Below are positions 1 to 64,000 of a DNA stretch of 64,000 bases, in pieces; position 1 is the stretch's first letter, and the number at the start of each line of letters is the position of its first letter. The position numbers and the translations under genes were made by a program. The notes under the pieces are model-generated. The model saw only the letters and a program-made list of their open reading frames with translations, did not search any database and was not told the origin of the DNA. The stretch covers positions 3,392,001-3,456,000 of the forward strand of contig OY969695.1 of the NCBI GenBank assembly GCA_963701965.1, given 5' to 3'. The stretch comes from an uncultured Gemmatimonadales bacterium. GTDB lineage: Bacteria > Gemmatimonadota > Gemmatimonadetes > Gemmatimonadales > Gemmatimonadaceae.

Positions 1-1
1 G

Positions 2-1540
2 CGCGACTCGACACCGGAACCTCGCCTGCAAGCCGGCGGGATGGTCTCGGTGCCCTTCTTCGGCGCCGACGTCGACCAGTTGGCGCCCGGCACGCCTGGC
101 ATCATTGACGACCACGCGCCCGGCAACATGGGCTATCCCCTGCGATCGCTGTCGAGCCTCAAGGCCGGCGACTACTACGTGCAGGCCATCGTCAGCGTCT
201 ACACGAAGTTTGTCCGCGCCGACGGCCACACCATCTGGGCCCACATGGACGAGTGGGAGGGGCAACAGTTCAACCGGGCCCCCGGCACGTTGGTCGGCCC
301 CATCACCCGCGTGCACGTGGACCCGCGCGCGGGACTCGATCTCAAGCTCACGGTGGCGCGCGAGCTGCCCCCCGTCCAAATCCCGCCCGACACCAAGTAC
401 GTCAAGCACGTCCGGATCCAGAGCGAGATCCTGACGAAATGGTGGGGCCACCCCATCTACTTCGGCGCGGTCGTGCTCTTGCCAAAGGGCTACGACGAGC
501 ATCCCGATGCCCACTATCCCACGGTCTGGGAGCAGGGCCACTTCACCCTCTCGCCACCGTTCGGGTTCTCGCTCGACTCGACGCCCGAGACTCTGGAACG
601 CAAACGCGAGCGCCTCGAGCGCACGCAAGCGCGCGAGACTGGCTACGAGTTCGCCCGCGACTGGATGAGCGACACGTTCCCGCGCATGGTCGCGATCCGG
701 ATCCTGCATCCGTCGCCCTACTACGACGACTCGTACGCGGTGAACTCGCCCAACAACGGCCCGTTCGGCGACGCCATCATGCAGGAGCTGATCCCCTACC
801 TCGAGGAGCATTATCGGGTCATCCGCCAGCCGTACGCCCGCATGCTCACGGGCGGGTCGACCGGCGGTTGGGAATCGCTCGCCCTGCAGGTGTACCACCC
901 CGATTTCTTCGGCGGCACGTGGACGTTCTATCCCGACCCTGTCGATTTCCGGCGGTACGAGCAGGTCAACATTTACAGCGACACGAACGCGTTCTGGATC
1001 CGGCGCAATGAGTGGATCACGCAGCCCCGGCCGTCGGAACGCCGGAGCGACGGGCAGCCCGTGGTCCAGCTCCGCGAGGAGAACCAGCTCAACAACGCGC
1101 GCGGCAGTCACCGCCGGGGCGGCGAGAACTTCGCCATCTGGGAGGCCGCCTACGGTCCCGCCGCCAGCGATGGCTACCCGGCGCCGATCTGGAACGACAG
1201 CACGGGCGTCATCAACCGCGACGTCGCGGAGTATTGGCGCGACCACTATGACATCCGCGAGTACCTGTCGCGCAACTGGTCGCGCGTCGGCCCCGATCTC
1301 GTCGGGAAGATCCACGTGTATTGCGGCGACATGGACAACTATTACCTGAACCTGGCCGTCTACCTGCTGCAGGACTATCTGGAGCACACGACCAGCCCCG
1401 CTTACGGTGGATCGTTCGACTACGGCCGTCCGCTCAAGGGCCACGGGTGGCAGCCAATGTCCAACGCCGATCTCCTGCGGATCATGGCGAAACACATCGC
1501 GCAGCACGCGCCAGCGGGGTCGGCGGCGGCGGTGAACTGA
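2..1540 (+). CDS. Putative esterase (alpha/beta hydrolase), 5'-truncated by window edge
   Basis: GGSTGG nucleophile motif and YYDDSYAVNS motif. Frame is open from base 2 (RDSTPEPRLQ matches KDSTAEPRFQ of the paralog at 16245). Confidence 0.8.
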   Translation, partial: RDSTPEPRLQAGGMVSVPFFGADVDQLAPGTPGIIDDHAPGNMGYPLRSLSSLKAGDYYVQAIVSVYTKFVRADGHTIWAHMDEWEGQQFNRAPGTLVGPITRVHVDPRAGLDLKLTVARELPPVQIPPDTKYVKHVRIQSEILTKWWGHPIYFGAVVLLPKGYDEHPDAHYPTVWEQGHFTLSPPFGFSLDSTPETLERKRERLERTQARETGYEFARDWMSDTFPRMVAIRILHPSPYYDDSYAVNSPNNGPFGDAIMQELIPYLEEHYRVIRQPYARMLTGGSTGGWESLALQVYHPDFFGGTWTFYPDPVDFRRYEQVNIYSDTNAFWIRRNEWITQPRPSERRSDGQPVVQLREENQLNNARGSHRRGGENFAIWEAAYGPAASDGYPAPIWNDSTGVINRDVAEYWRDHYDIREYLSRNWSRVGPDLVGKIHVYCGDMDNYYLNLAVYLLQDYLEHTTSPAYGGSFDYGRPLKGHGWQPMSNADLLRIMAKHIAQHAPAGSAAAVN

Positions 1541-1558
1541 CGCCGGGAAAAAGGCGGC

Positions 1559-1587
1559 ACCGGCCGCGTTCAAACGCCGCGGCCGGT
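1559..1587. other. GC-rich intergenic hairpin
   Basis: ACCGGCCGCG-N9-CGCGGCCGGT between esterase stop and permease start; no U-tract. Confidence 0.5.
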
Positions 1588-1605
1588 CGCGTTGTCCAAC
1601 CCGCC

Positions 1606-4035
1606 ATGCGCGCACTCCAATACGCCTGGCGCCGCCTGTGGTCGACCCGAGGGGTCACCGCTCTGGCGATGCTCACCATGACCCTGGGCATTGCCGCCAC
1701 GACCGCCGTGTTCAGTGTCGCCAACGCGGTCCTGCTACGGCCGCTGCCGTACCCCGATCCCGCCGGTCTCGTGATGATCTGGAATCACTGGACTGGCTGG
1801 CCGTCCACCTGGCTCGCCGAAGCGGAATTCCTCGATTACCGCGACAAGGCGCGATCGTTCAGCGCGGTCGGGGCGTTCACCGGCGATAGCCGCAACCTGA
1901 CCGGCGGCGACACGCCGGAACGCGTGCGGGTCGGCATCGCGTCGGCCGGGGTCTTTACGGCCCTCGGGACCCACCCGCAGATCGGCCGCGTGTACTCGGT
2001 GACCGAGGACCGACCCGGGGGCGCGCGCGTCGCGGTGATCTCCGATGGACTCTGGCGCCGCCGCTTCGCGGCCGATCCCAACATCCTGGGCAAGTCGATT
2101 CTGCTCGACGACAGCATCTCCACCGTCATCGGCGTCATGCCGCCGGGATTCCAGTTGCCGCTCGACTTCGGCGCCGACCCCATGGATCTCTGGCTGCCGT
2201 TGGCCCTGGGTCCCGTCAATCCGACGATGCGCGGCGGACATTACCTCAACGCCATCGCCCGCCTCCGTCCCGGCGTGACGCCGGCGGCCGCCGAGGCCGA
2301 AGTCCAGGCCATGGGGCGGCAAATGATCGCCGACTATCCCGGCGCCTATGCGCCGGAGTTCGGCGCCTTTGCGCGCAGCGTCACGAGTCAGGTGCTGGGC
2401 GACATTCGGCCGACGCTCGTGCTCCTGCTGGCCGCCGTGGCGTGTGTACTGCTCATTGCCTGCGCCAACGTCACGAATCTCCTGCTCTCCCGGGCCCACG
2501 CGCGCCAGCGCGAGATCGTCGTCCGCACGGCGCTTGGCGCCAGTCCCGCCCGTTTGGTGCGACAGCTCCTCTCCGAAGGCCTGTTGTTGTCCCTCACGAG
2601 TGGGGCGATTGGCCTGGCGCTGGCCGCCGCCGCGCTCCGCGGGTTCGCCGCGATCGCCCCCGCCACCATCCCTCGCGTGACGGGCGTGGGGGTCGATCTC
2701 ACGGTGGTGCTCTTCATCACCGGTGTGTCGTGTCTCACGGGCATCGGCTGCGCGCTGGCGCCGGCGCTGCACGCGATCGGCGCGGACCTGCATACCGTTC
2801 TCAAAACGGCGGGTCGCGCGGTCACGATCGACCGGGCGGGCGATCGTTTGCGCCGCGCGCTCATTGCCGGCGAGGTGGCGCTCTCCGTCGTGCTGCTCAT
2901 CGGGGCCGGACTGCTGCTCAAGAGCTTTGCCCGCTTGCACGCCGTGGACCCCGGGTTTTCGCCGGCCAACGTGTTGACGGTGCGCGTGAGCGTCCCGGCC
3001 GCGCGGTATCCCGACAACCAATCGGTCCGCGCGTTCTATCAGACGGCGGTGCAACGCCTGGGTAGCCTGCCCGGAGTCACGGCGGCGGGGCTCGTGCGGG
3101 TTCTCCCCATGACGGACATCATGGGCGACTGGGGGTTCGCCGTCGAGGGCCGCAAGACGGACAAGCAATTTGCCTATGCGGCCGACTGGCAAATCGTCTC
3201 GCCCGACTACTTTCGCGTGATGGGCATCGCCCGCCACTCCGGGCGCGCGTTCTCGGTGACGGACGATGCGCATGCGCCCGGCGTCGTCGCCATCAACGAA
3301 GCGTTGGCCCATCGCGTGTGGCCGGACGGCAACGCCATCGGCCAACGCATCCTGCTGGGCGGAACGTCGGATAGCCTGTGGCGCACGGTCACCGCGGTGG
3401 TCGCCAATGTGCACCATCGCGGCCTGGACGCCGAGCCGCGCCCGGAGATGTACATCCCGCACGCGCAGTGGCCGCACGGCGAAGGCACCGCGTCGCGCAC
3501 CGTGTATCTCGTGCTGCGGAGCGTGCGGGATCCGCGGGCGCTGGCGGGCAATGTGCGGCGCACGGTGCAGGCGCTGGATCCGAATCTGCCGTTGTCGAAC
3601 ATTCGCACGATGGACGAGGTCCTCGCCGGATGGACGGCGGCGCGGCGCCTCGCGCTCGTCGTGCTGGCGGCGCTGGCGGCCGCGGCGGCGACGCTGGCCG
3701 CGATCGGCTTGTATGGGGTCGTCGGCTATGCCGTGGCGCAGCGGACGAGCGAGATCGGCATCCGCCGGGCGCTCGGTGCCGATGCGGCATCGGTCATGGC
3801 GCTGGTGGCGCGGCAAAACGCGGCGCCGGTGGTGATCGGCGTTGGGGTGGGGTTGCTCGGCGCCCTGGCCGCGTCGCGGCTCGTGCGCGCCATGCTGTTT
3901 CAGGTGTCGAGCGGCGACGTGACTGTGTATGCGATCGTGCCGGTGATGCTGGGCGTGGTCGCGGTCCTGGCCACCTATGTGCCGGCGCGCCGGGCCACGC
4001 GCGTCGATCCGCTGACGGCGCTCCGCTCCGAGTAG
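1606..4035 (+). CDS. ABC transporter permease, duplicated MacB/FtsX (ADOP-type)
   Basis: LGIAATTAVFSVANAVLLRPLPY, LLIACANVTNLLL..REIVVRTALGA, EIGIRRALGA, C-terminal PARRATRVDPLTALRSE. ATG at 1606 in ORF 1321..4035. Confidence 0.92.
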   Translation: MRALQYAWRRLWSTRGVTALAMLTMTLGIAATTAVFSVANAVLLRPLPYPDPAGLVMIWNHWTGWPSTWLAEAEFLDYRDKARSFSAVGAFTGDSRNLTGGDTPERVRVGIASAGVFTALGTHPQIGRVYSVTEDRPGGARVAVISDGLWRRRFAADPNILGKSILLDDSISTVIGVMPPGFQLPLDFGADPMDLWLPLALGPVNPTMRGGHYLNAIARLRPGVTPAAAEAEVQAMGRQMIADYPGAYAPEFGAFARSVTSQVLGDIRPTLVLLLAAVACVLLIACANVTNLLLSRAHARQREIVVRTALGASPARLVRQLLSEGLLLSLTSGAIGLALAAAALRGFAAIAPATIPRVTGVGVDLTVVLFITGVSCLTGIGCALAPALHAIGADLHTVLKTAGRAVTIDRAGDRLRRALIAGEVALSVVLLIGAGLLLKSFARLHAVDPGFSPANVLTVRVSVPAARYPDNQSVRAFYQTAVQRLGSLPGVTAAGLVRVLPMTDIMGDWGFAVEGRKTDKQFAYAADWQIVSPDYFRVMGIARHSGRAFSVTDDAHAPGVVAINEALAHRVWPDGNAIGQRILLGGTSDSLWRTVTAVVANVHHRGLDAEPRPEMYIPHAQWPHGEGTASRTVYLVLRSVRDPRALAGNVRRTVQALDPNLPLSNIRTMDEVLAGWTAARRLALVVLAALAAAAATLAAIGLYGVVGYAVAQRTSEIGIRRALGADAASVMALVARQNAAPVVIGVGVGLLGALAASRLVRAMLFQVSSGDVTVYAIVPVMLGVVAVLATYVPARRATRVDPLTALRSE

Positions 4036-4910
4036 CGCAACGCGATCGCCAGAAAGGCGTTGAGGACCCGCGAGAGCCGGTGCGGTTGGTAGACCGCGGC
4101 CAGCTCCGCGGTGGCGCGTAGGCCGCGGAGAGGGCGGAACTCCACGCCTTCGAGATTGAGGCTGCGGACCGAGGCGGGCACGATGGTGACGCCGAGCCCG
4201 GAAGCGACGAGGCTCAGAATGGTCTGATATTCCGAGCTTTCGTGGCGGACGTTGGGCTCGAAGCCGGCGCGCTGGCAGGCGCTGGTGAGCACGTCGTGAT
4301 AGGCGGGCGCGACGTGCCGCGGAAAGAGGATGAAGGGCTCGGCGCGCAGGGCGCCAATGGCAATGGTGCGCCGGCTCACGAGCCGGTGATCCGCGGGCAA
4401 GGCGGCGAGAAAAGGCTCGCGCCGGACGACCTCGGCGCGCGCGCGCGTCGCCGACACGGGGCCGCGCACGAGGGCGGCGTCGACGAGGTTGCGCTCCACG
4501 GCATCGAGTTGGGTCTCCGTGGTGCCTTCGATCAGCTCCAGCTGGATGTGTGGGTACGCGGCCCGAAACGCGCGCACGATTTCCACGAGGCCGCCGAGCG
4601 CCGCCGAGTCGGTGAAGCCGACGCGGAGGATGTCGACCTCGCCGCGGCCGGCGCGCTGGGCCGCGTCCATGCCGCGGGTGGCCTCGGCGAGCGTGCGGCG
4701 GGCGCCGCCGAGGAGCGCGGTGCCCGCCGGCGTGAGCTCGACGCGCCGGCTGGTGCGCACGAACAGCGGTGCGCCGAGGATGCGCTCGAGCTGCCGGATC
4801 TGCTGGCTCAAGGGCGGCTGCGAGAGGTTGAGGCGCCGCGCGGCGCGGCCGAAGTGCAATTCCTCGGCGACGGCGACGAAGTACCGCAGGTGTCGGAGTT
4901 CGACCAGCAT
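3975..4910 (-). CDS. LysR family transcriptional regulator
   Basis: ELRHLRYFVAVAEELHFGRAARRLNLSQPPLSQQIRQLE helix-turn-helix. Confidence 0.95.
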   Translation of the reverse strand: MLVELRHLRYFVAVAEELHFGRAARRLNLSQPPLSQQIRQLERILGAPLFVRTSRRVELTPAGTALLGGARRTLAEATRGMDAAQRAGRGEVDILRVGFTDSAALGGLVEIVRAFRAAYPHIQLELIEGTTETQLDAVERNLVDAALVRGPVSATRARAEVVRREPFLAALPADHRLVSRRTIAIGALRAEPFILFPRHVAPAYHDVLTSACQRAGFEPNVRHESSEYQTILSLVASGLGVTIVPASVRSLNLEGVEFRPLRGLRATAELAAVYQPHRLSRVLNAFLAIALRYSERSAVSGSTRVARRAGT

Positions 4911-4923
4911 CGAGACGCTCCAG

Positions 4924-4947
4924 ATATTGATAAAGAACGAACAATAT
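4924..4947. promoter_or_regulatory. Candidate LysR operator in divergent promoter
   Basis: AT-rich inverted repeat ATATTG-N12-CAATAT in the 73-bp gap between the LysR and dehydrogenase starts. Confidence 0.4.
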
Positions 4948-4983
4948 ATTGGTCGTCACGGCTACCGCTGTGCATCCTGTGAC

Positions 4984-6006
4984 ATGAACGCGTTGGAACG
5001 CATGGCGGCACATGGCCACGAATCGGTCGTGTTCGCTTCCGATGTCCCGAGTGGGTACCGCGCCATCATCGCCATTCACTCGACGCGCCTGGGACCGGCG
5101 CTCGGCGGGACGCGCCTCTGGCCGTACGCCAGTGAGGACTCGGCGCTGGCCGACGTGCTGCGGCTGGCGGAGGGCATGACCTACAAGGCCGCGGCGGCGG
5201 GCATGCCGTTCGGCGGCGGCAAAGCGGTGCTCATCGCCGATCCGGCGTCGATCGATCGGTCCGCGGTGTTCCGCGCCCACGGGCGCGCGGTCGATCGCCT
5301 GGCCGGCCGGTACATCACGTCGATCGACATCGGCACGGGGCCGGACGACATGGTCCACGTGCACGAGGAGACGCGCTACGCGGCTGGGTTGCCCGCGCCG
5401 TTTGGCAGCCCGGCGCCGGGCACGGCGCGCGGGGTCCAGCGGGCCATCGAGGCCGCCCTGCTCCACACGCGCGGCAGTGCCGATCTGGCGGGTCGTACCG
5501 TGGCGATCCAGGGATGCGGCGCCGTCGGCGCCCTGCTGGCCAAAGGGCTGCACGCGGGTGGCGCGAAGCTCATCGTCAGCGACGTGGACACGGCGCGCGT
5601 CGCCAAGGTCGCCCGCGAGTCGGGAGCGCGGATCGTGCGGCCCGAGGAGATCCACACGGCGGACGTCGACGTCTTTGCGCCGTGCGCTTTCGGGGCGGGG
5701 CTCTCCGAGACCACGATCCCGCAGCTCCGCTGTCGCGCCATCGCCGGTGCCGCCAACAACCAGCTGGCCACGCCGGTCGACGGCGTGCGCCTCACCGACC
5801 GCGGCATCGCCTACGCGCCGGACTTCATCGCGAACGCGGGCGGCCTCATCTACCTGGGCCAGGAAGTCCTCGGCTGGAGCTCCGACCGCGTCACCGCGAG
5901 CATCGACCGGATCTTCGACACAGTCGGCGAAGTGTTCCGCCGCGCCGCCGAGCGGCATATCACGACCCACGAGGCCGCTGTCGCGCTAGCGAAAGAAAGG
6001 CTCTGA
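4984..6006 (+). CDS. Glu/Leu/Phe/Val amino acid dehydrogenase (leucine dehydrogenase-like)
   Basis: IAIHSTRLGPALGGTR, GMTYK, GGGKAV, IQGCGAVG, AGAANNQL, PDFIANAGG. Confidence 0.92.
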   Translation: MNALERMAAHGHESVVFASDVPSGYRAIIAIHSTRLGPALGGTRLWPYASEDSALADVLRLAEGMTYKAAAAGMPFGGGKAVLIADPASIDRSAVFRAHGRAVDRLAGRYITSIDIGTGPDDMVHVHEETRYAAGLPAPFGSPAPGTARGVQRAIEAALLHTRGSADLAGRTVAIQGCGAVGALLAKGLHAGGAKLIVSDVDTARVAKVARESGARIVRPEEIHTADVDVFAPCAFGAGLSETTIPQLRCRAIAGAANNQLATPVDGVRLTDRGIAYAPDFIANAGGLIYLGQEVLGWSSDRVTASIDRIFDTVGEVFRRAAERHITTHEAAVALAKERL

Positions 6007-6010
6007 GCGG

Positions 6011-6700
6011 TTAGCGCCGCAGCGCCAGCGAGAACGTGTCCCCTTGTCGCGGGACCCGTCGCCCTTGGTACATCGGGACCTGTTCCCCGGCCCGATGGTG
6101 GTAAATGACGATGCGTCGGGCGTCGACTCGCTTGCCAATCTTCATGAACGCCTTGAGTTGCCACGGTGTCACGAAGGCGACGTCCAGATCGGTTTGGCTG
6201 GCCAACGCCTGGATGTCATCGGTGTCGCCCGGGAAATAGAACCTGAGGCCGTGCCAGACCACGAGATACGAGTAGTGTTCGATCGTCCCGTGCGGAGTCC
6301 GGAAGGGCGTTATCGTGATGCCCTCATAGGTCATCTCCGGCGCGAACGGGATCTTGCGGGGCGTATCCAAGGTGGCCACGAGAGACGGAGGGGCCACGAT
6401 CGCGAAGTGCGTCGCTGAAAACAGAGTCGGGCTGAAGTGATCGGCGTGGCCATGCGTGATGAGACAGAGGACGTTGCCGCCTCGGGGGATCTTGCCGGCA
6501 TCGTACGTCATGTAGCCGAATGCGCCCGACTCGTAGGGGAAGTCAGTCAGCAGCGTGGTAGTGCCGTCGCTGATGTGGAAGGCTTCGTTGCCAATGAACT
6601 CGAAGACGAGACTGTCGGGCGGCGGCGCCGCGTGTAGCAGGCGTGGCACCACGAGAAGGAATGCCAACAGCTTCGGGACGAGTCCCTGCCATGCTCGCAT
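6011..6700 (-). CDS. Secreted MBL-fold metallo-hydrolase
   Basis: Signal peptide, THGHADH, YFPGDT. Confidence 0.8.
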   Translation of the reverse strand: MRAWQGLVPKLLAFLLVVPRLLHAAPPPDSLVFEFIGNEAFHISDGTTTLLTDFPYESGAFGYMTYDAGKIPRGGNVLCLITHGHADHFSPTLFSATHFAIVAPPSLVATLDTPRKIPFAPEMTYEGITITPFRTPHGTIEHYSYLVVWHGLRFYFPGDTDDIQALASQTDLDVAFVTPWQLKAFMKIGKRVDARRIVIYHHRAGEQVPMYQGRRVPRQGDTFSLALRR

Positions 6701-6782
6701 AGGTGTGGTGTCTCACCGATCGTTGACTATTGCCACCAAGCAGGGATGGAACCCTTGGAACCCGGGCCGGTTCCAACTCGGT

Positions 6783-9002
6783 ATGCCCATCCGGCCGTCA
6801 TACCGCGCGGCGGGAGCAGCCGCGTGCGCCCTCTTCGCGCTGTACGTGGCGACTTTGCTCCCGTCGACCGCGATGTGGGACACGAGCGAGTACCTGACGG
6901 CGGCCCACGTGCTCGGGATCCCGCACCCGCCGGGGAACCCGTTCTTCGTCCTCATCGGCCACGTCTTCTCCCTGCTGCCCGTCGCGCCCACCATCGCGCA
7001 ACGCGTCAACCTGATGGCCGCGCTCACCAGCGCACTCTCGGCCGGCGCCTGGTTTCTGGTCACCGAACGCGTCCTCGCGCACTGGCTGCCGAAACCGTGG
7101 CAACGGCTGGCCGGCGCCACCGTGGCGGTCCTTGTCGGCGGCACGGCTTTCACGGTCTGGAGCCAATCCGTCGTCAACGAAAAGGTCTACACGGTCTCAC
7201 TCCTGTTCTTCGCGATCGTCGCCTGGCTCGTCATCCTGTGGTCGGACGACCCGGATGCCCCAGGCGCCGAGCGACTCCTCGTCCTCAGCGTTTTCCTGAT
7301 CGCCCTCGGCTACACCAACCACCCCGCGGGCTTCCTCGTCGCTCCTGCCGTCGCGGTCGCGATCCTCGCCCGCCGCGCGCGCCTGCTCGTCGATCCCCGC
7401 TTCCTCGGCAAATGCGCCGCCGTGTTCGCGCTCGGCCTCACGCCTTTTCTGTTCGAGCCCATCCGCGCCGGCAACCTCCCGGCGCTCAACGAAGGCGAAA
7501 CGACGGCCTGCACGACCCACTTCGCGTGGAACTGCACGCTGACGCCTGAGACCTGGGACCGGTTCCGCGACCAAGTCACGCGCAAACAATACGGCGGCCA
7601 TGAGCTCGTGGAGCGGCAAGCGCCGTTCACCGGCCAGATCGCGATGTACTGGATGTACTTCAAGTGGCAGTGGATGCGCGACGTCACTGGCGCGCACCCC
7701 GGACTCCAGAGCGGCCTCGCCGCGCTCTTCCTGATGCTCGCGCTTCTCGGCGGCTACGCGCACTGGCGACACGACCGGGCCAGCTTCTGGTTTTTCGGGT
7801 CACTCGTGTTCACCGTGACGCTGGCGCTCGTCTACTATCTCAACTTCAAGTACGGCTACTCCCAGGACCCGTCGCTCGGCGAACGCGAAGTCCGCGACCG
7901 CGACTATTTCTACCTGTGGAGCTTCAGCGCGATGAGCGTCTGGATCGCGCTCGGCCTCGTCACACTATGGGAAACCTGTGCAACGCTCCGCGTTGCCAGG
8001 TCCCCAGTCGGTTGGACAGATCTCGGCTCCGCCCAGATCCTGGGCGCCGGTCGCCGTTGGCTCGCGGCTTCGCCGGTGCTGCTCCTCGCCGGCGTGCCGT
8101 TCGTCGCCAACTTCCACGCTGCCCCGCGCGCCGAGCAGGTCGTCACCCGCGATGTCGCCATCGACCTCCTGAACTCGGTGGAACCCTACGGCATTCTGGT
8201 CACCGGCGGCGACAATGATCTCTTCCCGCTCTGGTACGCCCAGGAGGTAGAAGGCGTCCGGCGCGACGTGCTGTGCGTCACCACGTCGCTGCTCGGCACC
8301 GAGTGGTACGCCGGGCAGCTGCTCCGGCGTCCGGTGTACCCGTACGACGCGGCGCACGGACCCGCGGCCTATCGCGGCCGCCTGTGGCCCAAGCCCACCC
8401 GGCCGCTGTTCACGATGTCGCTTGCCGACACCCGACACGTGCCGGACTTCGTGCCGCTGGCCCAGGCGGTGACGTTCCACAAGCCCGGCACCGCCCTCGT
8501 CGCCACGGTGGATCCGAAACGATTGCCATTCGGCGGCCTGACCCGCGCCAATGTGTTCGTGCTGCACATGATCGCCGACGGCAGCGAACGGCCCGTCTAC
8601 ATCAGCACGACCTATGGGAACTACGGATCGACGCTGGGCTTGGACTCGCATCTCCTCACGCAGGGGTTCGCTCGCAAGGTCGTCGACGACACGCCCGTCG
8701 CCACGCGCGACACGGTCATGGTGCCCAGCGACGGATGGATGGACACCAGCCGCTCCAACGCGCTGTGGCGCGAGGCGCGCGGACCGGCGACGATCGTCCG
8801 GCATACCGGCTGGAGCGATCCCGCGTCGGTGGGCATGCCGTTGCTCTACGTGTTCCGTGGCTACGCGCTGGCCGAGGCCCTGTCAGTCCGGCACGAGCCT
8901 GGCGACGACCAGCAGGTCAACGCCGTCATGCAACAGCTTCATGGTATGGCCAACGCCCTGGGCGCGAACGATCTGTTTTCTCCACGGGCCAGCAGTCGCT
9001 GA
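6783..9002 (+). CDS. DUF2723 / TMEM260-like membrane glycosyltransferase
   Basis: WDTSEY..LGIPHPPGNPFF, EVRDRDYFY, GDNDLFPLWYAQEVEGVRRDV, many transmembrane segments. Confidence 0.85.
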   Translation: MPIRPSYRAAGAAACALFALYVATLLPSTAMWDTSEYLTAAHVLGIPHPPGNPFFVLIGHVFSLLPVAPTIAQRVNLMAALTSALSAGAWFLVTERVLAHWLPKPWQRLAGATVAVLVGGTAFTVWSQSVVNEKVYTVSLLFFAIVAWLVILWSDDPDAPGAERLLVLSVFLIALGYTNHPAGFLVAPAVAVAILARRARLLVDPRFLGKCAAVFALGLTPFLFEPIRAGNLPALNEGETTACTTHFAWNCTLTPETWDRFRDQVTRKQYGGHELVERQAPFTGQIAMYWMYFKWQWMRDVTGAHPGLQSGLAALFLMLALLGGYAHWRHDRASFWFFGSLVFTVTLALVYYLNFKYGYSQDPSLGEREVRDRDYFYLWSFSAMSVWIALGLVTLWETCATLRVARSPVGWTDLGSAQILGAGRRWLAASPVLLLAGVPFVANFHAAPRAEQVVTRDVAIDLLNSVEPYGILVTGGDNDLFPLWYAQEVEGVRRDVLCVTTSLLGTEWYAGQLLRRPVYPYDAAHGPAAYRGRLWPKPTRPLFTMSLADTRHVPDFVPLAQAVTFHKPGTALVATVDPKRLPFGGLTRANVFVLHMIADGSERPVYISTTYGNYGSTLGLDSHLLTQGFARKVVDDTPVATRDTVMVPSDGWMDTSRSNALWREARGPATIVRHTGWSDPASVGMPLLYVFRGYALAEALSVRHEPGDDQQVNAVMQQLHGMANALGANDLFSPRASSR
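7973..8039 (+). repeat. Two-hairpin palindromic element, in-frame copy inside DUF2723 gene
   Basis: ACCTGTGCAACGCTCCGCGTTGCCAGGTCCCCAGTCGGTTGGACAGATCTCGGCTCCGCCCAGATC aligns with the unit of the 15070-15600 array. Confidence 0.85.
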
Positions 9003-9049
9003 CAGTCGAGCTTGCTCCGACGGGCCCCGGCGTGTTAACAAGCACGCCC

Positions 9050-9844
9050 ATGAAAACATCTCTTCGAGCCATCGCGCTACTCCTGATCGCGAGCGCCCCG
9101 GTGCGCGCGCAATCCGATCTCGCCAAAGAGGGCGTCGTCCTCGACTTGCACGGCCATTACGCCGAGGCACGCGCCGATTTCCAGAAGGTGCTCGACGCGG
9201 CGCCAGATTCGACCAAGTCCCGGGCGCGACGGACGCTGGCGGTCTCGTACGCGTTCACCTGCGACATCCCGCACGTCAAACAGTACGAGCACCAGGTGAT
9301 TGACCCGCAGATGACCGCGGGGAACTACCTCGCGGCGGCCGACGTCGACAACGAGTTGGCGCGCATCCTCCTCGAGTGCGGCGACCTGAATGGCGCCTTG
9401 GAGACGTACCGGGCGGGTCACGACGCCGCCCTCCGCGCGCCGGCGCTGTCCGACACCGCCCGCGATCTGTGGAACTTCCGGTGGGAGCACGCCCAAGCGC
9501 GCATCGCCGCGCGCCGCGGGAACAAGGCGGACGCCGCCCAGCACGTCGCGCAGGCCAAGGCCATTCTCGACAAGGGCACGAACCCGGACCAGAAGCGCTT
9601 CTATCCCTATCTCACGGGCTACGTCGCCCTTTATACCGGCGACTATCCCACGGCGATCGCCGATCTCCAGCAGGCGGATCAACACGATCCCTTTATTCTC
9701 GTCTTGCTCGCCCAGGCCTACGAGAAATCGGGCGACAAAGCCCAGGCCATCACGTACTATCGCAAAGCGCTGGAAAGCGATGCGCACAACCCACCGAACG
9801 CGTTCGCCCGCCCGCTGGCCAAGCGCAAGGTGGCCGCGACCTAA
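9050..9844 (+). CDS. Secreted tetratricopeptide-repeat protein
   Basis: Signal peptide MKTSLRAIALLLIASAPVRA; TPR-like helices (LAQAYEKSGDKAQAITYYRKAL). Confidence 0.8.
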   Translation: MKTSLRAIALLLIASAPVRAQSDLAKEGVVLDLHGHYAEARADFQKVLDAAPDSTKSRARRTLAVSYAFTCDIPHVKQYEHQVIDPQMTAGNYLAAADVDNELARILLECGDLNGALETYRAGHDAALRAPALSDTARDLWNFRWEHAQARIAARRGNKADAAQHVAQAKAILDKGTNPDQKRFYPYLTGYVALYTGDYPTAIADLQQADQHDPFILVLLAQAYEKSGDKAQAITYYRKALESDAHNPPNAFARPLAKRKVAAT

Positions 9845-9884
9845 CGGTCTTGCGTTGGGGCGTGACGCGCGATAAAACATCAGT

Positions 9885-10415
9885 ATGATCAAAATCATAT
9901 CGAATCTCGCGCTGCTGCTCGCGACCGCCGTAGCCGGTATCGCCCCGGCATCGGCGCTGGCGCAACCGTCGGACTTCAAGAAGCCGAGCGATGCGGAGCT
10001 CAAGAAAAAACTCACGCCCGTCCAGTATCAGGTGACGCAGAAGGCCGCGACGGAGTTCGCGTTCCGGAATGAGTACTGGGACAACCACGAGCCCGGCATC
10101 TACGTCGACATCGTGTCGGGCGAGCCGTTGTTCAGCTCCACCGACAAGTTCGACTCCGGCACCGGTTGGCCGAGCTTCACCAAGCCGTTGGAGCCGGCCG
10201 ATATCAAGACCAAGACGGACCGGTCTGTGATGGAGGTCCGGACCGAGGTGATCTCGGTACACGCCGGTTCGCACCTGGGTCACGTGTTCGACGATGGGCC
10301 CGCGCCCACGGGACTCCGATACTGCATGAACTCGGCGGCGATGCGCTTCATCCCCGCCGACAGCCTGGAAGCCGAGGGCTACGGCAAGTACGCGAGCTTG
10401 TTCAAGACCAAATAG
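9885..10415 (+). CDS. msrB: Peptide-methionine (R)-S-oxide reductase with signal peptide
   Basis: [31 protein letters not shown]. Confidence 0.95.
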
Positions 10416-10436
10416 AGGCTGCCAGAGACGGCAGCA

Positions 10437-10844
10437 TCAACGGCGCTTCTTTCCCTTGTTCGGGCGCCGAGAGGGCGGGAGCGCTGACAACTGCACCCGG
10501 TCGTACGCGCCTCGTTTCGCGTCTTCTGGATGCGGCTCCAATCCGATAACGGTGACTTGGCCACGGTCGGGACCGTAGACCCAGAACAGGCGTCCGGCAC
10601 CAGGCGTGTTGTTCTCAATGTATGACTCGAAGACCTTCTGGCCAAAGCGTTTGGTCAGCTCGGCAATCTCGTGGCTCTGAAGGCCCGGGTGATAGGGGTT
10701 CTCCGCCAAATGTCCGAGCGCCCTGGCGAATCGCTTCGCAAAGGCGCGTTCGGGCTTCGTAAGGGAATCATCCCTCAATCCGTCCATGAGATAGCGCCAG
10801 ATCTTCTCGAGTCCTGGCACACCCGGCATTACCTCGAACCTCAT
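10437..10844 (-). CDS. Putative RelE/ParE-superfamily toxin
   Basis: LAENPYHPGLQSHEI..VFESY..GRLFWVY..VTVIGLEPH pattern; lies downstream of a small acidic gene. Confidence 0.6.
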   Translation of the reverse strand: MRFEVMPGVPGLEKIWRYLMDGLRDDSLTKPERAFAKRFARALGHLAENPYHPGLQSHEIAELTKRFGQKVFESYIENNTPGAGRLFWVYGPDRGQVTVIGLEPHPEDAKRGAYDRVQLSALPPSRRPNKGKKRR

Positions 10845-10912
10845 AGCGGCGTAGCAGGCCTCCCCCCGGGGAAACGAAAAAAGCGACGCTGATCGGCGCC
10901 GCCCCAACCCTC

Positions 10913-10931
10913 GCGGACTTTCGAAGTCCGC
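10913..10931. other. Hairpin between putative antitoxin and toxin
   Basis: GCGGACTT-TCG-AAGTCCGC abutting the antitoxin stop codon. Confidence 0.5.
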
Positions 10932-11194
10932 TACTCGTCTTGTTCGACGAGCTTGAGCATGGCGGCCCAATCCAATGACTTGCCGACGCGGCCTTTCGCG
11001 AAGTTCTCCATCGCCTCGTCCATCTGATCGAGCGTGGCCAGCGAGACTGTGGGATCCGCTAGCACACGCGGATACAGCTCGATATGACCATCGCTGAACA
11101 GTTTGGCGTGGTAGTGCTCGAACGCCGCGGGCTGAATCGTGAAGCGCTTTCGTGGATCGCGCCTCACGTCAAATTCTTTGATGACAGTGCTCAT
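10931..11194 (-). CDS. Putative antitoxin (AbrB/MraZ-like N-terminus, acidic C-terminus)
   Basis: 87 aa: DPRKRFTI..DGHIELYP beta-strand pattern, then DEAMENFAKGRV helix. Confidence 0.55.
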   Translation of the reverse strand: MSTVIKEFDVRRDPRKRFTIQPAAFEHYHAKLFSDGHIELYPRVLADPTVSLATLDQMDEAMENFAKGRVGKSLDWAAMLKLVEQDE

Positions 11195-11388
11195 GCGCCT
11201 ACCCGGTGCGCGTACCCAGTCCCCGAATCCCCAATCCCCACCTGCCCAATATTACCGCTGGGGCCCAACTGAGGCAATACCCTATTTGGGCTTTCGGGCA
11301 AAACCCACGATCAGCTCGTCGTGCAAGCCGTGATGTCGGGCGAGCCAGGCGCCGAAATCAGCCGGGGTCGGGAAGAACGTCGCCTTCT

Positions 11389-11814
11389 TTATGGAAGCCG
11401 GCGTGGCGGATCTCCCTTCGTGAACAGCAGACTAGCGCGCCGACCGTCATACTCGGCCATCACGATGTTGACCTGATCGTCGAACACATCGAACAACGCG
11501 CGCGCCGCGATCGTCATGCCGCTCGGTCCGCGTGGCGCCGCGGTCCGAACACAAAGCCAAAGGACATCGCCCTCCCGCCGCGAGCCACACCAGGTCGTCG
11601 GCAGCGGGCGTCCAGTTTGGTCCGCGAGCGCGATGGTCGCCCGCGCGTACGTCGAGTCGGCCTGATGCGCGCGCGCCAGCGCGCGGCCCAAGTCATCGGC
11701 GAACGCGCGGGTCGTCGCCGTGAGAGATGCTGTGCGGGGATCGTAGCTCAACGTCGTGAGCGTCGTGTGCATCGGATGGAACAGACACGCCAGCACGAGA
11801 CAGGCCACTACCAC
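11389..11814 (-). CDS. DUF6702-like exported protein
   Basis: HPMHTTLT..RAFADDL..LFDVFDDQVNIV; GTG start overlaps the HupE stop. Confidence 0.7.
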   Translation of the reverse strand: MVVACLVLACLFHPMHTTLTTLSYDPRTASLTATTRAFADDLGRALARAHQADSTYARATIALADQTGRPLPTTWCGSRREGDVLWLCVRTAAPRGPSGMTIAARALFDVFDDQVNIVMAEYDGRRASLLFTKGDPPRRLP

Positions 11815-12395
11815 GGCCTGCGCTCCACGGCCCAGCCCGCGGCAACCACGGCCACCACCGTCGACACGGCAATCACCCGCAAGCGGAGTGGAGACGGCGC
11901 GCGGCTGGGGAGGCGGAACGCACCGATGGCCCGGTCGACGGCGGCCAGCGCGACGGCGGCGCTCGCGAGCGCGAGAATCTGACCCAACTCGATCCCGACG
12001 TTGAAGCCAAACAACGGAAGCGCAATGTGATCCACGAACAAGCTGCGCAGATAGTTCGCGAAACCCGCGCCGTGCACGAGACCAAACACGCCCGCGAAGA
12101 CCGCGCGATATCGGCCGCCGTCTTTGGCGAACAGATTCTCGATGCCGGTCAACATGATCGTCACCGGGATCAGGAACTCGATCACCGGCGATGGCAGCGT
12201 GAGCGTGCCCGTCACGGCCAAGGCGAGCGTGATCGAATGTCCTACCGTGAAGGCCGAGACGACCCACAGCGCGCGACGCCAATCGGCCGGACGATAGATC
12301 GCGGCCAGGGCCAGCAGGAACAGGATGTGATCCATCGCGCCAGGATCGACGATATGGCGAAATCCCAGGTGGACGAACGTCAGCCACTCACTCAT
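11808..12395 (-). CDS. HupE/UreJ family membrane protein
   Basis: LGFRHI..DHILFLLAL, AFTVGHSITL, FGLVHGAGFA, FNVGIELGQ. Confidence 0.92.
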   Translation of the reverse strand: MSEWLTFVHLGFRHIVDPGAMDHILFLLALAAIYRPADWRRALWVVSAFTVGHSITLALAVTGTLTLPSPVIEFLIPVTIMLTGIENLFAKDGGRYRAVFAGVFGLVHGAGFANYLRSLFVDHIALPLFGFNVGIELGQILALASAAVALAAVDRAIGAFRLPSRAPSPLRLRVIAVSTVVAVVAAGWAVERRPW

Positions 12396-13692
12396 GAGTC
12401 AGTACGGCCCGCGCACTGTCCGGCTGCGTCGGGTGAAAGTAGGGATTCGTGTCGAGCGCCCGCCGGAGGTAGACCCGCGCCGAGTCGGACCGGCCTTGGG
12501 CGCGCGCGATCATGCCGGCGTGGTAAAAGAGCAGCGCATCCTGGGTACCCTGGCTGAGCGCACGCGTCATGGCGCGCGCGGCTTCGGGATAGCGGCCGTT
12601 CCGGTAGAGCGCCCACGCCAGCACATCGTAGCCGTAGATGTCGCGGCGGGTGCGAAGCTCTTGGCGGGCCTTCCCCAGCACTTCCGGCACACGGCGCGCG
12701 TGGTCCAGCAGAAACAGGCTCCAGGCCCGATGATAGGCGCCCGGTTGCTGGGAGACGGCCACCTCCATCGCATGCGCATAGGCGTTGGCCTGCACCGTGT
12801 CGCCGAGCGCCAGGTAACAGTCGCTCACGGTGCCGAGCGTGGCGGGATCGAGGACCGCGGCGATCGCGCGATCGCCATCAGCGATCGCGGCGCGCCATTC
12901 GTGGCGCACCGCGTGCAGATGCGACAAGGCGGCGGCGATCCGATAGTCGTCCGGGTGGGCCGCGAGACCCAAGCGATACTCGCGTTCGGCCGTGTCGGGT
13001 TGCCCCATGCGCAGCGCCAGGTCGCCGAGTCGGAGCCGGAACCAGGCGCGTTGCTCGCTCGGCAGATCCGTGCGGGCTTGGGCGGCGGCGATCGCGTGTT
13101 GGAGTAGCGAGCGCGCTGTGGCCGGATGCCCCTCGATCTCCTCCCATCGCGCCAGCCGCGGCGCCACGGAGAGACTCCGCGCCTGCGTGCGGAGCGAGTC
13201 GAACGTGCGGCGCGCTTCGTCGTATCGTCCCAACTCGACCGCGATCTCGCCCGCCATCGCCCGGTACGACACGCGCTCCGGGTCCAGCGCGGTCAGTCCC
13301 CGAGTGACGTCGAGGGCTTCGGCGAACCGGTGCTCCGACAGCAGCGCCGAGGCCAGCACTTGCGCGGCCAGCGCATTGCGGGACAGCCGGTTGTGGAGCG
13401 ACCGGCGCGCCGCGCTATCGGCGCGGAGCACGTCCTCGTAGTGGCCCGTCTCCCGGCTCCGCGCCAAATACAGTTGTGCCGCGCGGGCCAGGTCCATGGC
13501 CCCGGTCGGATCGCGCCGGGCGCGCGCCTCGTAGAAGGCGATGTCGAGATCGCGCGTTTCGGCCTCGCTGTGGACGGGCCCCAGCGCGTACAGCGGTGGT
13601 GATGGCGGCGGAGAGCGCCGGGCCGCGTAGGCGTACGTGCTGCCCGCCAACGCCGCCACGGCGACGGCGGGCAGCACGAGACGGGGGCGCAT
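12388..13692 (-). CDS. Tetratricopeptide-repeat protein
   Basis: N-terminal hydrophobic anchor, TPR helices (DVLAWALYRNG, YHAGMIA); ATG overlaps the upstream TGA. Confidence 0.85.
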   Translation of the reverse strand: MRPRLVLPAVAVAALAGSTYAYAARRSPPPSPPLYALGPVHSEAETRDLDIAFYEARARRDPTGAMDLARAAQLYLARSRETGHYEDVLRADSAARRSLHNRLSRNALAAQVLASALLSEHRFAEALDVTRGLTALDPERVSYRAMAGEIAVELGRYDEARRTFDSLRTQARSLSVAPRLARWEEIEGHPATARSLLQHAIAAAQARTDLPSEQRAWFRLRLGDLALRMGQPDTAEREYRLGLAAHPDDYRIAAALSHLHAVRHEWRAAIADGDRAIAAVLDPATLGTVSDCYLALGDTVQANAYAHAMEVAVSQQPGAYHRAWSLFLLDHARRVPEVLGKARQELRTRRDIYGYDVLAWALYRNGRYPEAARAMTRALSQGTQDALLFYHAGMIARAQGRSDSARVYLRRALDTNPYFHPTQPDSARAVLTHE

Positions 13693-14243
13693 CAGTGCGG
13701 GTTCCCCACATACGGGAACGTTGTCTGGTAGTCCGTGTGCGGCGGGACGTTGTCGTTGCACAGCGCCGGGCAGCTGTTGCCCGCGGTCTCGATCAGCGTG
13801 CCGAAGATCGCGTCGAGACCCGCGGCCACGACGTCGTCATTGAGCTTCCGGCCGCCGTAGCCGTTGGCCAGCGCCCACGTGAGCCAACCGGCACCGGCCG
13901 GGTCCTTGTCGGTCTGGACGATGAGCATGTCGGGCAGGAGCACCGCGGCGAGGGTGTTCTGCACCGTCGTGTCGCGGCCCGCGACCGTGGCGACGAAGTT
14001 CTTGAACTCCGCCTCGATGATGGTGTCTTGGGCCGGCCCGAGGGAGCCGTGGGTGGGGTGACTGCGTTTGGCAAGGAACACTTCGCTGACCAACGGATTG
14101 CCCAGGCGTTGCACTTGGTCGAACATGCGGGTCGAGGTCGACGGGCCGGTCGTTGAATTGGACCCGTTGTTGTCGTCGCTGCACGCGGCGACGGTCATGA
14201 TCGTGGCGACCGCGGCCACGAGACACAGAGCTCGGCGAGACAT
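13692..14243 (-). CDS. DUF4331-like lipoprotein
   Basis: Lipobox VAAC; QVQRLGNPLVSE, GGRKLNDDV, FPYVGNPH. Confidence 0.75.
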   Translation of the reverse strand: MSRRALCLVAAVATIMTVAACSDDNNGSNSTTGPSTSTRMFDQVQRLGNPLVSEVFLAKRSHPTHGSLGPAQDTIIEAEFKNFVATVAGRDTTVQNTLAAVLLPDMLIVQTDKDPAGAGWLTWALANGYGGRKLNDDVVAAGLDAIFGTLIETAGNSCPALCNDNVPPHTDYQTTFPYVGNPH

Positions 14244-14269
14244 TGCTATAGTCCTCTCGTGGTGTAAGG

Positions 14270-15004
14270 TCAGCGGCTGATCGTGCCCCAGAGGCCGATC
14301 TTGGCGTTGCCGCCGGCGGTCAACATCGATGTCGGCAGCTCGACGACGATCGACAGCACGTTGTGGCCGGCGACGAAATCGACGCCCGGGTTGCGGAAGC
14401 TCGTCGCTGACGGCGTGTTCGGGAGTTGCGACAACGTGCCGGTGACGGGTTTCCGGTCGGGCAGAATGCGGAAGAATTGCTCGAGGTCGATGAAGAACGG
14501 GTCGCTGCGCGGGCCGGCAAAGAGTTGGATGCCGGACGCGGTGCCCAAGACCGTGTTGACCTTGCCGGTCAGGACGGGCGTGCCGGTCGAGATCGTGTTC
14601 TGCATCGCGCCGACGACCGGCGGTTTGATCGGGCCCCACAGTGAGACCGTCTGGTTGGCGCCGGTGCCGCTGAACGTCACCTGCATCACCAGGTCTTCCT
14701 TGGCGTCGCCGGTGTTGTCGATCTTGAACTGGTACAGGAGGTTGGGATCGAACGATGTGCTCGCCGTCGAAGCCGGCGTCAGGAACGCCCAGCTGTCGAG
14801 GACGAGCGCGATCCGTCCGGCGGCCGAGCCGGGGAACGCGTAGAAGTCGGTCATGTCTGTCGCCGGGTTGAGCTCGACGTCAGGGCTGTCCTGATGGTCG
14901 GAGCCAAGCGCGTGGCGTGTGGCGAGCCCGCCGGCGACGAGGGCGACGAGCAGGCCAGCCGTGAGCAGGCGTGGCCGGGAAAGCAACGTACGGGCGTAGC
15001 GCAT
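14270..15004 (-). CDS. DUF4331 family secreted protein
   Basis: SDHQDSP, DMTDFYAF, YQFKIDNTGD, FAGPRSDPFFID, NVLSIVVELP. Confidence 0.8.
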   Translation of the reverse strand: MRYARTLLSRPRLLTAGLLVALVAGGLATRHALGSDHQDSPDVELNPATDMTDFYAFPGSAAGRIALVLDSWAFLTPASTASTSFDPNLLYQFKIDNTGDAKEDLVMQVTFSGTGANQTVSLWGPIKPPVVGAMQNTISTGTPVLTGKVNTVLGTASGIQLFAGPRSDPFFIDLEQFFRILPDRKPVTGTLSQLPNTPSATSFRNPGVDFVAGHNVLSIVVELPTSMLTAGGNAKIGLWGTISR

Positions 15005-15069
15005 TGCCGCCTCCGTGGAAGAGCGCTGTGGTCTGGTATGCGCCCTACCTACGCCGCTCATCGCACCGC

Positions 15070-15600
15070 GGATCTGTGCGATGCTTCGCATTGCCAGATC
15101 CGTCGTCGGTTGGACAGATCTCGGCTGCGCCGAGATCCCGCGATGCTTCACGTCGCCAGATCCGTCGTCGGTTGGACAGATCTCGGCTGCGCCGAGATCC
15201 CGCGATGCTTCACGTCGCCAGATCCGTCGTCGGTTGGACAGATCTGGGCTGCGCCGAGATCCCGCGATGCTTCACGTCGCCAGATCCGTCGTCGGTTGGA
15301 CAGATCTCGGCTGCGCCGAGATCCCGCGATGCTTCACGTCGCCAGATCCGTCGTCGGTTGGACAGATCTGGGCTGCGCCGAGATCCCGCGATGCTTCACG
15401 TCGCCAGATCCGTCGTCGGTTGGACAGATCTGGGCTGCGCCGAGATCCCGCGCCGCTTCACGTCGCCAGGATCCGTCGTCGGGTTGGACAGATCTCGGCT
15501 GCGCCGAGATCCCGCGATGCTTCACGTCGCCAGATCACGCGTCCGTTGGACCTATCCCAACTCCGCCGAGATCTCGCAATGCGAAGCGTTGCTGAGATCC
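15070..15600 (+). repeat. Tandem array of a 62-bp palindromic unit (7 near-identical copies, 1 degenerate copy, partial flanks)
   Basis: Unit GCCAGATCCGTCGTCGGTTGGACAGATCTSGGCTGCGCCGAGATCCCGCGATGCTTCACGTC starts at 15093, 15155, 15217, 15279, 15341, 15403, 15465 (64 bp) and 15529 (degenerate). No variable spacers. Confidence 0.97.
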
Positions 15601-15628
15601 GTTGGCGCGCGACCATTGTATCGAGACG

Positions 15629-16205
15629 GTGCGATTCACACTCATAGTCGCGTTCGCGACGATCCCGTGTGCGTTACGGGCCCAGGCCGCCGATAGCGCG
15701 AAGAACCATAAACTCGACACTCTTCGTGTCATGGGCCGCGCCAACGATCTGCATGGGATCGCCGGTTCGGCGTCCCAGGGGACTGTGGGCGCCGTCGATC
15801 TTCGTCTCCGCCCACTAGCACGAGAGGGCGAGTTGCTAGAGACCGTCCCGGGGATGATCGTCACCCAGCACTCGGGCCCTCGTGGGTGGCATCACCTGGA
15901 CGCCGCGACCGCGCGGTCTCTTCGCCGCCTTCCGTGTCCGCCGGTTCGGGTCCTATCCCCTGACCCAAGACATATAGTATCCGCGCCGGTTCGACCACGT
16001 TGTGCAACGCCGACGTCGGGTTCCAGTTCGCCGGGGAGTCCGTTTGCAGCTCACGATGCTCAACGTGTTCGATTCCAGGGGCGACGACATTGACTACTAC
16101 TATGTCTCGCGCCTCCCCGGCGAACCGGCGGCCGGCGTCGGCGATCAGCATTTCCATCCCGTCGAACCGCGACAGCTCCGGGTGTCGGTGGCCTGGGGAC
16201 TCTGA
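15629..16205 (+). pseudogene. TonB-dependent receptor remnant (large internal deletion plus frameshifts)
   Basis: N-terminal signal/plug ..GELLETVPGMIVTQHSG joined near 15878 to C-terminal strands ..RRFGSYPL..NVFDSRGDDIDYYYVSRLPGEP..HFHPVEPRQLRV; two further frameshifts near 15973 and 16037. Confidence 0.85.
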
Positions 16206-16244
16206 TCTGGCGGGGGAGCGGCCGTACCGTTATGGTGCTGCCAA

Positions 16245-18002
16245 ATGCGTACCCTCGCGACTCTCTCGACGATCGCCCTGTGCGCCGCGCCCCTCGCCGC
16301 GCAGAGCACCGGTTTCCGCGTGCTCGTCACGATGCCGGCCTCCGCGGCCACCCGGCCGCACAATGGCCGCCTCTTGCTGCTCCTGTCCAAGGACAGCACC
16401 GCCGAACCGCGGTTTCAGATCACCTATCACGACGATACGCAGGAAGAGTTCGGGATCGACGTGCACGGCTTGAGCGCGACGCATCCCGGGGTGTTCGATG
16501 CGCGCGTGCTCGGGTACCCCGTCGCCAGCCTTTCGCACGTGCCCGCCGGCGACTACTGGGTGCAGGCCGTCCTCCATCCCTACGAAGTCTTTCATCGCGC
16601 CGATGGCCACACCGTCGAGCTCCCGCCCGATCGTGGCGAGGGCCAACGCTGGGAGCGCGCGCCCGGATCGCCCATGAGCCGGCCCGTGCGCGTGCACATC
16701 GATCCGCGCACCAGCGGTGTCGTGCGCGTCGTGCTCGATACGGTGATCCCGCCGCTGCCCGAGACGAAGGACACGAAATACGTCAAGTACGTCCGCATCC
16801 AAAGTGAGCGCCTGACCAAGTTCTGGGGCCGGCCGACCTACCTGGGTGCGATTCTGCTCCTGCCGGAAGGCTTCGACACGCATCCCGACGCCCACTACCC
16901 GCTGGCGGTCTACCAGGGACACTTCCAACGCGCCGTCTCCGGTTGGCGCGAGACGCCACCCGACACGACGCTGCCGGTGCCCGACACCGCGCGCATCGCC
17001 CACGATTGCCCGAACGGGGGCGAGATGGAGCACTGCGATCGCCGGGCCATTCAGCGGTTGCGGGAGGAAGAGGGATACGCGTTCTACCGGCAGTGGACCG
17101 GCCCCGGATTTCCGCGCCTGATCATGGTCACCATCCAACACGCCAATCCGTACTACGACGATTCGTACGCCGTGAACTCGGAAAACGTCGGCCCCTACGG
17201 CGACGCGATCACCTACGAACTGATCCCCTACATCGAGCAACACTATCGCGGGCTCGGCCCCTGGGCCCGCGCGTTATACGGCGGGTCGACCGGAGGCTGG
17301 GAGGCCTTGGGTGTCCAGGTGTTCTATCCCGACCAGTACAACGGCAGCTGGGCCTTCTGTCCCGATCCGGTCGATTTTCACGCCTACACCAACATCGACA
17401 TTTACCACGACAAGAACGCCTACTATACGGAAGGCTTCTGGCGGCGCACGTTCCGGCCCGGCGAGCGCACCTACCTCGGTGACATGCTGTCCACCGTCCA
17501 AGACCAGAACATGACGGAGCTGGTCAGGGGCACGCACACGCGGTCCGGTGAGCAGTGGGACATCTGGGAGGCCGTCTTTTCGCCCGTGGGCCCCGACGGC
17601 TATCCCCGCCGCATTTGGGACAAGCGCACCGGAGTCATCGACACCAGCGTCGCGGCCTACTGGCGCGAGCACTACGATCTCGTCCACATCATGCAGCGGG
17701 ACTGGGCGACGCTGGGACCGAAACTGCAAGGCAAGTTGCACATCTACGCGGGACTCTCCGACAGTTGGATGCTCAACGATGCCGTCTATCTGGCCCAGGA
17801 TTTCCTGCAGTCGGCGCAGAACCCGCGCGCCGATGCCGTCGTCGAGTACGGGGCGCGGGACGAGCATTGCTGGACCGGCGACCACGACCATCCCAACACG
17901 ATCGCCGGCGGCACCGTGAATCAACGGTTCATCCCGCAGATGGTGAAGCGCTGGCTGCAGACGGCGCCTCCCGGAGCGGACACCACGAGCTGGCGGTACT
18001 GA
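16245..18002 (+). CDS. Secreted putative esterase, paralog of the gene at 2-1540
   Basis: Signal peptide, YYDDSYAVNS, GGSTGGWE, PDPVDF. Confidence 0.85.
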   Translation: MRTLATLSTIALCAAPLAAQSTGFRVLVTMPASAATRPHNGRLLLLLSKDSTAEPRFQITYHDDTQEEFGIDVHGLSATHPGVFDARVLGYPVASLSHVPAGDYWVQAVLHPYEVFHRADGHTVELPPDRGEGQRWERAPGSPMSRPVRVHIDPRTSGVVRVVLDTVIPPLPETKDTKYVKYVRIQSERLTKFWGRPTYLGAILLLPEGFDTHPDAHYPLAVYQGHFQRAVSGWRETPPDTTLPVPDTARIAHDCPNGGEMEHCDRRAIQRLREEEGYAFYRQWTGPGFPRLIMVTIQHANPYYDDSYAVNSENVGPYGDAITYELIPYIEQHYRGLGPWARALYGGSTGGWEALGVQVFYPDQYNGSWAFCPDPVDFHAYTNIDIYHDKNAYYTEGFWRRTFRPGERTYLGDMLSTVQDQNMTELVRGTHTRSGEQWDIWEAVFSPVGPDGYPRRIWDKRTGVIDTSVAAYWREHYDLVHIMQRDWATLGPKLQGKLHIYAGLSDSWMLNDAVYLAQDFLQSAQNPRADAVVEYGARDEHCWTGDHDHPNTIAGGTVNQRFIPQMVKRWLQTAPPGADTTSWRY

Positions 18003-18418
18003 TGCCCTTTCTTTTTTTGCCCCTCGCCGCCGCGATCGTGCTCGCGGCGCCGCCGGACTCCGGCATCAAGCAGACCCTCGATCAGAGCGCGGTGGCCTGG
18101 AACCACCACGACATCGAGGGCTTCATGACGTCGTACGAAAAAGCCCCCACGACACTGTACGTCGGATCGACGGGTATCGCGCGCGGGTGGGACGCGATCC
18201 GCACTCACTATCGGATGGAGTACCCGCCCGACGATGCCCACATGGGGACGCTCAGCTTCTCCGATCTCGAGGTGCATCCGCTGAGTCCCGAATACGCCAT
18301 GGCGATCGGGCGTTATCATCTCCTTCTCGCGGGTGGGAAGACCGCGACCGGCATGTTCACGTTGGTGATGCACCGGACCGCCGGCGGTTGGCGCATCGCC
18401 ATCGACCACTCGTCCTGA
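18002..18418 (+). CDS. NTF2/SnoaL-like (DUF4440/YybH) protein
   Basis: AWNHHDIEGFM..RGWDAI..GWRIAIDHSS; ATG overlaps the upstream TGA. Confidence 0.85.
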   Translation: MPFLFLPLAAAIVLAAPPDSGIKQTLDQSAVAWNHHDIEGFMTSYEKAPTTLYVGSTGIARGWDAIRTHYRMEYPPDDAHMGTLSFSDLEVHPLSPEYAMAIGRYHLLLAGGKTATGMFTLVMHRTAGGWRIAIDHSS

Positions 18419-18420
18419 CC

Positions 18421-19341
18421 GTGCGGCTCGCGTTCGCGCTCGCTCTCATGATTCCCGCCGTCATGACCGGTCAGACCGGCTACGTCGCCGGGTCGGACGG
18501 AGTGCAGCTGCACTACCGCGTGATGGGCCACGGTCCGGACACCGTCATCGCGATTCATGGCGGCCCGGGCGTCGATCTGGAGAGCATCGCGCCGGATTTC
18601 GCGCCGCTCACCGCGCATCACACGGTGATCTTCTACGATCAACGCGGCGCTGGTCGGTCGACGCTGCCCAAAGACACGGCGCTGCTCACCGCGGCGAAAC
18701 AGATCGACGATCTCGACGCGGTGCGGCGTCACTTCGGCCTGACCCGCGTGACGCTCATCGCCCACTCCTATGGGCCCCTGTTGGCGGCGACGTACGCGCT
18801 CGCCCATCCCGAGGCCGTGCGGCGCATGGTGTTCTTCAATCCCATTCCGCCGCGCCGCGGCGATCTCTGGCAACGCTTCAACGCCACGTTGGATCAGCGT
18901 CTCGACAGCGCGCAGCAAATAAAGATGGCGGATGCCATGCGCCACCTCGACTCGTCCACGGCGGACGTCCGTCAGGCTTGCCGCGATTTCTGGGCGATCG
19001 CGCTCCGACCCCGGCTCGCCGATCCCAATCGTTCGCTCCCGCGGCTCAAGTCGGACCTCTGCGCCTCGAATCCCGCCGGCATCCGCTATGGGCTTACGGT
19101 GACCAACCCCGTCATCATGGGCTCGTACGGCGACTGGGATCTCCGCGCCCAGCTCCGCGGGCTCGCGGTCCCGACGCTCGTCGTGCACGGCGAGGAAGAC
19201 GCCATTCCCATGGATCTCGTCGAGGAATGGACGACGAGTTTGCCCCACGCCCGGCTGCTGCGTGTGCCGCACGCCGGGCACTTCTCCTACGTCGAGCAGC
19301 CGGATCTCGTCTGGCCAGCGGTGGAAGCGTTTCTGCAGTAG
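18421..19341 (+). CDS. Alpha/beta hydrolase (proline iminopeptidase-like)
   Basis: HGGPG, YDQRGAGRS, AHSYG, GEED, AGHF. Confidence 0.88.
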   Translation: MRLAFALALMIPAVMTGQTGYVAGSDGVQLHYRVMGHGPDTVIAIHGGPGVDLESIAPDFAPLTAHHTVIFYDQRGAGRSTLPKDTALLTAAKQIDDLDAVRRHFGLTRVTLIAHSYGPLLAATYALAHPEAVRRMVFFNPIPPRRGDLWQRFNATLDQRLDSAQQIKMADAMRHLDSSTADVRQACRDFWAIALRPRLADPNRSLPRLKSDLCASNPAGIRYGLTVTNPVIMGSYGDWDLRAQLRGLAVPTLVVHGEEDAIPMDLVEEWTTSLPHARLLRVPHAGHFSYVEQPDLVWPAVEAFLQ

Positions 19342-19349
19342 AAACGAGC

Positions 19350-19431
19350 CGCCTAGAGCTCCGCGCAGCGGAGCTCAGTTCAACCGACAATGCCCTAGCG
19401 GGGGTGCGTTCTTCAGCACCCCGCTAGGGCA
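19350..19431 (-). repeat. 82-bp two-hairpin element starting at the CocE stop codon
   Basis: Reverse complement TGCCCTAGCGGGGTGCTGAAGAACGCACCCCCGCTAGGGCATTGTCGGTTGAACTGAGCTCCGCTGCGCGGAGCTCTAGGCG matches 53742-53823. Confidence 0.85.
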
Positions 19432-21223
19432 ACACGTCGATTTCGACGTTCGACGGGGACTTGGCCGTCCGGTAGATCGTGTGTTGCCGCGCCTGATAGT
19501 CCTGGGGTCGCGCCTGGAAGATATTCGGCACGAACGTCTGGGGGTTCCGGTCATATAGCGGGAACCACGTGCTCTGCACCTGCACCATGATGCGGTGGCC
19601 AGCGCGGAACGTGTACGCCTGCTGGTGCAGATCGACCGTATAAGGCTCGACCTGCCCCGGCGGAATCGGCGCCGCGTGCTCGAAGCTCTGGCGATACCGG
19701 CCGCGCATGATGTCCGCCGTGACGATCAATTCGTATCCGCCCATGGTCGGCCGGTCGTCGATCGTGTCGGGATACACGTCGATGAGCTTCACGACCCAGT
19801 CCGCGTCGCTCCCGGTCGTCGCCGCATAGAGATGCGCGACGACGTTGCCCGCGACCGTGAGGTCTTCCGTCAGGGGCGCGGTCTGCCATGTCAACACGTC
19901 CGGGCGTTCGTCGACGAACCGCTGGTCCTCCGTCATCCACCGCCGCCAGCGCGACGTCGCCGAGTACGTCCGTTCGACGGGGCGCGGCCGGTAGGGTACC
20001 GGATGCGTCGGGTCCGAGACGTAGCGATCGGCGCCCGTGTCGGCCTTCGCCGGTGTCATCGACAGCGCGCGGCCCGACCGGAAGTACAGATGCTTGTGCG
20101 CGACACCGGGGGCCGGCCACTGCGCGAACGTGCGCCACGTGTCCGTGCCGCCGTCGAACACCGTGGCCGCCGGCGTCGTGCCGCCGGCCGAGTCGTGGAG
20201 CCAGTGCGCGAACCAGCGCGCTTCCAGCGCGCGGAAGTCGATGCCCGTCGGCCGGCCGAAGCGCGCGTTGCCGAGCGCGATGCCGGAATCACCGGCCCAT
20301 TGTCCGTGGAACCACGGACCCATGACCAATGAGACTTGGTGCGTCGTGTCGGTCCGCGCCAGCGTGCGATAGGTGAGGAGCGGGCCAAACTCGTCCTCTT
20401 GGTCCCACCATCCGCCGACGACCAGCGTCGGAATCGTCGCGTGCGGAAACGTCGTCGCCAACGATCGGCTCTTCCACTCCGCGTCGTAGGCGGGATGGGC
20501 GACGAACCGCTCCCAAGTCGGCCAGGCTGTGGCGCCGACCGATTTGGCCAGCGCGCCCAGCGTCGGATACGAGAGGTACCACTCGTACGTGTCGTACCGC
20601 GCCGGAGACGGCGTGACACTCTGGTCCTTCGACGCTTCCAGGGACCAGGCGTACTCGAGGCCGTACGTCAGGCGAAACGCGCCCTGGTGAAAGAAGTCGT
20701 CGCCAAGCCACGTGTCGGCCATCGGCGCCTGGGGACTGATCGCTTTGAGCGCCGGATGCGCGCCGATGCCCGCGACGGCGGCCAGCCAACCCGGATACGA
20801 GACGCCGTAGATGCCGACGCGTCCCGTGTTATCCGGGACATTGTGAATGAGCCACTCGATCGTGTCGTACGTGTCCGTGCTCTCGTCGGTGCCCGTCGTC
20901 GTCGTCTTCTGCGGCCGGTTCATGACAAAGGATCCCTCGGACTGAAAGCGTCCGCGGATGTCCTGCAACACGAAGATGTAGCCATCGGACACGAAGTCGG
21001 CGCGCCCTTCCGCAAATCGCGCCAGATCCATCGGCCCGCCCACTCCATACGGGGTCCGTGTCATGAGCATGGGCAGCGGGCCGGAGGCCCGCTCGGGGCG
21101 GATGATGACGGTGTAGAGGCGCACGCCGTCGCGCATGGGGATCATCGCGTCGGTCTTGACCAACTGGCCGGGCACCGGGCGCGCCAGCGCGGTGATCGCG
21201 AGCAGAGTGGGGAGGAGTTTCAC
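19424..21223 (-). CDS. CocE/NonD family hydrolase (S15; alpha-amino acid ester hydrolase-like)
   Basis: IPMRDGVRL, RTPY, QDIRGRFQSEG, GVSYPG, WFPLYDRNPQ. Confidence 0.92.
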   Translation of the reverse strand: MKLLPTLLAITALARPVPGQLVKTDAMIPMRDGVRLYTVIIRPERASGPLPMLMTRTPYGVGGPMDLARFAEGRADFVSDGYIFVLQDIRGRFQSEGSFVMNRPQKTTTTGTDESTDTYDTIEWLIHNVPDNTGRVGIYGVSYPGWLAAVAGIGAHPALKAISPQAPMADTWLGDDFFHQGAFRLTYGLEYAWSLEASKDQSVTPSPARYDTYEWYLSYPTLGALAKSVGATAWPTWERFVAHPAYDAEWKSRSLATTFPHATIPTLVVGGWWDQEDEFGPLLTYRTLARTDTTHQVSLVMGPWFHGQWAGDSGIALGNARFGRPTGIDFRALEARWFAHWLHDSAGGTTPAATVFDGGTDTWRTFAQWPAPGVAHKHLYFRSGRALSMTPAKADTGADRYVSDPTHPVPYRPRPVERTYSATSRWRRWMTEDQRFVDERPDVLTWQTAPLTEDLTVAGNVVAHLYAATTGSDADWVVKLIDVYPDTIDDRPTMGGYELIVTADIMRGRYRQSFEHAAPIPPGQVEPYTVDLHQQAYTFRAGHRIMVQVQSTWFPLYDRNPQTFVPNIFQARPQDYQARQHTIYRTAKSPSNVEIDVLP

Positions 21224-21308
21224 GGTGCCAAGTTGCGGGCTGAACCGTGTCCGCACAAGGCGCGTAGCACAAGGCGCCATAACACAAGGCGCCGTACCCG
21301 CTATTGCC

Positions 21309-21806
21309 CTACCGCTGGCGCTCGCGTTCGGAGTCGACGTTGGCCGACGAATCAGCGGCCATGAGCGTCAGCAGTTCCCGGCAACTCTCGAAGAACGTCG
21401 CCACCGCCTCGCGTTGCTCGTACAACGAGCGCGTCGGGCTCACGCCGGTGGCCGCCGCCCGGACTTCCGCCGCCGCGGTGCCGAGCACCGGATAGCGGCG
21501 CGCTTGCAGGTCGGACAATCCGTGGGCGGCGCGGATGAACGCGTCCCGCGCGATGTCCGCGTGCTCCGGCGTCCCGCGCGGCGAGCTTTCCAGGGCGCGC
21601 GCTTGATCGCGGATGGTCTCCATGGCGCCATCGCCGCCCGCCGCCGCGATGGCGTCGGTCAGCGTATAGAGCCGCATCGCCGTCAGTTCATCGGCGGTAC
21701 GCGGGGTCCAGGATGGTGCCTCGCCCTGGTCGCGGGTCGCGATGCCCCATCCAAGCAGCGCAATTAGTACCGTTCCAAGTACCCACGGCCAGGGCGGGCG
21801 AAGCAT
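21309..21806 (-). CDS. Hypothetical protein with N-terminal membrane anchor
   Basis: PWPWVLGTVLIALLGWGI then an alanine-rich helical region; start uncertain. Confidence 0.55.
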   Translation of the reverse strand: MLRPPWPWVLGTVLIALLGWGIATRDQGEAPSWTPRTADELTAMRLYTLTDAIAAAGGDGAMETIRDQARALESSPRGTPEHADIARDAFIRAAHGLSDLQARRYPVLGTAAAEVRAAATGVSPTRSLYEQREAVATFFESCRELLTLMAADSSANVDSERERQR

Positions 21807-21913
21807 TGGGTGACGATAAGCGCTGGTACGCCGCAGGTGTCCGGGGACATGGGACCGGGCAGGCGATCGGTGGGGCGAATACCCTGGGGGCCGGGATGAG
21901 ACGTTGCACCGCG

Positions 21914-22660
21914 TCACCCGCGCGGCAATCGATCACGATACTGCGGGCTCATCGGAATTTCCGTGCCATCGGTCAGCACGATCCGGTACTCGCCCGAGGG
22001 CAGCGCGCGCAGCTCGCGCACGAAGTCGATGCGCACTAGGAACGACCGGTGCACGCGCGCGAAACGGGACGAGTCGAGCCGGCCTTCGATGCCGCTCAAG
22101 GTCGAACGAATCAGGTAGGTCTTGAGACCCACGTGCAGGCGCAGGTAGTTGCGTTCCGCCTGCATCCAGTCGATCGAATCCGTCGGCACGAAAAAGGTCC
22201 GCCGGCCGACGGTCACGGCCACACGGTCGAGATGCGCCGCCCGCCCGCGGAGCGTCTGCACCAGCTCGCGCACCTCGGCGTCGAGCGATCCCGAACGCGC
22301 CGCTTGCAGCGCCGCGCGCGCGCGACCGAGCGAGCGCGCCAGTCGCTCCCGATCGTACGGCTTGAGCAGATAGTCGACCGCATCCGCATCGAACGCCTGC
22401 ACGGCGTGTTCGGCGTGCGCGGTGACGAAGATGACGAAGGGCCGCGGCGTGGTGCCCAGTCGCTCCAACATCGCGAAGCCATCGACTTCCGGCATCTGGA
22501 CATCGAGAAACAGGATGTCCGCCTTGCTCTCGGGCAACGCGCGCAACGCCTCCGTGGCGTCCTCGTAGTCGCCAATGACCTCGACGTCGGGATGCTCGGC
22601 CAGCATCGCCCGCAACCGGCGGCGGGCCAGCGGCTCGTCGTCGACCATGATGACTCTCAT
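21914..22660 (-). CDS. LytTR family response regulator
   Basis: VDDEPLAR, FLDVQMP, FVTA, DYLLKP, FARVHRSFLV. Confidence 0.95.
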   Translation of the reverse strand: MRVIMVDDEPLARRRLRAMLAEHPDVEVIGDYEDATEALRALPESKADILFLDVQMPEVDGFAMLERLGTTPRPFVIFVTAHAEHAVQAFDADAVDYLLKPYDRERLARSLGRARAALQAARSGSLDAEVRELVQTLRGRAAHLDRVAVTVGRRTFFVPTDSIDWMQAERNYLRLHVGLKTYLIRSTLSGIEGRLDSSRFARVHRSFLVRIDFVRELRALPSGEYRIVLTDGTEIPMSPQYRDRLPRG

Positions 22661-23769
22661 AGCGGCCGCAATGGCATCGAGATCGACACCAACGTGCCGC
22701 GCGGCGTCGCGGCCGACAGGGCCAGCGATGTTCCACCGGGGAACATGGCGTCGAGCCGGGCGCGCGTGCTGCCCAGACCGACCCGTTCCCGGCGGGCGTG
22801 CTCGGGCGGCGGCCCGATGCCGTCGTCCCGCACCGACAGCAGGAGCCGGTCACCGTCGCAACGGGCCTCGACCTCGATGTGGCCCGCCCCGCGCCGGGGC
22901 GCAATGCCGTGCGAGATCGCGTTCTCGATGAGCGGCTGCAACAGAAACGAGGGCACGCGCGCGTTGGCGGCGTTGGGGTCGATCTGCATCGACACCGACA
23001 GCCGGTCGCCGAACCGCATGCGTTGCAGCTCGATGTAGGAGTCCAGCCGGCGGAGCTCCGTCTGCAGGGTGATGTGGTCCCGGGCGTCCGTATCGAGCGA
23101 CAGCCGCAACAGGTCCCCGAGGCGCACCAGCATCGCCTCGGCGATCAGCGGGTCATCGGGCACGAGCGCGGCAATGGCGTTGAGGGTGTTGAACAGAAAG
23201 TGCGGCTGCAATTGCAAACTGAGCGCGTGCAGGCGCGCCTCGGCCAGCGATCGCTCGAGCCGGGCCGCTACGTCCCGCTCGCGCCGCGCGCGCTGCACGC
23301 GGGCCAGGACGTGGTACGACATCCAGAACAGCAGGACGGGCTGGAAGTTCGTTTCGAAGAGATAGCGGAACGTGAGGAGCGGGGAACCGAGCGCCAACCG
23401 GGCGCTGTGGGACAACGTGGCGCCCGCCACCCACAGTCCACGCACCATCCACGCCTGGGCGGCGGCGGTCGCCACGCCCAAGACCACCCATCCGGCGGCG
23501 TGCAATGCCAGACGCGGGCGGGCCAGCGGCATGCGGTCCAGGGCGGCAAACACAAATGGAATGAGCGCGAGCCAGAGCGCCAGGTCGGCCGTGGCGGCGA
23601 TGGCCACGTGGGCGACCGCCGGCTGAAACCCGACCGCGCGATTCGCGGCGAGGGTCGGCCGAATCGAGGCGAGTTCCAAGACCAGTTGCAGCGCCGCGAC
23701 GGCCGCCCACTCGGCGGGCGTCGCGTTGCGCGTTACCGCAGGGGTGGGCGCGCGGGTCGTCTCGTCCAC
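22657..23769 (-). CDS. LytS/YehU-type sensor histidine kinase
   Basis: LQLQPHFLFNTLNAI, LLQPLIENAISHG, DDGIG; N-terminal transmembrane segments. Confidence 0.92.
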   Translation of the reverse strand: MDETTRAPTPAVTRNATPAEWAAVAALQLVLELASIRPTLAANRAVGFQPAVAHVAIAATADLALWLALIPFVFAALDRMPLARPRLALHAAGWVVLGVATAAAQAWMVRGLWVAGATLSHSARLALGSPLLTFRYLFETNFQPVLLFWMSYHVLARVQRARRERDVAARLERSLAEARLHALSLQLQPHFLFNTLNAIAALVPDDPLIAEAMLVRLGDLLRLSLDTDARDHITLQTELRRLDSYIELQRMRFGDRLSVSMQIDPNAANARVPSFLLQPLIENAISHGIAPRRGAGHIEVEARCDGDRLLLSVRDDGIGPPPEHARRERVGLGSTRARLDAMFPGGTSLALSAATPRGTLVSISMPLRPL

Positions 23770-23790
23770 CCCATAATATGAATCGGCACC

Positions 23791-24234
23791 TCAGGAGGTG
23801 CTCGTGCGCGCGCGCGAACCACCACGTCGCGCGCGCGTGCCTTCCTCCGCGGCCTCTTCGGCCGTCACGAATACCCACCACACGAAGTCTTCGAGCTCCT
23901 CGGTGAGCGGGCCGCCGGTGTAACTCGGCAACACGCTGCATCCCCGAGCGGGAAGGGCGCGCAAGTTGATCCGGCGGCGCGCCAGATTCACGCGCGTGTA
24001 AGCAACGGGCACGAGGACACGCTCGTGGCTCGCTTCGAGGTCGACGATGAAATACTGCGCCTGCCCCTCGCACGTGCTTCTCACGGAACCTTCGATCGAT
24101 CCGACGGTCGTACGGTCGGCACCGTATACGATCCATCCGCTGTAGTCGATCATGCTGTGAAGCAAGCGGTCATCGCCGGAGACTCCAGACGACTCGGGCC
24201 CAATCAGGTTGGAATTGGGACGACGGGCATGCAT
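23791..24234 (-). CDS. PRC-barrel-like protein
   Basis: DYSGWIVYGADRTTVGSI..YFIVD..VLVPV..LPSY; start may be 24153. Confidence 0.65.
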   Translation of the reverse strand: MHARRPNSNLIGPESSGVSGDDRLLHSMIDYSGWIVYGADRTTVGSIEGSVRSTCEGQAQYFIVDLEASHERVLVPVAYTRVNLARRRINLRALPARGCSVLPSYTGGPLTEELEDFVWWVFVTAEEAAEEGTRARRGGSRARTSTS

Positions 24235-24288
24235 CGTGGGACGGCCCCGGCGCTTGCGTTCAAAGAGACACCAGAGTATTATCCAGAT

Positions 24289-24723
24289 ATGAACAAACCG
24301 GCGGTCGCGCCGTCAGTGACACCCGATCCGCTCATCTTCTCGCTTCTTCACGCGGCACACGCGGTGGAGAAACGCCTCGATGACGCGTTCGCGACCGTTG
24401 GGCTTTCGCTGGCCAAGTTCTCCGTGCTGTCGCAGCTGGCCCAGGCCGGCGCGCCGATGGCGTTGAGCGAGTTGGCGGCGCGGCTCAGCTGCGTACGGTC
24501 CAACATGACGCAGCTGGTGGACCGGTTGGAGAGCGACGGCCTCGTGCGTCGGGTCGATGATCCGGCCGATCGGCGTGTCGTGCTGGCCGCGTTGACGCCG
24601 TCGGGCGCGAAAGCGCAGGTGGCGGGTGCTCAGCAGTTCGCGGCGGTGCATAAGGAGTTCCTCGCGACGTTCAGCGCGCAGGACCGCCCGCATTCGGAAC
24701 GCCTGCTGTCAGCGATTACCTAA
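24289..24723 (+). CDS. MarR family regulator
   Basis: LSELAARL..NMTQLVDRLESDGLVRR..DRRVVLAALT. Confidence 0.92.
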   Translation: MNKPAVAPSVTPDPLIFSLLHAAHAVEKRLDDAFATVGLSLAKFSVLSQLAQAGAPMALSELAARLSCVRSNMTQLVDRLESDGLVRRVDDPADRRVVLAALTPSGAKAQVAGAQQFAAVHKEFLATFSAQDRPHSERLLSAIT

Positions 24724-24816
24724 GTGATGCGTTGTCCTTCTTAGCCCTCTTTTTGCGGACTGCTTCAGTGCTCGACAATCCAGCAGTCGATCATATCACC
24801 TTCCCCCATCCCTTCT

Positions 24817-25380
24817 ATGACTACTACTCAGAAACCGACGACAATGACGACGTGGCAGGTGGATTCGGCGCATACGAGCGCCGAGTTTGCTGTCCGCCAC
24901 CTCATGATCTCCACCGTGAAAGGCCACTTCACGGACATCACGGGTACCGTGGCGTTCGATGAGTCGGATCCGTCGGTCGTTGACGTCAACATCACGATCC
25001 AGACCGCCAGCATCGACACGCGACAGCCGCAGCGTGACGATCATCTGCGCTCCGCGGATTTCTTCGACGTGGCGAAGTATCCGACCATCACGTTCCACGG
25101 GAAGCGTCTGGATGGCGATCCCAGTGACGCCTTCGCGCTCACCGGCGATCTCACGATCCACGGCGTGACCAAGCCCATCACCCTCTCCGTGGCGGCTGAA
25201 GGTCGGGGCCCGGATCCGTTTGGCGGCGCCGAGCGGGCGGGGTTCAGCGCCACGGGTAAGCTCGATCGGCGCGACTATGGTCTCGTGTGGAACATGGCGA
25301 CCGAGGCGGGCGGCATTGCGGTCGGCCACGACGTCAAGCTCACGCTCGATCTGGAGCTGGTGAAGCCGAAGGTCGCGTAA
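24817..25380 (+). CDS. YceI family protein
   Basis: WQVDSAHTSAEFAVRHLMISTVKG, RDDHLRSADFFD, GDLTIHGVTK. Confidence 0.95.
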   Translation: MTTTQKPTTMTTWQVDSAHTSAEFAVRHLMISTVKGHFTDITGTVAFDESDPSVVDVNITIQTASIDTRQPQRDDHLRSADFFDVAKYPTITFHGKRLDGDPSDAFALTGDLTIHGVTKPITLSVAAEGRGPDPFGGAERAGFSATGKLDRRDYGLVWNMATEAGGIAVGHDVKLTLDLELVKPKVA

Positions 25381-25389
25381 GACTGAAGC

Positions 25390-25432
25390 GCAAAAGCCCC
25401 CTCCCCCTTTTCGGGGGAGGGGATTTTTGCTT
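25390..25432. terminator. Bidirectional intrinsic terminator
   Basis: C-rich/G-rich stem flanked by AAAA and TTTTT between the convergent yceI and TPR genes. Confidence 0.85.
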
Positions 25433-25438
25433 CTTGCG

Positions 25439-26305
25439 CTAGTGTTGCGTGAACGCCGTCGCCAGAGCGGCCAGATCGACCGGGTCCGTGCTCGGCGCGT
25501 CGACCCGCCCCGTGACCCGGGCCAGGCTCACCTGCGCTTTCGCGTATCCGCTATCGGCCGCTAGCGCGCTCTGATAGGCCGCGGCCGCCGCTGTGAAGTG
25601 TCCGGTGCGCTCGAGCGCGATTCCCAGGTTGTTCTCGAACGTGGCGACGCTGGAGTCCAGTTGCACCGCGCGCGCCAGCGGGCCCAGCGCCTCGGGATAG
25701 CGGCCGGCGTCGATCAGCAGCACGCCCATGTTGTTCATCGACCAGGTATCCGTCGAGTCGATCGAGATCGCCGTCCGGTAGGCGTTGAGCGCGTCGTCCA
25801 CCTGGCCGAGGTGGCCTTCAACGCGGCCCATGACGCGCCAGCTGGCGCCGTTCATCGAGTCGATCGCGATCGCGTCCTTGATCCGCTCCAGCGCCTCCGA
25901 GCCCTTGTCCTGATCGAGCAGCACGCGGCCCAGATTCACCAGCGCCTTCACATGCTGCGGGTCGCGCTGCAGCACGGCCTCGAACGCGTCGCGCGCCTTG
26001 TCCAACTGGCCCGCCTTCCATGCCGAGAGGCCGAGCATGTAGTAGCCCCACGGATTCTCCGTGCGGTCTTTCGTGTAGGCATCGAACTTGGTGACGGCCG
26101 TCGCGTAGTCGTGCGACGTGAAGCTCGACTCCGCGTCCGCGTAGGTCACGTGGATCGGGGCCGGCGGCGCCGCCGTCACCGGCGTCGCCGTAGGGGTCAC
26201 CGGCTCCCCGTTCGACACCTGCACGGGGGGCTTTGCGCGGCACGCCGCGATGGAGAGGAGAGCGAGACCTGCAATCGTCGGGCGGTACATGGTGGGGCGG
26301 TACAT
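25439..26305 (-). CDS. TPR lipoprotein
   Basis: Lipobox IAAC; TPRs (ALVNLGRVL, SMNNMGVLL, NNLGIAL); RBS-like GAGGT upstream. Confidence 0.88.
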   Translation of the reverse strand: MYRPTMYRPTIAGLALLSIAACRAKPPVQVSNGEPVTPTATPVTAAPPAPIHVTYADAESSFTSHDYATAVTKFDAYTKDRTENPWGYYMLGLSAWKAGQLDKARDAFEAVLQRDPQHVKALVNLGRVLLDQDKGSEALERIKDAIAIDSMNGASWRVMGRVEGHLGQVDDALNAYRTAISIDSTDTWSMNNMGVLLIDAGRYPEALGPLARAVQLDSSVATFENNLGIALERTGHFTAAAAAYQSALAADSGYAKAQVSLARVTGRVDAPSTDPVDLAALATAFTQH

Positions 26306-26340
26306 GGTGCGACCTCGGGTTGGGGTTGCCCCATACCCAA

Positions 26341-26356
26341 AGCAATCGCGCGACCG
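26341..26356 (-). promoter_or_regulatory. Candidate sigma-54 (-24/-12) promoter of the TPR gene
   Basis: Minus strand CGGTCGCGCGATTGCT = GG-N10-GC with TTGC, about 35 bp upstream of the start. Confidence 0.5.
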
Positions 26357-26441
26357 CGTCGCGGCGCTGCGCGCCGACGACGTCAACTCCCTACGCCATC
26401 ACACGTTGCGCGCACGCCCCCAATTCCAACATCACGTGATC

Positions 26442-26491
26442 GTGTCCATGCGGACACGCCGCCGGTCACGCCCCTGTGTCCACCGGGACAC
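26442..26491. promoter_or_regulatory. Tandem palindromes GTGTCC-N4-GGACAC (candidate enhancer/UAS)
   Basis: GTGTCCatgcGGACAC at 26442-26457 and GTGTCCaccgGGACAC at 26476-26491. Confidence 0.6.
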
Positions 26492-26820
26492 GCCCGAGAT
26501 GTAGTCGTAATCCACGAACGAGCGCCCGGCGATAATTCGTCGCAGGCGGCACTGTCCTCTCAGCCACGGCCCGAGAGGCCATGGTGATCCACCAACGAGC
26601 ACGGCGACACTTCGTGGCAGGCGGGTTGTCCTCTCAGCCACAGCCCGAGAGCTCATGGTGATCCACCAACGAGAGCACGGCGACAATTCGTAGCAGGCGG
26701 CGTTGTCCACTCGGTTTTCAGCCCGAGATGCAGCTGTAATTCACGAACGAGCGCCCGGCGATAATTCGTCGCAGGCGGCCTGCTGTACCGAGACGCCGGA
26801 GACGAATTATCGCCGGGCGC
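26492..26820. repeat. Degenerate tandem repeat (4 units, about 74-80 bp) with terminal inverted repeat
   Basis: Units begin GCCCGAGA at 26492, 26569, 26643 and 26721. GCGCCCGGCGATAATTCGTC (26751-26770) is inverted at 26801-26820. Confidence 0.85.
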
Positions 26821-26844
26821 CGCCGGCCGACCTCAGTTTGCCCG

Positions 26845-28194
26845 TCAATCGCGAGTAATCCCATGCCGCCGCATGATCTTGAGGAGGCTGGCATGATCCG
26901 CGAGTCCCAACTCTGCGGCCGTGCGCGTAACATGCCCGTCGTTGCGCTCCAACGCCGCCAAGATGATCTGCCGCTCCGCCTCTGCTTTCCGTTCGAGAAA
27001 CGTGCGAGCGGTCCCGACTGGGACGTGAGCCGACTGGATCTCGACGGGAACATGCTCGGCGCCGATAACCTCGCCGTCCGCCGCAATGACCATACGCTCG
27101 ACGACATTGCGCAGCTCGCGGACATTGTTCTGCCGCCACTCATACGCCATGAGCACCGGCAATACCCCAGGCCCCAGCTTCTTCCGTCGGATACCAAACC
27201 GCTCGGCGATCCGCGCTAGCAGATGCTCGACCAACTCCGGCACATCCGACAGCCGTTCCCGGAGCGGCGGCACCCGCAGCACATGCACATTGAGCCGAAA
27301 ATAGAGATCCCGCCGAAACCTCCCGTCGCGCACCTCGCCTTCCAACTCGCGGTTGGTGGCCGCAACAACCCGCGCCGGCACCGCGACGGGCCGGTTGCTC
27401 CCCAACCGGACAACCGCGCGTTCTTCCAGCACGCGCAGCAGTTTGGCCTGCGCCGGGAGCGGAAGCTCACCGATCTCGTCGAGGAACAACGTGCCTTTGC
27501 CCGCCGACTCGAACGCCCCTTTGCGGGTGACGCTAGCCCCGGTAAACGCCCCCCGCTCATGCCCAAAGAGCTCGCTCTCGACCAGCTGCTCAGGCAACGC
27601 CGCACTATTGACGGCGACAAACGGCTCACGCGCACCAGGACCGAGCCGATGGACGTCGCGCGCGACGAGCTCTTTCCCCGACCCGCTCTCCCCAACGATG
27701 AGCACCGGACTCGGGATGGACGCCACCCGGACGATCGCGTCCTTGAGCGCCTGCATGGCCGGACTCGAGCCGAGGAGCGCGCTGTCGTCACTCGCGTAAC
27801 GCCGGAGGGCCGAGACCTCCGCGAGCATGCGCCGGCGCTCGATGGCGTTCTCGACCTCCCGCGCGACCCGTTCGACCGGCTCCTCCTTGTCGATGAACCC
27901 ATACGCCCCAAGGCGTATCGCTTGCGCGCACCGGTCGTAGCTGCCGGTGCCCGTATAGACGATGACCGGGACGTCGAGGCCCCGCTCCCGCATGGCGCGC
28001 AGCACCGCGAATCCGTCCATTCGCGGCATCTCCAGATCGAGGATGACACAGTCGATCGCCTCGCGCGCCAGCACCTCCAACGCGTCGTCCCCCGACCCCG
28101 CGATGACCACCTCATGCCCAGCCAGCCGCCGCAAATCGTAGGCATACTGCTCGGCCAGCGCGACGTTGTCATCGCAGACGAGAATCGTGCTCAT
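26845..28194 (-). CDS. Sigma-54-dependent response regulator (NtrC/AtoC family)
   Basis: Receiver domain, GESGSGKE, ESELFGHERGAFTGA, FLDEIGE, C-terminal HTH. Confidence 0.95.
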   Translation of the reverse strand: MSTILVCDDNVALAEQYAYDLRRLAGHEVVIAGSGDDALEVLAREAIDCVILDLEMPRMDGFAVLRAMRERGLDVPVIVYTGTGSYDRCAQAIRLGAYGFIDKEEPVERVAREVENAIERRRMLAEVSALRRYASDDSALLGSSPAMQALKDAIVRVASIPSPVLIVGESGSGKELVARDVHRLGPGAREPFVAVNSAALPEQLVESELFGHERGAFTGASVTRKGAFESAGKGTLFLDEIGELPLPAQAKLLRVLEERAVVRLGSNRPVAVPARVVAATNRELEGEVRDGRFRRDLYFRLNVHVLRVPPLRERLSDVPELVEHLLARIAERFGIRRKKLGPGVLPVLMAYEWRQNNVRELRNVVERMVIAADGEVIGAEHVPVEIQSAHVPVGTARTFLERKAEAERQIILAALERNDGHVTRTAAELGLADHASLLKIMRRHGITRD

Positions 28195-29846
28195 GGCGCT
28201 CCCGGAAACGTGATGGCCACCCGCGTGCCGGCCCCGGGCGTCGTGTCGATCGCCAGGTTGGCGCCGAGGTCCGCCGCCAGCCGCCGCACGATCGACAGCC
28301 CCAATCCGGTCCCGGTGGGCTTCGTCGTGTAAAAATCATTGAACGCCCGCGCCAACTGCGCCTCCGTCATGCCGGGCCCCGTGTCGGCGACCGTGATGCG
28401 AGCGCCGCCACCCTCGACGGCGGCACTCGCGATCGTGACCGTACCGTCCCGGTCGGCCAGCGCCTCCACGCCATTGGCGACGAGATTGTCGAGGATGCGC
28501 CGGAGCACCAGCGGGTCGACCGCCAGCGGCGCCAGCCGCGCGTCGAGATCCACCTGCACAGGCGCCACCGCACCCCCCGCGATGGCGCGAATGAGCGCGT
28601 TGACGTCTACGGGCCGCACGTCGAGCCGGGGCGTCAAGCGCGCGTAGTTGCGCGCCAGCGCGTCCAGATACTCGACACTGGCATCGAGCGTCGGACGGCG
28701 CTCGACGAACACGGCCGCCAGCCGCGCCGGATCCTCGCGCGCCACCTGATCCAAGTGCCGGTGCACATGACGCAGCGGCGCCAAGCCATTCTTGACGTCG
28801 TGCGTCACCTGCCGGGCGAGATCGCCGATCGTCGCCCGCCGCTCGGCCTCCCGCTGTTGCATCGCGCTCGTGCGCAGCCGCCGCGTCATGGCGCCGAGCA
28901 AACGCGCCAGCACGCCGATCTCGTCGGTGCGCGTGGTGGCAAATTGGACATCCAGCCGGTCGAGATCGACGCGCGCGGTCGCGTCGGCCAGCGCCGCCAG
29001 CGGGCGGCCGATGTAGGCGGCCAGCCAGATCGCCGCCAGCACCGCGACCAGGGCCGTGGTGACCAGCGCCGTCACGACGACCCGGCCGACGCTGGCGCGG
29101 ATCGCGTCCAAGTCGTCCGTCGTATGCGCCACGACGAACTGCGCCGACCGGAGCGCCGACCGGTCGACGAAGGGGAACGCGAACCGCGTCACGATAGTCG
29201 CGTCGGGCGATCCCGACGGTGCCGCGGTTGCCGAGTCGGCGTCTGGCGTGCGCAGCGAGACCGTCATGACGCTGTCCGCCGCCAGGGCGCTCAGAAAACG
29301 CTCGTCGACCGCCACGCCGCCGACGAGCGAGAGCCGCCGGCCGCCCAAGCGCAGCGAGTCGGTGCGCGCGATGACCATCAGCGGTCCTTCCGGCGTTCGC
29401 ATCGCCACCAGCGCCGCGCCACCGGGCGCGGCGGCGAGGAGGCGCGGGAGATCCGGTTCCAGTCGATCGTATTCGTTCCGGAAATGCCCGGAGCTCAGGA
29501 TGCGGCCGGCACTATCCTGGAGTTGGAGCGCGGCCAGTCCTGTGAGTCGCATGGCGCGGCCGCCGTAGTCCAGCAGGTACGACTGCTCGTCGCCGGGCCG
29601 GGCGATGGCGACCCGGAGGCGGTCGTCATCGGCGATCGCGCCGCGCAATGACGCGAGGCGATCGGCGATCGCTCCGCTCTCCCGGCTCAGCGCGCCACGC
29701 GTGACGGCCGCCAACGCGTCGACGCGCGAGCGGTACTGCGATGTCATCCGGCGGTCGACGGCGCGCTCCAAGCCCCACGCCAATCCCAACAACGGCAACG
29801 TCGCGATCAACGCGAACGCCAGCACGAGCCGGACGCGAAAGCTCAC
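28191..29846 (-). CDS. HAMP-domain sensor histidine kinase
   Basis: Two transmembrane segments, DEIGVLA HAMP, THDVKN H-box, DTGPGM, GTGLGL; GTG start overlaps the upstream TGA. Confidence 0.9.
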   Translation of the reverse strand: MSFRVRLVLAFALIATLPLLGLAWGLERAVDRRMTSQYRSRVDALAAVTRGALSRESGAIADRLASLRGAIADDDRLRVAIARPGDEQSYLLDYGGRAMRLTGLAALQLQDSAGRILSSGHFRNEYDRLEPDLPRLLAAAPGGAALVAMRTPEGPLMVIARTDSLRLGGRRLSLVGGVAVDERFLSALAADSVMTVSLRTPDADSATAAPSGSPDATIVTRFAFPFVDRSALRSAQFVVAHTTDDLDAIRASVGRVVVTALVTTALVAVLAAIWLAAYIGRPLAALADATARVDLDRLDVQFATTRTDEIGVLARLLGAMTRRLRTSAMQQREAERRATIGDLARQVTHDVKNGLAPLRHVHRHLDQVAREDPARLAAVFVERRPTLDASVEYLDALARNYARLTPRLDVRPVDVNALIRAIAGGAVAPVQVDLDARLAPLAVDPLVLRRILDNLVANGVEALADRDGTVTIASAAVEGGGARITVADTGPGMTEAQLARAFNDFYTTKPTGTGLGLSIVRRLAADLGANLAIDTTPGAGTRVAITFPGAP

Positions 29847-30652
29847 GGATATCCCGTGTCCAATCGCAATAGTCCGCCGGTGTCGATCGTGAGCCCCACC
29901 ACGCCGCGCCGCGCGATGGCCACCGGTCTCGTTTCGATCAGGGGCACCCCGCACACCGTGGCCCGACCGATCCAGGTCGGCGTGATCATGACCGCGCCGG
30001 CATCCGACGTCGGACCGGCGCGGGTGATCCCGAGACCGGGCACGGCGTTGGTCTCCGCGAGTGAGACCAAGCGCTCGGCCAGCGACCGCGCGATGCTGTC
30101 GCCAGGCGCATAGCTCACACGCGACGGGTTCGCGGGGGTCGTCCGTGGTGGAAACGGCGTCGGACAGCCGGCGAGGACATCGTCATTCGCCGGCCGGGCC
30201 TCGCCGTGGACGGCGCGCTCGGCCATCTCGGCGCGCTGCGGATAGGGAATTACCACGCCATCGACGCCCGTCAGGACGTAGACGCGATCCCATGGGAGCG
30301 GTGCGACGACGAGATCGGATCGAGTGGAGGCATAGCGGATCGCGGCCGCGTTCGTGGTAATGACCAGATCCGCCCCGGCGTCCATCGCGTCGCGCAGTTC
30401 CGACTCGGGCACCACCGCGATCACCACGCGCGGACCGGCGCCGTTCGGCGTCACCGCGATGCGCTTCGCCTCGAGCGAATCCGTGACGACCACGCGCAGC
30501 GAGTCGGTCGCCACGGTCGGCGACGGCAGGAAGCGCATCGAATCCGCCGGTGTCGCGGGTGTGATGTGCGTCACACGTGTAGCGCTCCGTCCACACGACA
30601 GCGTCACCACTACGACAGCGACGACCGCTAGGCGACGAGCCCTGGCCACCAT
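29843..30652 (-). CDS. Putative lipoprotein co-transcribed with the two-component system
   Basis: Lipobox-like TLSC; translationally coupled to the kinase. Confidence 0.65.
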   Translation of the reverse strand: MVARARRLAVVAVVVVTLSCGRSATRVTHITPATPADSMRFLPSPTVATDSLRVVVTDSLEAKRIAVTPNGAGPRVVIAVVPESELRDAMDAGADLVITTNAAAIRYASTRSDLVVAPLPWDRVYVLTGVDGVVIPYPQRAEMAERAVHGEARPANDDVLAGCPTPFPPRTTPANPSRVSYAPGDSIARSLAERLVSLAETNAVPGLGITRAGPTSDAGAVMITPTWIGRATVCGVPLIETRPVAIARRGVVGLTIDTGGLLRLDTGYP

Positions 30653-30706
30653 GCCTTAATTGTAGGGCCCGATAGCCGCGTTGTTCCACCGTTTAAGATT
30701 CGGTCT

Positions 30707-30722
30707 CGGCACGCAGCTTGCC
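30707..30722 (+). promoter_or_regulatory. Candidate sigma-54 promoter
   Basis: CGGCACGCAGCTTGCC, close to the consensus TGGCACG-N4-TTGC. Confidence 0.6.
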
Positions 30723-30749
30723 CATTTATACGCGCGAATGGAGGATATC

Positions 30750-30920
30750 ATGTCGCTCTTCGCGCATCGGAAAGGCCGTGGACGTCGCGGCGGGTGGCGC
30801 GCGCCCCGCATTCCTCGCACGCTCGGCGAGCGCGCCGGGAACGTGCTGTGGTGGTTTGTGATCGGTGCTACCGCGATCGTGAGCGTTGGGTACATCGTGC
30901 GCGTCGCCCGGGTCGGCTAG
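30750..30920 (+). CDS. Small (56 aa) basic membrane protein
   Basis: GGAGG RBS at 30740, arginine-rich N-terminus, one transmembrane segment. Confidence 0.6.
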   Translation: MSLFAHRKGRGRRGGWRAPRIPRTLGERAGNVLWWFVIGATAIVSVGYIVRVARVG

Positions 30921-30932
30921 CGGGCGACGCGT

Positions 30933-33900
30933 TTATCTCGGCGGCCGCCCCTGCGCGGTGGGCGGCCCCTTCACCCGATCGGGGATCTCGTTCCACTGAT
31001 CCGGGGTGATCAGCCGGTGCAGGTCGTCGAGCGCCTGCTGCTCGAGCTCACGAACGGCGCCTTGCTGGTGCCGCATGATCCCTGACATGGTCGTCGCGTC
31101 CAGCGTGGCCCCGAGGTTCTTGAGCTGCTGGCGCACGACGCCGGTGATCGAGTCCGCCTTGTCTTGGAACCGGGCCGACGCCAAGCCCAGCGAATCGACC
31201 TGCGCCGGAGTCAACGCCAGGGCCAGCGAATCCTTCACGCTCAAGACCATGGCGAACGGGTTTCTCAGGCGTCGCGAGAACCGGTCGGCAATGTCATCGG
31301 CCAGACTTTGACGCTGTTCGTCAGCGCTCGGCGCCGCGCTCGAACCCGGCGCGCCGGGGTTCCCGCCCCCGCGCCCGCCACCGCCGCCGCTGCCTCCGCG
31401 CCCGTTGAATAGCGAGCGCAGTTGTTGGGCGGCATCGGCCGGCCCGACGTTGAGGCGCGCGGCCAGGATGAACTGGAACGGCTGCCCATAGGCCTGGTTC
31501 GCGCTCGCCCGTCCAAAGTGCGTGTTGACGGTGTACCGATACGTGTTGCTGGACGCGTTGAATCCGGTGATCGTGAGCAGCGTGGGGTCCGGTGGCGCGG
31601 GTTGTCCCCACCCCTGCAGGTGGTTCGGGCCGTTGAACAGGAGATCGAGTCCCGTCAGCGAATTCAACATCTGCACGGAGATGGTCAGCCGCCGGTCGAG
31701 CCCTAGGACAGCGGGCCGGACGTTGACCTGCCAGTTGAGCGATGTGGTCCAGGGACCGAAGCAGCTATTGCGCGCCGCCACCTCGCCGATCTGGGACGTG
31801 AGACAGTCCTTGATGCGGCCGGGCGCGGCCTGAAGGAGCGTCCGCATGGCGGCCGCGACGGACGGATCAGTCGCCGGGTTGTTCGGGTCGAAGATGAACG
31901 CGCGGTCGTTGCGCGAGACCCCGTCGCCGTTCACGTCGCCGTTGACCAGCGGCGAGTACGGCGTGCCGGAGTTGAGCTGCGCGATGCCGGTGAGCTCTAT
32001 CAGCGGCGAGAGCGGATACGTGACCGTGCCGACGAACTGGTGCTCGCGCTGGAGATCGCTCGTGCCAAACGGCACGACGTTGGGGTTCCCGCCCGTCGTC
32101 GGCGACGCGAATCCAAAGACCGCCGAGCCCCCGGAGAACGACGACTGGTCGCGCACACGGGAGTACGTGTACGACATTCTGATACAGCATCCCTTTGTCG
32201 GTGAACCCGCTGACGCTCGACGTCACCTGCCGGGTGTCCGACTGCAGGTTCGAGTTGAGCGAGAGTACCTGGCCATACTGGTTGTGGATCCGCGAGGAAC
32301 CGAACGCCGCCGCGCCCGTCACCGGATCGATAGCGCCGGGGTTCACGAACACCGGACGGTTTCCTTCGTTGGCCAGCGAGAACTGCGGCGCGGTATTGAG
32401 ATTCATGTCGGTGACGCCGAACAAGTGCGTGCCGCGCGCGTACGTCCCGTCGACGGCGAGCGTGATGCGCTGGAAGAATCGCTTCGTCACGCCGAAGGAG
32501 CCCCGCCAGGCCCGCGGCGCCTCGAAGTCCGGTGCGAACGTGGTGACGGCGTTACGGGCGCCGAGGCCGAGCGAGTCGATCGGGAAGATGCCGCCGCCGC
32601 TGCACATCGTCGGGGGTGGCTCACCACCGGCCAGGTCACTCCAGTCCGGCGGCGGCACCTGGGGCCCGACGCACACCAACTGCGCTTCGCCACCCAATGC
32701 GCCCGTCGCCGACTGCAGGGCCGGGAACAGGGACTGCGGGACGGGCGCCCGGAACTCCCCGAACCCACCGCGGACGATCGCGAACGCATTGTTGCCGCCG
32801 CGACCGCCACCGCCACCGCCACCGCCTCCTCCGCCCCCACCCCCACCGCCCCCGAAACCCCCGCCGGTGCGCGCGCCGCCGCTGCCGCTCCCCACGAACC
32901 ACGTGAACCCGACGCGCGGGCTGGCGTGGATTTCCGACGGCCAGTCGTCGGTGCGCCGGTGAAACAGCGAATCGATCGCCGGGTTGAAGGCGGGGGCGCC
33001 GCCGTATGCCGAGCCTTCGAGTCGCGCCCCGTAGGTGATCTGCAGGGGTCCCGTGCGCCAGGCGTCGCCGAGGTACATGCCCGCGTTGTAGGCCCGGGCC
33101 TCGGTGTTTTGCATGTTGAGGGTGCGCGTAAACGTCGCGGGCGCGGAGTCGACGAACGCACTCAAGGACGGGTAGGTGTACACGCCCTCTTGGTCGGGCG
33201 CAATGTTCTGTCCGAATCGCGCCACGTTCACCAGGACGCCGAACTTGACGCGATGGGCCCCTTCGCCCGGGATGAGCGAGACCTCATCGGTCGCCTCGAC
33301 GTAGTCGTTGAACGTGCGCGTCGGCAGCGCCGCGCTGCCCCCGAACGCGAGCGACGAGACGCCAAATCCCAGCGGTTCCGTCGCATCGGTGTCGGCCAGC
33401 TCGGGGACCACGGTGACGCGTCCGCTCGGCAGCCGCAGATAGGGGTTGACGCTCGTCTGCGAGTGCGAGACGTAGGACCGGAAATCGTTGATCGTCCCCT
33501 CGCCGATATGCGACGTGAGGGCCAGCAGCAAGCCACCACCGCCACTGGCGTTCGCCGTGCCCGACGTCGGCAAGGAGAAGACCGAGATCCGGCCGCCGTC
33601 CTGCGCCGTGACGCGGTAATCGAACCGCAGCGTGATGGTCTGGTCGTCCGTGGCCAGGAAGTCGAGCCGCTCGAAGGCCACGGCGGACGTCACGCCGCGC
33701 GTGGTCGGCACATTGCCCCCGGATGTCGGGAGTCCCAGCTTCTGCACGTTCTTGATGAATGCCTGCGCCGTGTCGCGTGAGATCCCCAGCGCGGCCAGCG
33801 TCGCCGGGTCCGCGTTGAGCAGCGAAGTCAGGTCGTCGTAGCGGTGGTTGAGCTGGACGGCCGTGAACGAGAACAGCTTGTCGGGTACGATAGGTCCCCC

Positions 33901-34743
33901 GACGCCGCCGCTGAACTGCAGCTGGTTGCGCAGTTGCCCGAATGTGGGTGGCCCCTGGGTGCCGAACGCGAAATTCGAGTTGCGCACCGAAGAGCCAAAG
34001 GACCCCGAGAGGTCGTTCGTCCCGCCGCGGGTCGTCGTGGCGATCTGGCCGCCCGTGAACTGGCCGCGCGAGACATCGTAGCTGTTGGTGATGACGCGGA
34101 TGTTGCGCACGGCCTCGGTGGGGACGGACGTGCCGCCGAACGTCACGCCGTCGACGGTGGTCGAGTTGAGCGTCGGCCGTTGGCCCGCGACGGAGAAGGC
34201 GCTCGCCGTCGTGTCGCTGGCGGCGATGCCGACCACGCCCGGCGCCAGGGTCGCCAGCGTCGCGAGATCGCTGCCATCGACCGGCAGCTTCTCGATCATT
34301 GAGGGGGTGAGATTGAGACCGGTCGCGCCCGCGTTCGCCGCATCGCGCCCATTGTTCGCCCGGGCGCGGACGTTGACCGTCTGCAGCGTGGCCACGGACG
34401 TATTCAACTCGACGTTCGCCGTCAGGCGGTCCTCATCCGCCTGGCGCGACAGGATCAGCGCCGCGGCCGCGTAGCCGACCATGCGCACTTCGATCCGGTA
34501 TTGCCCGCCGCCGTCGGGAAAGACCACCGTATAATGGCCGTCGGCGTTGGTCTGTCGCGTCCGCGTGATGCGCGTGTCGAGCGACATGACCGTCACCGTG
34601 GCGCCGCCGACGGCCTGATGCCCCGGCGCTGGTCCCGTGACCTTGCCCGAGATGATGTCCGTCGTGGAGCCGACTTGCGCGCCGAGGCGGGCCGCTAACG
34701 CGAGCCACCCGACGGCGAGAGAGAAGCGCAGGGTCCAATGCAT
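30933..34743 (-). CDS. TonB-dependent receptor with carboxypeptidase-regulatory-like N-domain; +1 frameshift near 32178
   Basis: ORFs 31867..34752 and 30933..32177 join (GMLYQ-MSYTYSR) if one A is removed from CAGAATG; plug motif YDVSRGQFTGGQI..TRGGTN. Confidence 0.85.
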
Positions 34744-34803
34744 TACGATCAAGTACTATTTGCGCCGACCGACTGTTGGCCCGGTGGCTAGATTTTGACA
34801 ACT

Positions 34804-36652
34804 ATGGTGTCGACGGCGACCACCGCGGGCGAGAAGCTGCCCCTGCGCGAGAAGATCAGAGTGCTGCGCTACTTGCCGCAGCTGCTCGGACTCGTGTGGG
34901 AAACCCATCGGTGGTACGCCACGACGATGATCGCGCTCCGCCTCCTGCGCTCCGTCGTGCCGGTCGCGTCGCTGTGGGTCGCGAAGCTGATCATCGACGC
35001 CGTGATTCAGGCGGCCGCCGGGCACGGCACGCAGCGCCTCTGGGATTACGTGGCCGCCGAGTTCGTGATCGTCCTCCTCGGCGAGGTCCTGGCCCGCGGC
35101 TCGGCGCTGGTTGAATCCCTGCTCGGCGACCTTTTCTCGAACCACATCAGCGTGCGCCTCATGGAGCACGCGGCGACGCTCGATCTGGAGCAGTTCGAGG
35201 ACCCGACGTTCTACGACCATCTGGAACGGGCCAGACAGCAGACTACCGGGCGGATTGGGCTGGTCGCCCAACTCCTCGGCCTGGGCCAGGACGCGCTGAC
35301 GCTGGTGACGCTCGGCGGGGCACTGGTCGCCTACAATCCGTGGCTCCTGCTCCTGCTGACCGTCGCCGTGTTGCCCAGCTTCGTCGGCGAGACGCATTTC
35401 GCGGCGCTCAGCTACTCGCTGCTGTGGCGCCGGACGCCGGAGCGGCGGGAGCTGGACTACCTGCGATATGTCGGGGCTAGCGACGAGACCGCGAAAGAGG
35501 TCCAGAATGTTCGGGCTGGCGTCGTGGCTCACGTCCCGGTATCGGCGCTTGTCGCGGCAATACTACGAGGAAAACGCGCGACTCTCGGTCCGCCGCGCCA
35601 TCGTCAGCGCGCTCCTGTCCGTGGTGGGCACGATCGGGTACTACGCCGCCTATGTGGTGATCTTGTTGCGGGCGGTCGCCGGGCAGCTCAGCATCGGGAC
35701 GTTGACGTTCCTGGCGGGCGCGTTCATGCGGAGCCGCGACCTGATTCAGCGCCTCCTGTTGTCGGCCAGCGACATCTACGCGCAAAGTCTCAATCTGCAG
35801 GATCTCTTCACGTTCTTTGCCATGCAGCCGACGATCGCCACCCGTCCCGGCGCGCGGCCGGTCCCGATGCCGTTTGGCACGGGGTTCGTGTTCGAGGATG
35901 TCGGCTTTCGGTATCCAGGGAGCGAGCGGTGGGCCGTCCGCCACGTGAGCTTTACGCTGCGTCCCGGCGAACGGGTGGCGCTGGTGGGCGAGAATGGCGC
36001 GGGCAAGACGACGATTACGAAGTTGATCGCGCGCCTCTATGATCCGAGCGAGGGGCGTATCCTGCTCAATGGCGTCGATCTCCGGGAGTACGATCTTTCG
36101 TCGCTCCGTCGGGCCATCGGCGTGATCTTCCAGGATTTTGTCCGCTACGACATGCGGTTCGACGAGAACATCGGCGTGGGCGAAATCGAGGCGTCGCGCA
36201 CGTATCTGGAAAACCACGGACCGGTCCCGGCGCCCATCGCCGACGCGTCGGAGCGGTCGCTGGCGGCCACGCTGCTTCCCCGGCTGGCGCAGGGGTATCG
36301 TCAAATGCTGGGCCGCCGGTTCGATCAGGGCGTCGATCTGTCTGGTGGCGAGTGGCAGAAGGTCGCGCTGGCCCGGGCCTACATGCGGACGGCGCAGCTC
36401 TTGATTCTCGATGAGCCGACGGCCGCGCTCGACGCGCGGGCCGAGTACGAGGTGTTTCTCCGGTTCTCGGAACTGATGGCGGGTCGCATGGCGGTCATCA
36501 TCTCCCACCGGTTCTCGACCGTGCGCATGGCCGACCGCATCATCGTCCTTGCGGACGGCCGGGTGGTCGAAGAAGGGTCGCACGACGAGTTGGTGGCTCG
36601 CGGGGCGCAGTACGCCGAGCTGTTCGAGATGCAGGCGTCGGGCTATCGCTAG
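34804..36652 (+). CDS. ABC transporter fused permease/ATPase; +1 frameshift near 35506
   Basis: AKEVQ-MFGL restored by removing one A from CAGAATG; GENGAGKT, LSGGEWQK, ILDEPT. Confidence 0.9.
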
Positions 36653-36709
36653 ATCGCGGCGACGCCGCGATCAGTCGAACCGACCGGCTTTAGCGGCACG
36701 AAGTGGCGC

Positions 36710-37406
36710 CTAAAGCTCAATATGAACCATCCAACCGAATAACAGCGAATAAAAAGTACCGCCAACCGCGTTGCACGCCTCGCGCGTGTGAATCGCGCTG
36801 CGTGGTCCGAACACCGGCGCCCCGTGGTCGGTCTCCGTCCAGCGCGACCGTTGGTCACGCGGCGGGATGCAGAATGTCGACGTGCTCGTGCCACTGGGCG
36901 AGACCCACGGGCACGCGCGCGTTCAAGTCGCGCTCCGACGCCGATCGCGGCGCCGTGTACATCGCCCCGACGAGCGTCCACGTGCTATCGGCGTTCTGGC
37001 GATAGAGCAGGGACGTCGGCTTGGCCGGGTCGAAGCGAAACGCCGCGTTGATGGCCCAGGCCCGCCTCGTATAGTGGTAGATGGGCTGCTTGACGTTCGG
37101 CAGAAACGGGCGGAACCCATCGGCCTCGGCGACCGCGATGTCCCGATATTTGGCCACGGCGTTGCGCAGGGTCGCCCGGATCCCGACCATGCGGGCGGAA
37201 TCCGTTGCCGTCGGCACACCGGGCGCGGTCATCCGCATGTGCAGCGCACCGGCGGCGCCTTCCATGTGCATGTCATGCATGTCGCTCATGGCCGCATCCG
37301 TCATGTGCATGTCGCTCATGGCGGAGTCCGTGGGCTCGGGCGCTTGCGCGCCCGCGGCCAGCGACCACACGAGGGCCGAGGCCAGCCCCATCGCAATCCT
37401 GCGCAT
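36710..37406 (-). CDS. Secreted hypothetical protein with Met/His-rich N-terminus; +1 frameshift near 36873
   Basis: Removing one base extends WHEHVD into ICIPPRDQ..ACNAVGGTFYSLLFGWMVHIEL*, giving a 696-nt frame. Confidence 0.75.
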
Positions 37407-37680
37407 CGGTTCTCTCTTCTCCCTGAAGTGTGACGTCAGACGCCGAATTCCGGCCGGCGTTAGTGACACGAACGAAACCTTGGCGAGCAACGCGGGTTTT
37501 CACGCAATCGATTGCGTGACAACGGCTTAGTCTCTGACGATCGAACGGGGCCGTTGGCGGCGGTCTCGGTCGGTCCGTGACGCTCTCGTATCGGCCTGTT
37601 GACGCTTGGGGCACCGGCGGCGGACTAGCCTGACGTCGATCCTCGTGCCGGTCGACTGTCTCTCTCGCATTCAGGGCCCC

Positions 37681-40581
37681 ATGAAACTGGTTGTCAGTGT
37701 CTTCGCGCTCCTCACGAGCGCGACCGCGGCGCAATTGGGCGCGCAAACCTCCACGGGGGCAGTTGCCGGCGTCGTGCGCGACGCGGCGCATCGGCCCCTC
37801 TCTGGCGCCATCGTCCAGGTGATCGAATCCCACGTCGGTAAGGCTGCCGACGAGAACGGCACGTATCGCCTGGACCACATTCCGGCCGGCGCCGTGCGCA
37901 TGGTTGCACGAATTCCTGGTTACACGCCGGACACGGCTTCTGTGACGATCCTGGGAAGCCAAACAGTTGCGCACGACTTCGCCCTTCGGCCGACCAACGT
38001 CACCCTGGAAACCGTCACCATCGTCTCCCCCCGTATGAACGAGACGAAGGCGGCGGCGCTTCAGGAACAAAAGACATCGGATCTCACGGTGAGCGTGCTC
38101 TCGGGCGACGAGATCCGTTCCTTGCCCAATGCCAACGCGGCCGAAGCCGCCGCGCGCATCCCGGGCGTGACGTCGGAGCGGGACGAGGGGGAAGGCAAGT
38201 TCGTCGAGATTCGCGGGACGCCGCCGCAGTTCACCAACGTGATGATCGACGGCGTACACGTTCCGGGCACGCTGAGCGGCGATCGCTCGGTGAAGCTCGA
38301 CGACATCCCGTCGGATCTCCTCGGCGCCATTGAAGTCAGCAAGACGTTGACCGCCGACATGGAAGCGGACGCGATCGGCGGCACGGTCAACTTGGTGAGC
38401 AAGATCCCGGAAGGGTCGCCGCGCGGTTACATCGCGGGCCAGTACTCGCACCAGACGCTCGAGGCCAACTCGCAGGGTCAAGGCAGCTTGACGTACGGCG
38501 GCCGGGTCGGACCGAACCAGAAAATCGGATTCCTCCTCGGCGGCTCGTACGATCGGACGAACCGCACGATTCAGGATGTCGAGCCTACGTTCGCCGCGGA
38601 GAACGTGCAGGGCAACACGGTGACGCCAGTCGACAACGGGTCCGGGTTCAACCATGTGTACCCGAATGACTGGAGCCAGCGCGAATACAACTACTATCGG
38701 ACGCGCTACGGTATCAACGGCGATCTCGATTATCGGTTCTCGCCGACGTCAACCGTGTACCTGCGCGGTCTGTGGAGCGCGTTCTTCGACCAGGCCAACC
38801 GGTGGGTGACCGAGGTCGCGGCCGGCAACGATGTGCCGGGGAAGAACACGGTCACCGGCGCGTCGGTGAGCAACGAAGTGTCCAACCGCGGACCGGTCGA
38901 GCACACGTGGGGCCTGATCGGTGGCGGCAAGCACAACGCCGGTATCGTCCACCTCGACTACTCGGGCAACTGGACGGGCTCGTCGGCGACGACACACAAT
39001 CACTTCGACGATAAGTACGACGGGACGGGAGGTGGCCTCGGGGCCTTCAACTACAGCTACGCGGGATCCTCGCCCCTGGTGCCCCGATACACCGTGCTTC
39101 CGGCCGTCGCGGGTGCTTTGGAGACCGCCAACAACTACACGTTCAACAAGGTCTCGACCAGCAACGAGGCGATCGACGGCCAGGATTTCGGTGGCCAGGC
39201 GAACGCACTGATCCCGTTCTCGCTCGGCAGCCTGCCGGCGACATTCAAGTTCGGCGCGAAGTACTCGAACGAGCACAAGGCCGACACGCCGGACAACGGC
39301 ACGTTCACCTTCAACGGCACGACGATGCCGACTCTGGCGAATTTCCCGAGCCAGTACTCGCTCAACAACTTCTACGGCCACATCTGCCCGGGGTGCTACA
39401 TCAACGCACCGTTTGGCAGCATTCCGTCGGTGAACAGAGCCATCGCCGGGAACTCGAACTACTCGTTTGCCACCGACAACTTGGGCAACTTGCAATCGGC
39501 CTTCGCTGGCACGGAGCAGATCGCTTCGGCGTACGCGATGGGCACGGTCAATGTCGACCGGCTGCACATCAACGCCGGATTGCGTGTCGAGAACACCGCG
39601 GTGAGCTATGTGGCACACGTGGACACGACGCAGGCCGGCGCCAGCACAGCCAGCCAGCTCAACACCCTGCACAATCAGCACTCGTACACCAACGTCTTCC
39701 CCAGCGTCCTGCTCCGGTACTCGATCGACGACAACACGAACGTTCGGGCCGCCTTCACCCGCGGCATCTCCCGGCCGAACTACAGCGACCTGGCGCCGAC
39801 GTTCGCCGCGGCCAACGCCCTGCGGGGGTCGTTCACCAGCGCCATCAGCGCCGGCAACTCGGCTCTCTTGCCGGAGTACTCGTGGAACACGGATTTTCTG
39901 GTGGAGCACTACTTCCCGTCGGTCGGCGTGATCTCGGGAGGCGTGTTCTACAAGGACATCAGCAACTTCATTTTCTCGCGCACGGTGCGGTACACGGGTC
40001 AGGTGGCGAACGTCCCCCAACTGCTGCCCGATGCCACCGGATCCTATTTCATTAGTCAACCGCAGAACGGGCCGCACGCGTTCCTGTACGGCGCCGAGGC
40101 GGACTACACGCAACACCTGACGTTCCTACCGGGCGCGCTGCGCGGCATCGGTTTCGACGCCAACTGGACGTGGGTGTACTCGCGGGCAACAGTGCCGATG
40201 GACACGACGATCTACTCGACGCCGTTCCGCCACGCCCCGCTGCCCCGCCAGTTCCCCAACATCTTCAACGTCGCCCTGCTGTACGACTACTCGTCCGTGT
40301 CGGCGCGGCTCGCCGGCCAGTACACCGCGGCCAGCATTTTTCAGTACAACGCGGACGGCACGAGCAACCCCGAATCAGGCGACACGTACAACTACCCGCA
40401 CTGGCAGATCGACGGGTCGATCGTGTGGACCGTCTTTGGCCAGTCGGCGCTGCAGGCGCAGGTGCTCAATCTGAATAACGCCGTCTTCGGATTCTTCAAC
40501 GGCACGACGGGGCACCCGTACAACCTGCAGCGCGAGCTTTACGGCACGACGCTCTTCATCGGGGTGCGTCAGGGGTTCTGA
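37681..40581 (+). CDS. TonB-dependent receptor
   Basis: Signal peptide, plug (LPNANAAEAAARIPGV..GEGKFVEIRG, DAIGGTVNL), C-terminal Phe. Confidence 0.92.
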   Translation: MKLVVSVFALLTSATAAQLGAQTSTGAVAGVVRDAAHRPLSGAIVQVIESHVGKAADENGTYRLDHIPAGAVRMVARIPGYTPDTASVTILGSQTVAHDFALRPTNVTLETVTIVSPRMNETKAAALQEQKTSDLTVSVLSGDEIRSLPNANAAEAAARIPGVTSERDEGEGKFVEIRGTPPQFTNVMIDGVHVPGTLSGDRSVKLDDIPSDLLGAIEVSKTLTADMEADAIGGTVNLVSKIPEGSPRGYIAGQYSHQTLEANSQGQGSLTYGGRVGPNQKIGFLLGGSYDRTNRTIQDVEPTFAAENVQGNTVTPVDNGSGFNHVYPNDWSQREYNYYRTRYGINGDLDYRFSPTSTVYLRGLWSAFFDQANRWVTEVAAGNDVPGKNTVTGASVSNEVSNRGPVEHTWGLIGGGKHNAGIVHLDYSGNWTGSSATTHNHFDDKYDGTGGGLGAFNYSYAGSSPLVPRYTVLPAVAGALETANNYTFNKVSTSNEAIDGQDFGGQANALIPFSLGSLPATFKFGAKYSNEHKADTPDNGTFTFNGTTMPTLANFPSQYSLNNFYGHICPGCYINAPFGSIPSVNRAIAGNSNYSFATDNLGNLQSAFAGTEQIASAYAMGTVNVDRLHINAGLRVENTAVSYVAHVDTTQAGASTASQLNTLHNQHSYTNVFPSVLLRYSIDDNTNVRAAFTRGISRPNYSDLAPTFAAANALRGSFTSAISAGNSALLPEYSWNTDFLVEHYFPSVGVISGGVFYKDISNFIFSRTVRYTGQVANVPQLLPDATGSYFISQPQNGPHAFLYGAEADYTQHLTFLPGALRGIGFDANWTWVYSRATVPMDTTIYSTPFRHAPLPRQFPNIFNVALLYDYSSVSARLAGQYTAASIFQYNADGTSNPESGDTYNYPHWQIDGSIVWTVFGQSALQAQVLNLNNAVFGFFNGTTGHPYNLQRELYGTTLFIGVRQGF

Positions 40582-43400
40582 GCGAGGTGGTTCCAGTTCG
40601 CCATGGCGTTGAGCACCATGGCGAACGTCCCCTGCGATTCCCACCGCCACAACGGGCGGATGCCGAACGCGACAACGTGGCCCTTGCCGACCGGTGCGTC
40701 GACAAGGGCCGCTTTGCCGACAAGCTCCGGCGCGCCGACGAGTTGTCCCGACAGCAGCAGCGAGTCAGGGCGCGGGAAATAACGCAAGATCACGCGGGCC
40801 CGCCGGGCTTCCGCTTCCCGCAAGAACGTCGAATCCACGTCCGACGTCACGGCCAGCGTGTCTCGCGGCACGACGGTCAGCACGGGATCTCCCCCGAAGT
40901 ACACGGGGAAGCTCGCGGCGTCGTCGTAGCCGTACAGGATCGGACTGCCCTTCGCCACCTCCTGCACTTTCACGATCGAGCCCTGGACCCGCAAGGCGCG
41001 GCGCTCGACCGCCTGCATCGTCGGGTTCAATCCCAACGCGACGGCGAACGCGCTCGTCGACCCCTCCGTGATCAGCAGGCCGCCGCGCTCCACGAACGCG
41101 CGCAACGCCTCGGCGCCATCCAAACCCATGCCGGGCCGGACATCGTCCGTCGCATCCCACAACCCGAGGTTGGGCGTCGCCACCGTCTTCTTCCACGGCA
41201 CCGGCGGCCCGATCATCGGCCGCCCGTTCAATAGCGACGTCATCGGCGCGCCGACGTGCGGGAACACGATGACGTCGAATTTGTCCAACGCGCCAGGCTT
41301 GTGCAGCGATTGGTCGGCGATCGACGTGAATGGCACGCCCATCTGATCGAACGCAAATCGCACCCAACCCTCGTTTTGGGTCTCGAGCCACGTATGCAAG
41401 ATCGCGATACGCGGCAGCGTGATCGCGTGCGTCCTGACGGATGGCGCCGTCGCGGTCGCGACCGCTGCCAAGCCCAGGCCCACGACATCCTGTTTGGAAC
41501 CGCCTTGTATCATGAAAGTGCCAGCAGGGTACTGCTGATCGCCAACCGTGAACGAGGTGTCGGCGACCGCGAAGCGGGCGCCAGGCACCTTCCACGGCAA
41601 CGCCGCGGCCCGCCAATCGCCGGTGTTCCGCACGACCAGCGTGGCGCCGTCGCCCGTCACGTTGCCGGCCGGGACGGCATCGCGATCCAGCGGCGTCATG
41701 GCCGCAGCCAGTACGCTGGAATCGGCAATGGGATGCGCAATGACGTGCCGCAACAAGTCCATGGTCCAGCCGGTATCGTCGTACGGCGGCGGCTCCTGGG
41801 CCCCGAACTTCTGCGAGGCCAGCAGCGTGCGCACGGTGCCGGTGTACGGCTGATCCATGCGGACGATCCAGTCGCCACGGTGCACCGTGAGCGGCTTGGG
41901 TGCCGTGGGAGGCGGCGCGCTGTCGCCCGGCAACCGCGCGACGGTGTTGGAATCGCGCGGCGCCAGGTTCGATCCGAGGTCGACGGGCCGGGGCGCGATG
42001 TGCGTCGCGAAGTCGGACGACGCGACCTGGATCTCGGCGCCCTGCGCCCGGAACAAATTGACCAGCGCCGCAGCTTCGCCTGTATGCCGCTGATCGTGGG
42101 GGATCACCCAGGCGTACGGCGCGCTGGTCTGTCCCCGGCGGATGGTCCGCTCGACTTTGGCGGCGTAGTTGGTGAGAAAGGTCTCTTTGTTGTCGGCGAC
42201 GTACTTGAGCGCGATGAGAAGTCCCGACTCTTGATAGTTGATATTGGACCGAATGCACCACTTCACGCCGTTGACCGGCGGGTTGGACCGATCCCACCGG
42301 CGGTCGGTCGCGTCATTGCCCAGGTGCACAATGTGGCAGTCGGCGCCCATCGACGTATAGGTCTCGTAGAATCGGCCGATCGAGTTGTGCAGGCTGGCCA
42401 CGGAGAGGATCGTGTAGTTCGGGGCCCATCCGTCATAGTACCCGTGAGTCCACACGCCCGGCAGCCCGCGCCGCGTGAGCTCCGTCATCTCCTGATACGC
42501 GAGCGTGTGCAGCTCATCGACCAGGATGGGGTCGAACTCGTCGTTGTACGGACCCGTGCCCGTGCTCGTGTACAGGAACGGCACCGACTCGTGGAGGTCG
42601 TGCGCGATCTGCGGGTGCCACTCCAGGAACGTCTTCACCACGTTCTGCGTGAGCTTCTGCGACACGACCATGGCGTCGCGATTGTTGTCGTGCGCCGTGT
42701 ACTTGCCCCAGTACACGAGCGGCACACCGCGCTCGCCCACCTTGAGCGCGCGCGACTCCATCATCACGTCCACGGCGCGGTCGCGCCCGTCGGTCTCCAG
42801 CACGGGCGTCATGAGCGTGATCACCCCGCGCCGGATCGCCTGCACGTGCGGGGACTCATCGACGGCCAGACGATAGGCCAACTCCATCAGCATCTCGGGA
42901 CTGCCGGTCTCCGGGGAGTGGATCGAGCCGGTCATCCAGTAGATCGGCTTCGCCTCGCGGATCAGCCGCGCGCGCTCGTCGGCGCTCAACCCCCGCGTGT
43001 CGGACAGCCGCGCGATCTTCGCCTTGTAGTCATCGAGCGCCGCAATGGTCTGCTCGTCGCTGATGGCGACGGCCAGCATCTCGCGCCCCTCGTCGCTCAT
43101 CCCGGCCGAGAAGACCTTGACCCGGGGCGACGCGGCGGCCAACGCGCGAAAGTACTTGTTGATCTCGGCCACGTGGGACAGGCGTCCGACGGTGCCTGGC
43201 ACATAGCCGAGGACTTTGAGGGGCGTTGGGACCGTGGCCGACGCCGGCAGATAGTCGACGAACTCCGTCGAGAACTTCCATTTCGGATCGGTCGGCGTGA
43301 GCTCGCGAATGGCCCGCGTGTACGCCGAGTCGATCGGCTGTTGGGCGAGGAGTGGGGTACTAGCGAGCGTGAGCAGCGCGGCGATATTATGGAGTTTCAT
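40569..43400 (-). CDS. M14 family zinc carboxypeptidase-like protein
   Basis: IHSPE, DGRD, HDNNRD, HDLHE; signal peptide. Confidence 0.88.
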   Translation of the reverse strand: MKLHNIAALLTLASTPLLAQQPIDSAYTRAIRELTPTDPKWKFSTEFVDYLPASATVPTPLKVLGYVPGTVGRLSHVAEINKYFRALAAASPRVKVFSAGMSDEGREMLAVAISDEQTIAALDDYKAKIARLSDTRGLSADERARLIREAKPIYWMTGSIHSPETGSPEMLMELAYRLAVDESPHVQAIRRGVITLMTPVLETDGRDRAVDVMMESRALKVGERGVPLVYWGKYTAHDNNRDAMVVSQKLTQNVVKTFLEWHPQIAHDLHESVPFLYTSTGTGPYNDEFDPILVDELHTLAYQEMTELTRRGLPGVWTHGYYDGWAPNYTILSVASLHNSIGRFYETYTSMGADCHIVHLGNDATDRRWDRSNPPVNGVKWCIRSNINYQESGLLIALKYVADNKETFLTNYAAKVERTIRRGQTSAPYAWVIPHDQRHTGEAAALVNLFRAQGAEIQVASSDFATHIAPRPVDLGSNLAPRDSNTVARLPGDSAPPPTAPKPLTVHRGDWIVRMDQPYTGTVRTLLASQKFGAQEPPPYDDTGWTMDLLRHVIAHPIADSSVLAAAMTPLDRDAVPAGNVTGDGATLVVRNTGDWRAAALPWKVPGARFAVADTSFTVGDQQYPAGTFMIQGGSKQDVVGLGLAAVATATAPSVRTHAITLPRIAILHTWLETQNEGWVRFAFDQMGVPFTSIADQSLHKPGALDKFDVIVFPHVGAPMTSLLNGRPMIGPPVPWKKTVATPNLGLWDATDDVRPGMGLDGAEALRAFVERGGLLITEGSTSAFAVALGLNPTMQAVERRALRVQGSIVKVQEVAKGSPILYGYDDAASFPVYFGGDPVLTVVPRDTLAVTSDVDSTFLREAEARRARVILRYFPRPDSLLLSGQLVGAPELVGKAALVDAPVGKGHVVAFGIRPLWRWESQGTFAMVLNAMANWNHLAQNP

Positions 43401-43424
43401 ACCCGACTATACGCCGTCTCGGTC

Positions 43425-44852
43425 ATGAACGCTACGCGCGTGCTTTTGGCATCGCTGGCACTGGGCCTCCTGCCCGGGTGCAGTGGGCACAGCATGCACG
43501 CTTGTGTGTTGCTGCGGATCGCCGAGATGGGCCGCTGCGGTTTCGTTCGAGTCTACGAGAACCGCGCCCGTGCCGCGGGCCGGCAGATCGATCTCCGCGT
43601 GGTTGTCCTCCGCGCCCGCGGGCGCGAGGTGCTGCCCGACCCGATCGTCTTTCTCACCGGTGGGCCGGGCCTGGGAGCCGCCGAGGACGTCCGCTTCGCC
43701 GCGCGCGCCTTTCGCGCCTTCCGGCGCTACCAGGACGTGGTCTTGGTCGACCAACGCGGGACGGGACGCTCGGCGCCGCTCGACTGCGATCTGTACGGCG
43801 GTGGCGGCCTGCAGCCGTATCTCGATCCGACATTTCCCGCGCCACGCGTGAACGCCTGTCTCCATAAGCTCGAGGGTCGCCTGGATCCCGGCGCAGCCGG
43901 GATCAGTTCAACCGACACGGGATCTCGCGACGCGGAGCGTCACCGAGATCTGACGCAGTACACGACGGCCGTGGCGATGGACGACCTGGCCCAAGTCTTG
44001 ACGACCCTGGGCTACGGACAGGCCGATATCATCGGGGTCTCCTACGGCACCCGCGCCGCGCTCGTCTTTCTGCGCCGTCACCCGGACCGAGTGCGCACGG
44101 TGACCGCCGTGAGCGTGGTCCCGCCGGGCAAGCCGATCATGCTCGCCGCGCCGCGTGCCACGGCGCGGGCGCTCGCGGCGGCGGGCGCTAGCCAGGAAAT
44201 CGACACGCTCATGGCGCGCCTCCGTCGGGCGCCGGTCAGGGTGACGCTCTGGAATTGGCGCCGCCTCCGCCGGGAGACGGTCACGATCGGCCCGCGGGGT
44301 TTCGCCGAGCGCGTGTTCTCGTTGTTCTACAGCGCGTCCAGCGGGCGTCACGTCGTGCCCCTCCTGCGTCAGGCCATCGCCGGCGACTGGACCCCGTTCG
44401 CCCGGGTGGCGCTCGCCGAGAGTCGCGCCCGCCGGAGCGACCGGAGCGTGGGCATGACGCTCTCCGTCCTCTGCGCCGAGGACGCGCCGCGCTTCGCGGG
44501 TGTAGACACGGCAGCGCTCGCGGCGCAAAGCCCCCTGGGTCTCCCCGTAGCTGGAGAGCTATTGACCGCCTGCGCCGACTGGCCGCGAGGCCCGGTCGAT
44601 AGCGCGCCCTCCGGACTGACGCCACCCGTCCTCTTCGTGTCCGGCGCGCTCGATCCGGCCACCCCTCCCGAATGGGCTGACTCCGTCTCAGCGCAGCTCC
44701 CCAACAGCGCGACGATCGTCGTCCCCGGCGCCGGTCACTCGCCGGGCAATGAGGCGACGCTCGACCGCATCGCGTCCTTCGTGCGCAGTGCCCATATTCC
44801 GGAATGCCGGACCCCAGAGTCCTGCACGAGCAGGCCGAACGCGACAAAGTAA
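43425..44852 (+). CDS. Alpha/beta hydrolase lipoprotein (TAP-like peptidase)
   Basis: LPGC lipobox, GGPG, DQRGTGRS, GVSYG, DPATP, GAGH. Confidence 0.88.
   Translation: MNATRVLLASLALGLLPGCSGHSMHACVLLRIAEMGRCGFVRVYENRARAAGRQIDLRVVVLRARGREVLPDPIVFLTGGPGLGAAEDVRFAARAFRAFRRYQDVVLVDQRGTGRSAPLDCDLYGGGGLQPYLDPTFPAPRVNACLHKLEGRLDPGAAGISSTDTGSRDAERHRDLTQYTTAVAMDDLAQVLTTLGYGQADIIGVSYGTRAALVFLRRHPDRVRTVTAVSVVPPGKPIMLAAPRATARALAAAGASQEIDTLMARLRRAPVRVTLWNWRRLRRETVTIGPRGFAERVFSLFYSASSGRHVVPLLRQAIAGDWTPFARVALAESRARRSDRSVGMTLSVLCAEDAPRFAGVDTAALAAQSPLGLPVAGELLTACADWPRGPVDSAPSGLTPPVLFVSGALDPATPPEWADSVSAQLPNSATIVVPGAGHSPGNEATLDRIASFVRSAHIPECRTPESCTSRPNATK
43884..43950 (-). repeat. Two-hairpin palindromic element, in-frame copy inside hydrolase gene
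   Basis: Reverse complement GATCTCGGTGACGCTCCGCGTCGCGAGATCCCGTGTCGGTTGAACTGATCCCGGCTGCGCCGGGATC; bounded by GATC at 43884 and 43947, 63 bp apart. Confidence 0.88.
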
Positions 44853-45049
44853 AGAGCCTGACCCTGACGGCCATGGCCTGTCTGGGATGGTGCGCGCTCG
44901 GAATCTTTTGCCTGGGATGGTCGATGCACACGACCGACATGATGCTGGGCAGGGCGGCGTTCTGTGCCGGCGTCGGGATCGGCAACGGCGGTATTCTCTT
45001 CACCCTCCTCCACGCCTATCGGAAAGGCGAGCGACGCGGAGATTGGTAG
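44804..45049 (+). CDS. Small hypothetical two-helix membrane protein
   Basis: Two hydrophobic segments; stop lies 2 bp before the acetamidase start. Confidence 0.55.
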   Translation: MPDPRVLHEQAERDKVKSLTLTAMACLGWCALGIFCLGWSMHTTDMMLGRAAFCAGVGIGNGGILFTLLHAYRKGERRGDW

Positions 45050-45051
45050 AC

Positions 45052-46065
45052 ATGAAACTCCTGACCGTCCTCCTCGTCGCGCCGGCCCTCGTCGCGGCAC
45101 AGACTGGGCACGCACCAACGGTGCATCATCTGGCCGCGACGCCGGAGACCGTCGCCTGGGGCTACTATTGGTCCCAAGCCAAGCCGGCGATCCGCGTGCC
45201 ATCGGGCGACATCGTCGAAGTCGAGACCCTGCTCACATCGACGCCGGACCGGCTGGAAGGTGCGGGCGTAAAGCCCGCGGACGTCCAGCAGTCGCTCCGC
45301 GACATCACGACGAAGGTGACCGACAAGGGGCCGGGCGGCCACATCCTCACGGGCCCGGTCTACGTCGAGGGCGCCGAGCCGGGTGACGTGCTCGAGGTGC
45401 GTATCCTGTCGATTCGCCCGGCGATCGGCTACGGGTACAACGGCTGCCACGGGTTTCTGCCGGACAATTGCACGAATCCCGGCGGGATGCGGATCATCCC
45501 GCTCGACACCGTGCACATGGTCGCCTCCCTCGGCCCCGGCATATCCATTCCGTTGCATCCGTTCTTCGGGAGCATGGGCGATGCGCCGCCGCCGGACTCC
45601 GGTCGCCTCTCCAGCAACCCGCCGGGGACGCACGCCGGCAACATGGACAACAAGTACCTCGTGGCGGGGACGACGTTGTTCATTCCCGTGCACGTCGCGG
45701 GCGCGCTGTTCGAGATCGGCGACGGCCACATGGCCCAGGGCGACGGCGAAGTCGATCAGACGGCGATCGAGACGTCGCTCGTGGGCCGCGTCCAGCTCAT
45801 CGTCCGCAAGGACATGCATTTGACCTGGCCGCGCGCCGAGACGCCGGCGTACTGGATCACGATGGGGATGGACAAGGATCTGACGCAGGCCACGCGCGTC
45901 GCCGTGCAGGAGATGGTCGGGTTCATCGGCGGGAAATGGGGATTGTCGCCGATGGAGTCCTATCGGCTCGCCAGCGTGGCGGCCGATCTCCACATCACGG
46001 AGCTGGTCGACGGCAACGTCGGCGTGCACATGATGCTGCCCAAAGCGATCTTCGCGAAGCAGTAG
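45052..46065 (+). CDS. Acetamidase/formamidase family protein
   Basis: GHILTGPVYVEGAEPGD, GNMD, GDGHMAQGDGEV..AIE. Confidence 0.92.
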   Translation: MKLLTVLLVAPALVAAQTGHAPTVHHLAATPETVAWGYYWSQAKPAIRVPSGDIVEVETLLTSTPDRLEGAGVKPADVQQSLRDITTKVTDKGPGGHILTGPVYVEGAEPGDVLEVRILSIRPAIGYGYNGCHGFLPDNCTNPGGMRIIPLDTVHMVASLGPGISIPLHPFFGSMGDAPPPDSGRLSSNPPGTHAGNMDNKYLVAGTTLFIPVHVAGALFEIGDGHMAQGDGEVDQTAIETSLVGRVQLIVRKDMHLTWPRAETPAYWITMGMDKDLTQATRVAVQEMVGFIGGKWGLSPMESYRLASVAADLHITELVDGNVGVHMMLPKAIFAKQ

Positions 46066-46081
46066 CGCCGCGGGCGCCGCC

Positions 46082-46963
46082 ATGGCCTACAGCTTCCAGC
46101 TCCTGCGGGTCTTTGTTGCCGTGGCGCACCGCCAGAGCTTCACCCGGGCGGCCGCGCAGATGGGGCTGACGCAGCCCGGCGTATCGAAAGGCATTCGGGA
46201 ATTGGAGCGCCAGGCCGGGATGCGGTTGGTGGAGCGCACCCCGACCGGCGTTCGTCTGACCGACGCCGGGAACGTGCTGCTGGTACACGCGCGCGCCATT
46301 CTTGCCGAGGAGCGCGCCGCCGAGGACGCGATGCTATCGATGCGCGGGTTGGGGCGCGGATCCCTGCGCATCGGCGCCAGCCCCACGATCGCGACGTATC
46401 TCCTGCCCTCGTACGTGCAGGAGTTCAGCGCCCGGCATCCGGCGATCGATCTGCATCTCCAGACGGCGCCCTCCCGCGCGGTGGCCACCGCGCTCCTGGA
46501 ACGCGATCTCGACGTCGGGCTGATCGAGGCGGCGGTGCCGGACGATCCGCGGCTCAAGCTCATGCCCTGGCGCGAGGATGAGCTGGTGGTGATTGCGGCG
46601 CCGGGGCACCGGCTGGCGCCGCAAGCGCCGATCCCCATCGCCGCGTTGGCGGGGGAGATGATGGTGCTGCGGGAGCCGGGGTCGGGCACGCGCAAGGTCG
46701 TGCTCGACGTCCTCGCGCAGCACGGCATCACGCCGCAGCGGGTGATGGACGCCGACAGCGTCGAGGCCATCAAGCGCATCGTCGCCGCCGGTCTCGGGCT
46801 CTCCATCGTGTCGCGCGCCGCCATCGAGGACATGCTGGCGCTGCGACGGCTCGTCGTGTTGGAGATGACCGATGTCCGCATCACGCGGCCGTTGAGTCGG
46901 CTCGCGCTCAAGCGGGGTCAGACCGCCGCGGCCCGCGCTTTTCTGGCGCTCATGCAACCGTGA
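46082..46963 (+). CDS. LysR family regulator (CysL-like)
   Basis: SFTRAA..LTQPGVS, REPGSGTR. Confidence 0.92.
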   Translation: MAYSFQLLRVFVAVAHRQSFTRAAAQMGLTQPGVSKGIRELERQAGMRLVERTPTGVRLTDAGNVLLVHARAILAEERAAEDAMLSMRGLGRGSLRIGASPTIATYLLPSYVQEFSARHPAIDLHLQTAPSRAVATALLERDLDVGLIEAAVPDDPRLKLMPWREDELVVIAAPGHRLAPQAPIPIAALAGEMMVLREPGSGTRKVVLDVLAQHGITPQRVMDADSVEAIKRIVAAGLGLSIVSRAAIEDMLALRRLVVLEMTDVRITRPLSRLALKRGQTAAARAFLALMQP

Positions 46964-47312
46964 CGCTCACCAAGAGCACGGCCAACACCACGGCGCTGAT
47001 CGCCGTGTAGAGGCGGTCGCGCTCCCAGGCGAACGCCACGACGAGGAGCGCCACCCGCGTGATGGGTGTGGCGACGAGCACCAGGATGCCCAGTTGAAGC
47101 AGCGCCGCTCCGTCGAATGCGAGCACGCCGTGGGCGATGGTCGGGATGTTCCAACTGGCGGCCTCGCCCCGAAACGCGTGGTAGTCGACGGGTGCCGTTC
47201 CGTGCTGGGCGAAGTACACGCAGCCCCCGAGGACCGCGATGCCCGCGGCGAGCAGCACGCCGGCCCGCAGCATGCCCCCGACGATCCGCTCGACGCGCGA
47301 GTCGTCGGTCAC
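46950..47312 (-). CDS. DUF1634 membrane protein
   Basis: GGMLRAGV..LGILVLVATPITRV..ERDRLY; GTG start overlaps the TauE stop. Confidence 0.85.
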   Translation of the reverse strand: MTDDSRVERIVGGMLRAGVLLAAGIAVLGGCVYFAQHGTAPVDYHAFRGEAASWNIPTIAHGVLAFDGAALLQLGILVLVATPITRVALLVVAFAWERDRLYTAISAVVLAVLLVSVTVA

Positions 47313-48145
47313 ACGCCGCCCCAGATGCCCTTGACGATCATCTCTAGAGCGGTCGCGCCGAGGACTACGGTGAAGATCCGCCGCAGGATGCCGACCTGCG
47401 CGCGCTGCAGCAGGCGGGCGCCGAGCATCGCGCCGATCAGGACACCGAGCATCACGGGGCAGGCCAGGGCCGGATCGATGTAGCCGTGGCGCACGTAGAT
47501 GCCGGCGCTGGCAGCCGCCGTCACGCCGATCATGAAGTTGCTGGTCGTCGTCGAGACCTTGAACGGGATGCGCATGGCGCGGTCCATGGCCAGGACTTTG
47601 ACGGCGCCCGATCCCACGCCCAGAAGTCCCGAAAGCACGCCGGCGATCGCCATGAGCGAGAGGCCGGCCGGCACGTGTTGGACGGTATACGGCACGGGGC
47701 CGGCGGGGGTAGGTTGGAATCCACCGAGGCGCAAGCGTTCGGCGAGCGGGTCCGGCGGGCGCTCGGCCTGCGCGGTCGTGTCGGGTTGCGGCGCCCGGAT
47801 GGCCGAGTAAAGCAGCACGAGGCCGAACACCACGGAGATCGCGCGCGTCGAGACGTGGCTGGCGAGGACGGCGCCGCCGATGGCGCCGAGCGTCGTGGCG
47901 ATCTCGAGCAGGATCCCGACGCGCATGTTGGCGTACCCATCGCGCACGTACGTGGCGGCGGCGCCCGACAATGTGGCGATGACCGAGATGAGCGAGGCGC
48001 CAGCCGCGTACCGGAGATTGACGCCGAACACGAGCGTCAGGAGCGGGACCAGGATCACCCCGCCCCCGAGCCCCGTCAGCGCGCCCACGAGACCGGCCCC
48101 GACCGAACCACAGGCGACGAGGGCGGCGAACAAAGTCGCGGTCAC
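47309..48145 (-). CDS. Sulfite exporter TauE/SafE family protein
   Basis: GALTGLGGG, SGLLGVGSG, KVSTTTSNFMIGVTAAASA. Confidence 0.92.
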   Translation of the reverse strand: MTATLFAALVACGSVGAGLVGALTGLGGGVILVPLLTLVFGVNLRYAAGASLISVIATLSGAAATYVRDGYANMRVGILLEIATTLGAIGGAVLASHVSTRAISVVFGLVLLYSAIRAPQPDTTAQAERPPDPLAERLRLGGFQPTPAGPVPYTVQHVPAGLSLMAIAGVLSGLLGVGSGAVKVLAMDRAMRIPFKVSTTTSNFMIGVTAAASAGIYVRHGYIDPALACPVMLGVLIGAMLGARLLQRAQVGILRRIFTVVLGATALEMIVKGIWGGV

Positions 48146-48256
48146 GCGCGCATGGTACGTCCCGACGACGCCGTGCGCCATTGGGTGGCGGCGGCATGGG
48201 GACATGCCGTGGGGTTATCCCCCATCTATGACAAGCGCGTCCAGCCGACCGGCGCT

Positions 48257-48532
48257 CTACCCGACGACGATATCACGCTCCGCGGGGTGGCGTTCCAGCC
48301 ACGCTTTGACAAACCGGCATGTCGGCATGACCCGGAGCTTCTGGGCCCGCGCGTAGTCGAACGCCGCGCGGGCCAGCGCGGCCGCGGTGCCGTGCCCCCG
48401 CTCACTCTCCGGCACTTCCGTGTGCCGCAGGTCGATCGTCTTCTGATCCGGCCGCTCGTACGCCAGCTCCGCGTAGCCCCCGTCGAGGCGGATGAAGAAT
48501 CGCTGCCCCAGCGTGTCGTGCTCGACAGTCAT
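48257..48532 (-). CDS. Small GNAT acetyltransferase (YjdJ-like)
   Basis: HTEVPESERGHG..PTCRFV..HP. Confidence 0.88.
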   Translation of the reverse strand: MTVEHDTLGQRFFIRLDGGYAELAYERPDQKTIDLRHTEVPESERGHGTAAALARAAFDYARAQKLRVMPTCRFVKAWLERHPAERDIVVG

Positions 48533-49197
48533 GACGGAAGTATACCATGCACGCGATGGAGGATCGCGCGCACCTCTTCGTCGGTTACCTGCGGAAACTC
48601 CTCGTACCACGACCCCACGGCGTCGAACGGGTCGACGGAGATGGGACACACGACGTCGTCGGCGATCGGTCGCAGGAGTGCGACGGCCTCCGGCGCGCCG
48701 ACCGGCACCGCGATGACGATGCGCGCCGGTCCGAGTTGCCGGAGCGCGGTGGCGGCCGCGTACATGGTGGACCCCGTGGCCATCCCGTCGTCCACCAAGA
48801 TCGCGATGCGGCCGCGGACGTCGGGTGGCGGCGCGTCGTCGCGATACTCGTACGCGCGTCGTTCCAGCTCCCGGTGCTCGACCGCGGTGATGGCGTCGAC
48901 ATCGTCCGGCGTGAGCCGCGCGGCTACGATCACGTCACGATTGAGTACACGTGTCCCGCCGATGGCCAGCGCGCCAAACGCGTACTCCGGTTGTGCGGGC
49001 ACGCCCAGCTTGCGCACGAGCCATACGTCGAGCGGAAGTCCGAGCTCATCCGCAATGATCCCAGCCACGGGGACTCCGCCGCGCGGGAGCGCCAGCACAA
49101 TGGTGTCCGGGCGCCCCGCGTACACCGCGAGTCCCGCCGCGAGCACAGCGCCCGCCTCGCGCCGGTCATGGTAGCGAGTTGTCGGCGACGGCCACAT
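48529..49197 (-). CDS. Phosphoribosyltransferase family protein
   Basis: LALPRGGVPV, VRKLGVP, ILVDDGMATG, FPQVTDEEV. Confidence 0.92.
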   Translation of the reverse strand: MWPSPTTRYHDRREAGAVLAAGLAVYAGRPDTIVLALPRGGVPVAGIIADELGLPLDVWLVRKLGVPAQPEYAFGALAIGGTRVLNRDVIVAARLTPDDVDAITAVEHRELERRAYEYRDDAPPPDVRGRIAILVDDGMATGSTMYAAATALRQLGPARIVIAVPVGAPEAVALLRPIADDVVCPISVDPFDAVGSWYEEFPQVTDEEVRAILHRVHGILPS

Positions 49198-49209
49198 CCT
49201 ACATGCAGT

Positions 49210-49695
49210 ATGGCTGCCGAAGAGAGACTACGCGAGCACATCCTGGAGCTCCTGCGCGGTGGGCAAGCGCACGCGACGTTCGACGATGTCGTCGCCGATT
49301 TCCCCCCGGAATTGCGGGGCGTACGCCCCAATGCGCTGCCGTATTCGGCGTGGAAGCTCGTGGAGCACATCCGGATCGCCCAACGGGACATTCTCGACTA
49401 TAGCCGGGCCGCGCGCGATGCCTACGCCGCGCCCGCCTGGCCCGCCGGCTACTGGCCGGCGGCCAATGCCCCGCCGACGGCGACAGCGTGGGACGAGTCG
49501 ATCGCGACGATCCGGGCCGAGCGCGAGGAGATGGAGCAAATGGTCGCCGACCCATCGCGCGACCTGTTCGCGACCCTTCCCGCGTCGTCGGAGGGACACT
49601 CGCTGCTCCGCGAAGCGCTCCTCGTGGCCGACCACACGGCCTATCACGTCGGCGAGCTTGTTTTGTTACGCCGGATGCTGGGGAGCTGGGACTAG
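49210..49695 (+). CDS. DinB family protein
   Basis: GGQAH, SAWKLVEHIRIAQ, LVADHTAYHVGE. Confidence 0.88.
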   Translation: MAAEERLREHILELLRGGQAHATFDDVVADFPPELRGVRPNALPYSAWKLVEHIRIAQRDILDYSRAARDAYAAPAWPAGYWPAANAPPTATAWDESIATIRAEREEMEQMVADPSRDLFATLPASSEGHSLLREALLVADHTAYHVGELVLLRRMLGSWD

Positions 49696-49742
49696 GCTGG
49701 GACTAGGCAAACGGGCGGCGGTCGGCCACTGTACACGGCGAC

Positions 49743-50585
49743 ATGACTAATCGAAACGATCTCATCAGCGCCGCCTTTGCGGCGGTGGCGGTCTTCGCGC
49801 CGCCGACCCACAAAGCGCCGGCCCCGATCCGGCTGTACGTGCTCGACTGCGGGCACATCGAAGCCGCGAGCGACTCGGTGTTTCATCCCCACACCAAGGG
49901 CGTGCCGCGCAAACTGGCCGATGGCTGCTACTTGATCGTGCACCCTAAGGGTACGCTCATGTGGGACACCGGTTTCCCCGACGCCCTGGCCGCCAAGGAG
50001 CCCGCCGGCATGACGACGGGCCCCTTCGTCGTGCACGTCACCAATCCGGTATCCGCCCAGCTCAAGGCGGCCGGGTTCGATCCCAATGCCATCACGTATC
50101 TCGGCATCTCCCACATGCACGGCGACCACGTCGGCAACGTCGCGCTCTTTCCCCGCGCCACGCTCCTCATCCAGAAAGAGGAGTTCGAGACGGCCATGGG
50201 CCCTAACGCCGCCAAGTACGGTCTCGACCCGTCCGGCTATGCCACGCTCAAGTCGAACCCCGTGAAGAAACTCGAAGGCGACTACAATGTCTTCGGCGAC
50301 GGCTCGGTGGTGATCAAGCGCACGGTCGGCCACACGGTCGGTCACCAGGCCCTGTTCGTCGAGCTGCCCAAGACCGGCAACATCCTGCTCTCGGGTGACA
50401 TGGCGCATTTCGCCGACAATTGGACGAACCGGCGCGTGCCGGCGTTCAACTACGACAGCGCCCAGACCGTGAAGAGCATGGTCGACATGGACGCATTCAT
50501 GAAGGCCCATCACGCCACGCTCTGGATCCAGCACGACGGACCGCAGAACGCGGCGCTCAAACACGCGCCGGCGTACTACGAGTAG
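49743..50585 (+). CDS. N-acyl homoserine lactonase-family metallo-hydrolase
   Basis: WDTG, SHMHGDHVG, GHTVGHQ, LSGD, QHD. Confidence 0.85.
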   Translation: MTNRNDLISAAFAAVAVFAPPTHKAPAPIRLYVLDCGHIEAASDSVFHPHTKGVPRKLADGCYLIVHPKGTLMWDTGFPDALAAKEPAGMTTGPFVVHVTNPVSAQLKAAGFDPNAITYLGISHMHGDHVGNVALFPRATLLIQKEEFETAMGPNAAKYGLDPSGYATLKSNPVKKLEGDYNVFGDGSVVIKRTVGHTVGHQALFVELPKTGNILLSGDMAHFADNWTNRRVPAFNYDSAQTVKSMVDMDAFMKAHHATLWIQHDGPQNAALKHAPAYYE

Positions 50586-50594
50586 TCGCGGGTG

Positions 50595-51542
50595 TTACGG
50601 CGCGAGCACGACCGCGGTCAGTACCCACGTCTTGCGGTCGGTCGACGGTTGGTCGTAATAAAACCCATAGACTTTGTGGGTCTTGGGGTCGACCGCGACT
50701 GACCGCGCGCCGCCGCCGGTCTTGATGGTGTCCACCACGGAGTACTTGTCCGGCGCGTCCTCGTGGACGATCACCAGAGTCGAGTCGGTGCGGTTGGCGT
50801 TGAACGCGAGCTGGGTGGTCGCGTCGAACGCGTCCTCATCGGCGTGGCCGTTGACCGGAATACGGCTGACGACCGCGCCGTTGTCGGCGTTCACGACGAC
50901 CAGCTCCTTGTCGCAACCCAGGAAGAGGCGGCGGTGGGCGGCGTCGAGCGAGAGCCCCTGGGCCGCTTTGCAATTGGGAATCGGATAGCGGGCCACGACG
51001 TCGAGCGAGCGGGCGTCGACCTTGGTGACGATCGACGAATCCTCCCGGTTGATGAACAGCATCCCGTGGCCGTCAGCGACGCCGGATTCCAGCTTGTTGC
51101 CAAAATGTTTGCGGGCGACGATCGCGCCCGCGCGCATATCGACGACGGTCACGGTGTCGTCGAGCATGAAAGCGCGGTGGGTGCCGGCATCGTACAGGCT
51201 CGCGTCCCCGGCTCCGGCGACGTGGCCCGTCACCTTGGCCGTCGACAGGTCGAACCGCGTCCCGTTGCGCGCCAGTCCGGCGCCCACATCGGCGGCCAGC
51301 GCGTAACCGCCCGCTGCCTTGCCGGGGATCGAGTCGACGACTTTGTCCCGGTCGATGTCCACGATCGTGTTCCCGAGGCCGTACAGCCGGCGGTGCTCGG
51401 CGTCGATCGCGATGAAGTCCGCGGTGTTGCCGGCGCTCTGCGGGCCGATCACGATGCGGGCGACGACGTGGTAGTGGGGCGTCGCCGTTTGCGCGCCGAG
51501 CGCGCCAGCGGCGAATGACAGGGCGAGTGCGAGACGAAGCAT
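50595..51542 (-). CDS. YncE-like secreted beta-propeller protein
   Basis: Signal peptide, repeated D..HRRL(Y/F) blades, GARSVAVDPKTHKVY. Confidence 0.8.
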   Translation of the reverse strand: MLRLALALSFAAGALGAQTATPHYHVVARIVIGPQSAGNTADFIAIDAEHRRLYGLGNTIVDIDRDKVVDSIPGKAAGGYALAADVGAGLARNGTRFDLSTAKVTGHVAGAGDASLYDAGTHRAFMLDDTVTVVDMRAGAIVARKHFGNKLESGVADGHGMLFINREDSSIVTKVDARSLDVVARYPIPNCKAAQGLSLDAAHRRLFLGCDKELVVVNADNGAVVSRIPVNGHADEDAFDATTQLAFNANRTDSTLVIVHEDAPDKYSVVDTIKTGGGARSVAVDPKTHKVYGFYYDQPSTDRKTWVLTAVVLAP

Positions 51543-51650
51543 GGCGTGATCAGGTCGGAGGAACGCGCGAAGAGAGGCGATCGCCTGCGGGACGCCGCAA
51601 GTCTAGGTCGCCAACCTGTCATGCCAGTGACAAGAACCGAGGGCGCCGCC

Positions 51651-52376
51651 TCAGAGTCGCGCGTTGTCCTCGCGCGCGGTTCCCGACTTCGCGTCGTCCA
51701 TGCGATCGGGTGGTTGCTCGCGCTGTTCCATCTCGTTACGCTCGCGAGACCATCGGTCGAAGTCGTCGAGCTGCCCCGCGGGAAGGATCTCGAACGTCGT
51801 CGTACTGTCGCCCACAATGGTCGCCGTCTGCCGGAAGTCGACGGGAAATGTCGACCCGGCCGTCGCCACCTGGGCATGTCCCGCCCACGCCGTCACCCGC
51901 GTGGTATCCCCATCGGCCGAGACATCGACGCGATACTCGCCGGGTTCTTCGAGAAAGATGGCCGCGTTCGGCACATCGACTTCGTACGTTCGCGACGAGT
52001 CGATGGCCTCGATGCGCACGTCGAGCGATCCCTGGGGCAGGCGGACCAGCACCAAACTGTCGCCCAGGCTGTCGATGTCGAGCTCGGTTTCCTGGGACAT
52101 ACGGATCGCATTGTCGCCGATCTCCATCTCGACGTGCCCCACGGAATCGACCCACAGGCGATCTCCCGTCACCACGTCCCGATCGGGTTCGGGAATGGCC
52201 CACGTGTCCCCCGCCGCGGGGCGAAACGACACCGCCCCCTCGATGAGATCGAGTTGGCCCACGCGGGCGGGCGCGTCGTCACTGGGCGCCGGCGTTTCCG
52301 GCGACCCGAAACCGGCGTAGCAGGCGGAACCCCCAATGCATCCGACGAGCGCGATCACGAGCCACACACGCGACAT
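51651..52376 (-). CDS. FecR-like domain protein
   Basis: ARVGQL..GAVSF..TGDRLW, DVPNAAI..PGEYRVDV, DDFDRW. Confidence 0.75.
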   Translation of the reverse strand: MSRVWLVIALVGCIGGSACYAGFGSPETPAPSDDAPARVGQLDLIEGAVSFRPAAGDTWAIPEPDRDVVTGDRLWVDSVGHVEMEIGDNAIRMSQETELDIDSLGDSLVLVRLPQGSLDVRIEAIDSSRTYEVDVPNAAIFLEEPGEYRVDVSADGDTTRVTAWAGHAQVATAGSTFPVDFRQTATIVGDSTTTFEILPAGQLDDFDRWSRERNEMEQREQPPDRMDDAKSGTAREDNARL

Positions 52377-52447
52377 GCGTGAATTTAACCGGTCGCGGAA
52401 CGGCCGAGTGTACGCCGTCGTCCGAATCCACTAGGTTGACGCTCACG

Positions 52448-52840
52448 ATGCGATCGTCCGACTATCTGACGGCCCAGGAAGTCGCCGAGCAATTGCACAT
52501 GCACGTCAAACGCGTGCAGTTGTTGGCGCGGCAGGGCAAGCTCCCCACCGTCCGGCACGGGCGCCGGTGGCTTTTTCCCCGCGAGCAGATCGTCTCCCGC
52601 GCGACGACGGCGGCGGCAACCCGCGGCATCGACCTCTCCGCGCGCAATCAACTCCGCGGGACCATCCGCCGGTTGCAGCGCGACGGCCTGATGGTCGAGG
52701 TGACGATCCGGCTCGCCGCACAGGACCTCGTGGCCGTCATCACCAAAGCATCGGCGCAACGTCTCGGTCTCACCGAGGGCGGCGACGCGTTGGCCGTCAT
52801 CAAGGCGACCGAAGTCATGGTGGCCCGCAACGTCCGTTAG
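52448..52840 (+). CDS. Excisionase-like HTH plus TOBE (molybdate/tungstate-binding) regulator
   Basis: YLTAQEVAEQL..GKLP..GRRWLF and SARNQLRG..AVIT..AVIKATEV. Confidence 0.88.
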   Translation: MRSSDYLTAQEVAEQLHMHVKRVQLLARQGKLPTVRHGRRWLFPREQIVSRATTAAATRGIDLSARNQLRGTIRRLQRDGLMVEVTIRLAAQDLVAVITKASAQRLGLTEGGDALAVIKATEVMVARNVR

Positions 52841-52914
52841 CGGTCCGGGTTGTCAGCTGATAGGCCATTACTCTACGTTGCCCTACGTTACCTCGCGGGT
52901 TACGTTCTCCAACC

Positions 52915-53748
52915 ATGAAAACACGCCTGTGGTTGGTACTTGCGAGTCTCGCTCTGTCACATGTGGCATTGGCGCAGGACAGTTTTTGGACGACCTGGGA
53001 AAAGACGGCGTCCGCAATCCAAGCGGAGCAACCGCACTGGGCCACGCCGCTCGTCACGGTGACGCCGCGGATGGAGCAGGAGTTCCGGTTCGACTACGTG
53101 TCGCGGTTCACGCCCGCCGGACTCAACACGTCGATCTACGACAACGGCAAAGGTCTCGAGCTCATCCCTTTGCTGCCGATCGAGCTGCTGATCAACCTGC
53201 CACCGTACACGGTCCATCGAAACCCAAAAGCGCCCGACGGCTGGGGCGACTGGCCACTCCTGCTCAAGGTCCGTCTCCTCTCAGCGAACGAGCAGAAGGG
53301 CAACTATCTGCTCACGCTCTTCCTCGGCGGCACGGTGCCCACCGGCGGGCATCTCAACGGCAACGGATTCGGCCTGTTCTCACCCTCGATTGCCGGCGGC
53401 AAGGGCTTTGGCGACTTCGACGTGCAAACGACGGCGGGTTTCAATATTCCGGTGACCAGCGAGCCGAAGTTTGGGCACCCATTCCTCTACAACGTCGCGC
53501 TGCAATACCACATTCCCGAGGCCTTCCTGTGGCCGGAAGTGGAGATGAACGGCACGGCGTGGCGCGACGGGACGAATCTCGGCAACAACCAGATCTTCAT
53601 TACTCCTGGTGTCGTTCTCGGGCGGTTTCCGCTCCACGCGCTCTACAATCGCTTAGGGCTCACATTCGGCGCTGGCATTCAGATCGCCGCCACGCACTTC
53701 CATCAGTATGATCACGCGTGGACGTTCACCGCGCGCATGCCGTTTTAG
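52915..53748 (+). CDS. Secreted or outer-membrane hypothetical protein
   Basis: Signal peptide, QPHWATPLVTVTPRMEQEFRFD, amphipathic strands, C-terminal Phe. Confidence 0.7.
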   Translation: MKTRLWLVLASLALSHVALAQDSFWTTWEKTASAIQAEQPHWATPLVTVTPRMEQEFRFDYVSRFTPAGLNTSIYDNGKGLELIPLLPIELLINLPPYTVHRNPKAPDGWGDWPLLLKVRLLSANEQKGNYLLTLFLGGTVPTGGHLNGNGFGLFSPSIAGGKGFGDFDVQTTAGFNIPVTSEPKFGHPFLYNVALQYHIPEAFLWPEVEMNGTAWRDGTNLGNNQIFITPGVVLGRFPLHALYNRLGLTFGAGIQIAATHFHQYDHAWTFTARMPF

Positions 53749-53823
53749 CACGGGGTGCTGAACTACGCACCCGTGCTAAAACTCGTCGGTTGAACTGAGC
53801 TCCGCTGCGCCGAGCTCTAGGCG
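53742..53823 (+). repeat. 82-bp two-hairpin element starting at the upstream gene's stop codon
   Basis: GTTTTAGCACGGGGTGCTGAACTACGCACCCGTGCTAAAACTCGTCGGTTGAACTGAGCTCCGCTGCGCCGAGCTCTAGGCG; matches 19350-19431. Confidence 0.85.
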
Positions 53824-53923
53824 CCCCATGCATAGACGGGACAAATCCTTCGATACGCTGCGTATATTTGCCCGGGCTGCTAACGCTCAGCGAACTTACA
53901 CGAGCACAGCACCGGAGAACACA

Positions 53924-55846
53924 ATGGCGACGCCATACGTACGTTTGACGGAACCCATGGTGCGGGAAGGAGATACGCTCCGTCCCGCTACTTGGGAAGA
54001 AGCCCTCGATCGGGCGGCCTCAGGCTTTCGCCGGGTGATAGACACCGCGGGGGGCGACGCGCTCGGAATCTTCTCGTGCTCCAAGGCGAGCAACGAGATG
54101 AACTTCCTGGCGCAGAAGCTCGCCCGGGTCGCATTCGGCACGCACAACGTCGATAGTTGCAACCGAACGTGACACGCTCCTAGCGTCGCCGGTCTGGCGA
54201 CAGCGTTCGGCGCGGGCGGGGGTACGAGCTCGTACCGTGAGGCGGAAGAGACCGACGTGATTTTCATGTGGGGCGCCAATGCCCGCGAAAATCACCCGAT
54301 CTTCTTCCATCACGTTCTCAAGGGCATCCGCAACGGCGCGCGGGCGTTCGCGGTGGATCCCCGCCGCACGTCGACGGCGGCCTGGGCCGATATGTGGCTG
54401 GGCATCAACGTCGGGACCGATATCGCGCTGTCCAACGCCATGGCGCGCGTGATCATCCACGCCGGCCTCGCGGACACGACGTTCATCGAGCGGGCGACGA
54501 CGGGATTCGAGCGGTACCGGGCCTCGGTCGAGTCCTACACGCTGGAATACGCCGAGCATACCACGGGCGTGCCGGGGCGGTACATCGAGGAGGCGGCCCT
54601 CGCTTACGCCCGCGCCGATCGCGCGATGATCTGCTGGACGCTGGGCATCACCGAGCACCACAACGCGGTCGATAACGTCCTTTCGTTGATCAATCTCGCC
54701 TTGCTCACGGGTCACGTCGGCCGATACGGATCCGGCCTCAATCCGCTGCGCGGGCAGAACAACGTCCAGGGCGGCGGCGACATGGGCGCGATCCCAAACC
54801 GTCTGTGCGGGTTCCAGGATATTCACGATCCCGCCGTGCGCGAGGCGTTTGGCCACCGCTGGGGCGTGACGCTCCAGCCGGAGTACGGGCGCACGATGAC
54901 GCAGATGTTCGAGGCCATGCGCGACGGACGTCAGCGCGGACTCTACGTCATCGGGGAGAATCCGGCACAGTCCGAGGCCGACCAGCACCATAGCGAGAAG
55001 CTGCTCCGCGGCCTCGACATCCTCGTGGTCCAGGATGTGCTCCTCACCCGGACCGCTCAACTGGCGGACGTCGTGTTCCCCGCATTGTCGAGTTGGTGCG
55101 AGTCCGAGGGGACGGTGACGAACAGCGAGCGCCGCGTGCAGCGCGTACGCAAAGCGTTGGAGCCGCCCGGCGATGCGCGCGATGACATGTGGATCATCTC
55201 CGAAGTCGCGCGCCGGCTGGGTGTCGACTGGGGACAGCCCACGGCCGAGGGCGTCTGGGACGAAGTCCGCGCCGTGGCGCCCGCGATGTTCGGGGGGATG
55301 TCATACGCGCGGTTGGAGGAGCATCTGGGCCTGCAGTGGCCGTGCCCGGACGAGTCGCATCCGGGATCGCAGTTCCTCCACACCCGGCTCTGGGAGGAGG
55401 ACGAGGCCAAGCGCGGGTTGGCCGCGCCGTTCAGCGTCGTCCTGCACGATCCGCCGGTGGAAATGCCGGACGCCGAGTATCCGTTTCTCTTGACCACGGG
55501 CCGGCGGCTGGACTCGTACAACACGGGTGTGCAGACGGGTGGGTACACGTCGCCACTCCGGCGTCCGGAGACGCTCGATATGTCGCCCGAGGACGCCGAG
55601 CGGTTGGATGTGGCCGAAGGCGACTGTGTCCGTGTGGCGTCCCGCCGCGGCAACGTCCTGGCCCCCGTGCACGTCGATCGGGCGCTCCGGCCCGGACTCG
55701 TGTTCATGACGTTGCATTTCCAGGACGATGTGCGGGTGAACCAACTGACGATCGACGCCACCGATCCCGTGTCCGGGACGGCCGAGTTCAAGGCCTGCGC
55801 GGTGCAGGTCACCCCCGTACGCGCGGTCCAAGTCGCGGCTGACTGA
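53924..55846 (+). CDS. fdhF: Selenocysteine-containing formate dehydrogenase-type Mo/W-bisPGD catalytic subunit
   Basis: ORFs 53828..54172 and 54257..55846 share one frame, separated by TGA in NVDSCNRT-U-HAPSVAGL; PLRGQNNVQG, GTVTNSERRVQ; GGAG RBS. Confidence 0.9.
54170..54205 (+). promoter_or_regulatory. Sec UGA codon and bacterial SECIS hairpin
   Basis: TGA at 54170-54172, 12 nt, then GTCGCC-GGTCT-GGCGAC at 54185-54201. Confidence 0.88.
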
Positions 55847-57679
55847 ATGGACCTGAAGTTGTCGGCGGCCGAAGCGACGGCCGAGGAGCGGGAGGCCGTC
55901 GACGCCGTACTGGGCGTGCCGACATCGGGATGGGACGGGGGGACGCGCATCGCGCTGCGCGACGGGCATGTAGCGGTCGCCGATCACGCGGCGCGGGATC
56001 GGCTGCTGCCGGCCCTGCAAGCCGTCCAAGGCCGGATCGGGTGGCTCAGCGAAGGGGCGCTCATGTACATCAGCGCCCGCATGGACCTGCCGCCGGCCGA
56101 GGCGTATGGTGTGGCGACGTTTTACGCGCTGCTCTCCACGACGCCGCGGCCGCGGCGCGTGCTCCACGTGTGCGACGACGTGGTGTGTCGGACGCGGGGC
56201 GCGAACGCCGTCATCGATGGGCTGGGACCGGCCTATCACGGTCCGAACGGCGATCACGTCGTCTTCGACGACGGCGAGACGATCTGGATGCGGAGTCCGT
56301 GCCTCGGCCTCTGCGACCAGGCGCCCGCGGCGTTCCTGCAAGAGGCGGGCGCCCAGCCGAGGGCCTATCTCTTCGGATCGGTGACCGCCGCCGAGGCGCG
56401 GGCGGTGCGCGATGGCGACAACACGGTCGTCACGCGGCCGCATCCCACGATCCCGCAATCCGGCGACCCGAGGCTGCGTCTCTTGGCGCGCGTGGGCGTC
56501 GTCGACCCCACAAGCCTCGATGCCTACCGGGCCGCGGGCGGCTGGGAAGCGCTGCGGCGCGCGCACGAGATCGGCCCCGATGCGGTGATCCGGGAAGTGC
56601 TGGACTCGAAGCTCATGGGCCGCGGGGGCGCCGCGTTCCCGACGGGCAAGAAGTGGGAAGCCGTCGCCAAGCAGACGGTGCAGCCCCACTACCTCATCTG
56701 CAACGCCGACGAATCGGAGCCGGGCACCTTCAAGGATCGCGTGATCATGGAGGAGGACCCGTTCGCGTTGATCGAAGCGATGGCGATCGCCGCTTTCGCG
56801 ACGGGATGCGCGCAGGGCTACATCTACTTGCGCGGCGAGTATCCGCTGGCCGCGGAGCGCCTGTCGAACGCCATTGCGCAGTCGCGCGCCCACGGCGTCC
56901 TCGGCGCGGGCTTCGACATCGAGCTGCGTTTGGGCGGCGGAGCGTACATCTGCGGCGAGGAGACGGCGGTCTTCAATTCGATCGAGGGACATCGGGGCGA
57001 GCCGCGCAACAAGCCGCCATTTCCCGTCGAATCCGGCGTCTTTCGGAAGCCGACGGTCATCAACAACGTCGAGACGTTGGCCAACATCCCGCGCATCGTG
57101 CTCGAGGGCGGTCCGGCGTTCGCGGCGATCGGGGCTGGCGGCCAGTCGACCGGCACGAAGCTCTTTTGCCTCTCGGGCGCGGTCGCCCGCCCCGGAGTCT
57201 ACGAAGTGCCTTTCGGCGCGACACTCGGCCACATGCTGGAGATGGCCGGCGTGCAGGGGAAGCTGCAAGCCATACTCCTCGGCGGCGCGGCGGGCCTCTT
57301 CGTCCGGCCGGACGAGCTGGACATGCCGCTGACGTTCGAGGGGGTCCGCGCGGCGAAGGCGACGCTCGGCTCGGGGGTGATCGTCGCGTTGGACGATACG
57401 GTCGATCTCACCGACACGCTGCTCCGCATCGCGGCCTTCTTTCGCGATGAATCGTGCGGGCAGTGCGTCCCCTGCCGCGTGGGGACGGTGCGGCAGGAAG
57501 AGGCGCTCCACCGGATCGCCAGCCGCCGCACCCGGGGCACGGTCAGCGATGAGACGGCGCTGCTCGATGAGATCGGGCAGGGAATGAAAGACGCGTCGAT
57601 CTGCGGTCTCGGCCAGACGGCATACAGCGCCGTCGAGTCGGCGATCAAGCGGCTCGGACTCTATGGGAGGACGTCGTGA
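55847..57679 (+). CDS. Fused NuoE-NuoF-like diaphorase subunit
   Basis: NuoE-like ATFY..CDDVVC..CLGLCD fused to GRGGAAFPTG, NADESEPG, YICGEETA, ESCGQCVPCR. Confidence 0.92.
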   Translation: MDLKLSAAEATAEEREAVDAVLGVPTSGWDGGTRIALRDGHVAVADHAARDRLLPALQAVQGRIGWLSEGALMYISARMDLPPAEAYGVATFYALLSTTPRPRRVLHVCDDVVCRTRGANAVIDGLGPAYHGPNGDHVVFDDGETIWMRSPCLGLCDQAPAAFLQEAGAQPRAYLFGSVTAAEARAVRDGDNTVVTRPHPTIPQSGDPRLRLLARVGVVDPTSLDAYRAAGGWEALRRAHEIGPDAVIREVLDSKLMGRGGAAFPTGKKWEAVAKQTVQPHYLICNADESEPGTFKDRVIMEEDPFALIEAMAIAAFATGCAQGYIYLRGEYPLAAERLSNAIAQSRAHGVLGAGFDIELRLGGGAYICGEETAVFNSIEGHRGEPRNKPPFPVESGVFRKPTVINNVETLANIPRIVLEGGPAFAAIGAGGQSTGTKLFCLSGAVARPGVYEVPFGATLGHMLEMAGVQGKLQAILLGGAAGLFVRPDELDMPLTFEGVRAAKATLGSGVIVALDDTVDLTDTLLRIAAFFRDESCGQCVPCRVGTVRQEEALHRIASRRTRGTVSDETALLDEIGQGMKDASICGLGQTAYSAVESAIKRLGLYGRTS

Positions 57680-58638
57680 GTACCCCGTTGGTCCCGCTGC
57701 GCTCGGCGCGGCGCACGGTCTCGCTGACCATCGACGGCGAAGCCATCACCGTGCCCGAGGGCACGACGATCTTGGACGCGTGCCTGTCGCGCGGCCAATC
57801 CCTGCCCACGCTCTGCTACCTGGAGACGCTGCACCCGGTGAACGCCTGCCGCGTGTGCGTGGTCGAGGTCGAGAACTCGCGCGTGCTGGTGCCGGCATGC
57901 TCGCGCAAGGTCGAGGCGAACATGGTCGTGCGCACCAACACGGACCGGGTGAAGCACAGCCGCAAGATGGTGCTGGAGTTCCTGGCGTCGTCCGTGGACT
58001 TGTCGACGACGCCGGACGTCGCGGGCTGGCTCGACGAGTACGACTGTCACCCCGAGCGCTACGGGCCGCCGGCTCCGCCGACCCACACGCGCGACGAGGC
58101 GCACGCGGGACACCACGAGCCACCGGACCCCGCGTACGCGGCCACCGTGCGCCAGCCCGCCAAGATCGACAACGAGCTCTACGTCCGCGACTACTCGAAG
58201 TGCATCCTCTGCTACAAGTGCGTCGAGGCGTGCGGCGTCGACTACCAGAACACGTTCGCGATCGCCGTCGCCGGCCGCGGGTTCGATGCCCGCATTTCCA
58301 CGGAAGGCGCCGTCCCGCTCCCGCAATCAGCCTGCGTCTACTGCGGGAACTGCATCGCGGTCTGCCCGACCGGCGCTCTGATGTTCACCTCGGAGCACGA
58401 CAAACGGGCCGACGGCACCTGGGACGAGAGCCGTCAGGCGCAGACGGACACGATCTGCCCCTACTGCGGCGTCGGATGCACGCTCACGCTGCACGTACAG
58501 GACAACGAGATCGTGAAGGTGACGTCGCCGTTCGACGTCTCCATCACGCGAGGCAATCTCTGCATCAAGGGCCGGTTCGGCTGGAAGTACGTCCAGAGCC
58601 GGAACGGCAACGGCCGGGGGAAGCGTAACGGGGGCTAA
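57676..58638 (+). CDS. NuoG/FdhA N-terminal-like Fe-S subunit
   Basis: PTLC..CRVC..PAC, CILCYKC, CVYCGNC..CP, then TICPYCGVGC..LCIKG. Confidence 0.9.
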   Translation: MSTPLVPLRSARRTVSLTIDGEAITVPEGTTILDACLSRGQSLPTLCYLETLHPVNACRVCVVEVENSRVLVPACSRKVEANMVVRTNTDRVKHSRKMVLEFLASSVDLSTTPDVAGWLDEYDCHPERYGPPAPPTHTRDEAHAGHHEPPDPAYAATVRQPAKIDNELYVRDYSKCILCYKCVEACGVDYQNTFAIAVAGRGFDARISTEGAVPLPQSACVYCGNCIAVCPTGALMFTSEHDKRADGTWDESRQAQTDTICPYCGVGCTLTLHVQDNEIVKVTSPFDVSITRGNLCIKGRFGWKYVQSRNGNGRGKRNGG

Positions 58639-61593
58639 ACGCCGTCGCTCAGGATTCGGTCGAGCGCGTCGACCAGCTGATCGGCGTTGGCCTCGTCGAA
58701 CGGCATGGGTGGCCGGATCTTGATGACGTTGTGATACGGCCCGTCGGTCCCCAAGAGGATGCCGTCCTCGCGCATCTGATTGACGACCCGTGAGGCCTCG
58801 GCCGTCGCCGGCTCCAGCGTCGCCCGGTCGCGCACGAGTTCCATGCCGAGAAAGAGGCCGGAGCCGCGCACGTCGCCGACGAGCGGGTGCCGGTCGACGA
58901 ACGGGCGCAACCCGGCCAGCAATCGCTCCCCGACGCGATGCGCGTGCTTCCGCAGGCGTTCGTCGCGCATGACGTCGAGCACCGCCAGGCCGACGGCGCA
59001 CGACACCGTGTTGCCGCCGAACGTCGAGAAGAACTCCATCCCGTTGTCGAAGGCGTCGGCGATCGCGCGCGTGGTGACGACGGCGGCCAGCGGGTGGCCG
59101 TTGCCGAGCGGCTTGCCCATGACCACGATGTCGGGCACGACGTCGTGCGCTTGAAAGGCCCAGTCGTGGGTGCCGATGCGGCCGAGTCCCGTCTGGACTT
59201 CATCGGCGATACAGACGCCGCCCGCGGCGCGGACTTGGGAGTAGACGTCGGCCAGGTAACCACGCGGCAGCAGGAGCTGTCCGCCGACGCTCGGACACGT
59301 TTCGGCGATGAAGGCGGCGATCGCGCCGTGCGCGGCGATGATGTCGGCGACGTGGCGCGCGTATTTTGCGCCGCGATCGGGATCATCGCGCCGATAGGGT
59401 CCCCGGAAGTCATCGGGCAACGGCGCCACGTGCACCCACTCCGGTGTTCCGGTGCCGCCCGGTCCCGCGTGCTTGTACGGGCTCACGTCGATCAGCGTCG
59501 TCGTGTTGCCGTGATACGCGGCGCCCAGGACGATCATGTCGCGCCGCGCGGTGTAGGTCCGCGCCAGGCGCAACGCCAGCTCGTTCGCCTCGCTGGCCGA
59601 GTTGAGCACGTAGCACACGCCCAGCGGCGCCGGCAGCGTCGCCACCAACCGCTCGGCGTACGCCGTGAGCCCATCGTTCAGGTAGCGCGTGTTCGTGTTC
59701 AGCACGCCCATCTGGGCTTGCGCCGCCGCGACGACGCGCGGGTGGCAGTGGCCGACGTGGGGCACGTTGTTGTAGGCGTCGAGGTACCGGCGGCCCTCGT
59801 CGTCGTACAGGTACTGGCGCCACCCGCGCACGATCCGGAGCGGATCGTCATAGGCGATGCTGAGATTGTGCCCCAGAAGCCGGCGTCGCGCGGCCAGGCT
59901 CTCCGCTTTGTCGGGCTCGCGCTCGACCGACACGCCGGCCAGACGGCCTGGATCGGGCGAGAGCTGCCGCCAGACGTCGCGTTGCGCCGCGGTGCCGACG
60001 CCGGGGAAATCGCGGCCCATGCCGAGCAGGTCGATGATGATCTGCAAGTGGAGGTGCGGAGTCCAGCCGCTATTGACCGTCGGGTCGCCCAGCCACCCGA
60101 CGCGTTGCCCGGCCCTGATGACGGTCCCCGGCTCGAGTCCCTGCAGCGACTCCCGGCTCGAGATGCCCGTACAGGGTGAAGAACTCCTCACCGTCGTCTG
60201 TGCAATGTCTCAGAACGACAACGGGACCATAGTCCAGTGGCGCCGCATTGTCGGCGACGATGTGCACGACGCCGCGGAGCGGCGCGTGCACCGGCGTGCC
60301 GGCCGGGGCGAAGATGTCGAGTCCCAGGTGAATCGTCCGGCCAGCGAACGAGGGCTCTGAATAGAGCAGCCTCGCCTCGTCCCATCGGCCGATGCCGACG
60401 CGCGCGTCTGCGGCGCGCAGCGCCGCATCGATTCGAGCCGTTACCGCGGACTCGGCATTGTCCGCGGGGTCAGAGCTCACGAGCGGGCTGCCGACGCTGA
60501 GATCGAGAATAGTGTGAGACGAGACATCGAGTATCGGGGCGAACTCTTGCTGGCGGAGCCATTCGACGACCAGCGCCGACGCCGGCACCGGCGCGAAACC
60601 GGCGGCCTGCCGAAACACCGCGGTGGCCAACCCAAACGGCACACGGGCCAGCGCCGGGAGCGTGCGGCCAATGGCCGCCTGGCTCACGCCCAGATACGCG
60701 TTGTCCGGCCGCTGCCGTTGCTGCGCCGCCGCGACGCACGCGCTGGTGCACAGCCGGAGCGCCAGAAGGCCGAATAGCGCGGCGCATTCCGTCTCGGTGA
60801 TCGCCCATCGCGCCGCATAGCCGCGCACCACGTGCGCCGCGGCGGTGAGCGGATCGTCGGCGTCGAGCACGGCGTACGCGGCGCCGATCGCCAGGTCGCC
60901 GACGGTGAAGCTGTGCACCATGTCGCCAAAGTCGACGATCCCGGCGACCGCTCCCCGATCGACCAGCACGTTATAGTCGTTCAGGTCTCCATGGATCACA
61001 CTGCGCCGGAGCGCCGGGAGCAGCGGCGCGGTGTAGCGATCGAACTCCGCGATGAGCGTGTCGACCGCCGTGCCCGGCAATGTCAGCAAAGACCGGTATT
61101 CGTCGACCAGCTGCCGACCCCGCGCCAGATCCCAGTAGAAGTCCCGATGCAGCGCGGGATGGTCGAACCCAACCAATGCCCGCGTGATGCCGCCGATCTC
61201 GCTGCCGAGCGCCGTGAGCAACGCCGGCGGCCGCCGCCGCGTGCGGCCCAGCGGGACCCCGGGCCAATGCGTGACCGCCCACACCCAGTGGCGCCGCCCA
61301 TCGGCCCCCACCGTCTCGGCCAACGGCGTGCCGTCCCGCGTCGCGACGACGCGCGGCGCGATCGCCGTGGTCGTCGCCAGGTGCGTCATGGCCCGGCATT
61401 GCGCGTCCAACATCCCGGGCTCCTCGAGCGCGTTCGCGATCTTGAGCACGAGCCGTTCGCCGCCGCTCGTCTCCAGCAGGAAGTTCTGATCCCGCTCGCT
61501 GGTCAAGGGCCGCGCGGTCGCGTCCACGCCATACAGGTCGTGGGCCAGGCGCGCCGCGTCCGTGGCATTCAATCGGGGAGCATGATCGAGCAT
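58635..61593 (-). CDS. Fused aminoglycoside-phosphotransferase-like kinase / M23-like domain / class III aminotransferase; +1 frameshift near 60160
   Basis: SERDQN, IHGDLNDYN, IVDFGD; HLGLD, LYGHL, PHLHLQ; NNVPHVGH, ADEVQTG, MGKP. The two ORFs join if one base is removed. Confidence 0.85.
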
Positions 61594-61620
61594 CGGCCCG
61601 AAATATGGCTAGTTTCCGGC

Positions 61621-62736
61621 GTGACGATCTATCTCAACGCCGCCGGCACCGGCCCGCTGCCGCGGCGGACGGTGGACGCATTGGCCGCGTTCAACGCCAA
61701 GCGCGCCGCGCCGTGGACGATCACGCTCGACGAGCAGTTTGGGACATTGGCCACCGCGCGGAGCCTGTGCGCGCGGCTCATCGGGGCCAGTGCCGACGAA
61801 ATCGCCCTCGTGCCGAACACGAGCACGGCGCTGCACATCGCCGCGTCGATCCTGCCACTGGCGCCGGGCCGCGTCATTCTGTCGCACGAGGCCGAGTTCC
61901 CGGCGAACATCTATCCGTGGCACGCGCGGGCCCACCGCGATCGGCGACCCTATGAGGTCGTGCCCCTCGGGCCAGACGGGTTGCCCGATCACGATGCGCT
62001 GGTGGGGCGCATCGCCACGGGGGACGTCGGCCTCGTCGCCATCTCGTGGGTCTCGTATCTCTCGGGCGACCGCGCCGACCTCGCCGCGATCGGCGCCGCG
62101 TGTCGCGCCGCCGGCGCGTGGTTCGTGGTCGACGCCATCCAGGGCGTCGGGGCTGTGCCCATCGACGTCTCGTCGCTCCCTATCGACGTCCTGGCATGCG
62201 GCGCCCAGAAATGGCTGCGCGCACCCTGGGGCACCGGTTTTTGTTACGTGCGCCGCGCGCTGGTGACCCGCCTCGATCCCGAGACCGGCGGGTGGCTCTC
62301 GGTGCAGGGGTCGCACGATCTGGGAAGCATCGGTGCCCCGCGTTTCGCGTATCTCGACGACGCCCGGCGTTTCGAGGTCGCGACCCTCGCCTACCAGGAC
62401 TTCATCGGTCTCAACTGCAGCCTCGATTGCCTGTTCGAGGCCGGCATCGATCACGTCACCGGGACGATCGCGACCCTGGCGACCCGCCTGGCCGACGGGA
62501 TCGCGGCGAACCCCGCGATCCGGTTACTGACGCCCGCGCGTCGGGCCGGCGTGATCACGGCAATGGTGGCCGATCCGACGACGAGCGACCGCTTGCGCGC
62601 GGCGGGCATCTTTGCCACGGCCCGCGAGCTCACGGTCGGCCCGCGCCGGGGACTGATCCTCCGGTTCTCGCCGCACGTTTACAATACCGTCGACGAGATC
62701 GACAAAGTCTTGACCGTTCTCGACGGCCATCGATAG
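61621..62736 (+). CDS. Class V PLP aminotransferase (cysteine desulfurase/selenocysteine lyase-like)
   Basis: YLNAAGTGP, VVDAIQGVG, GAQKWL, RFSPHVYN. Confidence 0.88.
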   Translation: MTIYLNAAGTGPLPRRTVDALAAFNAKRAAPWTITLDEQFGTLATARSLCARLIGASADEIALVPNTSTALHIAASILPLAPGRVILSHEAEFPANIYPWHARAHRDRRPYEVVPLGPDGLPDHDALVGRIATGDVGLVAISWVSYLSGDRADLAAIGAACRAAGAWFVVDAIQGVGAVPIDVSSLPIDVLACGAQKWLRAPWGTGFCYVRRALVTRLDPETGGWLSVQGSHDLGSIGAPRFAYLDDARRFEVATLAYQDFIGLNCSLDCLFEAGIDHVTGTIATLATRLADGIAANPAIRLLTPARRAGVITAMVADPTTSDRLRAAGIFATARELTVGPRRGLILRFSPHVYNTVDEIDKVLTVLDGHR

Positions 62737-62782
62737 CCGATAGGGGTTGTCGGAATTATTTTGAAGCCGTATCTTCGGCGCC

Positions 62783-64000
62783 ATGAAATGCCGAGTAATT
62801 CTATCCCTTTTGGCGCTGCCCTTCGGCTGCCTCCTCGCGCAGGCCGATACCACCGCGCACCAGCTCCCCACGACGCACATCAGGGCCCCCCGTTCGCAGC
62901 CACTCGTCCGGCTCGGCGACGATAGCACCGGGCACCTGTATACGGGCGGCACCACCACGCTCATCCACGTCGACAGCATGCCGGCGAACAACGCGAACTC
63001 CGTGTATCGCCAAGTCCTCGGCAAGGTCCCGGGCTCCAACATCTCCGAGACCCGTGGCGGAGGGTTCCCGTCCGACGGCATTGGCTTCCGCGGCCTCGAG
63101 CCGCGCCAATCGGTCGAGGTGAACATGCGCCAGAACGGGGTGAGCCTCGCCGGTGATCTCTATGGATATCCCGAGACCTACTATAGTCCCGCCTTCGAGG
63201 GCGTCGACCATATCGAGGTCGTCCGCGGCGCGTCGGGGATCGAGTACGGCCCGCAGTTCGGCGGCATGATCAACTTCGTCATGAAGGACGGGACGCCCGA
63301 TACCCCACTGCAACTGACCCTGCGCCAGACCGGCGGCAGCTTCGGCGAATACAACGGCTTCGGATCGCTGGGCGGCGGGGCCGGCAAGTTCACGTACTAC
63401 GGCTACCTGCGCTACCAAGGCGCCGCCGGCTGGCGGCCGAACTCGAACTACGAGGAAGGCGACGGCTACGGCTCCATCACCTATCACGCCAACGCGAACC
63501 TCTCCACGTCGCTCCAGTTCACCGGCTACGGGAACCACATCCACATGCCCGGTGGCCTCGACGACGCGCAGTTCTCCGCCAACCCCGGCGCGTCGTTTCG
63601 CGCCCGCAACTGGATCGCCTCTCCCTGGGCCATCCTCCAGGACAACACGATCTGGCACGTCGCGCCGGGCGTCACGTGGACGACCATCGTGTCCGGCACG
63701 TCGAGCCAGCGCTATCTCGTCTGGCGCAACGAGGACGGCGGTCCGCAAGCGATCGACAGCATCGATCCGGCGACCGGTGAATTCGAGCCGCGGGAAGTCG
63801 AGCGCGAGCAGTTCCGGAACGGCATCGTCGACACCCGTGTGGGGGTGAAGCACTCGCTGTTCGGTCTGCCGGCCGAGCTGGCGACTGGCATCCGCTATTT
63901 CAACGGCATCATGCACCGCCAAGAGGATGGCACCGGCACAACGGGATCGAACTTCACGATGCATCTCGTCGAGCCGTACACCACGGACATGCACTTCGGG
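62783..64000 (+). CDS. FecA-like TonB-dependent receptor, 3'-truncated by window edge
   Basis: Absent from the ORF track (no stop). MKCRVILSLL..GIGFRGLEPRQS..YGYPETYYSP..IEVVRGASGIEYGPQFGGMINF. Confidence 0.88.
   Translation, partial: MKCRVILSLLALPFGCLLAQADTTAHQLPTTHIRAPRSQPLVRLGDDSTGHLYTGGTTTLIHVDSMPANNANSVYRQVLGKVPGSNISETRGGGFPSDGIGFRGLEPRQSVEVNMRQNGVSLAGDLYGYPETYYSPAFEGVDHIEVVRGASGIEYGPQFGGMINFVMKDGTPDTPLQLTLRQTGGSFGEYNGFGSLGGGAGKFTYYGYLRYQGAAGWRPNSNYEEGDGYGSITYHANANLSTSLQFTGYGNHIHMPGGLDDAQFSANPGASFRARNWIASPWAILQDNTIWHVAPGVTWTTIVSGTSSQRYLVWRNEDGGPQAIDSIDPATGEFEPREVEREQFRNGIVDTRVGVKHSLFGLPAELATGIRYFNGIMHRQEDGTGTTGSNFTMHLVEPYTTDMHFG

What the first reader, a model, noticed from the sequence alone, without database searches (positions are those of the whole stretch)
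7973..53823. Dispersed family of two-hairpin elements with a conserved GTCGGTTGRAC linker and covarying stems (5 loci)
Seen: the architecture hairpin B - NNN GTCGGTTG(A/G)AC(A/T) - hairpin A occurs at 7973-8039 (+), 15070-15600 (+, array), 19350-19431 (-), 43884-43950 (-) and 53742-53823 (+). Stem sequence changes while pairing is mostly kept. Hairpin A reads GATCTCGGC-TGC-GCCGAGATC, GATCCCGGC-TGC-GCCGGGATC or GAGCTCCGC-TGC-GCGGAGCTC. Hairpin B reads GCGATGC-TTC-GCATTGC, GCAACGC-TCC-GCGTTGC or GCAATGC-GAA-GCGTTGC. Known: conserved hairpins plus a short fixed motif are how HUH (Y1) enzymes recognise REP/REPIN and IS200/IS605 ends; the reverse strand 'hairpin-AGTTCAA' resembles IS200/IS605 right ends. 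Inference: a non-autonomous mobile element or structured RNA mobilised in trans. No cognate enzyme is encoded in this window.
Basis: partly seen in the sequence, partly recalled or inferred. Interest (0 to 1): 0.8.

Follow-up and report, generated by a model that had tools for sequence, protein, structure and literature searches.

The report
Hairpin repeat that copies its target
A 60-100-base double-hairpin DNA repeat sits at about 55 places in this bacterial genome, a third of them in frame inside ordinary genes, and at many sites one hairpin arm is a mirror copy of the neighbouring host DNA, which likely means it spreads by being copied into its target by an enzyme that is still unidentified.

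Summary
Confirmed and extended. There are six loci in the window (36650-36719 was missed) and about 55 loci in the genome (96 model hits). The family occurs in all five same-genus Gemmatimonadaceae genomes and almost nowhere else searched. No Rfam match. Thirteen filled/empty site pairs at 88-98% identity show recent insertion. The covariation is real, but part of it is not ordinary conservation. The stretch between hairpin B and the linker is the reverse complement of each copy's own host flank (score 97 vs 32±6 permuted), and that flank pre-exists in empty alleles (up to 16 bases copied). Target duplications run from none to 106 bp. Loops are GCGNAGC DNA mini-hairpins on the reverse strand, pointing to single-stranded DNA. 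18 of 55 loci lie inside predicted genes (pyk, hisH, lhr, ada); every one checked adds a multiple of three bases. No Y1/Y2 transposase was found in the genus, and the linker is internal, so it is not an IS200/IS605 end. Best reading: a REP/RPE-like selfish repeat inserted by target-primed copying with fold-back; enzyme unknown. This scan had not noted this family; a note on another genome describes similar host-copied stems.

The parts
7970..8041 (+). Single copy (GATC-core subtype): hairpin B about 7974-8001, linker 8007-8017, hairpin A 8019-8039; in frame inside a TMEM260-like gene, adding 21 residues
   Evidence: four orthologs lack exactly 21 aa here; B's outer pairs match the host Thr codon on one side and its complement inside the element
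6555..9002 (+). Host gene, TMEM260-like (PF11028), carrying the first copy; start codon uncertain
15068..15600 (+). Tandem array, 62-nt units, 8 linkers, closed by an extra B-type hairpin; intergenic. Internal units keep the spacer that pairs only with the first unit's flank
19354..19431 (-). Single copy (CTAG-core subtype); B's outer arm is the last codons and TAG stop of the S15 peptidase gene 19424-21280 (-), mirrored inside the element
36650..36719 (-).
43882..43953 (-). Single copy (GATC-core) in frame inside an alpha/beta hydrolase gene on the + strand (ORF 41256-44852, likely start near 43389)
   Evidence: the loop is 81 aa here against 60, 61, 61 and 52 aa in the 4 of 7 homolog loci that could be measured
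53742..53820 (+). Single copy (CTAG-core); B's outer arm contains the TAG stop (53746-53748) of ORF 52915-53748 and is mirrored before the linker
8007..8017 (+). Conserved linker (example).

Best explanation
This is a genus-restricted, non-coding mobile repeat (hairpin B - linker - hairpin A, 57-100 nt) that has inserted recently at many sites and is likely copied into new sites from a folded single-stranded DNA template by target-primed synthesis with template switching. Shown: copies are present or absent at orthologous sites; the arm next to the linker is the reverse complement of pre-existing host DNA in most non-type-3 copies; target duplications vary from none to 106 bp; arrays keep the first unit's host-derived spacer; copies persist at stop codons, between genes, or in frame in protein loops. 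Inferred steps: (1) the reverse strand, capped by GCGNAGC mini-hairpins, is released as stable ssDNA, probably by an unidentified nicking enzyme that reads the fixed linker; (2) a host 3' end anneals to it through 3-7 nt of microhomology (GATC, CTAG or GC ends) and copies hairpin B; (3) the new strand folds back and copies its own host-derived flank for about 2-16 nt; (4) it returns to the linker, copies hairpin A and re-anneals to the host at or upstream of the starting point, which makes the variable duplication; (5) the duplication lets slippage or recombination build arrays.
For: Spacer vs own 5' flank in 27 CTAG-core loci: score 97 against 31.6±5.9 permuted (max 59 in 20,000); beyond the core 75 vs 22.8±5.1; 21 distinct 4-nt spacers in 27 (3 rows mis-anchored and scored 0 were kept). 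Empty alleles: in 8 of 8 non-type-3 sites the match of the inner segment to the reverse complement of the empty junction (5-16 nt) exceeds the mean for other sites (3.7-5.0), and in 3 of 8 it exceeds their maximum. Clearest cases: 16 nt of conserved coding sequence plus a ~26-bp duplication; 10 nt at a G001-only insertion; a new host-made hairpin added in front of the donor's own B. Long duplications of 41, 106, 38, 26 and 27 bp and 21 bp of a tRNA-Lys end. In 13 arrays the first unit's B is the more stable in 12, and 17 of 22 internal units examined keep its spacer unchanged; young copies keep mismatches in hairpin A. Both points argue against continual later repair. GNA triloops on the reverse strand in 61 of 71 three-base A loops, 0 on the forward strand, with a free middle base (C41, A9, G8, T3), against 28 of 103 background hairpins; GCGNAGC/GCGNNAGC are the stable DNA mini-hairpins, their RNA versions much weaker, and they bind SSB poorly (PMC13037366, passages).
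Against: No enzyme was found. The five type-3 sites show no host-copied arm (match 4-6 nt, like background). In 5 of 8 other sites the unanchored match does not exceed the best chance match. The model needs several template switches. Folding energies do not separate the strands (reverse more stable in 46 of 78 as DNA, 36 of 78 as RNA), and G-T versus A-C mismatches are 4 to 3. No replichore bias (29 vs 26), on a noisy GC skew. The closest empty alleles are 88-98% identical, which leaves time for post-insertion template switches. Most G000 copies lack a direct repeat longer than chance in their outer flanks.
Confidence: 0.5

Rival explanations
1. A conventional REP/BIME-like repeat, moved by a HUH (RAYT or IS200-type TnpA) enzyme that was lost or visits on another replicon. 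The host-matching arm arises later, by the cell's ordinary quasipalindrome template-switch mutations.
For: Two hairpins plus linker, locus-specific tandem arrays and stop-codon overlap resemble BIMEs and REPs (PMC3333891, PMC3733652, passages). CCGA lies 5' of hairpin B on the reverse strand, like the CnGA foot of class-3 TnpA-Y1 repeats (PMC6006769 section 27). IS200-type elements of the same family end in GNA/GNNA-capped hairpins, one with the same inner stem as type-1 B. Template switching perfects imperfect inverted repeats in E. coli (PMC7202029 abstract).
Against: PF01797 in 0 of 6 genus genomes against 68 of 301 family genomes (tally includes unpublished G267); 0 of 29 Y1 loci flanked by the element. 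No GTAG foot. Internal array units and A stems stay uncorrected. Duplications up to 106 bp, and a B built wholly from host sequence, are not explained by later stem perfection.
Confidence: 0.3
2. An RNA-level element (terminator, mRNA stabiliser or small structured RNA) whose stems are kept by selection.
For: 36 of 37 extragenic loci lie between tandem or convergent genes, many at stop codons; pairing is conserved.
Against: No Rfam hit. The array and copy-3 hairpins are not called terminator-like; 4 sites found vs 1.9±1.4 by chance in 14500-20000, one of them overlapping the end of copy 3. Both orientations occur downstream of genes (13 vs 10). Loops are DNA-type. Point mutation and selection cannot give a perfect 10-nt complement between genomes about 95-98% alike.
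Confidence: 0.07
3. An RNA copied in by a reverse transcriptase (SINE-like, target-primed reverse transcription), for example by the genome's group II intron RT.
For: Variable long duplications and flank-templated junctions are features of target-primed retro-insertion (recalled). G000 has one RVT_1 gene at 246367-247911.
Against: No copy lies near the RT. No intron-like domains were noticed, and there is no Rfam hit in the window copies. The loops are DNA-type. RT presence in the other genomes was not tested.
Confidence: 0.07
4. A MITE moved by a DDE transposase that makes long variable duplications (IS1549/IS1634-like) or targets CTAG.
For: Type-1 copies have GATC-containing ends that can pair with each other; IS1549 and IS1634 make 8-514-bp duplications (PMC2266710, passages).
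Against: The ends differ between subtypes and are partly host-derived; the conserved part is central. By eye, the ends of the five multicopy DDE elements of G000 (IS21-like, an HTH_38 transposase, Mutator/IS256, two rve) do not resemble them.
Confidence: 0.05

Closest known systems
REP/BIME/REPIN repeats and RAYT (TnpA-REP) (PMC3333891, PMC8266576, PMC6006769; passages)
   Same: Short dispersed double hairpin with a linker; tandem arrays conserved within a locus; strand-specific folded ssDNA; 3'-end and stop-codon placement.
   Different: No GTAG foot; the two hairpins are different and carry their GNA loops on the same strand rather than being inverted copies; the linker is the invariant part; no RAYT in the genus; host-copied arm and long variable duplications.
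CGTC-tagged REPs (PMC3733652; passages; its figures were not visible)
   Same: No dedicated transposase; intragenic copies, including in repair genes; type-1 hairpin A has an 8-bp stem beginning with AT.
   Different: CGTC/TGTC tag at 1 of 78 A ends; 3-nt loops, not 4-5; not head-to-head dimers; Gemmatimonadota not mentioned in the main text.
Rickettsia palindromic elements (PMC10969869; passage)
   Same: Frequent in-frame insertion into unrelated housekeeping genes, adding a peptide.
   Different: About 63 nt rather than about 150; unrelated sequence; read mostly from one strand in two frames; free-living lineage with recent spread.
IS200/IS605 ends and class-3 TnpA-Y1 repeats (PMC6006769 section 27)
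   Same: GNA-capped hairpins; hairpin followed by TTCAA/TCCAA; CCGA 5' of hairpin B.
   Different: These signals sit in the middle of the inserted unit; direct repeats at the ends; no Y1 gene.
Quasipalindrome template-switch mutation (PMC7202029; abstract and introduction)
   Same: A nascent strand folds back and copies itself, extending a stem.
   Different: Here it recurs at one junction of a mobile element, and arrays suggest it happens once, early.

Membership tests
REP/BIME (RAYT-associated) | GTAG/GTRG tetranucleotide 5' of the hairpin foot | tested here: not met
   3 of 78 at the outer end of A, 0 of 78 at the linker side of either hairpin
REP/BIME (RAYT-associated) | Cognate RAYT gene flanked by the repeat | tested here: not met
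   PF01797 0 of 6 genus genomes (67-95% complete); 0 of 29 family Y1 loci flanked
REP/BIME (RAYT-associated) | Unit of two REPs in inverted orientation | tested here: not met
   A and B differ and both carry GNA-type loops on the reverse strand
REP/BIME (RAYT-associated) | Dispersed multicopy hairpins with locus-specific tandem arrays | tested here: met
   55 loci, 13 arrays tabulated
REP/BIME (RAYT-associated) | Strand-specific cleavage of the folded ssDNA by a HUH enzyme | not testable with these tools
   Needs an enzyme and an in vitro assay
CGTC REPs | CGTC tag, 8-9-bp stem, 4-5-nt loop, CCA tail | tested here: not met
   Tag 1 of 78; 71 of 78 A loops are 3 nt
CGTC REPs | No associated transposase; intragenic copies | tested here: met
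Class-3 TnpA-Y1 repeats | CnGA foot 5' of a hairpin | tested here: inconclusive
   CnGA is part of the linker (78 of 78, true by construction), but its distance from the B stem varies
IS200/IS605 non-autonomous derivative | Left and right ends at the element's boundaries, with cleavage tetranucleotide at the junction | tested here: not met
   In all 13 filled/empty pairs the linker is internal
IS91-family (Y2) derivative | Y2 transposase in the host | tested here: inconclusive
   PF04986 0 of 5 genomes, but the control rang nowhere; the TGRAC resemblance to IS91-family sites is recalled
MITE | Conserved terminal inverted repeats and fixed-length target duplication | tested here: not met
   Ends vary and are partly host-derived; duplications none to 106 bp
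RPE-like coding palindromes | In-frame insertion in genes, absent from orthologs | tested here: met
   pyk +21 aa against 5 orthologs, TMEM260-like +21 against 4, hydrolase +20/21 against 3, hisH +44 against its nearest-length ortholog
RPE-like coding palindromes | Insert is translated in a functional protein | not testable with these tools
   No proteomics or expression data at hand
Rfam RNA families | Match at gathering score | tested here: not met
   0 hits in the window
ISfinder-catalogued MITE/IS end | Sequence match | not testable with these tools
   ISfinder is not among the tools; plasmid BLAST gave no match for two window copies

The most novel reading that the evidence does not exclude
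A class of bacterial mobile DNA that has no fixed ends: a folded ssDNA template with a conserved central nicking/return site is copied into a host 3' end, and each insertion builds one of its own hairpin arms from the target. This would be a DNA counterpart of target-primed retrotransposition and could explain how transposase-less palindromic repeats (CGTC REPs, Rickettsia elements) spread and diversify their stems.
Probability: 0.3. Interest if true: 0.85.

Novelty: new variant of a known kind. Interest (0 to 1): 0.62.

Why it matters
How REP-like repeats spread is unresolved, above all for those with no dedicated transposase. This family leaves readable junctions in close relatives: host-copied arms, variable duplications, and 0/1/2-copy alleles. 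That turns the insertion mechanism into testable predictions. It also shows that covarying stems in a repeat can come from copying the target rather than from selection on an RNA. Finally, it is a current source of 21-residue loops in housekeeping and DNA-repair proteins of a free-living lineage.

Tried and rejected
Enzyme searches that found nothing: Y1 PF01797; Y2 PF04986 (control silent); DUF559 (one weak hit inside a 1644-aa frame in G000, 0 of 4 relatives); GIY-YIG (hits only in long frames or weak, their flanks not scanned for the repeat); recalled HUH, Rep_trans and IS110 motif scans of G000 (no convincing candidate; nine weak IS110/Rep_trans-like motif hits were not followed); Pfam/NCBIfam of genes next to copies (housekeeping or unnamed genes, no transposase). 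The whole proteome was not scanned.

Viral collection: 2 hits without the two hairpins for the main pattern and 0 for two subtype patterns. Metagenome scan: 3 hits, 2 identical to copies in G002 and G004. Plasmid BLAST: none for two window copies, only short weak hits for subtype 4. Sequencing runs: none was listed, so no read-level test was possible.

Ada/AlkA empty-site alignment failed at 44-46% identity, and the L044 site could not be aligned. Strand choice by folding energy or G-T counts was uninformative. Pairing of the bases flanking the linker is weak (27 of 78 vs 18.7±3.4). Replichore bias was not seen. Frame-length contrast in arrays (5 of 5 in genes vs 3 of 8 outside are multiples of three) is not significant (p=0.075). 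Integron attC and IS5/IS1182-end resemblances (both recalled) were dropped: the only TGCTGAAAAA-type matches in G000 are the element itself. An assembly artefact is rejected because copies recur in independently assembled genomes, with shared and private insertions. Literature searches found no description of this family or of host-copied arms in a bacterial repeat; the library lacks most subscription papers. L207 (unpublished G267) was left out.
Full report
OBSERVATION. The linker has 13 matches at up to one mismatch, against 3.25±1.87 expected. A sixth copy lies at 36650-36719 (-). The array holds 8 linkers at 62-nt spacing. Rfam gives nothing.

CENSUS AND RANGE. The window is G000:C1:3392001-3456000. 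The genome has 71 exact linkers. I set aside 5 of them by eye as lacking hairpins and added 14 divergent copies, giving 55 loci. A covariance model from 56 copies finds 96 hits at E<=0.05 among 150 scored candidates; its training copies match by construction. Further divergent members turned up in a tRNA cluster and in a 66-nt array at about 2,249,750, so 55 is a floor. A linker-plus-stem pattern occurs in 5 of 5 same-genus genomes and 0 of 35 others. Across GTDB it gave 38 hits; by eye the two-hairpin form appeared only in records titled Gemmatimonadaceae or Gemmatimonadales. The model over 149 family genomes hit G001 (22), G005 (12) and one genome of another genus, G023 (3, with a variant linker); only 32 candidates were scored per genome. 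There are four subtypes: GATC-core, CTAG-core, three-hairpin (type 3), and a form with a G-run hairpin in place of A.

STRUCTURE. In 56 copies, 85% of cells pair and 20 of 23 pairs show two-sided changes; 0 of 500 shuffles reach this. On the reverse strand, hairpin A is capped by exactly GCGNAGC in 59 of 78 loci. Among 71 three-base loops, 61 are GNA on the reverse strand and none on the forward strand, with the middle base free; background hairpins show this loop in 28 of 103. PMC13037366 (passages) names GCGNAGC and GCGNNAGC as unusually stable DNA mini-hairpins that are far weaker as RNA, bind SSB poorly and occur at ssDNA phage origins. I infer that the reverse strand acts as folded ssDNA. 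Folding energies and wobble counts did not separate the strands, and the copies are not independent.

MOBILITY. G001, G003 and G004 are close enough for base-level comparison. Thirteen sites are filled in one genome and empty in another, with inserts of 57-100 nt at 88-98% flank identity. One further site could not be aligned. One site has 0, 1 and 2 copies in G004, G001 and G003. The linker is internal in every case. End duplications range from none or 3-7 nt to 26-41 bp and once 106 bp. The long ones are mostly in the G-run subtype and were read from filled alleles, except the 26-bp case, which has empty alleles. Most G000 copies show no outer-flank repeat above chance.

HOST-COPIED ARM. The bases between B's conserved core and the linker differ from site to site and complement that site's own 5' flank. 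In 27 CTAG-core loci the score is 97 against 31.6±5.9 when flanks are permuted. Empty alleles show that the flank was there first. At L151:1336, 16 nt of coding sequence conserved in G001 and G004 reappear reverse-complemented in the insert. At a G001-only site 10 nt do so. At L033 a host-made hairpin precedes the donor's own B. An unanchored test puts 8 of 8 non-type-3 sites above the mean of other sites but only 3 of 8 above their maximum; the 5 type-3 sites are at background. In arrays, the first unit's B is more stable in 12 of 13, and 17 of 22 internal units examined keep its spacer although their own neighbour no longer matches. The copying therefore precedes array growth and is not constantly repeated. 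This favours templating at or soon after insertion but does not prove it, since quasipalindrome template switching (PMC7202029, abstract) could act early.

GENES. By a rough gene caller, 18 of 55 loci are inside genes, 13 between convergent genes, 23 between tandem genes and 1 between divergent genes. Host genes include pyk, hisH, lhr, ada/alkA, ogt, virD4, a PIG-L deacetylase and an SNF2 helicase; a four-unit array also lies in imuB, upstream of a frameshift. Orthologs lack the insert: pyk 21 aa, the window's TMEM260-like gene 21 aa (its paralogs have a different loop there), the window's hydrolase 20-21 aa. In 16 of 18 cases the mRNA reads the GNA strand (p=0.014 against a 0.6 expectation from open frames); imuB is a third exception. 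CTAG-core copies often overlap TAG stops, and 450 of 1914 CTAG sites in the genome are predicted stops. Selection against disruptive insertions is the simplest reading.

ENZYME. None was found. None of 29 Y1 loci examined carries the element. Y2, DUF559, GIY-YIG, motif scans and neighbour scans were negative or inconclusive. The multicopy ISs of G000 are DDE types with unrelated ends.

MECHANISM AND RIVALS. I commit to target-primed copy-in from the folded reverse strand with one fold-back on the host flank (0.5). The order of segments fits this: only the forward strand, grown from the host side, can make the inverted copy after the host sequence it copies. The main rival is a lost or visiting HUH enzyme plus later template switching (0.3). 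RNA function (0.07), RT-driven insertion (0.07) and a DDE MITE (0.05) fit less well.

COMPARISON AND NOVELTY. It works like REP/BIME repeats and Rickettsia coding palindromes but fails the defining tests for GTAG REPs, CGTC REPs, IS200/IS605 derivatives and MITEs (see Membership tests). I read passages of PMC3733652 (figures and supplements not seen, so its consensus tables could not be compared), PMC6006769 (passages, section 27, and searches of its supplementary files, which showed no family with this linker in the rows returned), PMC3333891, PMC8266576, PMC10969869 and PMC2266710. Searches found no account of this family. This scan's index has no note on this genome or this sequence; an unchecked note on another genome (e1-989700) reports stems partly copied from neighbouring sequence in an unrelated family. 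Verdict: a real, apparently undescribed family, a new variant of a known kind with an unusual junction signature; interest 0.62.

Noticed in passing
window 53828-55846 (+): Formate dehydrogenase alpha subunit appears as two ORFs (53828-54172 and 54257-55846); possibly a selenocysteine TGA read-through.
   Followed up: no
G000:C1:2274400-2275400 (L222): imuB carries four 63-nt copies in frame and then shifts frame; a real pseudogene or an assembly indel.
   Followed up: partly
L221:7893-8190 (G000 tRNA-Lys/Arg/Pro cluster beside the rRNA operon): Two G-run-subtype copies, one with a 21-bp duplication of the tRNA-Lys 3' end and one whose B arm mirrors the tRNA-Arg end.
   Followed up: partly
L234/L263/L264 (site overlapping a stop/start junction, read as infB-rbfA from recall): 0, 1 and 2 copies in three relatives; the duplication repeats the overlapping stop/start signal, so translational coupling may be preserved.
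   Followed up: partly
G000:C1:246367-247911: One reverse transcriptase gene (RVT_1), group II intron-like by motif.
   Followed up: no
G000, several sites: Multicopy DDE insertion sequences: IS21-like (5 copies), an HTH_38 transposase (3), Mutator/IS256 (2), two rve types.
   Followed up: partly
L236, L240, L244 (G023): A sister repeat in another genus with a 10-nt variant linker and the same two-hairpin layout.
   Followed up: partly
G000 whole genome: Cumulative GC skew has several turning points, and copies are unevenly spread, densest at about 2.3-3.5 Mb (KS p=0.007).
   Followed up: no
G000 in-gene copies: Several hosts are DNA repair or helicase genes (lhr, ada/alkA, ogt, imuB, SNF2), as PMC3733652 notes for intragenic REPs; enrichment not tested.
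   Followed up: no

Follow-up and report, generated by a model that had tools for sequence, protein, structure and literature searches.

Within a 64,000-nucleotide stretch of DNA (the window, to which all coordinates refer), a hydrolase gene carries in frame a 63-bp segment bounded by GATC. We asked where this segment came from, what it does to the encoded protein and how it may have entered the gene.

A 63-bp insert in a hydrolase gene

The gene and its relevant features are the following.

43425..44852, + strand: TAP/Hip1-type alpha/beta-hydrolase, predicted lipoprotein, 475 aa (Pfam, alignment, Foldseek)
43884..43950, + strand: in-frame insert, one 63-bp repeat unit plus the second GATC (residues ~153-178 of the hydrolase, P0001)
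44040..44042, + strand: Ser209 codon, GxSxG nucleophile elbow (GVSYG; alignment)
44652..44654 and 44736..44738, + strand: presumed triad partners Asp413 and His441 (alignment)

The bordering GATC sites (43884-43887 and 43947-43950) are 63 bp apart and codon-aligned, as the first-pass annotation had reported; in the frame of the gene, read from 43416, position 43884 is a first codon position, and two further GATC lie within the insert (43901-43904 and 43921-43924). The translation runs ...KLEGRLD-PGAAGISSTDTGSRDAERHRD-LTQY and, again as reported, becomes ...RLDLTQY upon removal of the 63 bp. The register of the insert is ambiguous, the MAFFT gap corresponding to EGRLDPGAAGISSTDTGSRDA and the segment first proposed to PGAAG...ERHRD, with 21 residues either way.

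The first-pass annotation had also attributed the peptide to a repeat and expected homologs to lack it. All 30 aligned homologs indeed lacked the 21-residue segment before LTQY, as did same-genus orthologs, and the 63-bp segment is one of 88 units in a repeat family, which supports donation by a repeat. At the insertion site, the orthologs of same-genus genomes G003 and G004 read LE(T/R)RAD|LTQY, the match to the G005 ortholog is split at residues 152/174, and in a metagenome contig from a relative this junction is ...LERRAD|LTQ, all without the insert. The closest hydrolase homolog is 58 to 61% identical, and the gene has no nucleotide-level empty site. The exact 60-mer of the insert occurs nowhere else in the window, where shuffled sequence predicts 0 matches. 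Scored against R1, the covariance model of the family, the copy gave 85.9 bits (E = 7e-15), and it is 90 to 93% identical to six other loci (g2569791, 0.93; g2667463, g2261597 and g1035590, 0.91; g2607486 and g2402458, 0.90). A 187-nt metagenome contig crosses both junctions with 0 differences, and short-read contigs from two runs, whose source sample is possibly that of the genome assembly, match the junctions with 0 differences as well. The alternative that the segment is a loop native to the lineage, or an artefact of assembly, is close to refuted, even though the chain makes a long detour here, from the oxyanion strand to the helix that precedes the nucleophile, and the closest homolog is only ~60% identical, since the segment matches a model from other loci, is missing in every aligned homolog and has junctions intact in both runs.

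The annotated start is the ATG at 43425, with a GTG at 43416 also in frame, and a protein identical over its 475 aa was found in the database (P0002). Its product has an Abhydrolase_1 core (73 bits), a TAP-like C-terminal domain (Abhydrolase_4, 56 bits), both above the Pfam cut-off, and the conserved GxSxG, Asp and His that characterize TAP-like alpha/beta-hydrolases; the nearest solved folds retrieved by Foldseek are TnmK1 and Hip1 (E = 1e-15 to 5e-19). The N terminus reads MNATRVLLASLALGLLPGC, Cys22 being nearly invariant in the alignment. G207, S209, G211, D413 and H441 are invariant columns of the 31-sequence alignment, and by analogy with the alpha/beta-hydrolase family, Ser209-Asp413-His441 is the presumed catalytic triad. 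In an AlphaFold2 model (mean pLDDT, 87.6; confident outside the loop), residues 153-178 are coil between helices 142-152 and 184-198, and block 161-170 of the insert has a pLDDT of 55. The insert is predicted to yield, on translation, a disordered loop of 21 residues in an otherwise intact enzyme, and we infer that it is both translated and tolerated. A search of sequencing runs listed no RNA run containing the stretch.

Could the hydrolase gene instead be non-functional, or untranslated through the insert, with a frame that is open merely because the unit is 63 bp long and stop-free? The unit contains no stop in any of its three sense frames, so that an open frame says little about selection. 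We nevertheless consider this quite improbable: the 475-aa frame is intact, GC3 is of the coding type on both sides of the insert (0.80 upstream, 0.90 downstream), the protein keeps all 45 columns that are invariant across its family, Ser209, Asp413 and His441 among them, the model is confident outside the loop, and pyruvate kinase and other conserved genes tolerate the unit. It is highly probable, in our judgement, that the 63 bp are one repeat unit carried in frame by a gene that still looks functional.

A genus-restricted family of two-hairpin repeats

Model R1 was built from 23 family members, and units were called at E <= 0.01. In the 5.1-Mb genome of this Gemmatimonadaceae-like soil bacterium it matched 88 units, which merged into 57 loci. 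The family was present in 5/5 same-genus genomes, in 1/31 genomes from other genera of the family and in 0/24 genomes from two sister families, and is thus genus-restricted and near-absent outside the genus. Genome G003 holds 51 copies. Rfam gave no family match in the whole window at gathering thresholds, and literature searches, including Gemmatimonadetes combined with repetitive extragenic palindromic, returned no description of the family in print. The two-unit peptide had 2 matches among 5.8 billion proteins, both in its own genome, in a search set for longer proteins, where absence is weak evidence. Besides the hydrolase copy, the window holds the following.

7971..8041, - strand: in-frame copy in a TMEM260-like glycosyltransferase gene (R1, 80.6 bits)
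15016..15607, - strand: intergenic tandem array, 62-bp period, 7 model matches plus degenerate end units, also delimited as 15069-15607 (R1, GC3)
19354..19430, + strand: B-type copy, non-coding by the GC3 test (R1, GC3)
36650..36718, + strand: divergent intergenic copy, immediately 3' of a stop codon (R1, GC3)
53746..53819, - strand: B-type intergenic copy (R1, GC3)

The open frame of the TMEM260-like gene (6537-8999, + strand) has the TMEM260-like Pfam domain and coding-like GC3 on both sides of the copy. Tandem arrays are common in the genome, numbering 13 when core positions are combined with model matches, or 12 multi-unit loci of 57 when matches are merged. In confirmed coding sequence (n = 3), their periods are 63, 63 and 69 bp. 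We rejected period length as a sign of selection, since the period is a multiple of 3 in 5/10 other arrays too; the 63 bp are a property of the A-type unit and not proof of selection.

Each unit consists of a first hairpin, an invariant core and a second hairpin, which in the hydrolase copy are located as follows.

43884..43904, + strand: hairpin 1, 21 nt, 9-bp stem GATCCCGGC/GCCGGGATC, loop GCA (DNA and RNA folds)
43906..43916, + strand: invariant core GTTCAACCGAC (family consensus GTYCAACCGAC; copy alignment)
43921..43950, + strand: hairpin 2, 30 nt, ~12 bp plus a bulge, 3' arm encoding ERHRD and ending in GATC (folds)

Over 46 aligned copies, 94% of the cells of hairpin 1 are paired and compensatory changes occur at 8/9 pairs, a value reached by 0/500 shuffles. 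Hairpin 2, in 23 A-type copies, is 91% paired with compensatory changes at 8/14 pairs. By folds and covariation, both hairpins are imperfect stem-loops of 20-40 nt, as in the REP type. Within the core, AACCG is unchanged in 46/46 copies, and the genome contains 79 exact core matches. B-type units share the core with A-type units, have a GAGCTC-type hairpin 1 and a different hairpin 2, and are often bounded by YTAG.

In addition to the hydrolase, ten more genes of the genome hold the family in frame, giving 11 in-frame coding loci (14 units), each in one open frame and flanked on both sides by coding-type GC3. Pfam domains above cut-off were found in 10/11 hosts, the hydrolase counted, the M15-like host falling below; they include pyruvate kinase, Lhr, SNF2, a HisH-like amidotransferase, MBL-rhodanese, PD40 and the TMEM260-like protein. 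The insert is absent from same-genus orthologs in 8/11 hosts, among them the hydrolase. In pyruvate kinase and MBL-rhodanese it is missing from 5/5 orthologs and measures exactly 63 bp; the HisH-like and Lhr inserts are likewise missing from 5/5, those of SNF2 and PD40 from the 4/4 orthologs found, and the closest relatives of the TMEM260-like protein lack the 21-23 aa. For Ada-AlkA, whose ortholog matches were only 42-47% identical and unaligned, and for the conjugative coupling protein, host status comes from the geometry of the Pfam domains alone. The top strand of the element is the coding strand in 10/11 in-gene loci, a hint of strand-specific insertion; reverse frames are open in 52/69 cases, against 63/69 for forward frames. 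Between genes, orientation was 11 versus 11, a count from a crude GC3 gene caller that covered 60% of the genome and that we did not rely on. Orientation showed no association with local GC skew (Fisher p, 0.10 to 1.0). The cumulative GC skew of the genome gave no clean V.

Relation to known palindromic repeats

Rickettsia palindromic elements (RPEs) were reportedly described by Ogata and colleagues in 2000 and 2002. The first-pass annotation had named them as a precedent, and the comparison is correct as a behavioral analogy: as with RPEs, the repeat lies in frame inside several genes. RPEs are small palindromic repeats found between genes and in frame within many unrelated conserved genes, where they add short peptide segments and leave the host protein intact, with no dedicated transposase known (PMC3733652). 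Compared by behavior alone, the two share occurrence between genes and in frame in unrelated conserved genes. They differ in host, RPEs belonging to Alphaproteobacteria and the present family to a Gemmatimonadota-like genome, and in anatomy, with here a 63-bp two-hairpin unit, an 11-nt invariant core, GATC borders and frequent head-to-tail arrays. RPE-4 and RPE-6 are described as ending in a CGTC tag (PMC3733652), whereas no CGTC lies beside the stems here.

The GTAG/CGTC intragenic REPs have 8-9-bp stems, encode 20-30 residues when dimers lie in ORFs, and have hosts among which DNA repair and helicase genes are overrepresented (Di Nocera, De Gregorio, Rocco 2013, PMC3733652). There, CGTC REPs are defined by the tag adjoining an 8-9-bp stem with a 4-5-nt loop and a short CCA-like tail, have no dedicated transposase and rarely form clusters (PMC3733652). 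The present family resembles them in its stem-loops, in its in-frame units within ORFs (11 loci), in hosts such as Lhr, SNF2 and Ada-AlkA, and in that no transposase was found here. In contrast to what is described there, neither tag flanks the stems in our alignments, GTYCAACCGAC lying between the hairpins instead; the loop of hairpin 1 has 3 nt, CGTC is confined to the stem of hairpin 2, the two hairpins share one orientation instead of standing head to head, and tandem arrays are common whereas CGTC clusters are rare.

The family also shares features with mostly extragenic repeats, namely, a hairpin with a conserved tag, a conserved linker between two hairpins and mostly extragenic copies. 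In REP/REPIN systems, whose copies are mostly extragenic, the likely recognition unit is a hairpin that bears a short, conserved tag in single-stranded form, and in Escherichia coli BIMEs a conserved linker connects two hairpins. Unlike REPs/REPINs, the present family has no GTAG at the foot of the stem, and RAYT (PF01797) is absent from the genome and from 5 same-genus genomes. Palindrome-associated elements derived from IS200/IS605 carry like subterminal hairpins at both ends in the same orientation. The likeness here is that insertion apparently occurs 3' of a fixed tetranucleotide also carried by the right end, which would explain precise arrays; in contrast, the unit is far shorter, and neither TnpA nor TnpB is present in the genome.

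In-frame behavior of repeats is already known from Rickettsia and other bacteria, and by analogy the family belongs to this known class of in-frame palindromic repeats (RPEs, intragenic REPs) as a new member. Such repeats are among the few ways in which selfish DNA directly makes new protein sequence, and this is a compact case beyond Rickettsia: one young 63-bp family in at least 11 genes, including pyruvate kinase, two helicases, an amidotransferase and a repair protein, with clean same-genus empty sites for 8. Its simple, testable anatomy of covarying hairpins, an 11-nt tag and GATC borders, with no recognizable transposase, bears on the movement of "orphan" REPs, the CGTC type among them. 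Annotators should be aware that a low-complexity loop of 21 residues in a Gemmatimonadota protein can derive from a repeat.

GATC borders and possible routes of insertion

The first-pass annotation had proposed GATC as target site or crossover core. GATC forms the base of both hairpin stems, and a one-period insert is therefore always GATC-bounded by construction. We examined the in-gene copies that aligned codon by codon and whose extra length was made up of whole 63-bp units (hydrolase, pyruvate kinase, SNF2, HisH-like and MBL-rhodanese). Removing whole GATC-to-GATC periods gave ortholog-colinear sequence in all five, and the restored sites contained GATC and agreed with ortholog residues; one relative's empty SNF2 site reads GATC. 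The inserts use the frames GAT|C (4), ..G|ATC (6) and.GA|TC. (0), matching the codon phases that GATC takes in coding DNA (8260/18869/1558, i.e., 29, 66 and 5%), and GATC is thus probably the target. The restored sites, the empty SNF2 site and the frame use all favor the earlier proposal, falling short of proof.

As for an enzyme, Y1_Tnp/RAYT (PF01797) gave 0 matches in the genome and in 0/5 same-genus genomes, while control genomes matched; TnpB (PF07282) gave 0 matches in the genome, and DUF559 (PF04480) a single weak match far from any element. When the ORFs lying up to 3 kb from any of the 57 loci were clustered, no family recurred beyond chance. The only recurring neighbors were pairs resembling, by size and adjacency, a two-component regulator and kinase, at about chance level. 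With no mobilizing enzyme found, the mechanism is one that we infer.

A MITE moved in trans by a DDE transposase, GATC being a 4-bp target-site duplication, would fit the outer arms, whose consensus sequences GGATCYCGGCG and CGCCGRGATCC are inverse complements (8/12 in the hydrolase copy), the direct GATC repeat at both ends and the YTAG borders of many B-type copies. These arms are, however, the stems of two separate hairpins that covary between copies, with no single terminal sequence kept, and the left GATC pairs within hairpin 1 and hence belongs to the element. Precise head-to-tail arrays with one common GATC would moreover be unusual for cut-and-paste elements, and the 10-to-1 orientation in genes also counts against a MITE. 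A non-exhaustive search identified no parent insertion sequence with the ends of the unit, a scan with the arm motifs being swamped by 701 coding matches. We regard this origin as unlikely.

A less remote route is homology-guided copying rather than transposition, in which gene conversion, or template switching with synthesis-dependent strand annealing, would copy a unit from an array into a site that resembles the 3' arm of hairpin 2 beforehand, adding whole periods flanked by chimeric direct repeats. Consistent with this, the sequence left of the insert is similar to the unit's own 3' arm in the hydrolase (12/16 nt identical) and in pyruvate kinase (8/9); native PD40 and Lhr sites of relatives read ...GAGATT or ...GAAATT, resembling the end of the arm, and the native Lhr sequence coding for RAARREI is present three times as a 3' arm. 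The likeness seen in the hydrolase, pyruvate kinase and Lhr is compatible with copying no less than with transposition. Left flanks fitted their own 3' arm better than the arms of other loci, 0/2000 permutations reaching the sum, but this test is confounded by subfamily structure. The restriction to whole periods, the frequent arrays and the lack of a detected transposase point the same way. On the other hand, the SNF2, HisH-like and MBL sites share little with the arm beyond GATC, the invariant core and the covarying stems suggest recognition by a protein, and no other place in the genome offers a donor for the Lhr-type hairpin 2, so that simple copying fails to explain it. We hold such copying to be possible but doubtful.

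The hydrolase unit likely entered by insertion beside a pre-existing GATC. Our preferred mechanism, tentative and itself well short of an even chance, is a strand-specific process like that of REPs or IS200/IS605: some protein would recognize hairpin 1 together with the GTYCAACCGAC tag and paste the unit 3' of the GATC. As the unit itself ends in GATC, the same pasting would also build the precise head-to-tail arrays observed, and as 63 bp are 21 codons with stop-free sense frames, most in-gene copies would survive selection.

A more speculative variant, which we think improbable, is a new kind of transposase-less, strand-specific mobile hairpin element whose hairpin 2 can be rebuilt from the sequence flanking the target; a protein of the host, or one independent of the element, would read hairpin 1 with the 11-nt tag and place units 3' of GATC. 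If true, the element would take part of its structure from each new site and, in a preferred orientation, would add new peptide loops to proteins. Two kinds of locus suggest such rebuilding. At two loci, the left flank shares exact repeats of 9 and 10 nt with the 3' arm of this hairpin; at the Lhr locus, that arm appears to consist of native coding sequence, and the 5' arm of an inverted copy of it.

The GATC-bounded insert in the hydrolase gene

The first-pass annotation described a 63-bp element, bounded by GATC and inserted in frame between RLD and LTQY of a hydrolase, and the window sequence confirmed this description.

43425..44852 (+), hydrolase gene
43884..43950, 63-bp unit plus second GATC
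43884-43887 and 43947-43950, bordering GATC sites, spaced exactly 63 bp apart
43901 and 43921, two further GATC inside the 63-bp stretch

The open frame, in which 43884 is a first codon position, encodes a 475-478-residue protein reading ...KLEGRLD PGAAGISSTDTGSRDAERHRD LTQY... across the insert. Searching 5.8 billion proteins, we found 1016 homologs (best non-self match, 58% identical). When the query was aligned with 30 of these (61% down to 36% identity), its insert residues faced a 21-23-column gap in 30/30 sequences, between well-conserved flanks (Cys148 on one side; D178, Y182, and T184 on the other). The orthologs of two same-genus genomes, G003 and G004, also lack the segment (...LE(T/R)RAD LT(Q/R)Y...), as expected for a 21-aa insertion just before LTQY. 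On a relative's soil-metagenome contig (X3 record 7), ...LERRAD runs directly into LTQ... across the junction. Filled junctions with 0 differences were found on two more contigs of the same metagenome study (record X1 spanning 43816-44002), which may share their origin with the genome's source sample. The register of the 63 bp is ambiguous, since EGRLD, before the insert, and ERHRD, at its end, both resemble the ERRAD of the orthologs; of the 16-nt left flank, 12 positions match the 3' end of the unit.

The host protein carries Abhydrolase_1 and a TAP-like C-terminal domain (Pfam), its nearest solved folds are TnmK1/TnmK2 and Mycobacterium tuberculosis Hip1, and MNATRVLLASLALGLLPGC, at the N-terminus, resembles a lipoprotein signal. 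Every one of the 45 columns invariant in the 31-sequence alignment is retained, including G207, S209, and G211 (nucleophile elbow), D413, and H441. AlphaFold2, run on this alignment, gave a model with a mean pLDDT of 87.6 and a pTM of 0.88, in which the stretch 153-178 lacks secondary structure and pLDDT falls to 55 at 161-170, between helices 142-152 and 184-198. Given this coil and the drop in pLDDT, we predict that the insert forms a disordered loop, within the excursion preceding the helix before the nucleophile.

The repeat family and its copies in genes

Repeat finding tied the hydrolase stretch to window copies at 19350, 36646, and 53785; more remote links were to 7976 and to a tandem array of 62-bp period at 15016-15607. 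Each unit comprises hairpin 1 (9-bp stem, GCA loop), one base, the invariant core GTYCAACCGAC, a 3-4-nt spacer, and hairpin 2. Across 46 aligned copies, 94% of the hairpin 1 cells are paired, with compensatory changes in 8/9 pairs, a level of pairing and covariation reached by 0/500 shuffles; both helices hold in 23 GATC-type (A-type) copies (93% paired; double changes at 12/23 pairs). Predicted folds of the hydrolase copy contain both hairpins, at -24.3 kcal/mol (z -3.3) for DNA and -40.4 kcal/mol (z -2.6) for RNA.

A covariance model of the family, R1, found 88 units at E<=0.01, merging to 57 loci, in the genome itself (a single 5.12-Mb contig, 67% GC). All five same-genus genomes were positive (51, 12, 9, 7, and 4 matches), as was 1/31 genomes of other genera within the family, while 0/24 genomes matched in two sister families; scores of >73 bits were confined to the own genome, and a scan of the window against Rfam gave no match to the family. 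The hydrolase insert is a unit of this family (85.9 bits) and is absent from the 30 aligned homologs, which supports the claim that a repeat donated the 21-aa peptide. Six A-type copies are 90-93% identical to it (g2569791, 0.93; g2667463, g2261597, and g1035590, 0.91; g2607486 and g2402458, 0.90), and on the strength of this identity the family looks young in this lineage.

Every locus was then screened for an open frame flanked to left and right by coding-type base composition (high GC3, low GC2); 14 units, at 11 loci, passed.

Units located in genes (host; units and orientation; comparison)
TAP/Hip1-type alpha/beta hydrolase; 1, sense; extra relative to 30/30 homologs and to the G003, G004, and G005 orthologs
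Pyruvate kinase; 1, sense; exactly 63 bp absent in 5/5 same-genus orthologs
HisH-like class I glutamine amidotransferase; 2, sense; 5/5 matches split at the units, 4 aligned
SNF2 helicase; 1, sense, immediately before DEAH; without insert in 4/4 orthologs found
Lhr helicase; 2 units of 69 bp, sense; extra relative to 5/5 orthologs
MBL-fold plus rhodanese protein; 1, sense; exactly 63 bp absent in 5/5 orthologs
PD40/DPPIV-like protein; 1, sense; extra relative to 4/4 orthologs found, 87 extra nt in the own genome
TMEM260-like glycosyltransferase, window 7971-8041; 1, reverse; four closest relatives (63-73% identity) without the 21-23 aa
VirD4/TraG-type coupling protein; 2, sense; Pfam domain geometry only
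Ada-AlkA fusion; 1, sense; Pfam domain geometry only, ortholog matches too distant
Weak M15-like protein, candidate host; 1, sense; below the Pfam cut-off

By sequence comparison, the insert was verified as extra relative to same-genus orthologs in 8 of the 11 hosts. Aligned to a solved enzyme, the pyruvate kinase insert falls in the lid domain. In the TMEM260-like gene (window 6537-8999, +), the copy, which is the window's second in-frame one and lies on the minus strand, contributes the in-frame text ...CATLRVARSPVGWTDLGSAQI..., and four paralogs (57-59%) carry an unrelated 16-17-residue loop at the insert point.

GATC as the probable target

Removal of whole GATC-to-GATC periods from five in-gene loci left native sites matching ortholog residues.

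Restored native sites
Hydrolase; ...CTG GAT CTG..., between D and L
SNF2 helicase; ...CAG GAT CTC..., with GGT GAT CTG (GATC present) as the empty site in G005, a same-genus genome
Amidotransferase; ...GAG GAT CCT...
Pyruvate kinase; ...GAG ATC CCT...
MBL protein; ...TTG AT(C/T) CCC...

Among the ten sense in-gene loci, four read DPGAAGIS... (GAT codon, then C) and six IPAQPGSV... (codon ending in G, then ATC), the third frame being used by 0/10. This matches how GATC falls relative to codons in 2483 ORFs crudely called as coding in the genome (8260, 18869, and 1558, in the same order), and it is the pattern to be expected if GATC is the target; peptide selection need not be invoked. The proposal that GATC is the target or crossover core is supported by the restored sites, the empty SNF2 site, and the frame usage, with the caveat that whole-period inserts are always GATC-bounded because GATC forms the base of both stems. 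Both the observation and the interpretation of the first-pass annotation stand.

Proposed movement of the units and related systems

In-frame insertion of the repeat unit is well documented; the modes of movement considered here are proposals only. In the mode we favor, though at less than even odds, a strand-specific process recognizing structure and tag, akin to REPs or IS200/IS605 ends, would paste the units. Pointing to it are a conserved single-stranded tag adjoining a covarying hairpin, the shared orientation of the hairpins at both ends, precise head-to-tail arrays sharing one GATC, and a 10-to-1 sense orientation in genes, the element's top strand being the coding strand in 10/11 loci. 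Stops account only partly for this orientation, since reverse frames are still open in 52/69 cases (forward, 63/69). What counts against such pasting is the missing enzyme, together with the lack of a link between unit orientation and GC skew. A profile search detected no Y1 transposase (RAYT) in the own genome or five congeners; in the own genome, TnpB was not found and a single weak DUF559 match was remote from any unit. No protein family recurred beside units above chance.

Almost as likely, in our view, is homology-guided copying of the units. In its favor, the left flank resembles the unit's 3' arm in the hydrolase, pyruvate kinase, and PD40 genes and most strikingly in Lhr. There, hairpin 2 is specific to the locus: its 3' arm, seen three times, is native coding sequence (RAARREI) shared with the orthologs, and its 5' arm is the inverted complement of that sequence. 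Because this arm is native and the variant has no second occurrence in the genome, we propose that the Lhr hairpin 2 may have arisen on host sequence or been corrected to fit it. Also in favor of copying, exact direct repeats at two other loci connect the left flank with the 3' arm of a hairpin 2 that is likewise specific to its locus (10 nt, CAGTCCGCCT, at G000:C1:2397969-2398043; 9 nt, TACGCATAA, at G000:C1:5094840-5094910; G000:C1 is the own contig), and no decayed upstream unit is visible at either. Movement as a DDE-type MITE is improbable.

The earliest description of in-frame palindromic repeats comes from Rickettsia (RPE). Di Nocera and colleagues generalized the phenomenon: their account places GTAG- and CGTC-tagged REPs within genes across several phyla, repair and helicase genes being frequent hosts, with dimers encoding 20-30 residues, and presents CGTC REPs as lacking a dedicated transposase (PMC3733652). 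Our family behaves alike; unlike those REPs, it bears neither tag on its stems, and it has traits of its own, namely, two hairpins pointing the same way with an 11-nt core between them, and frequent arrays.

The array at 15016-15607 (-) is intergenic, with 7 model hits plus degenerate ends, and its 62-bp period is not a multiple of three, in contrast to the 63-bp in-gene units. Arrays of 63-bp period outside clearly coding sequence lie at G000:C1:2607084-2607532 (7 units) and 2274908-2275167 (4 units) and are possible donors of single-unit copies. A short repeat family unrelated to this one occupies window 26492-26820, with three direct copies of about 59 nt, two of about 47 nt, and an inverted pair of 34 nt. 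The Lhr locus (G000:C1:2478527-2478672) has two 69-bp units plus a partial third. The coupling protein gene (G000:C1:2401500-2403116) holds two in-frame units plus the opening part of a third and lies within 2.26-2.73 Mb, where A-type copies are densest; its VirD4/TraG-type product implies an integrated conjugative element in this region.
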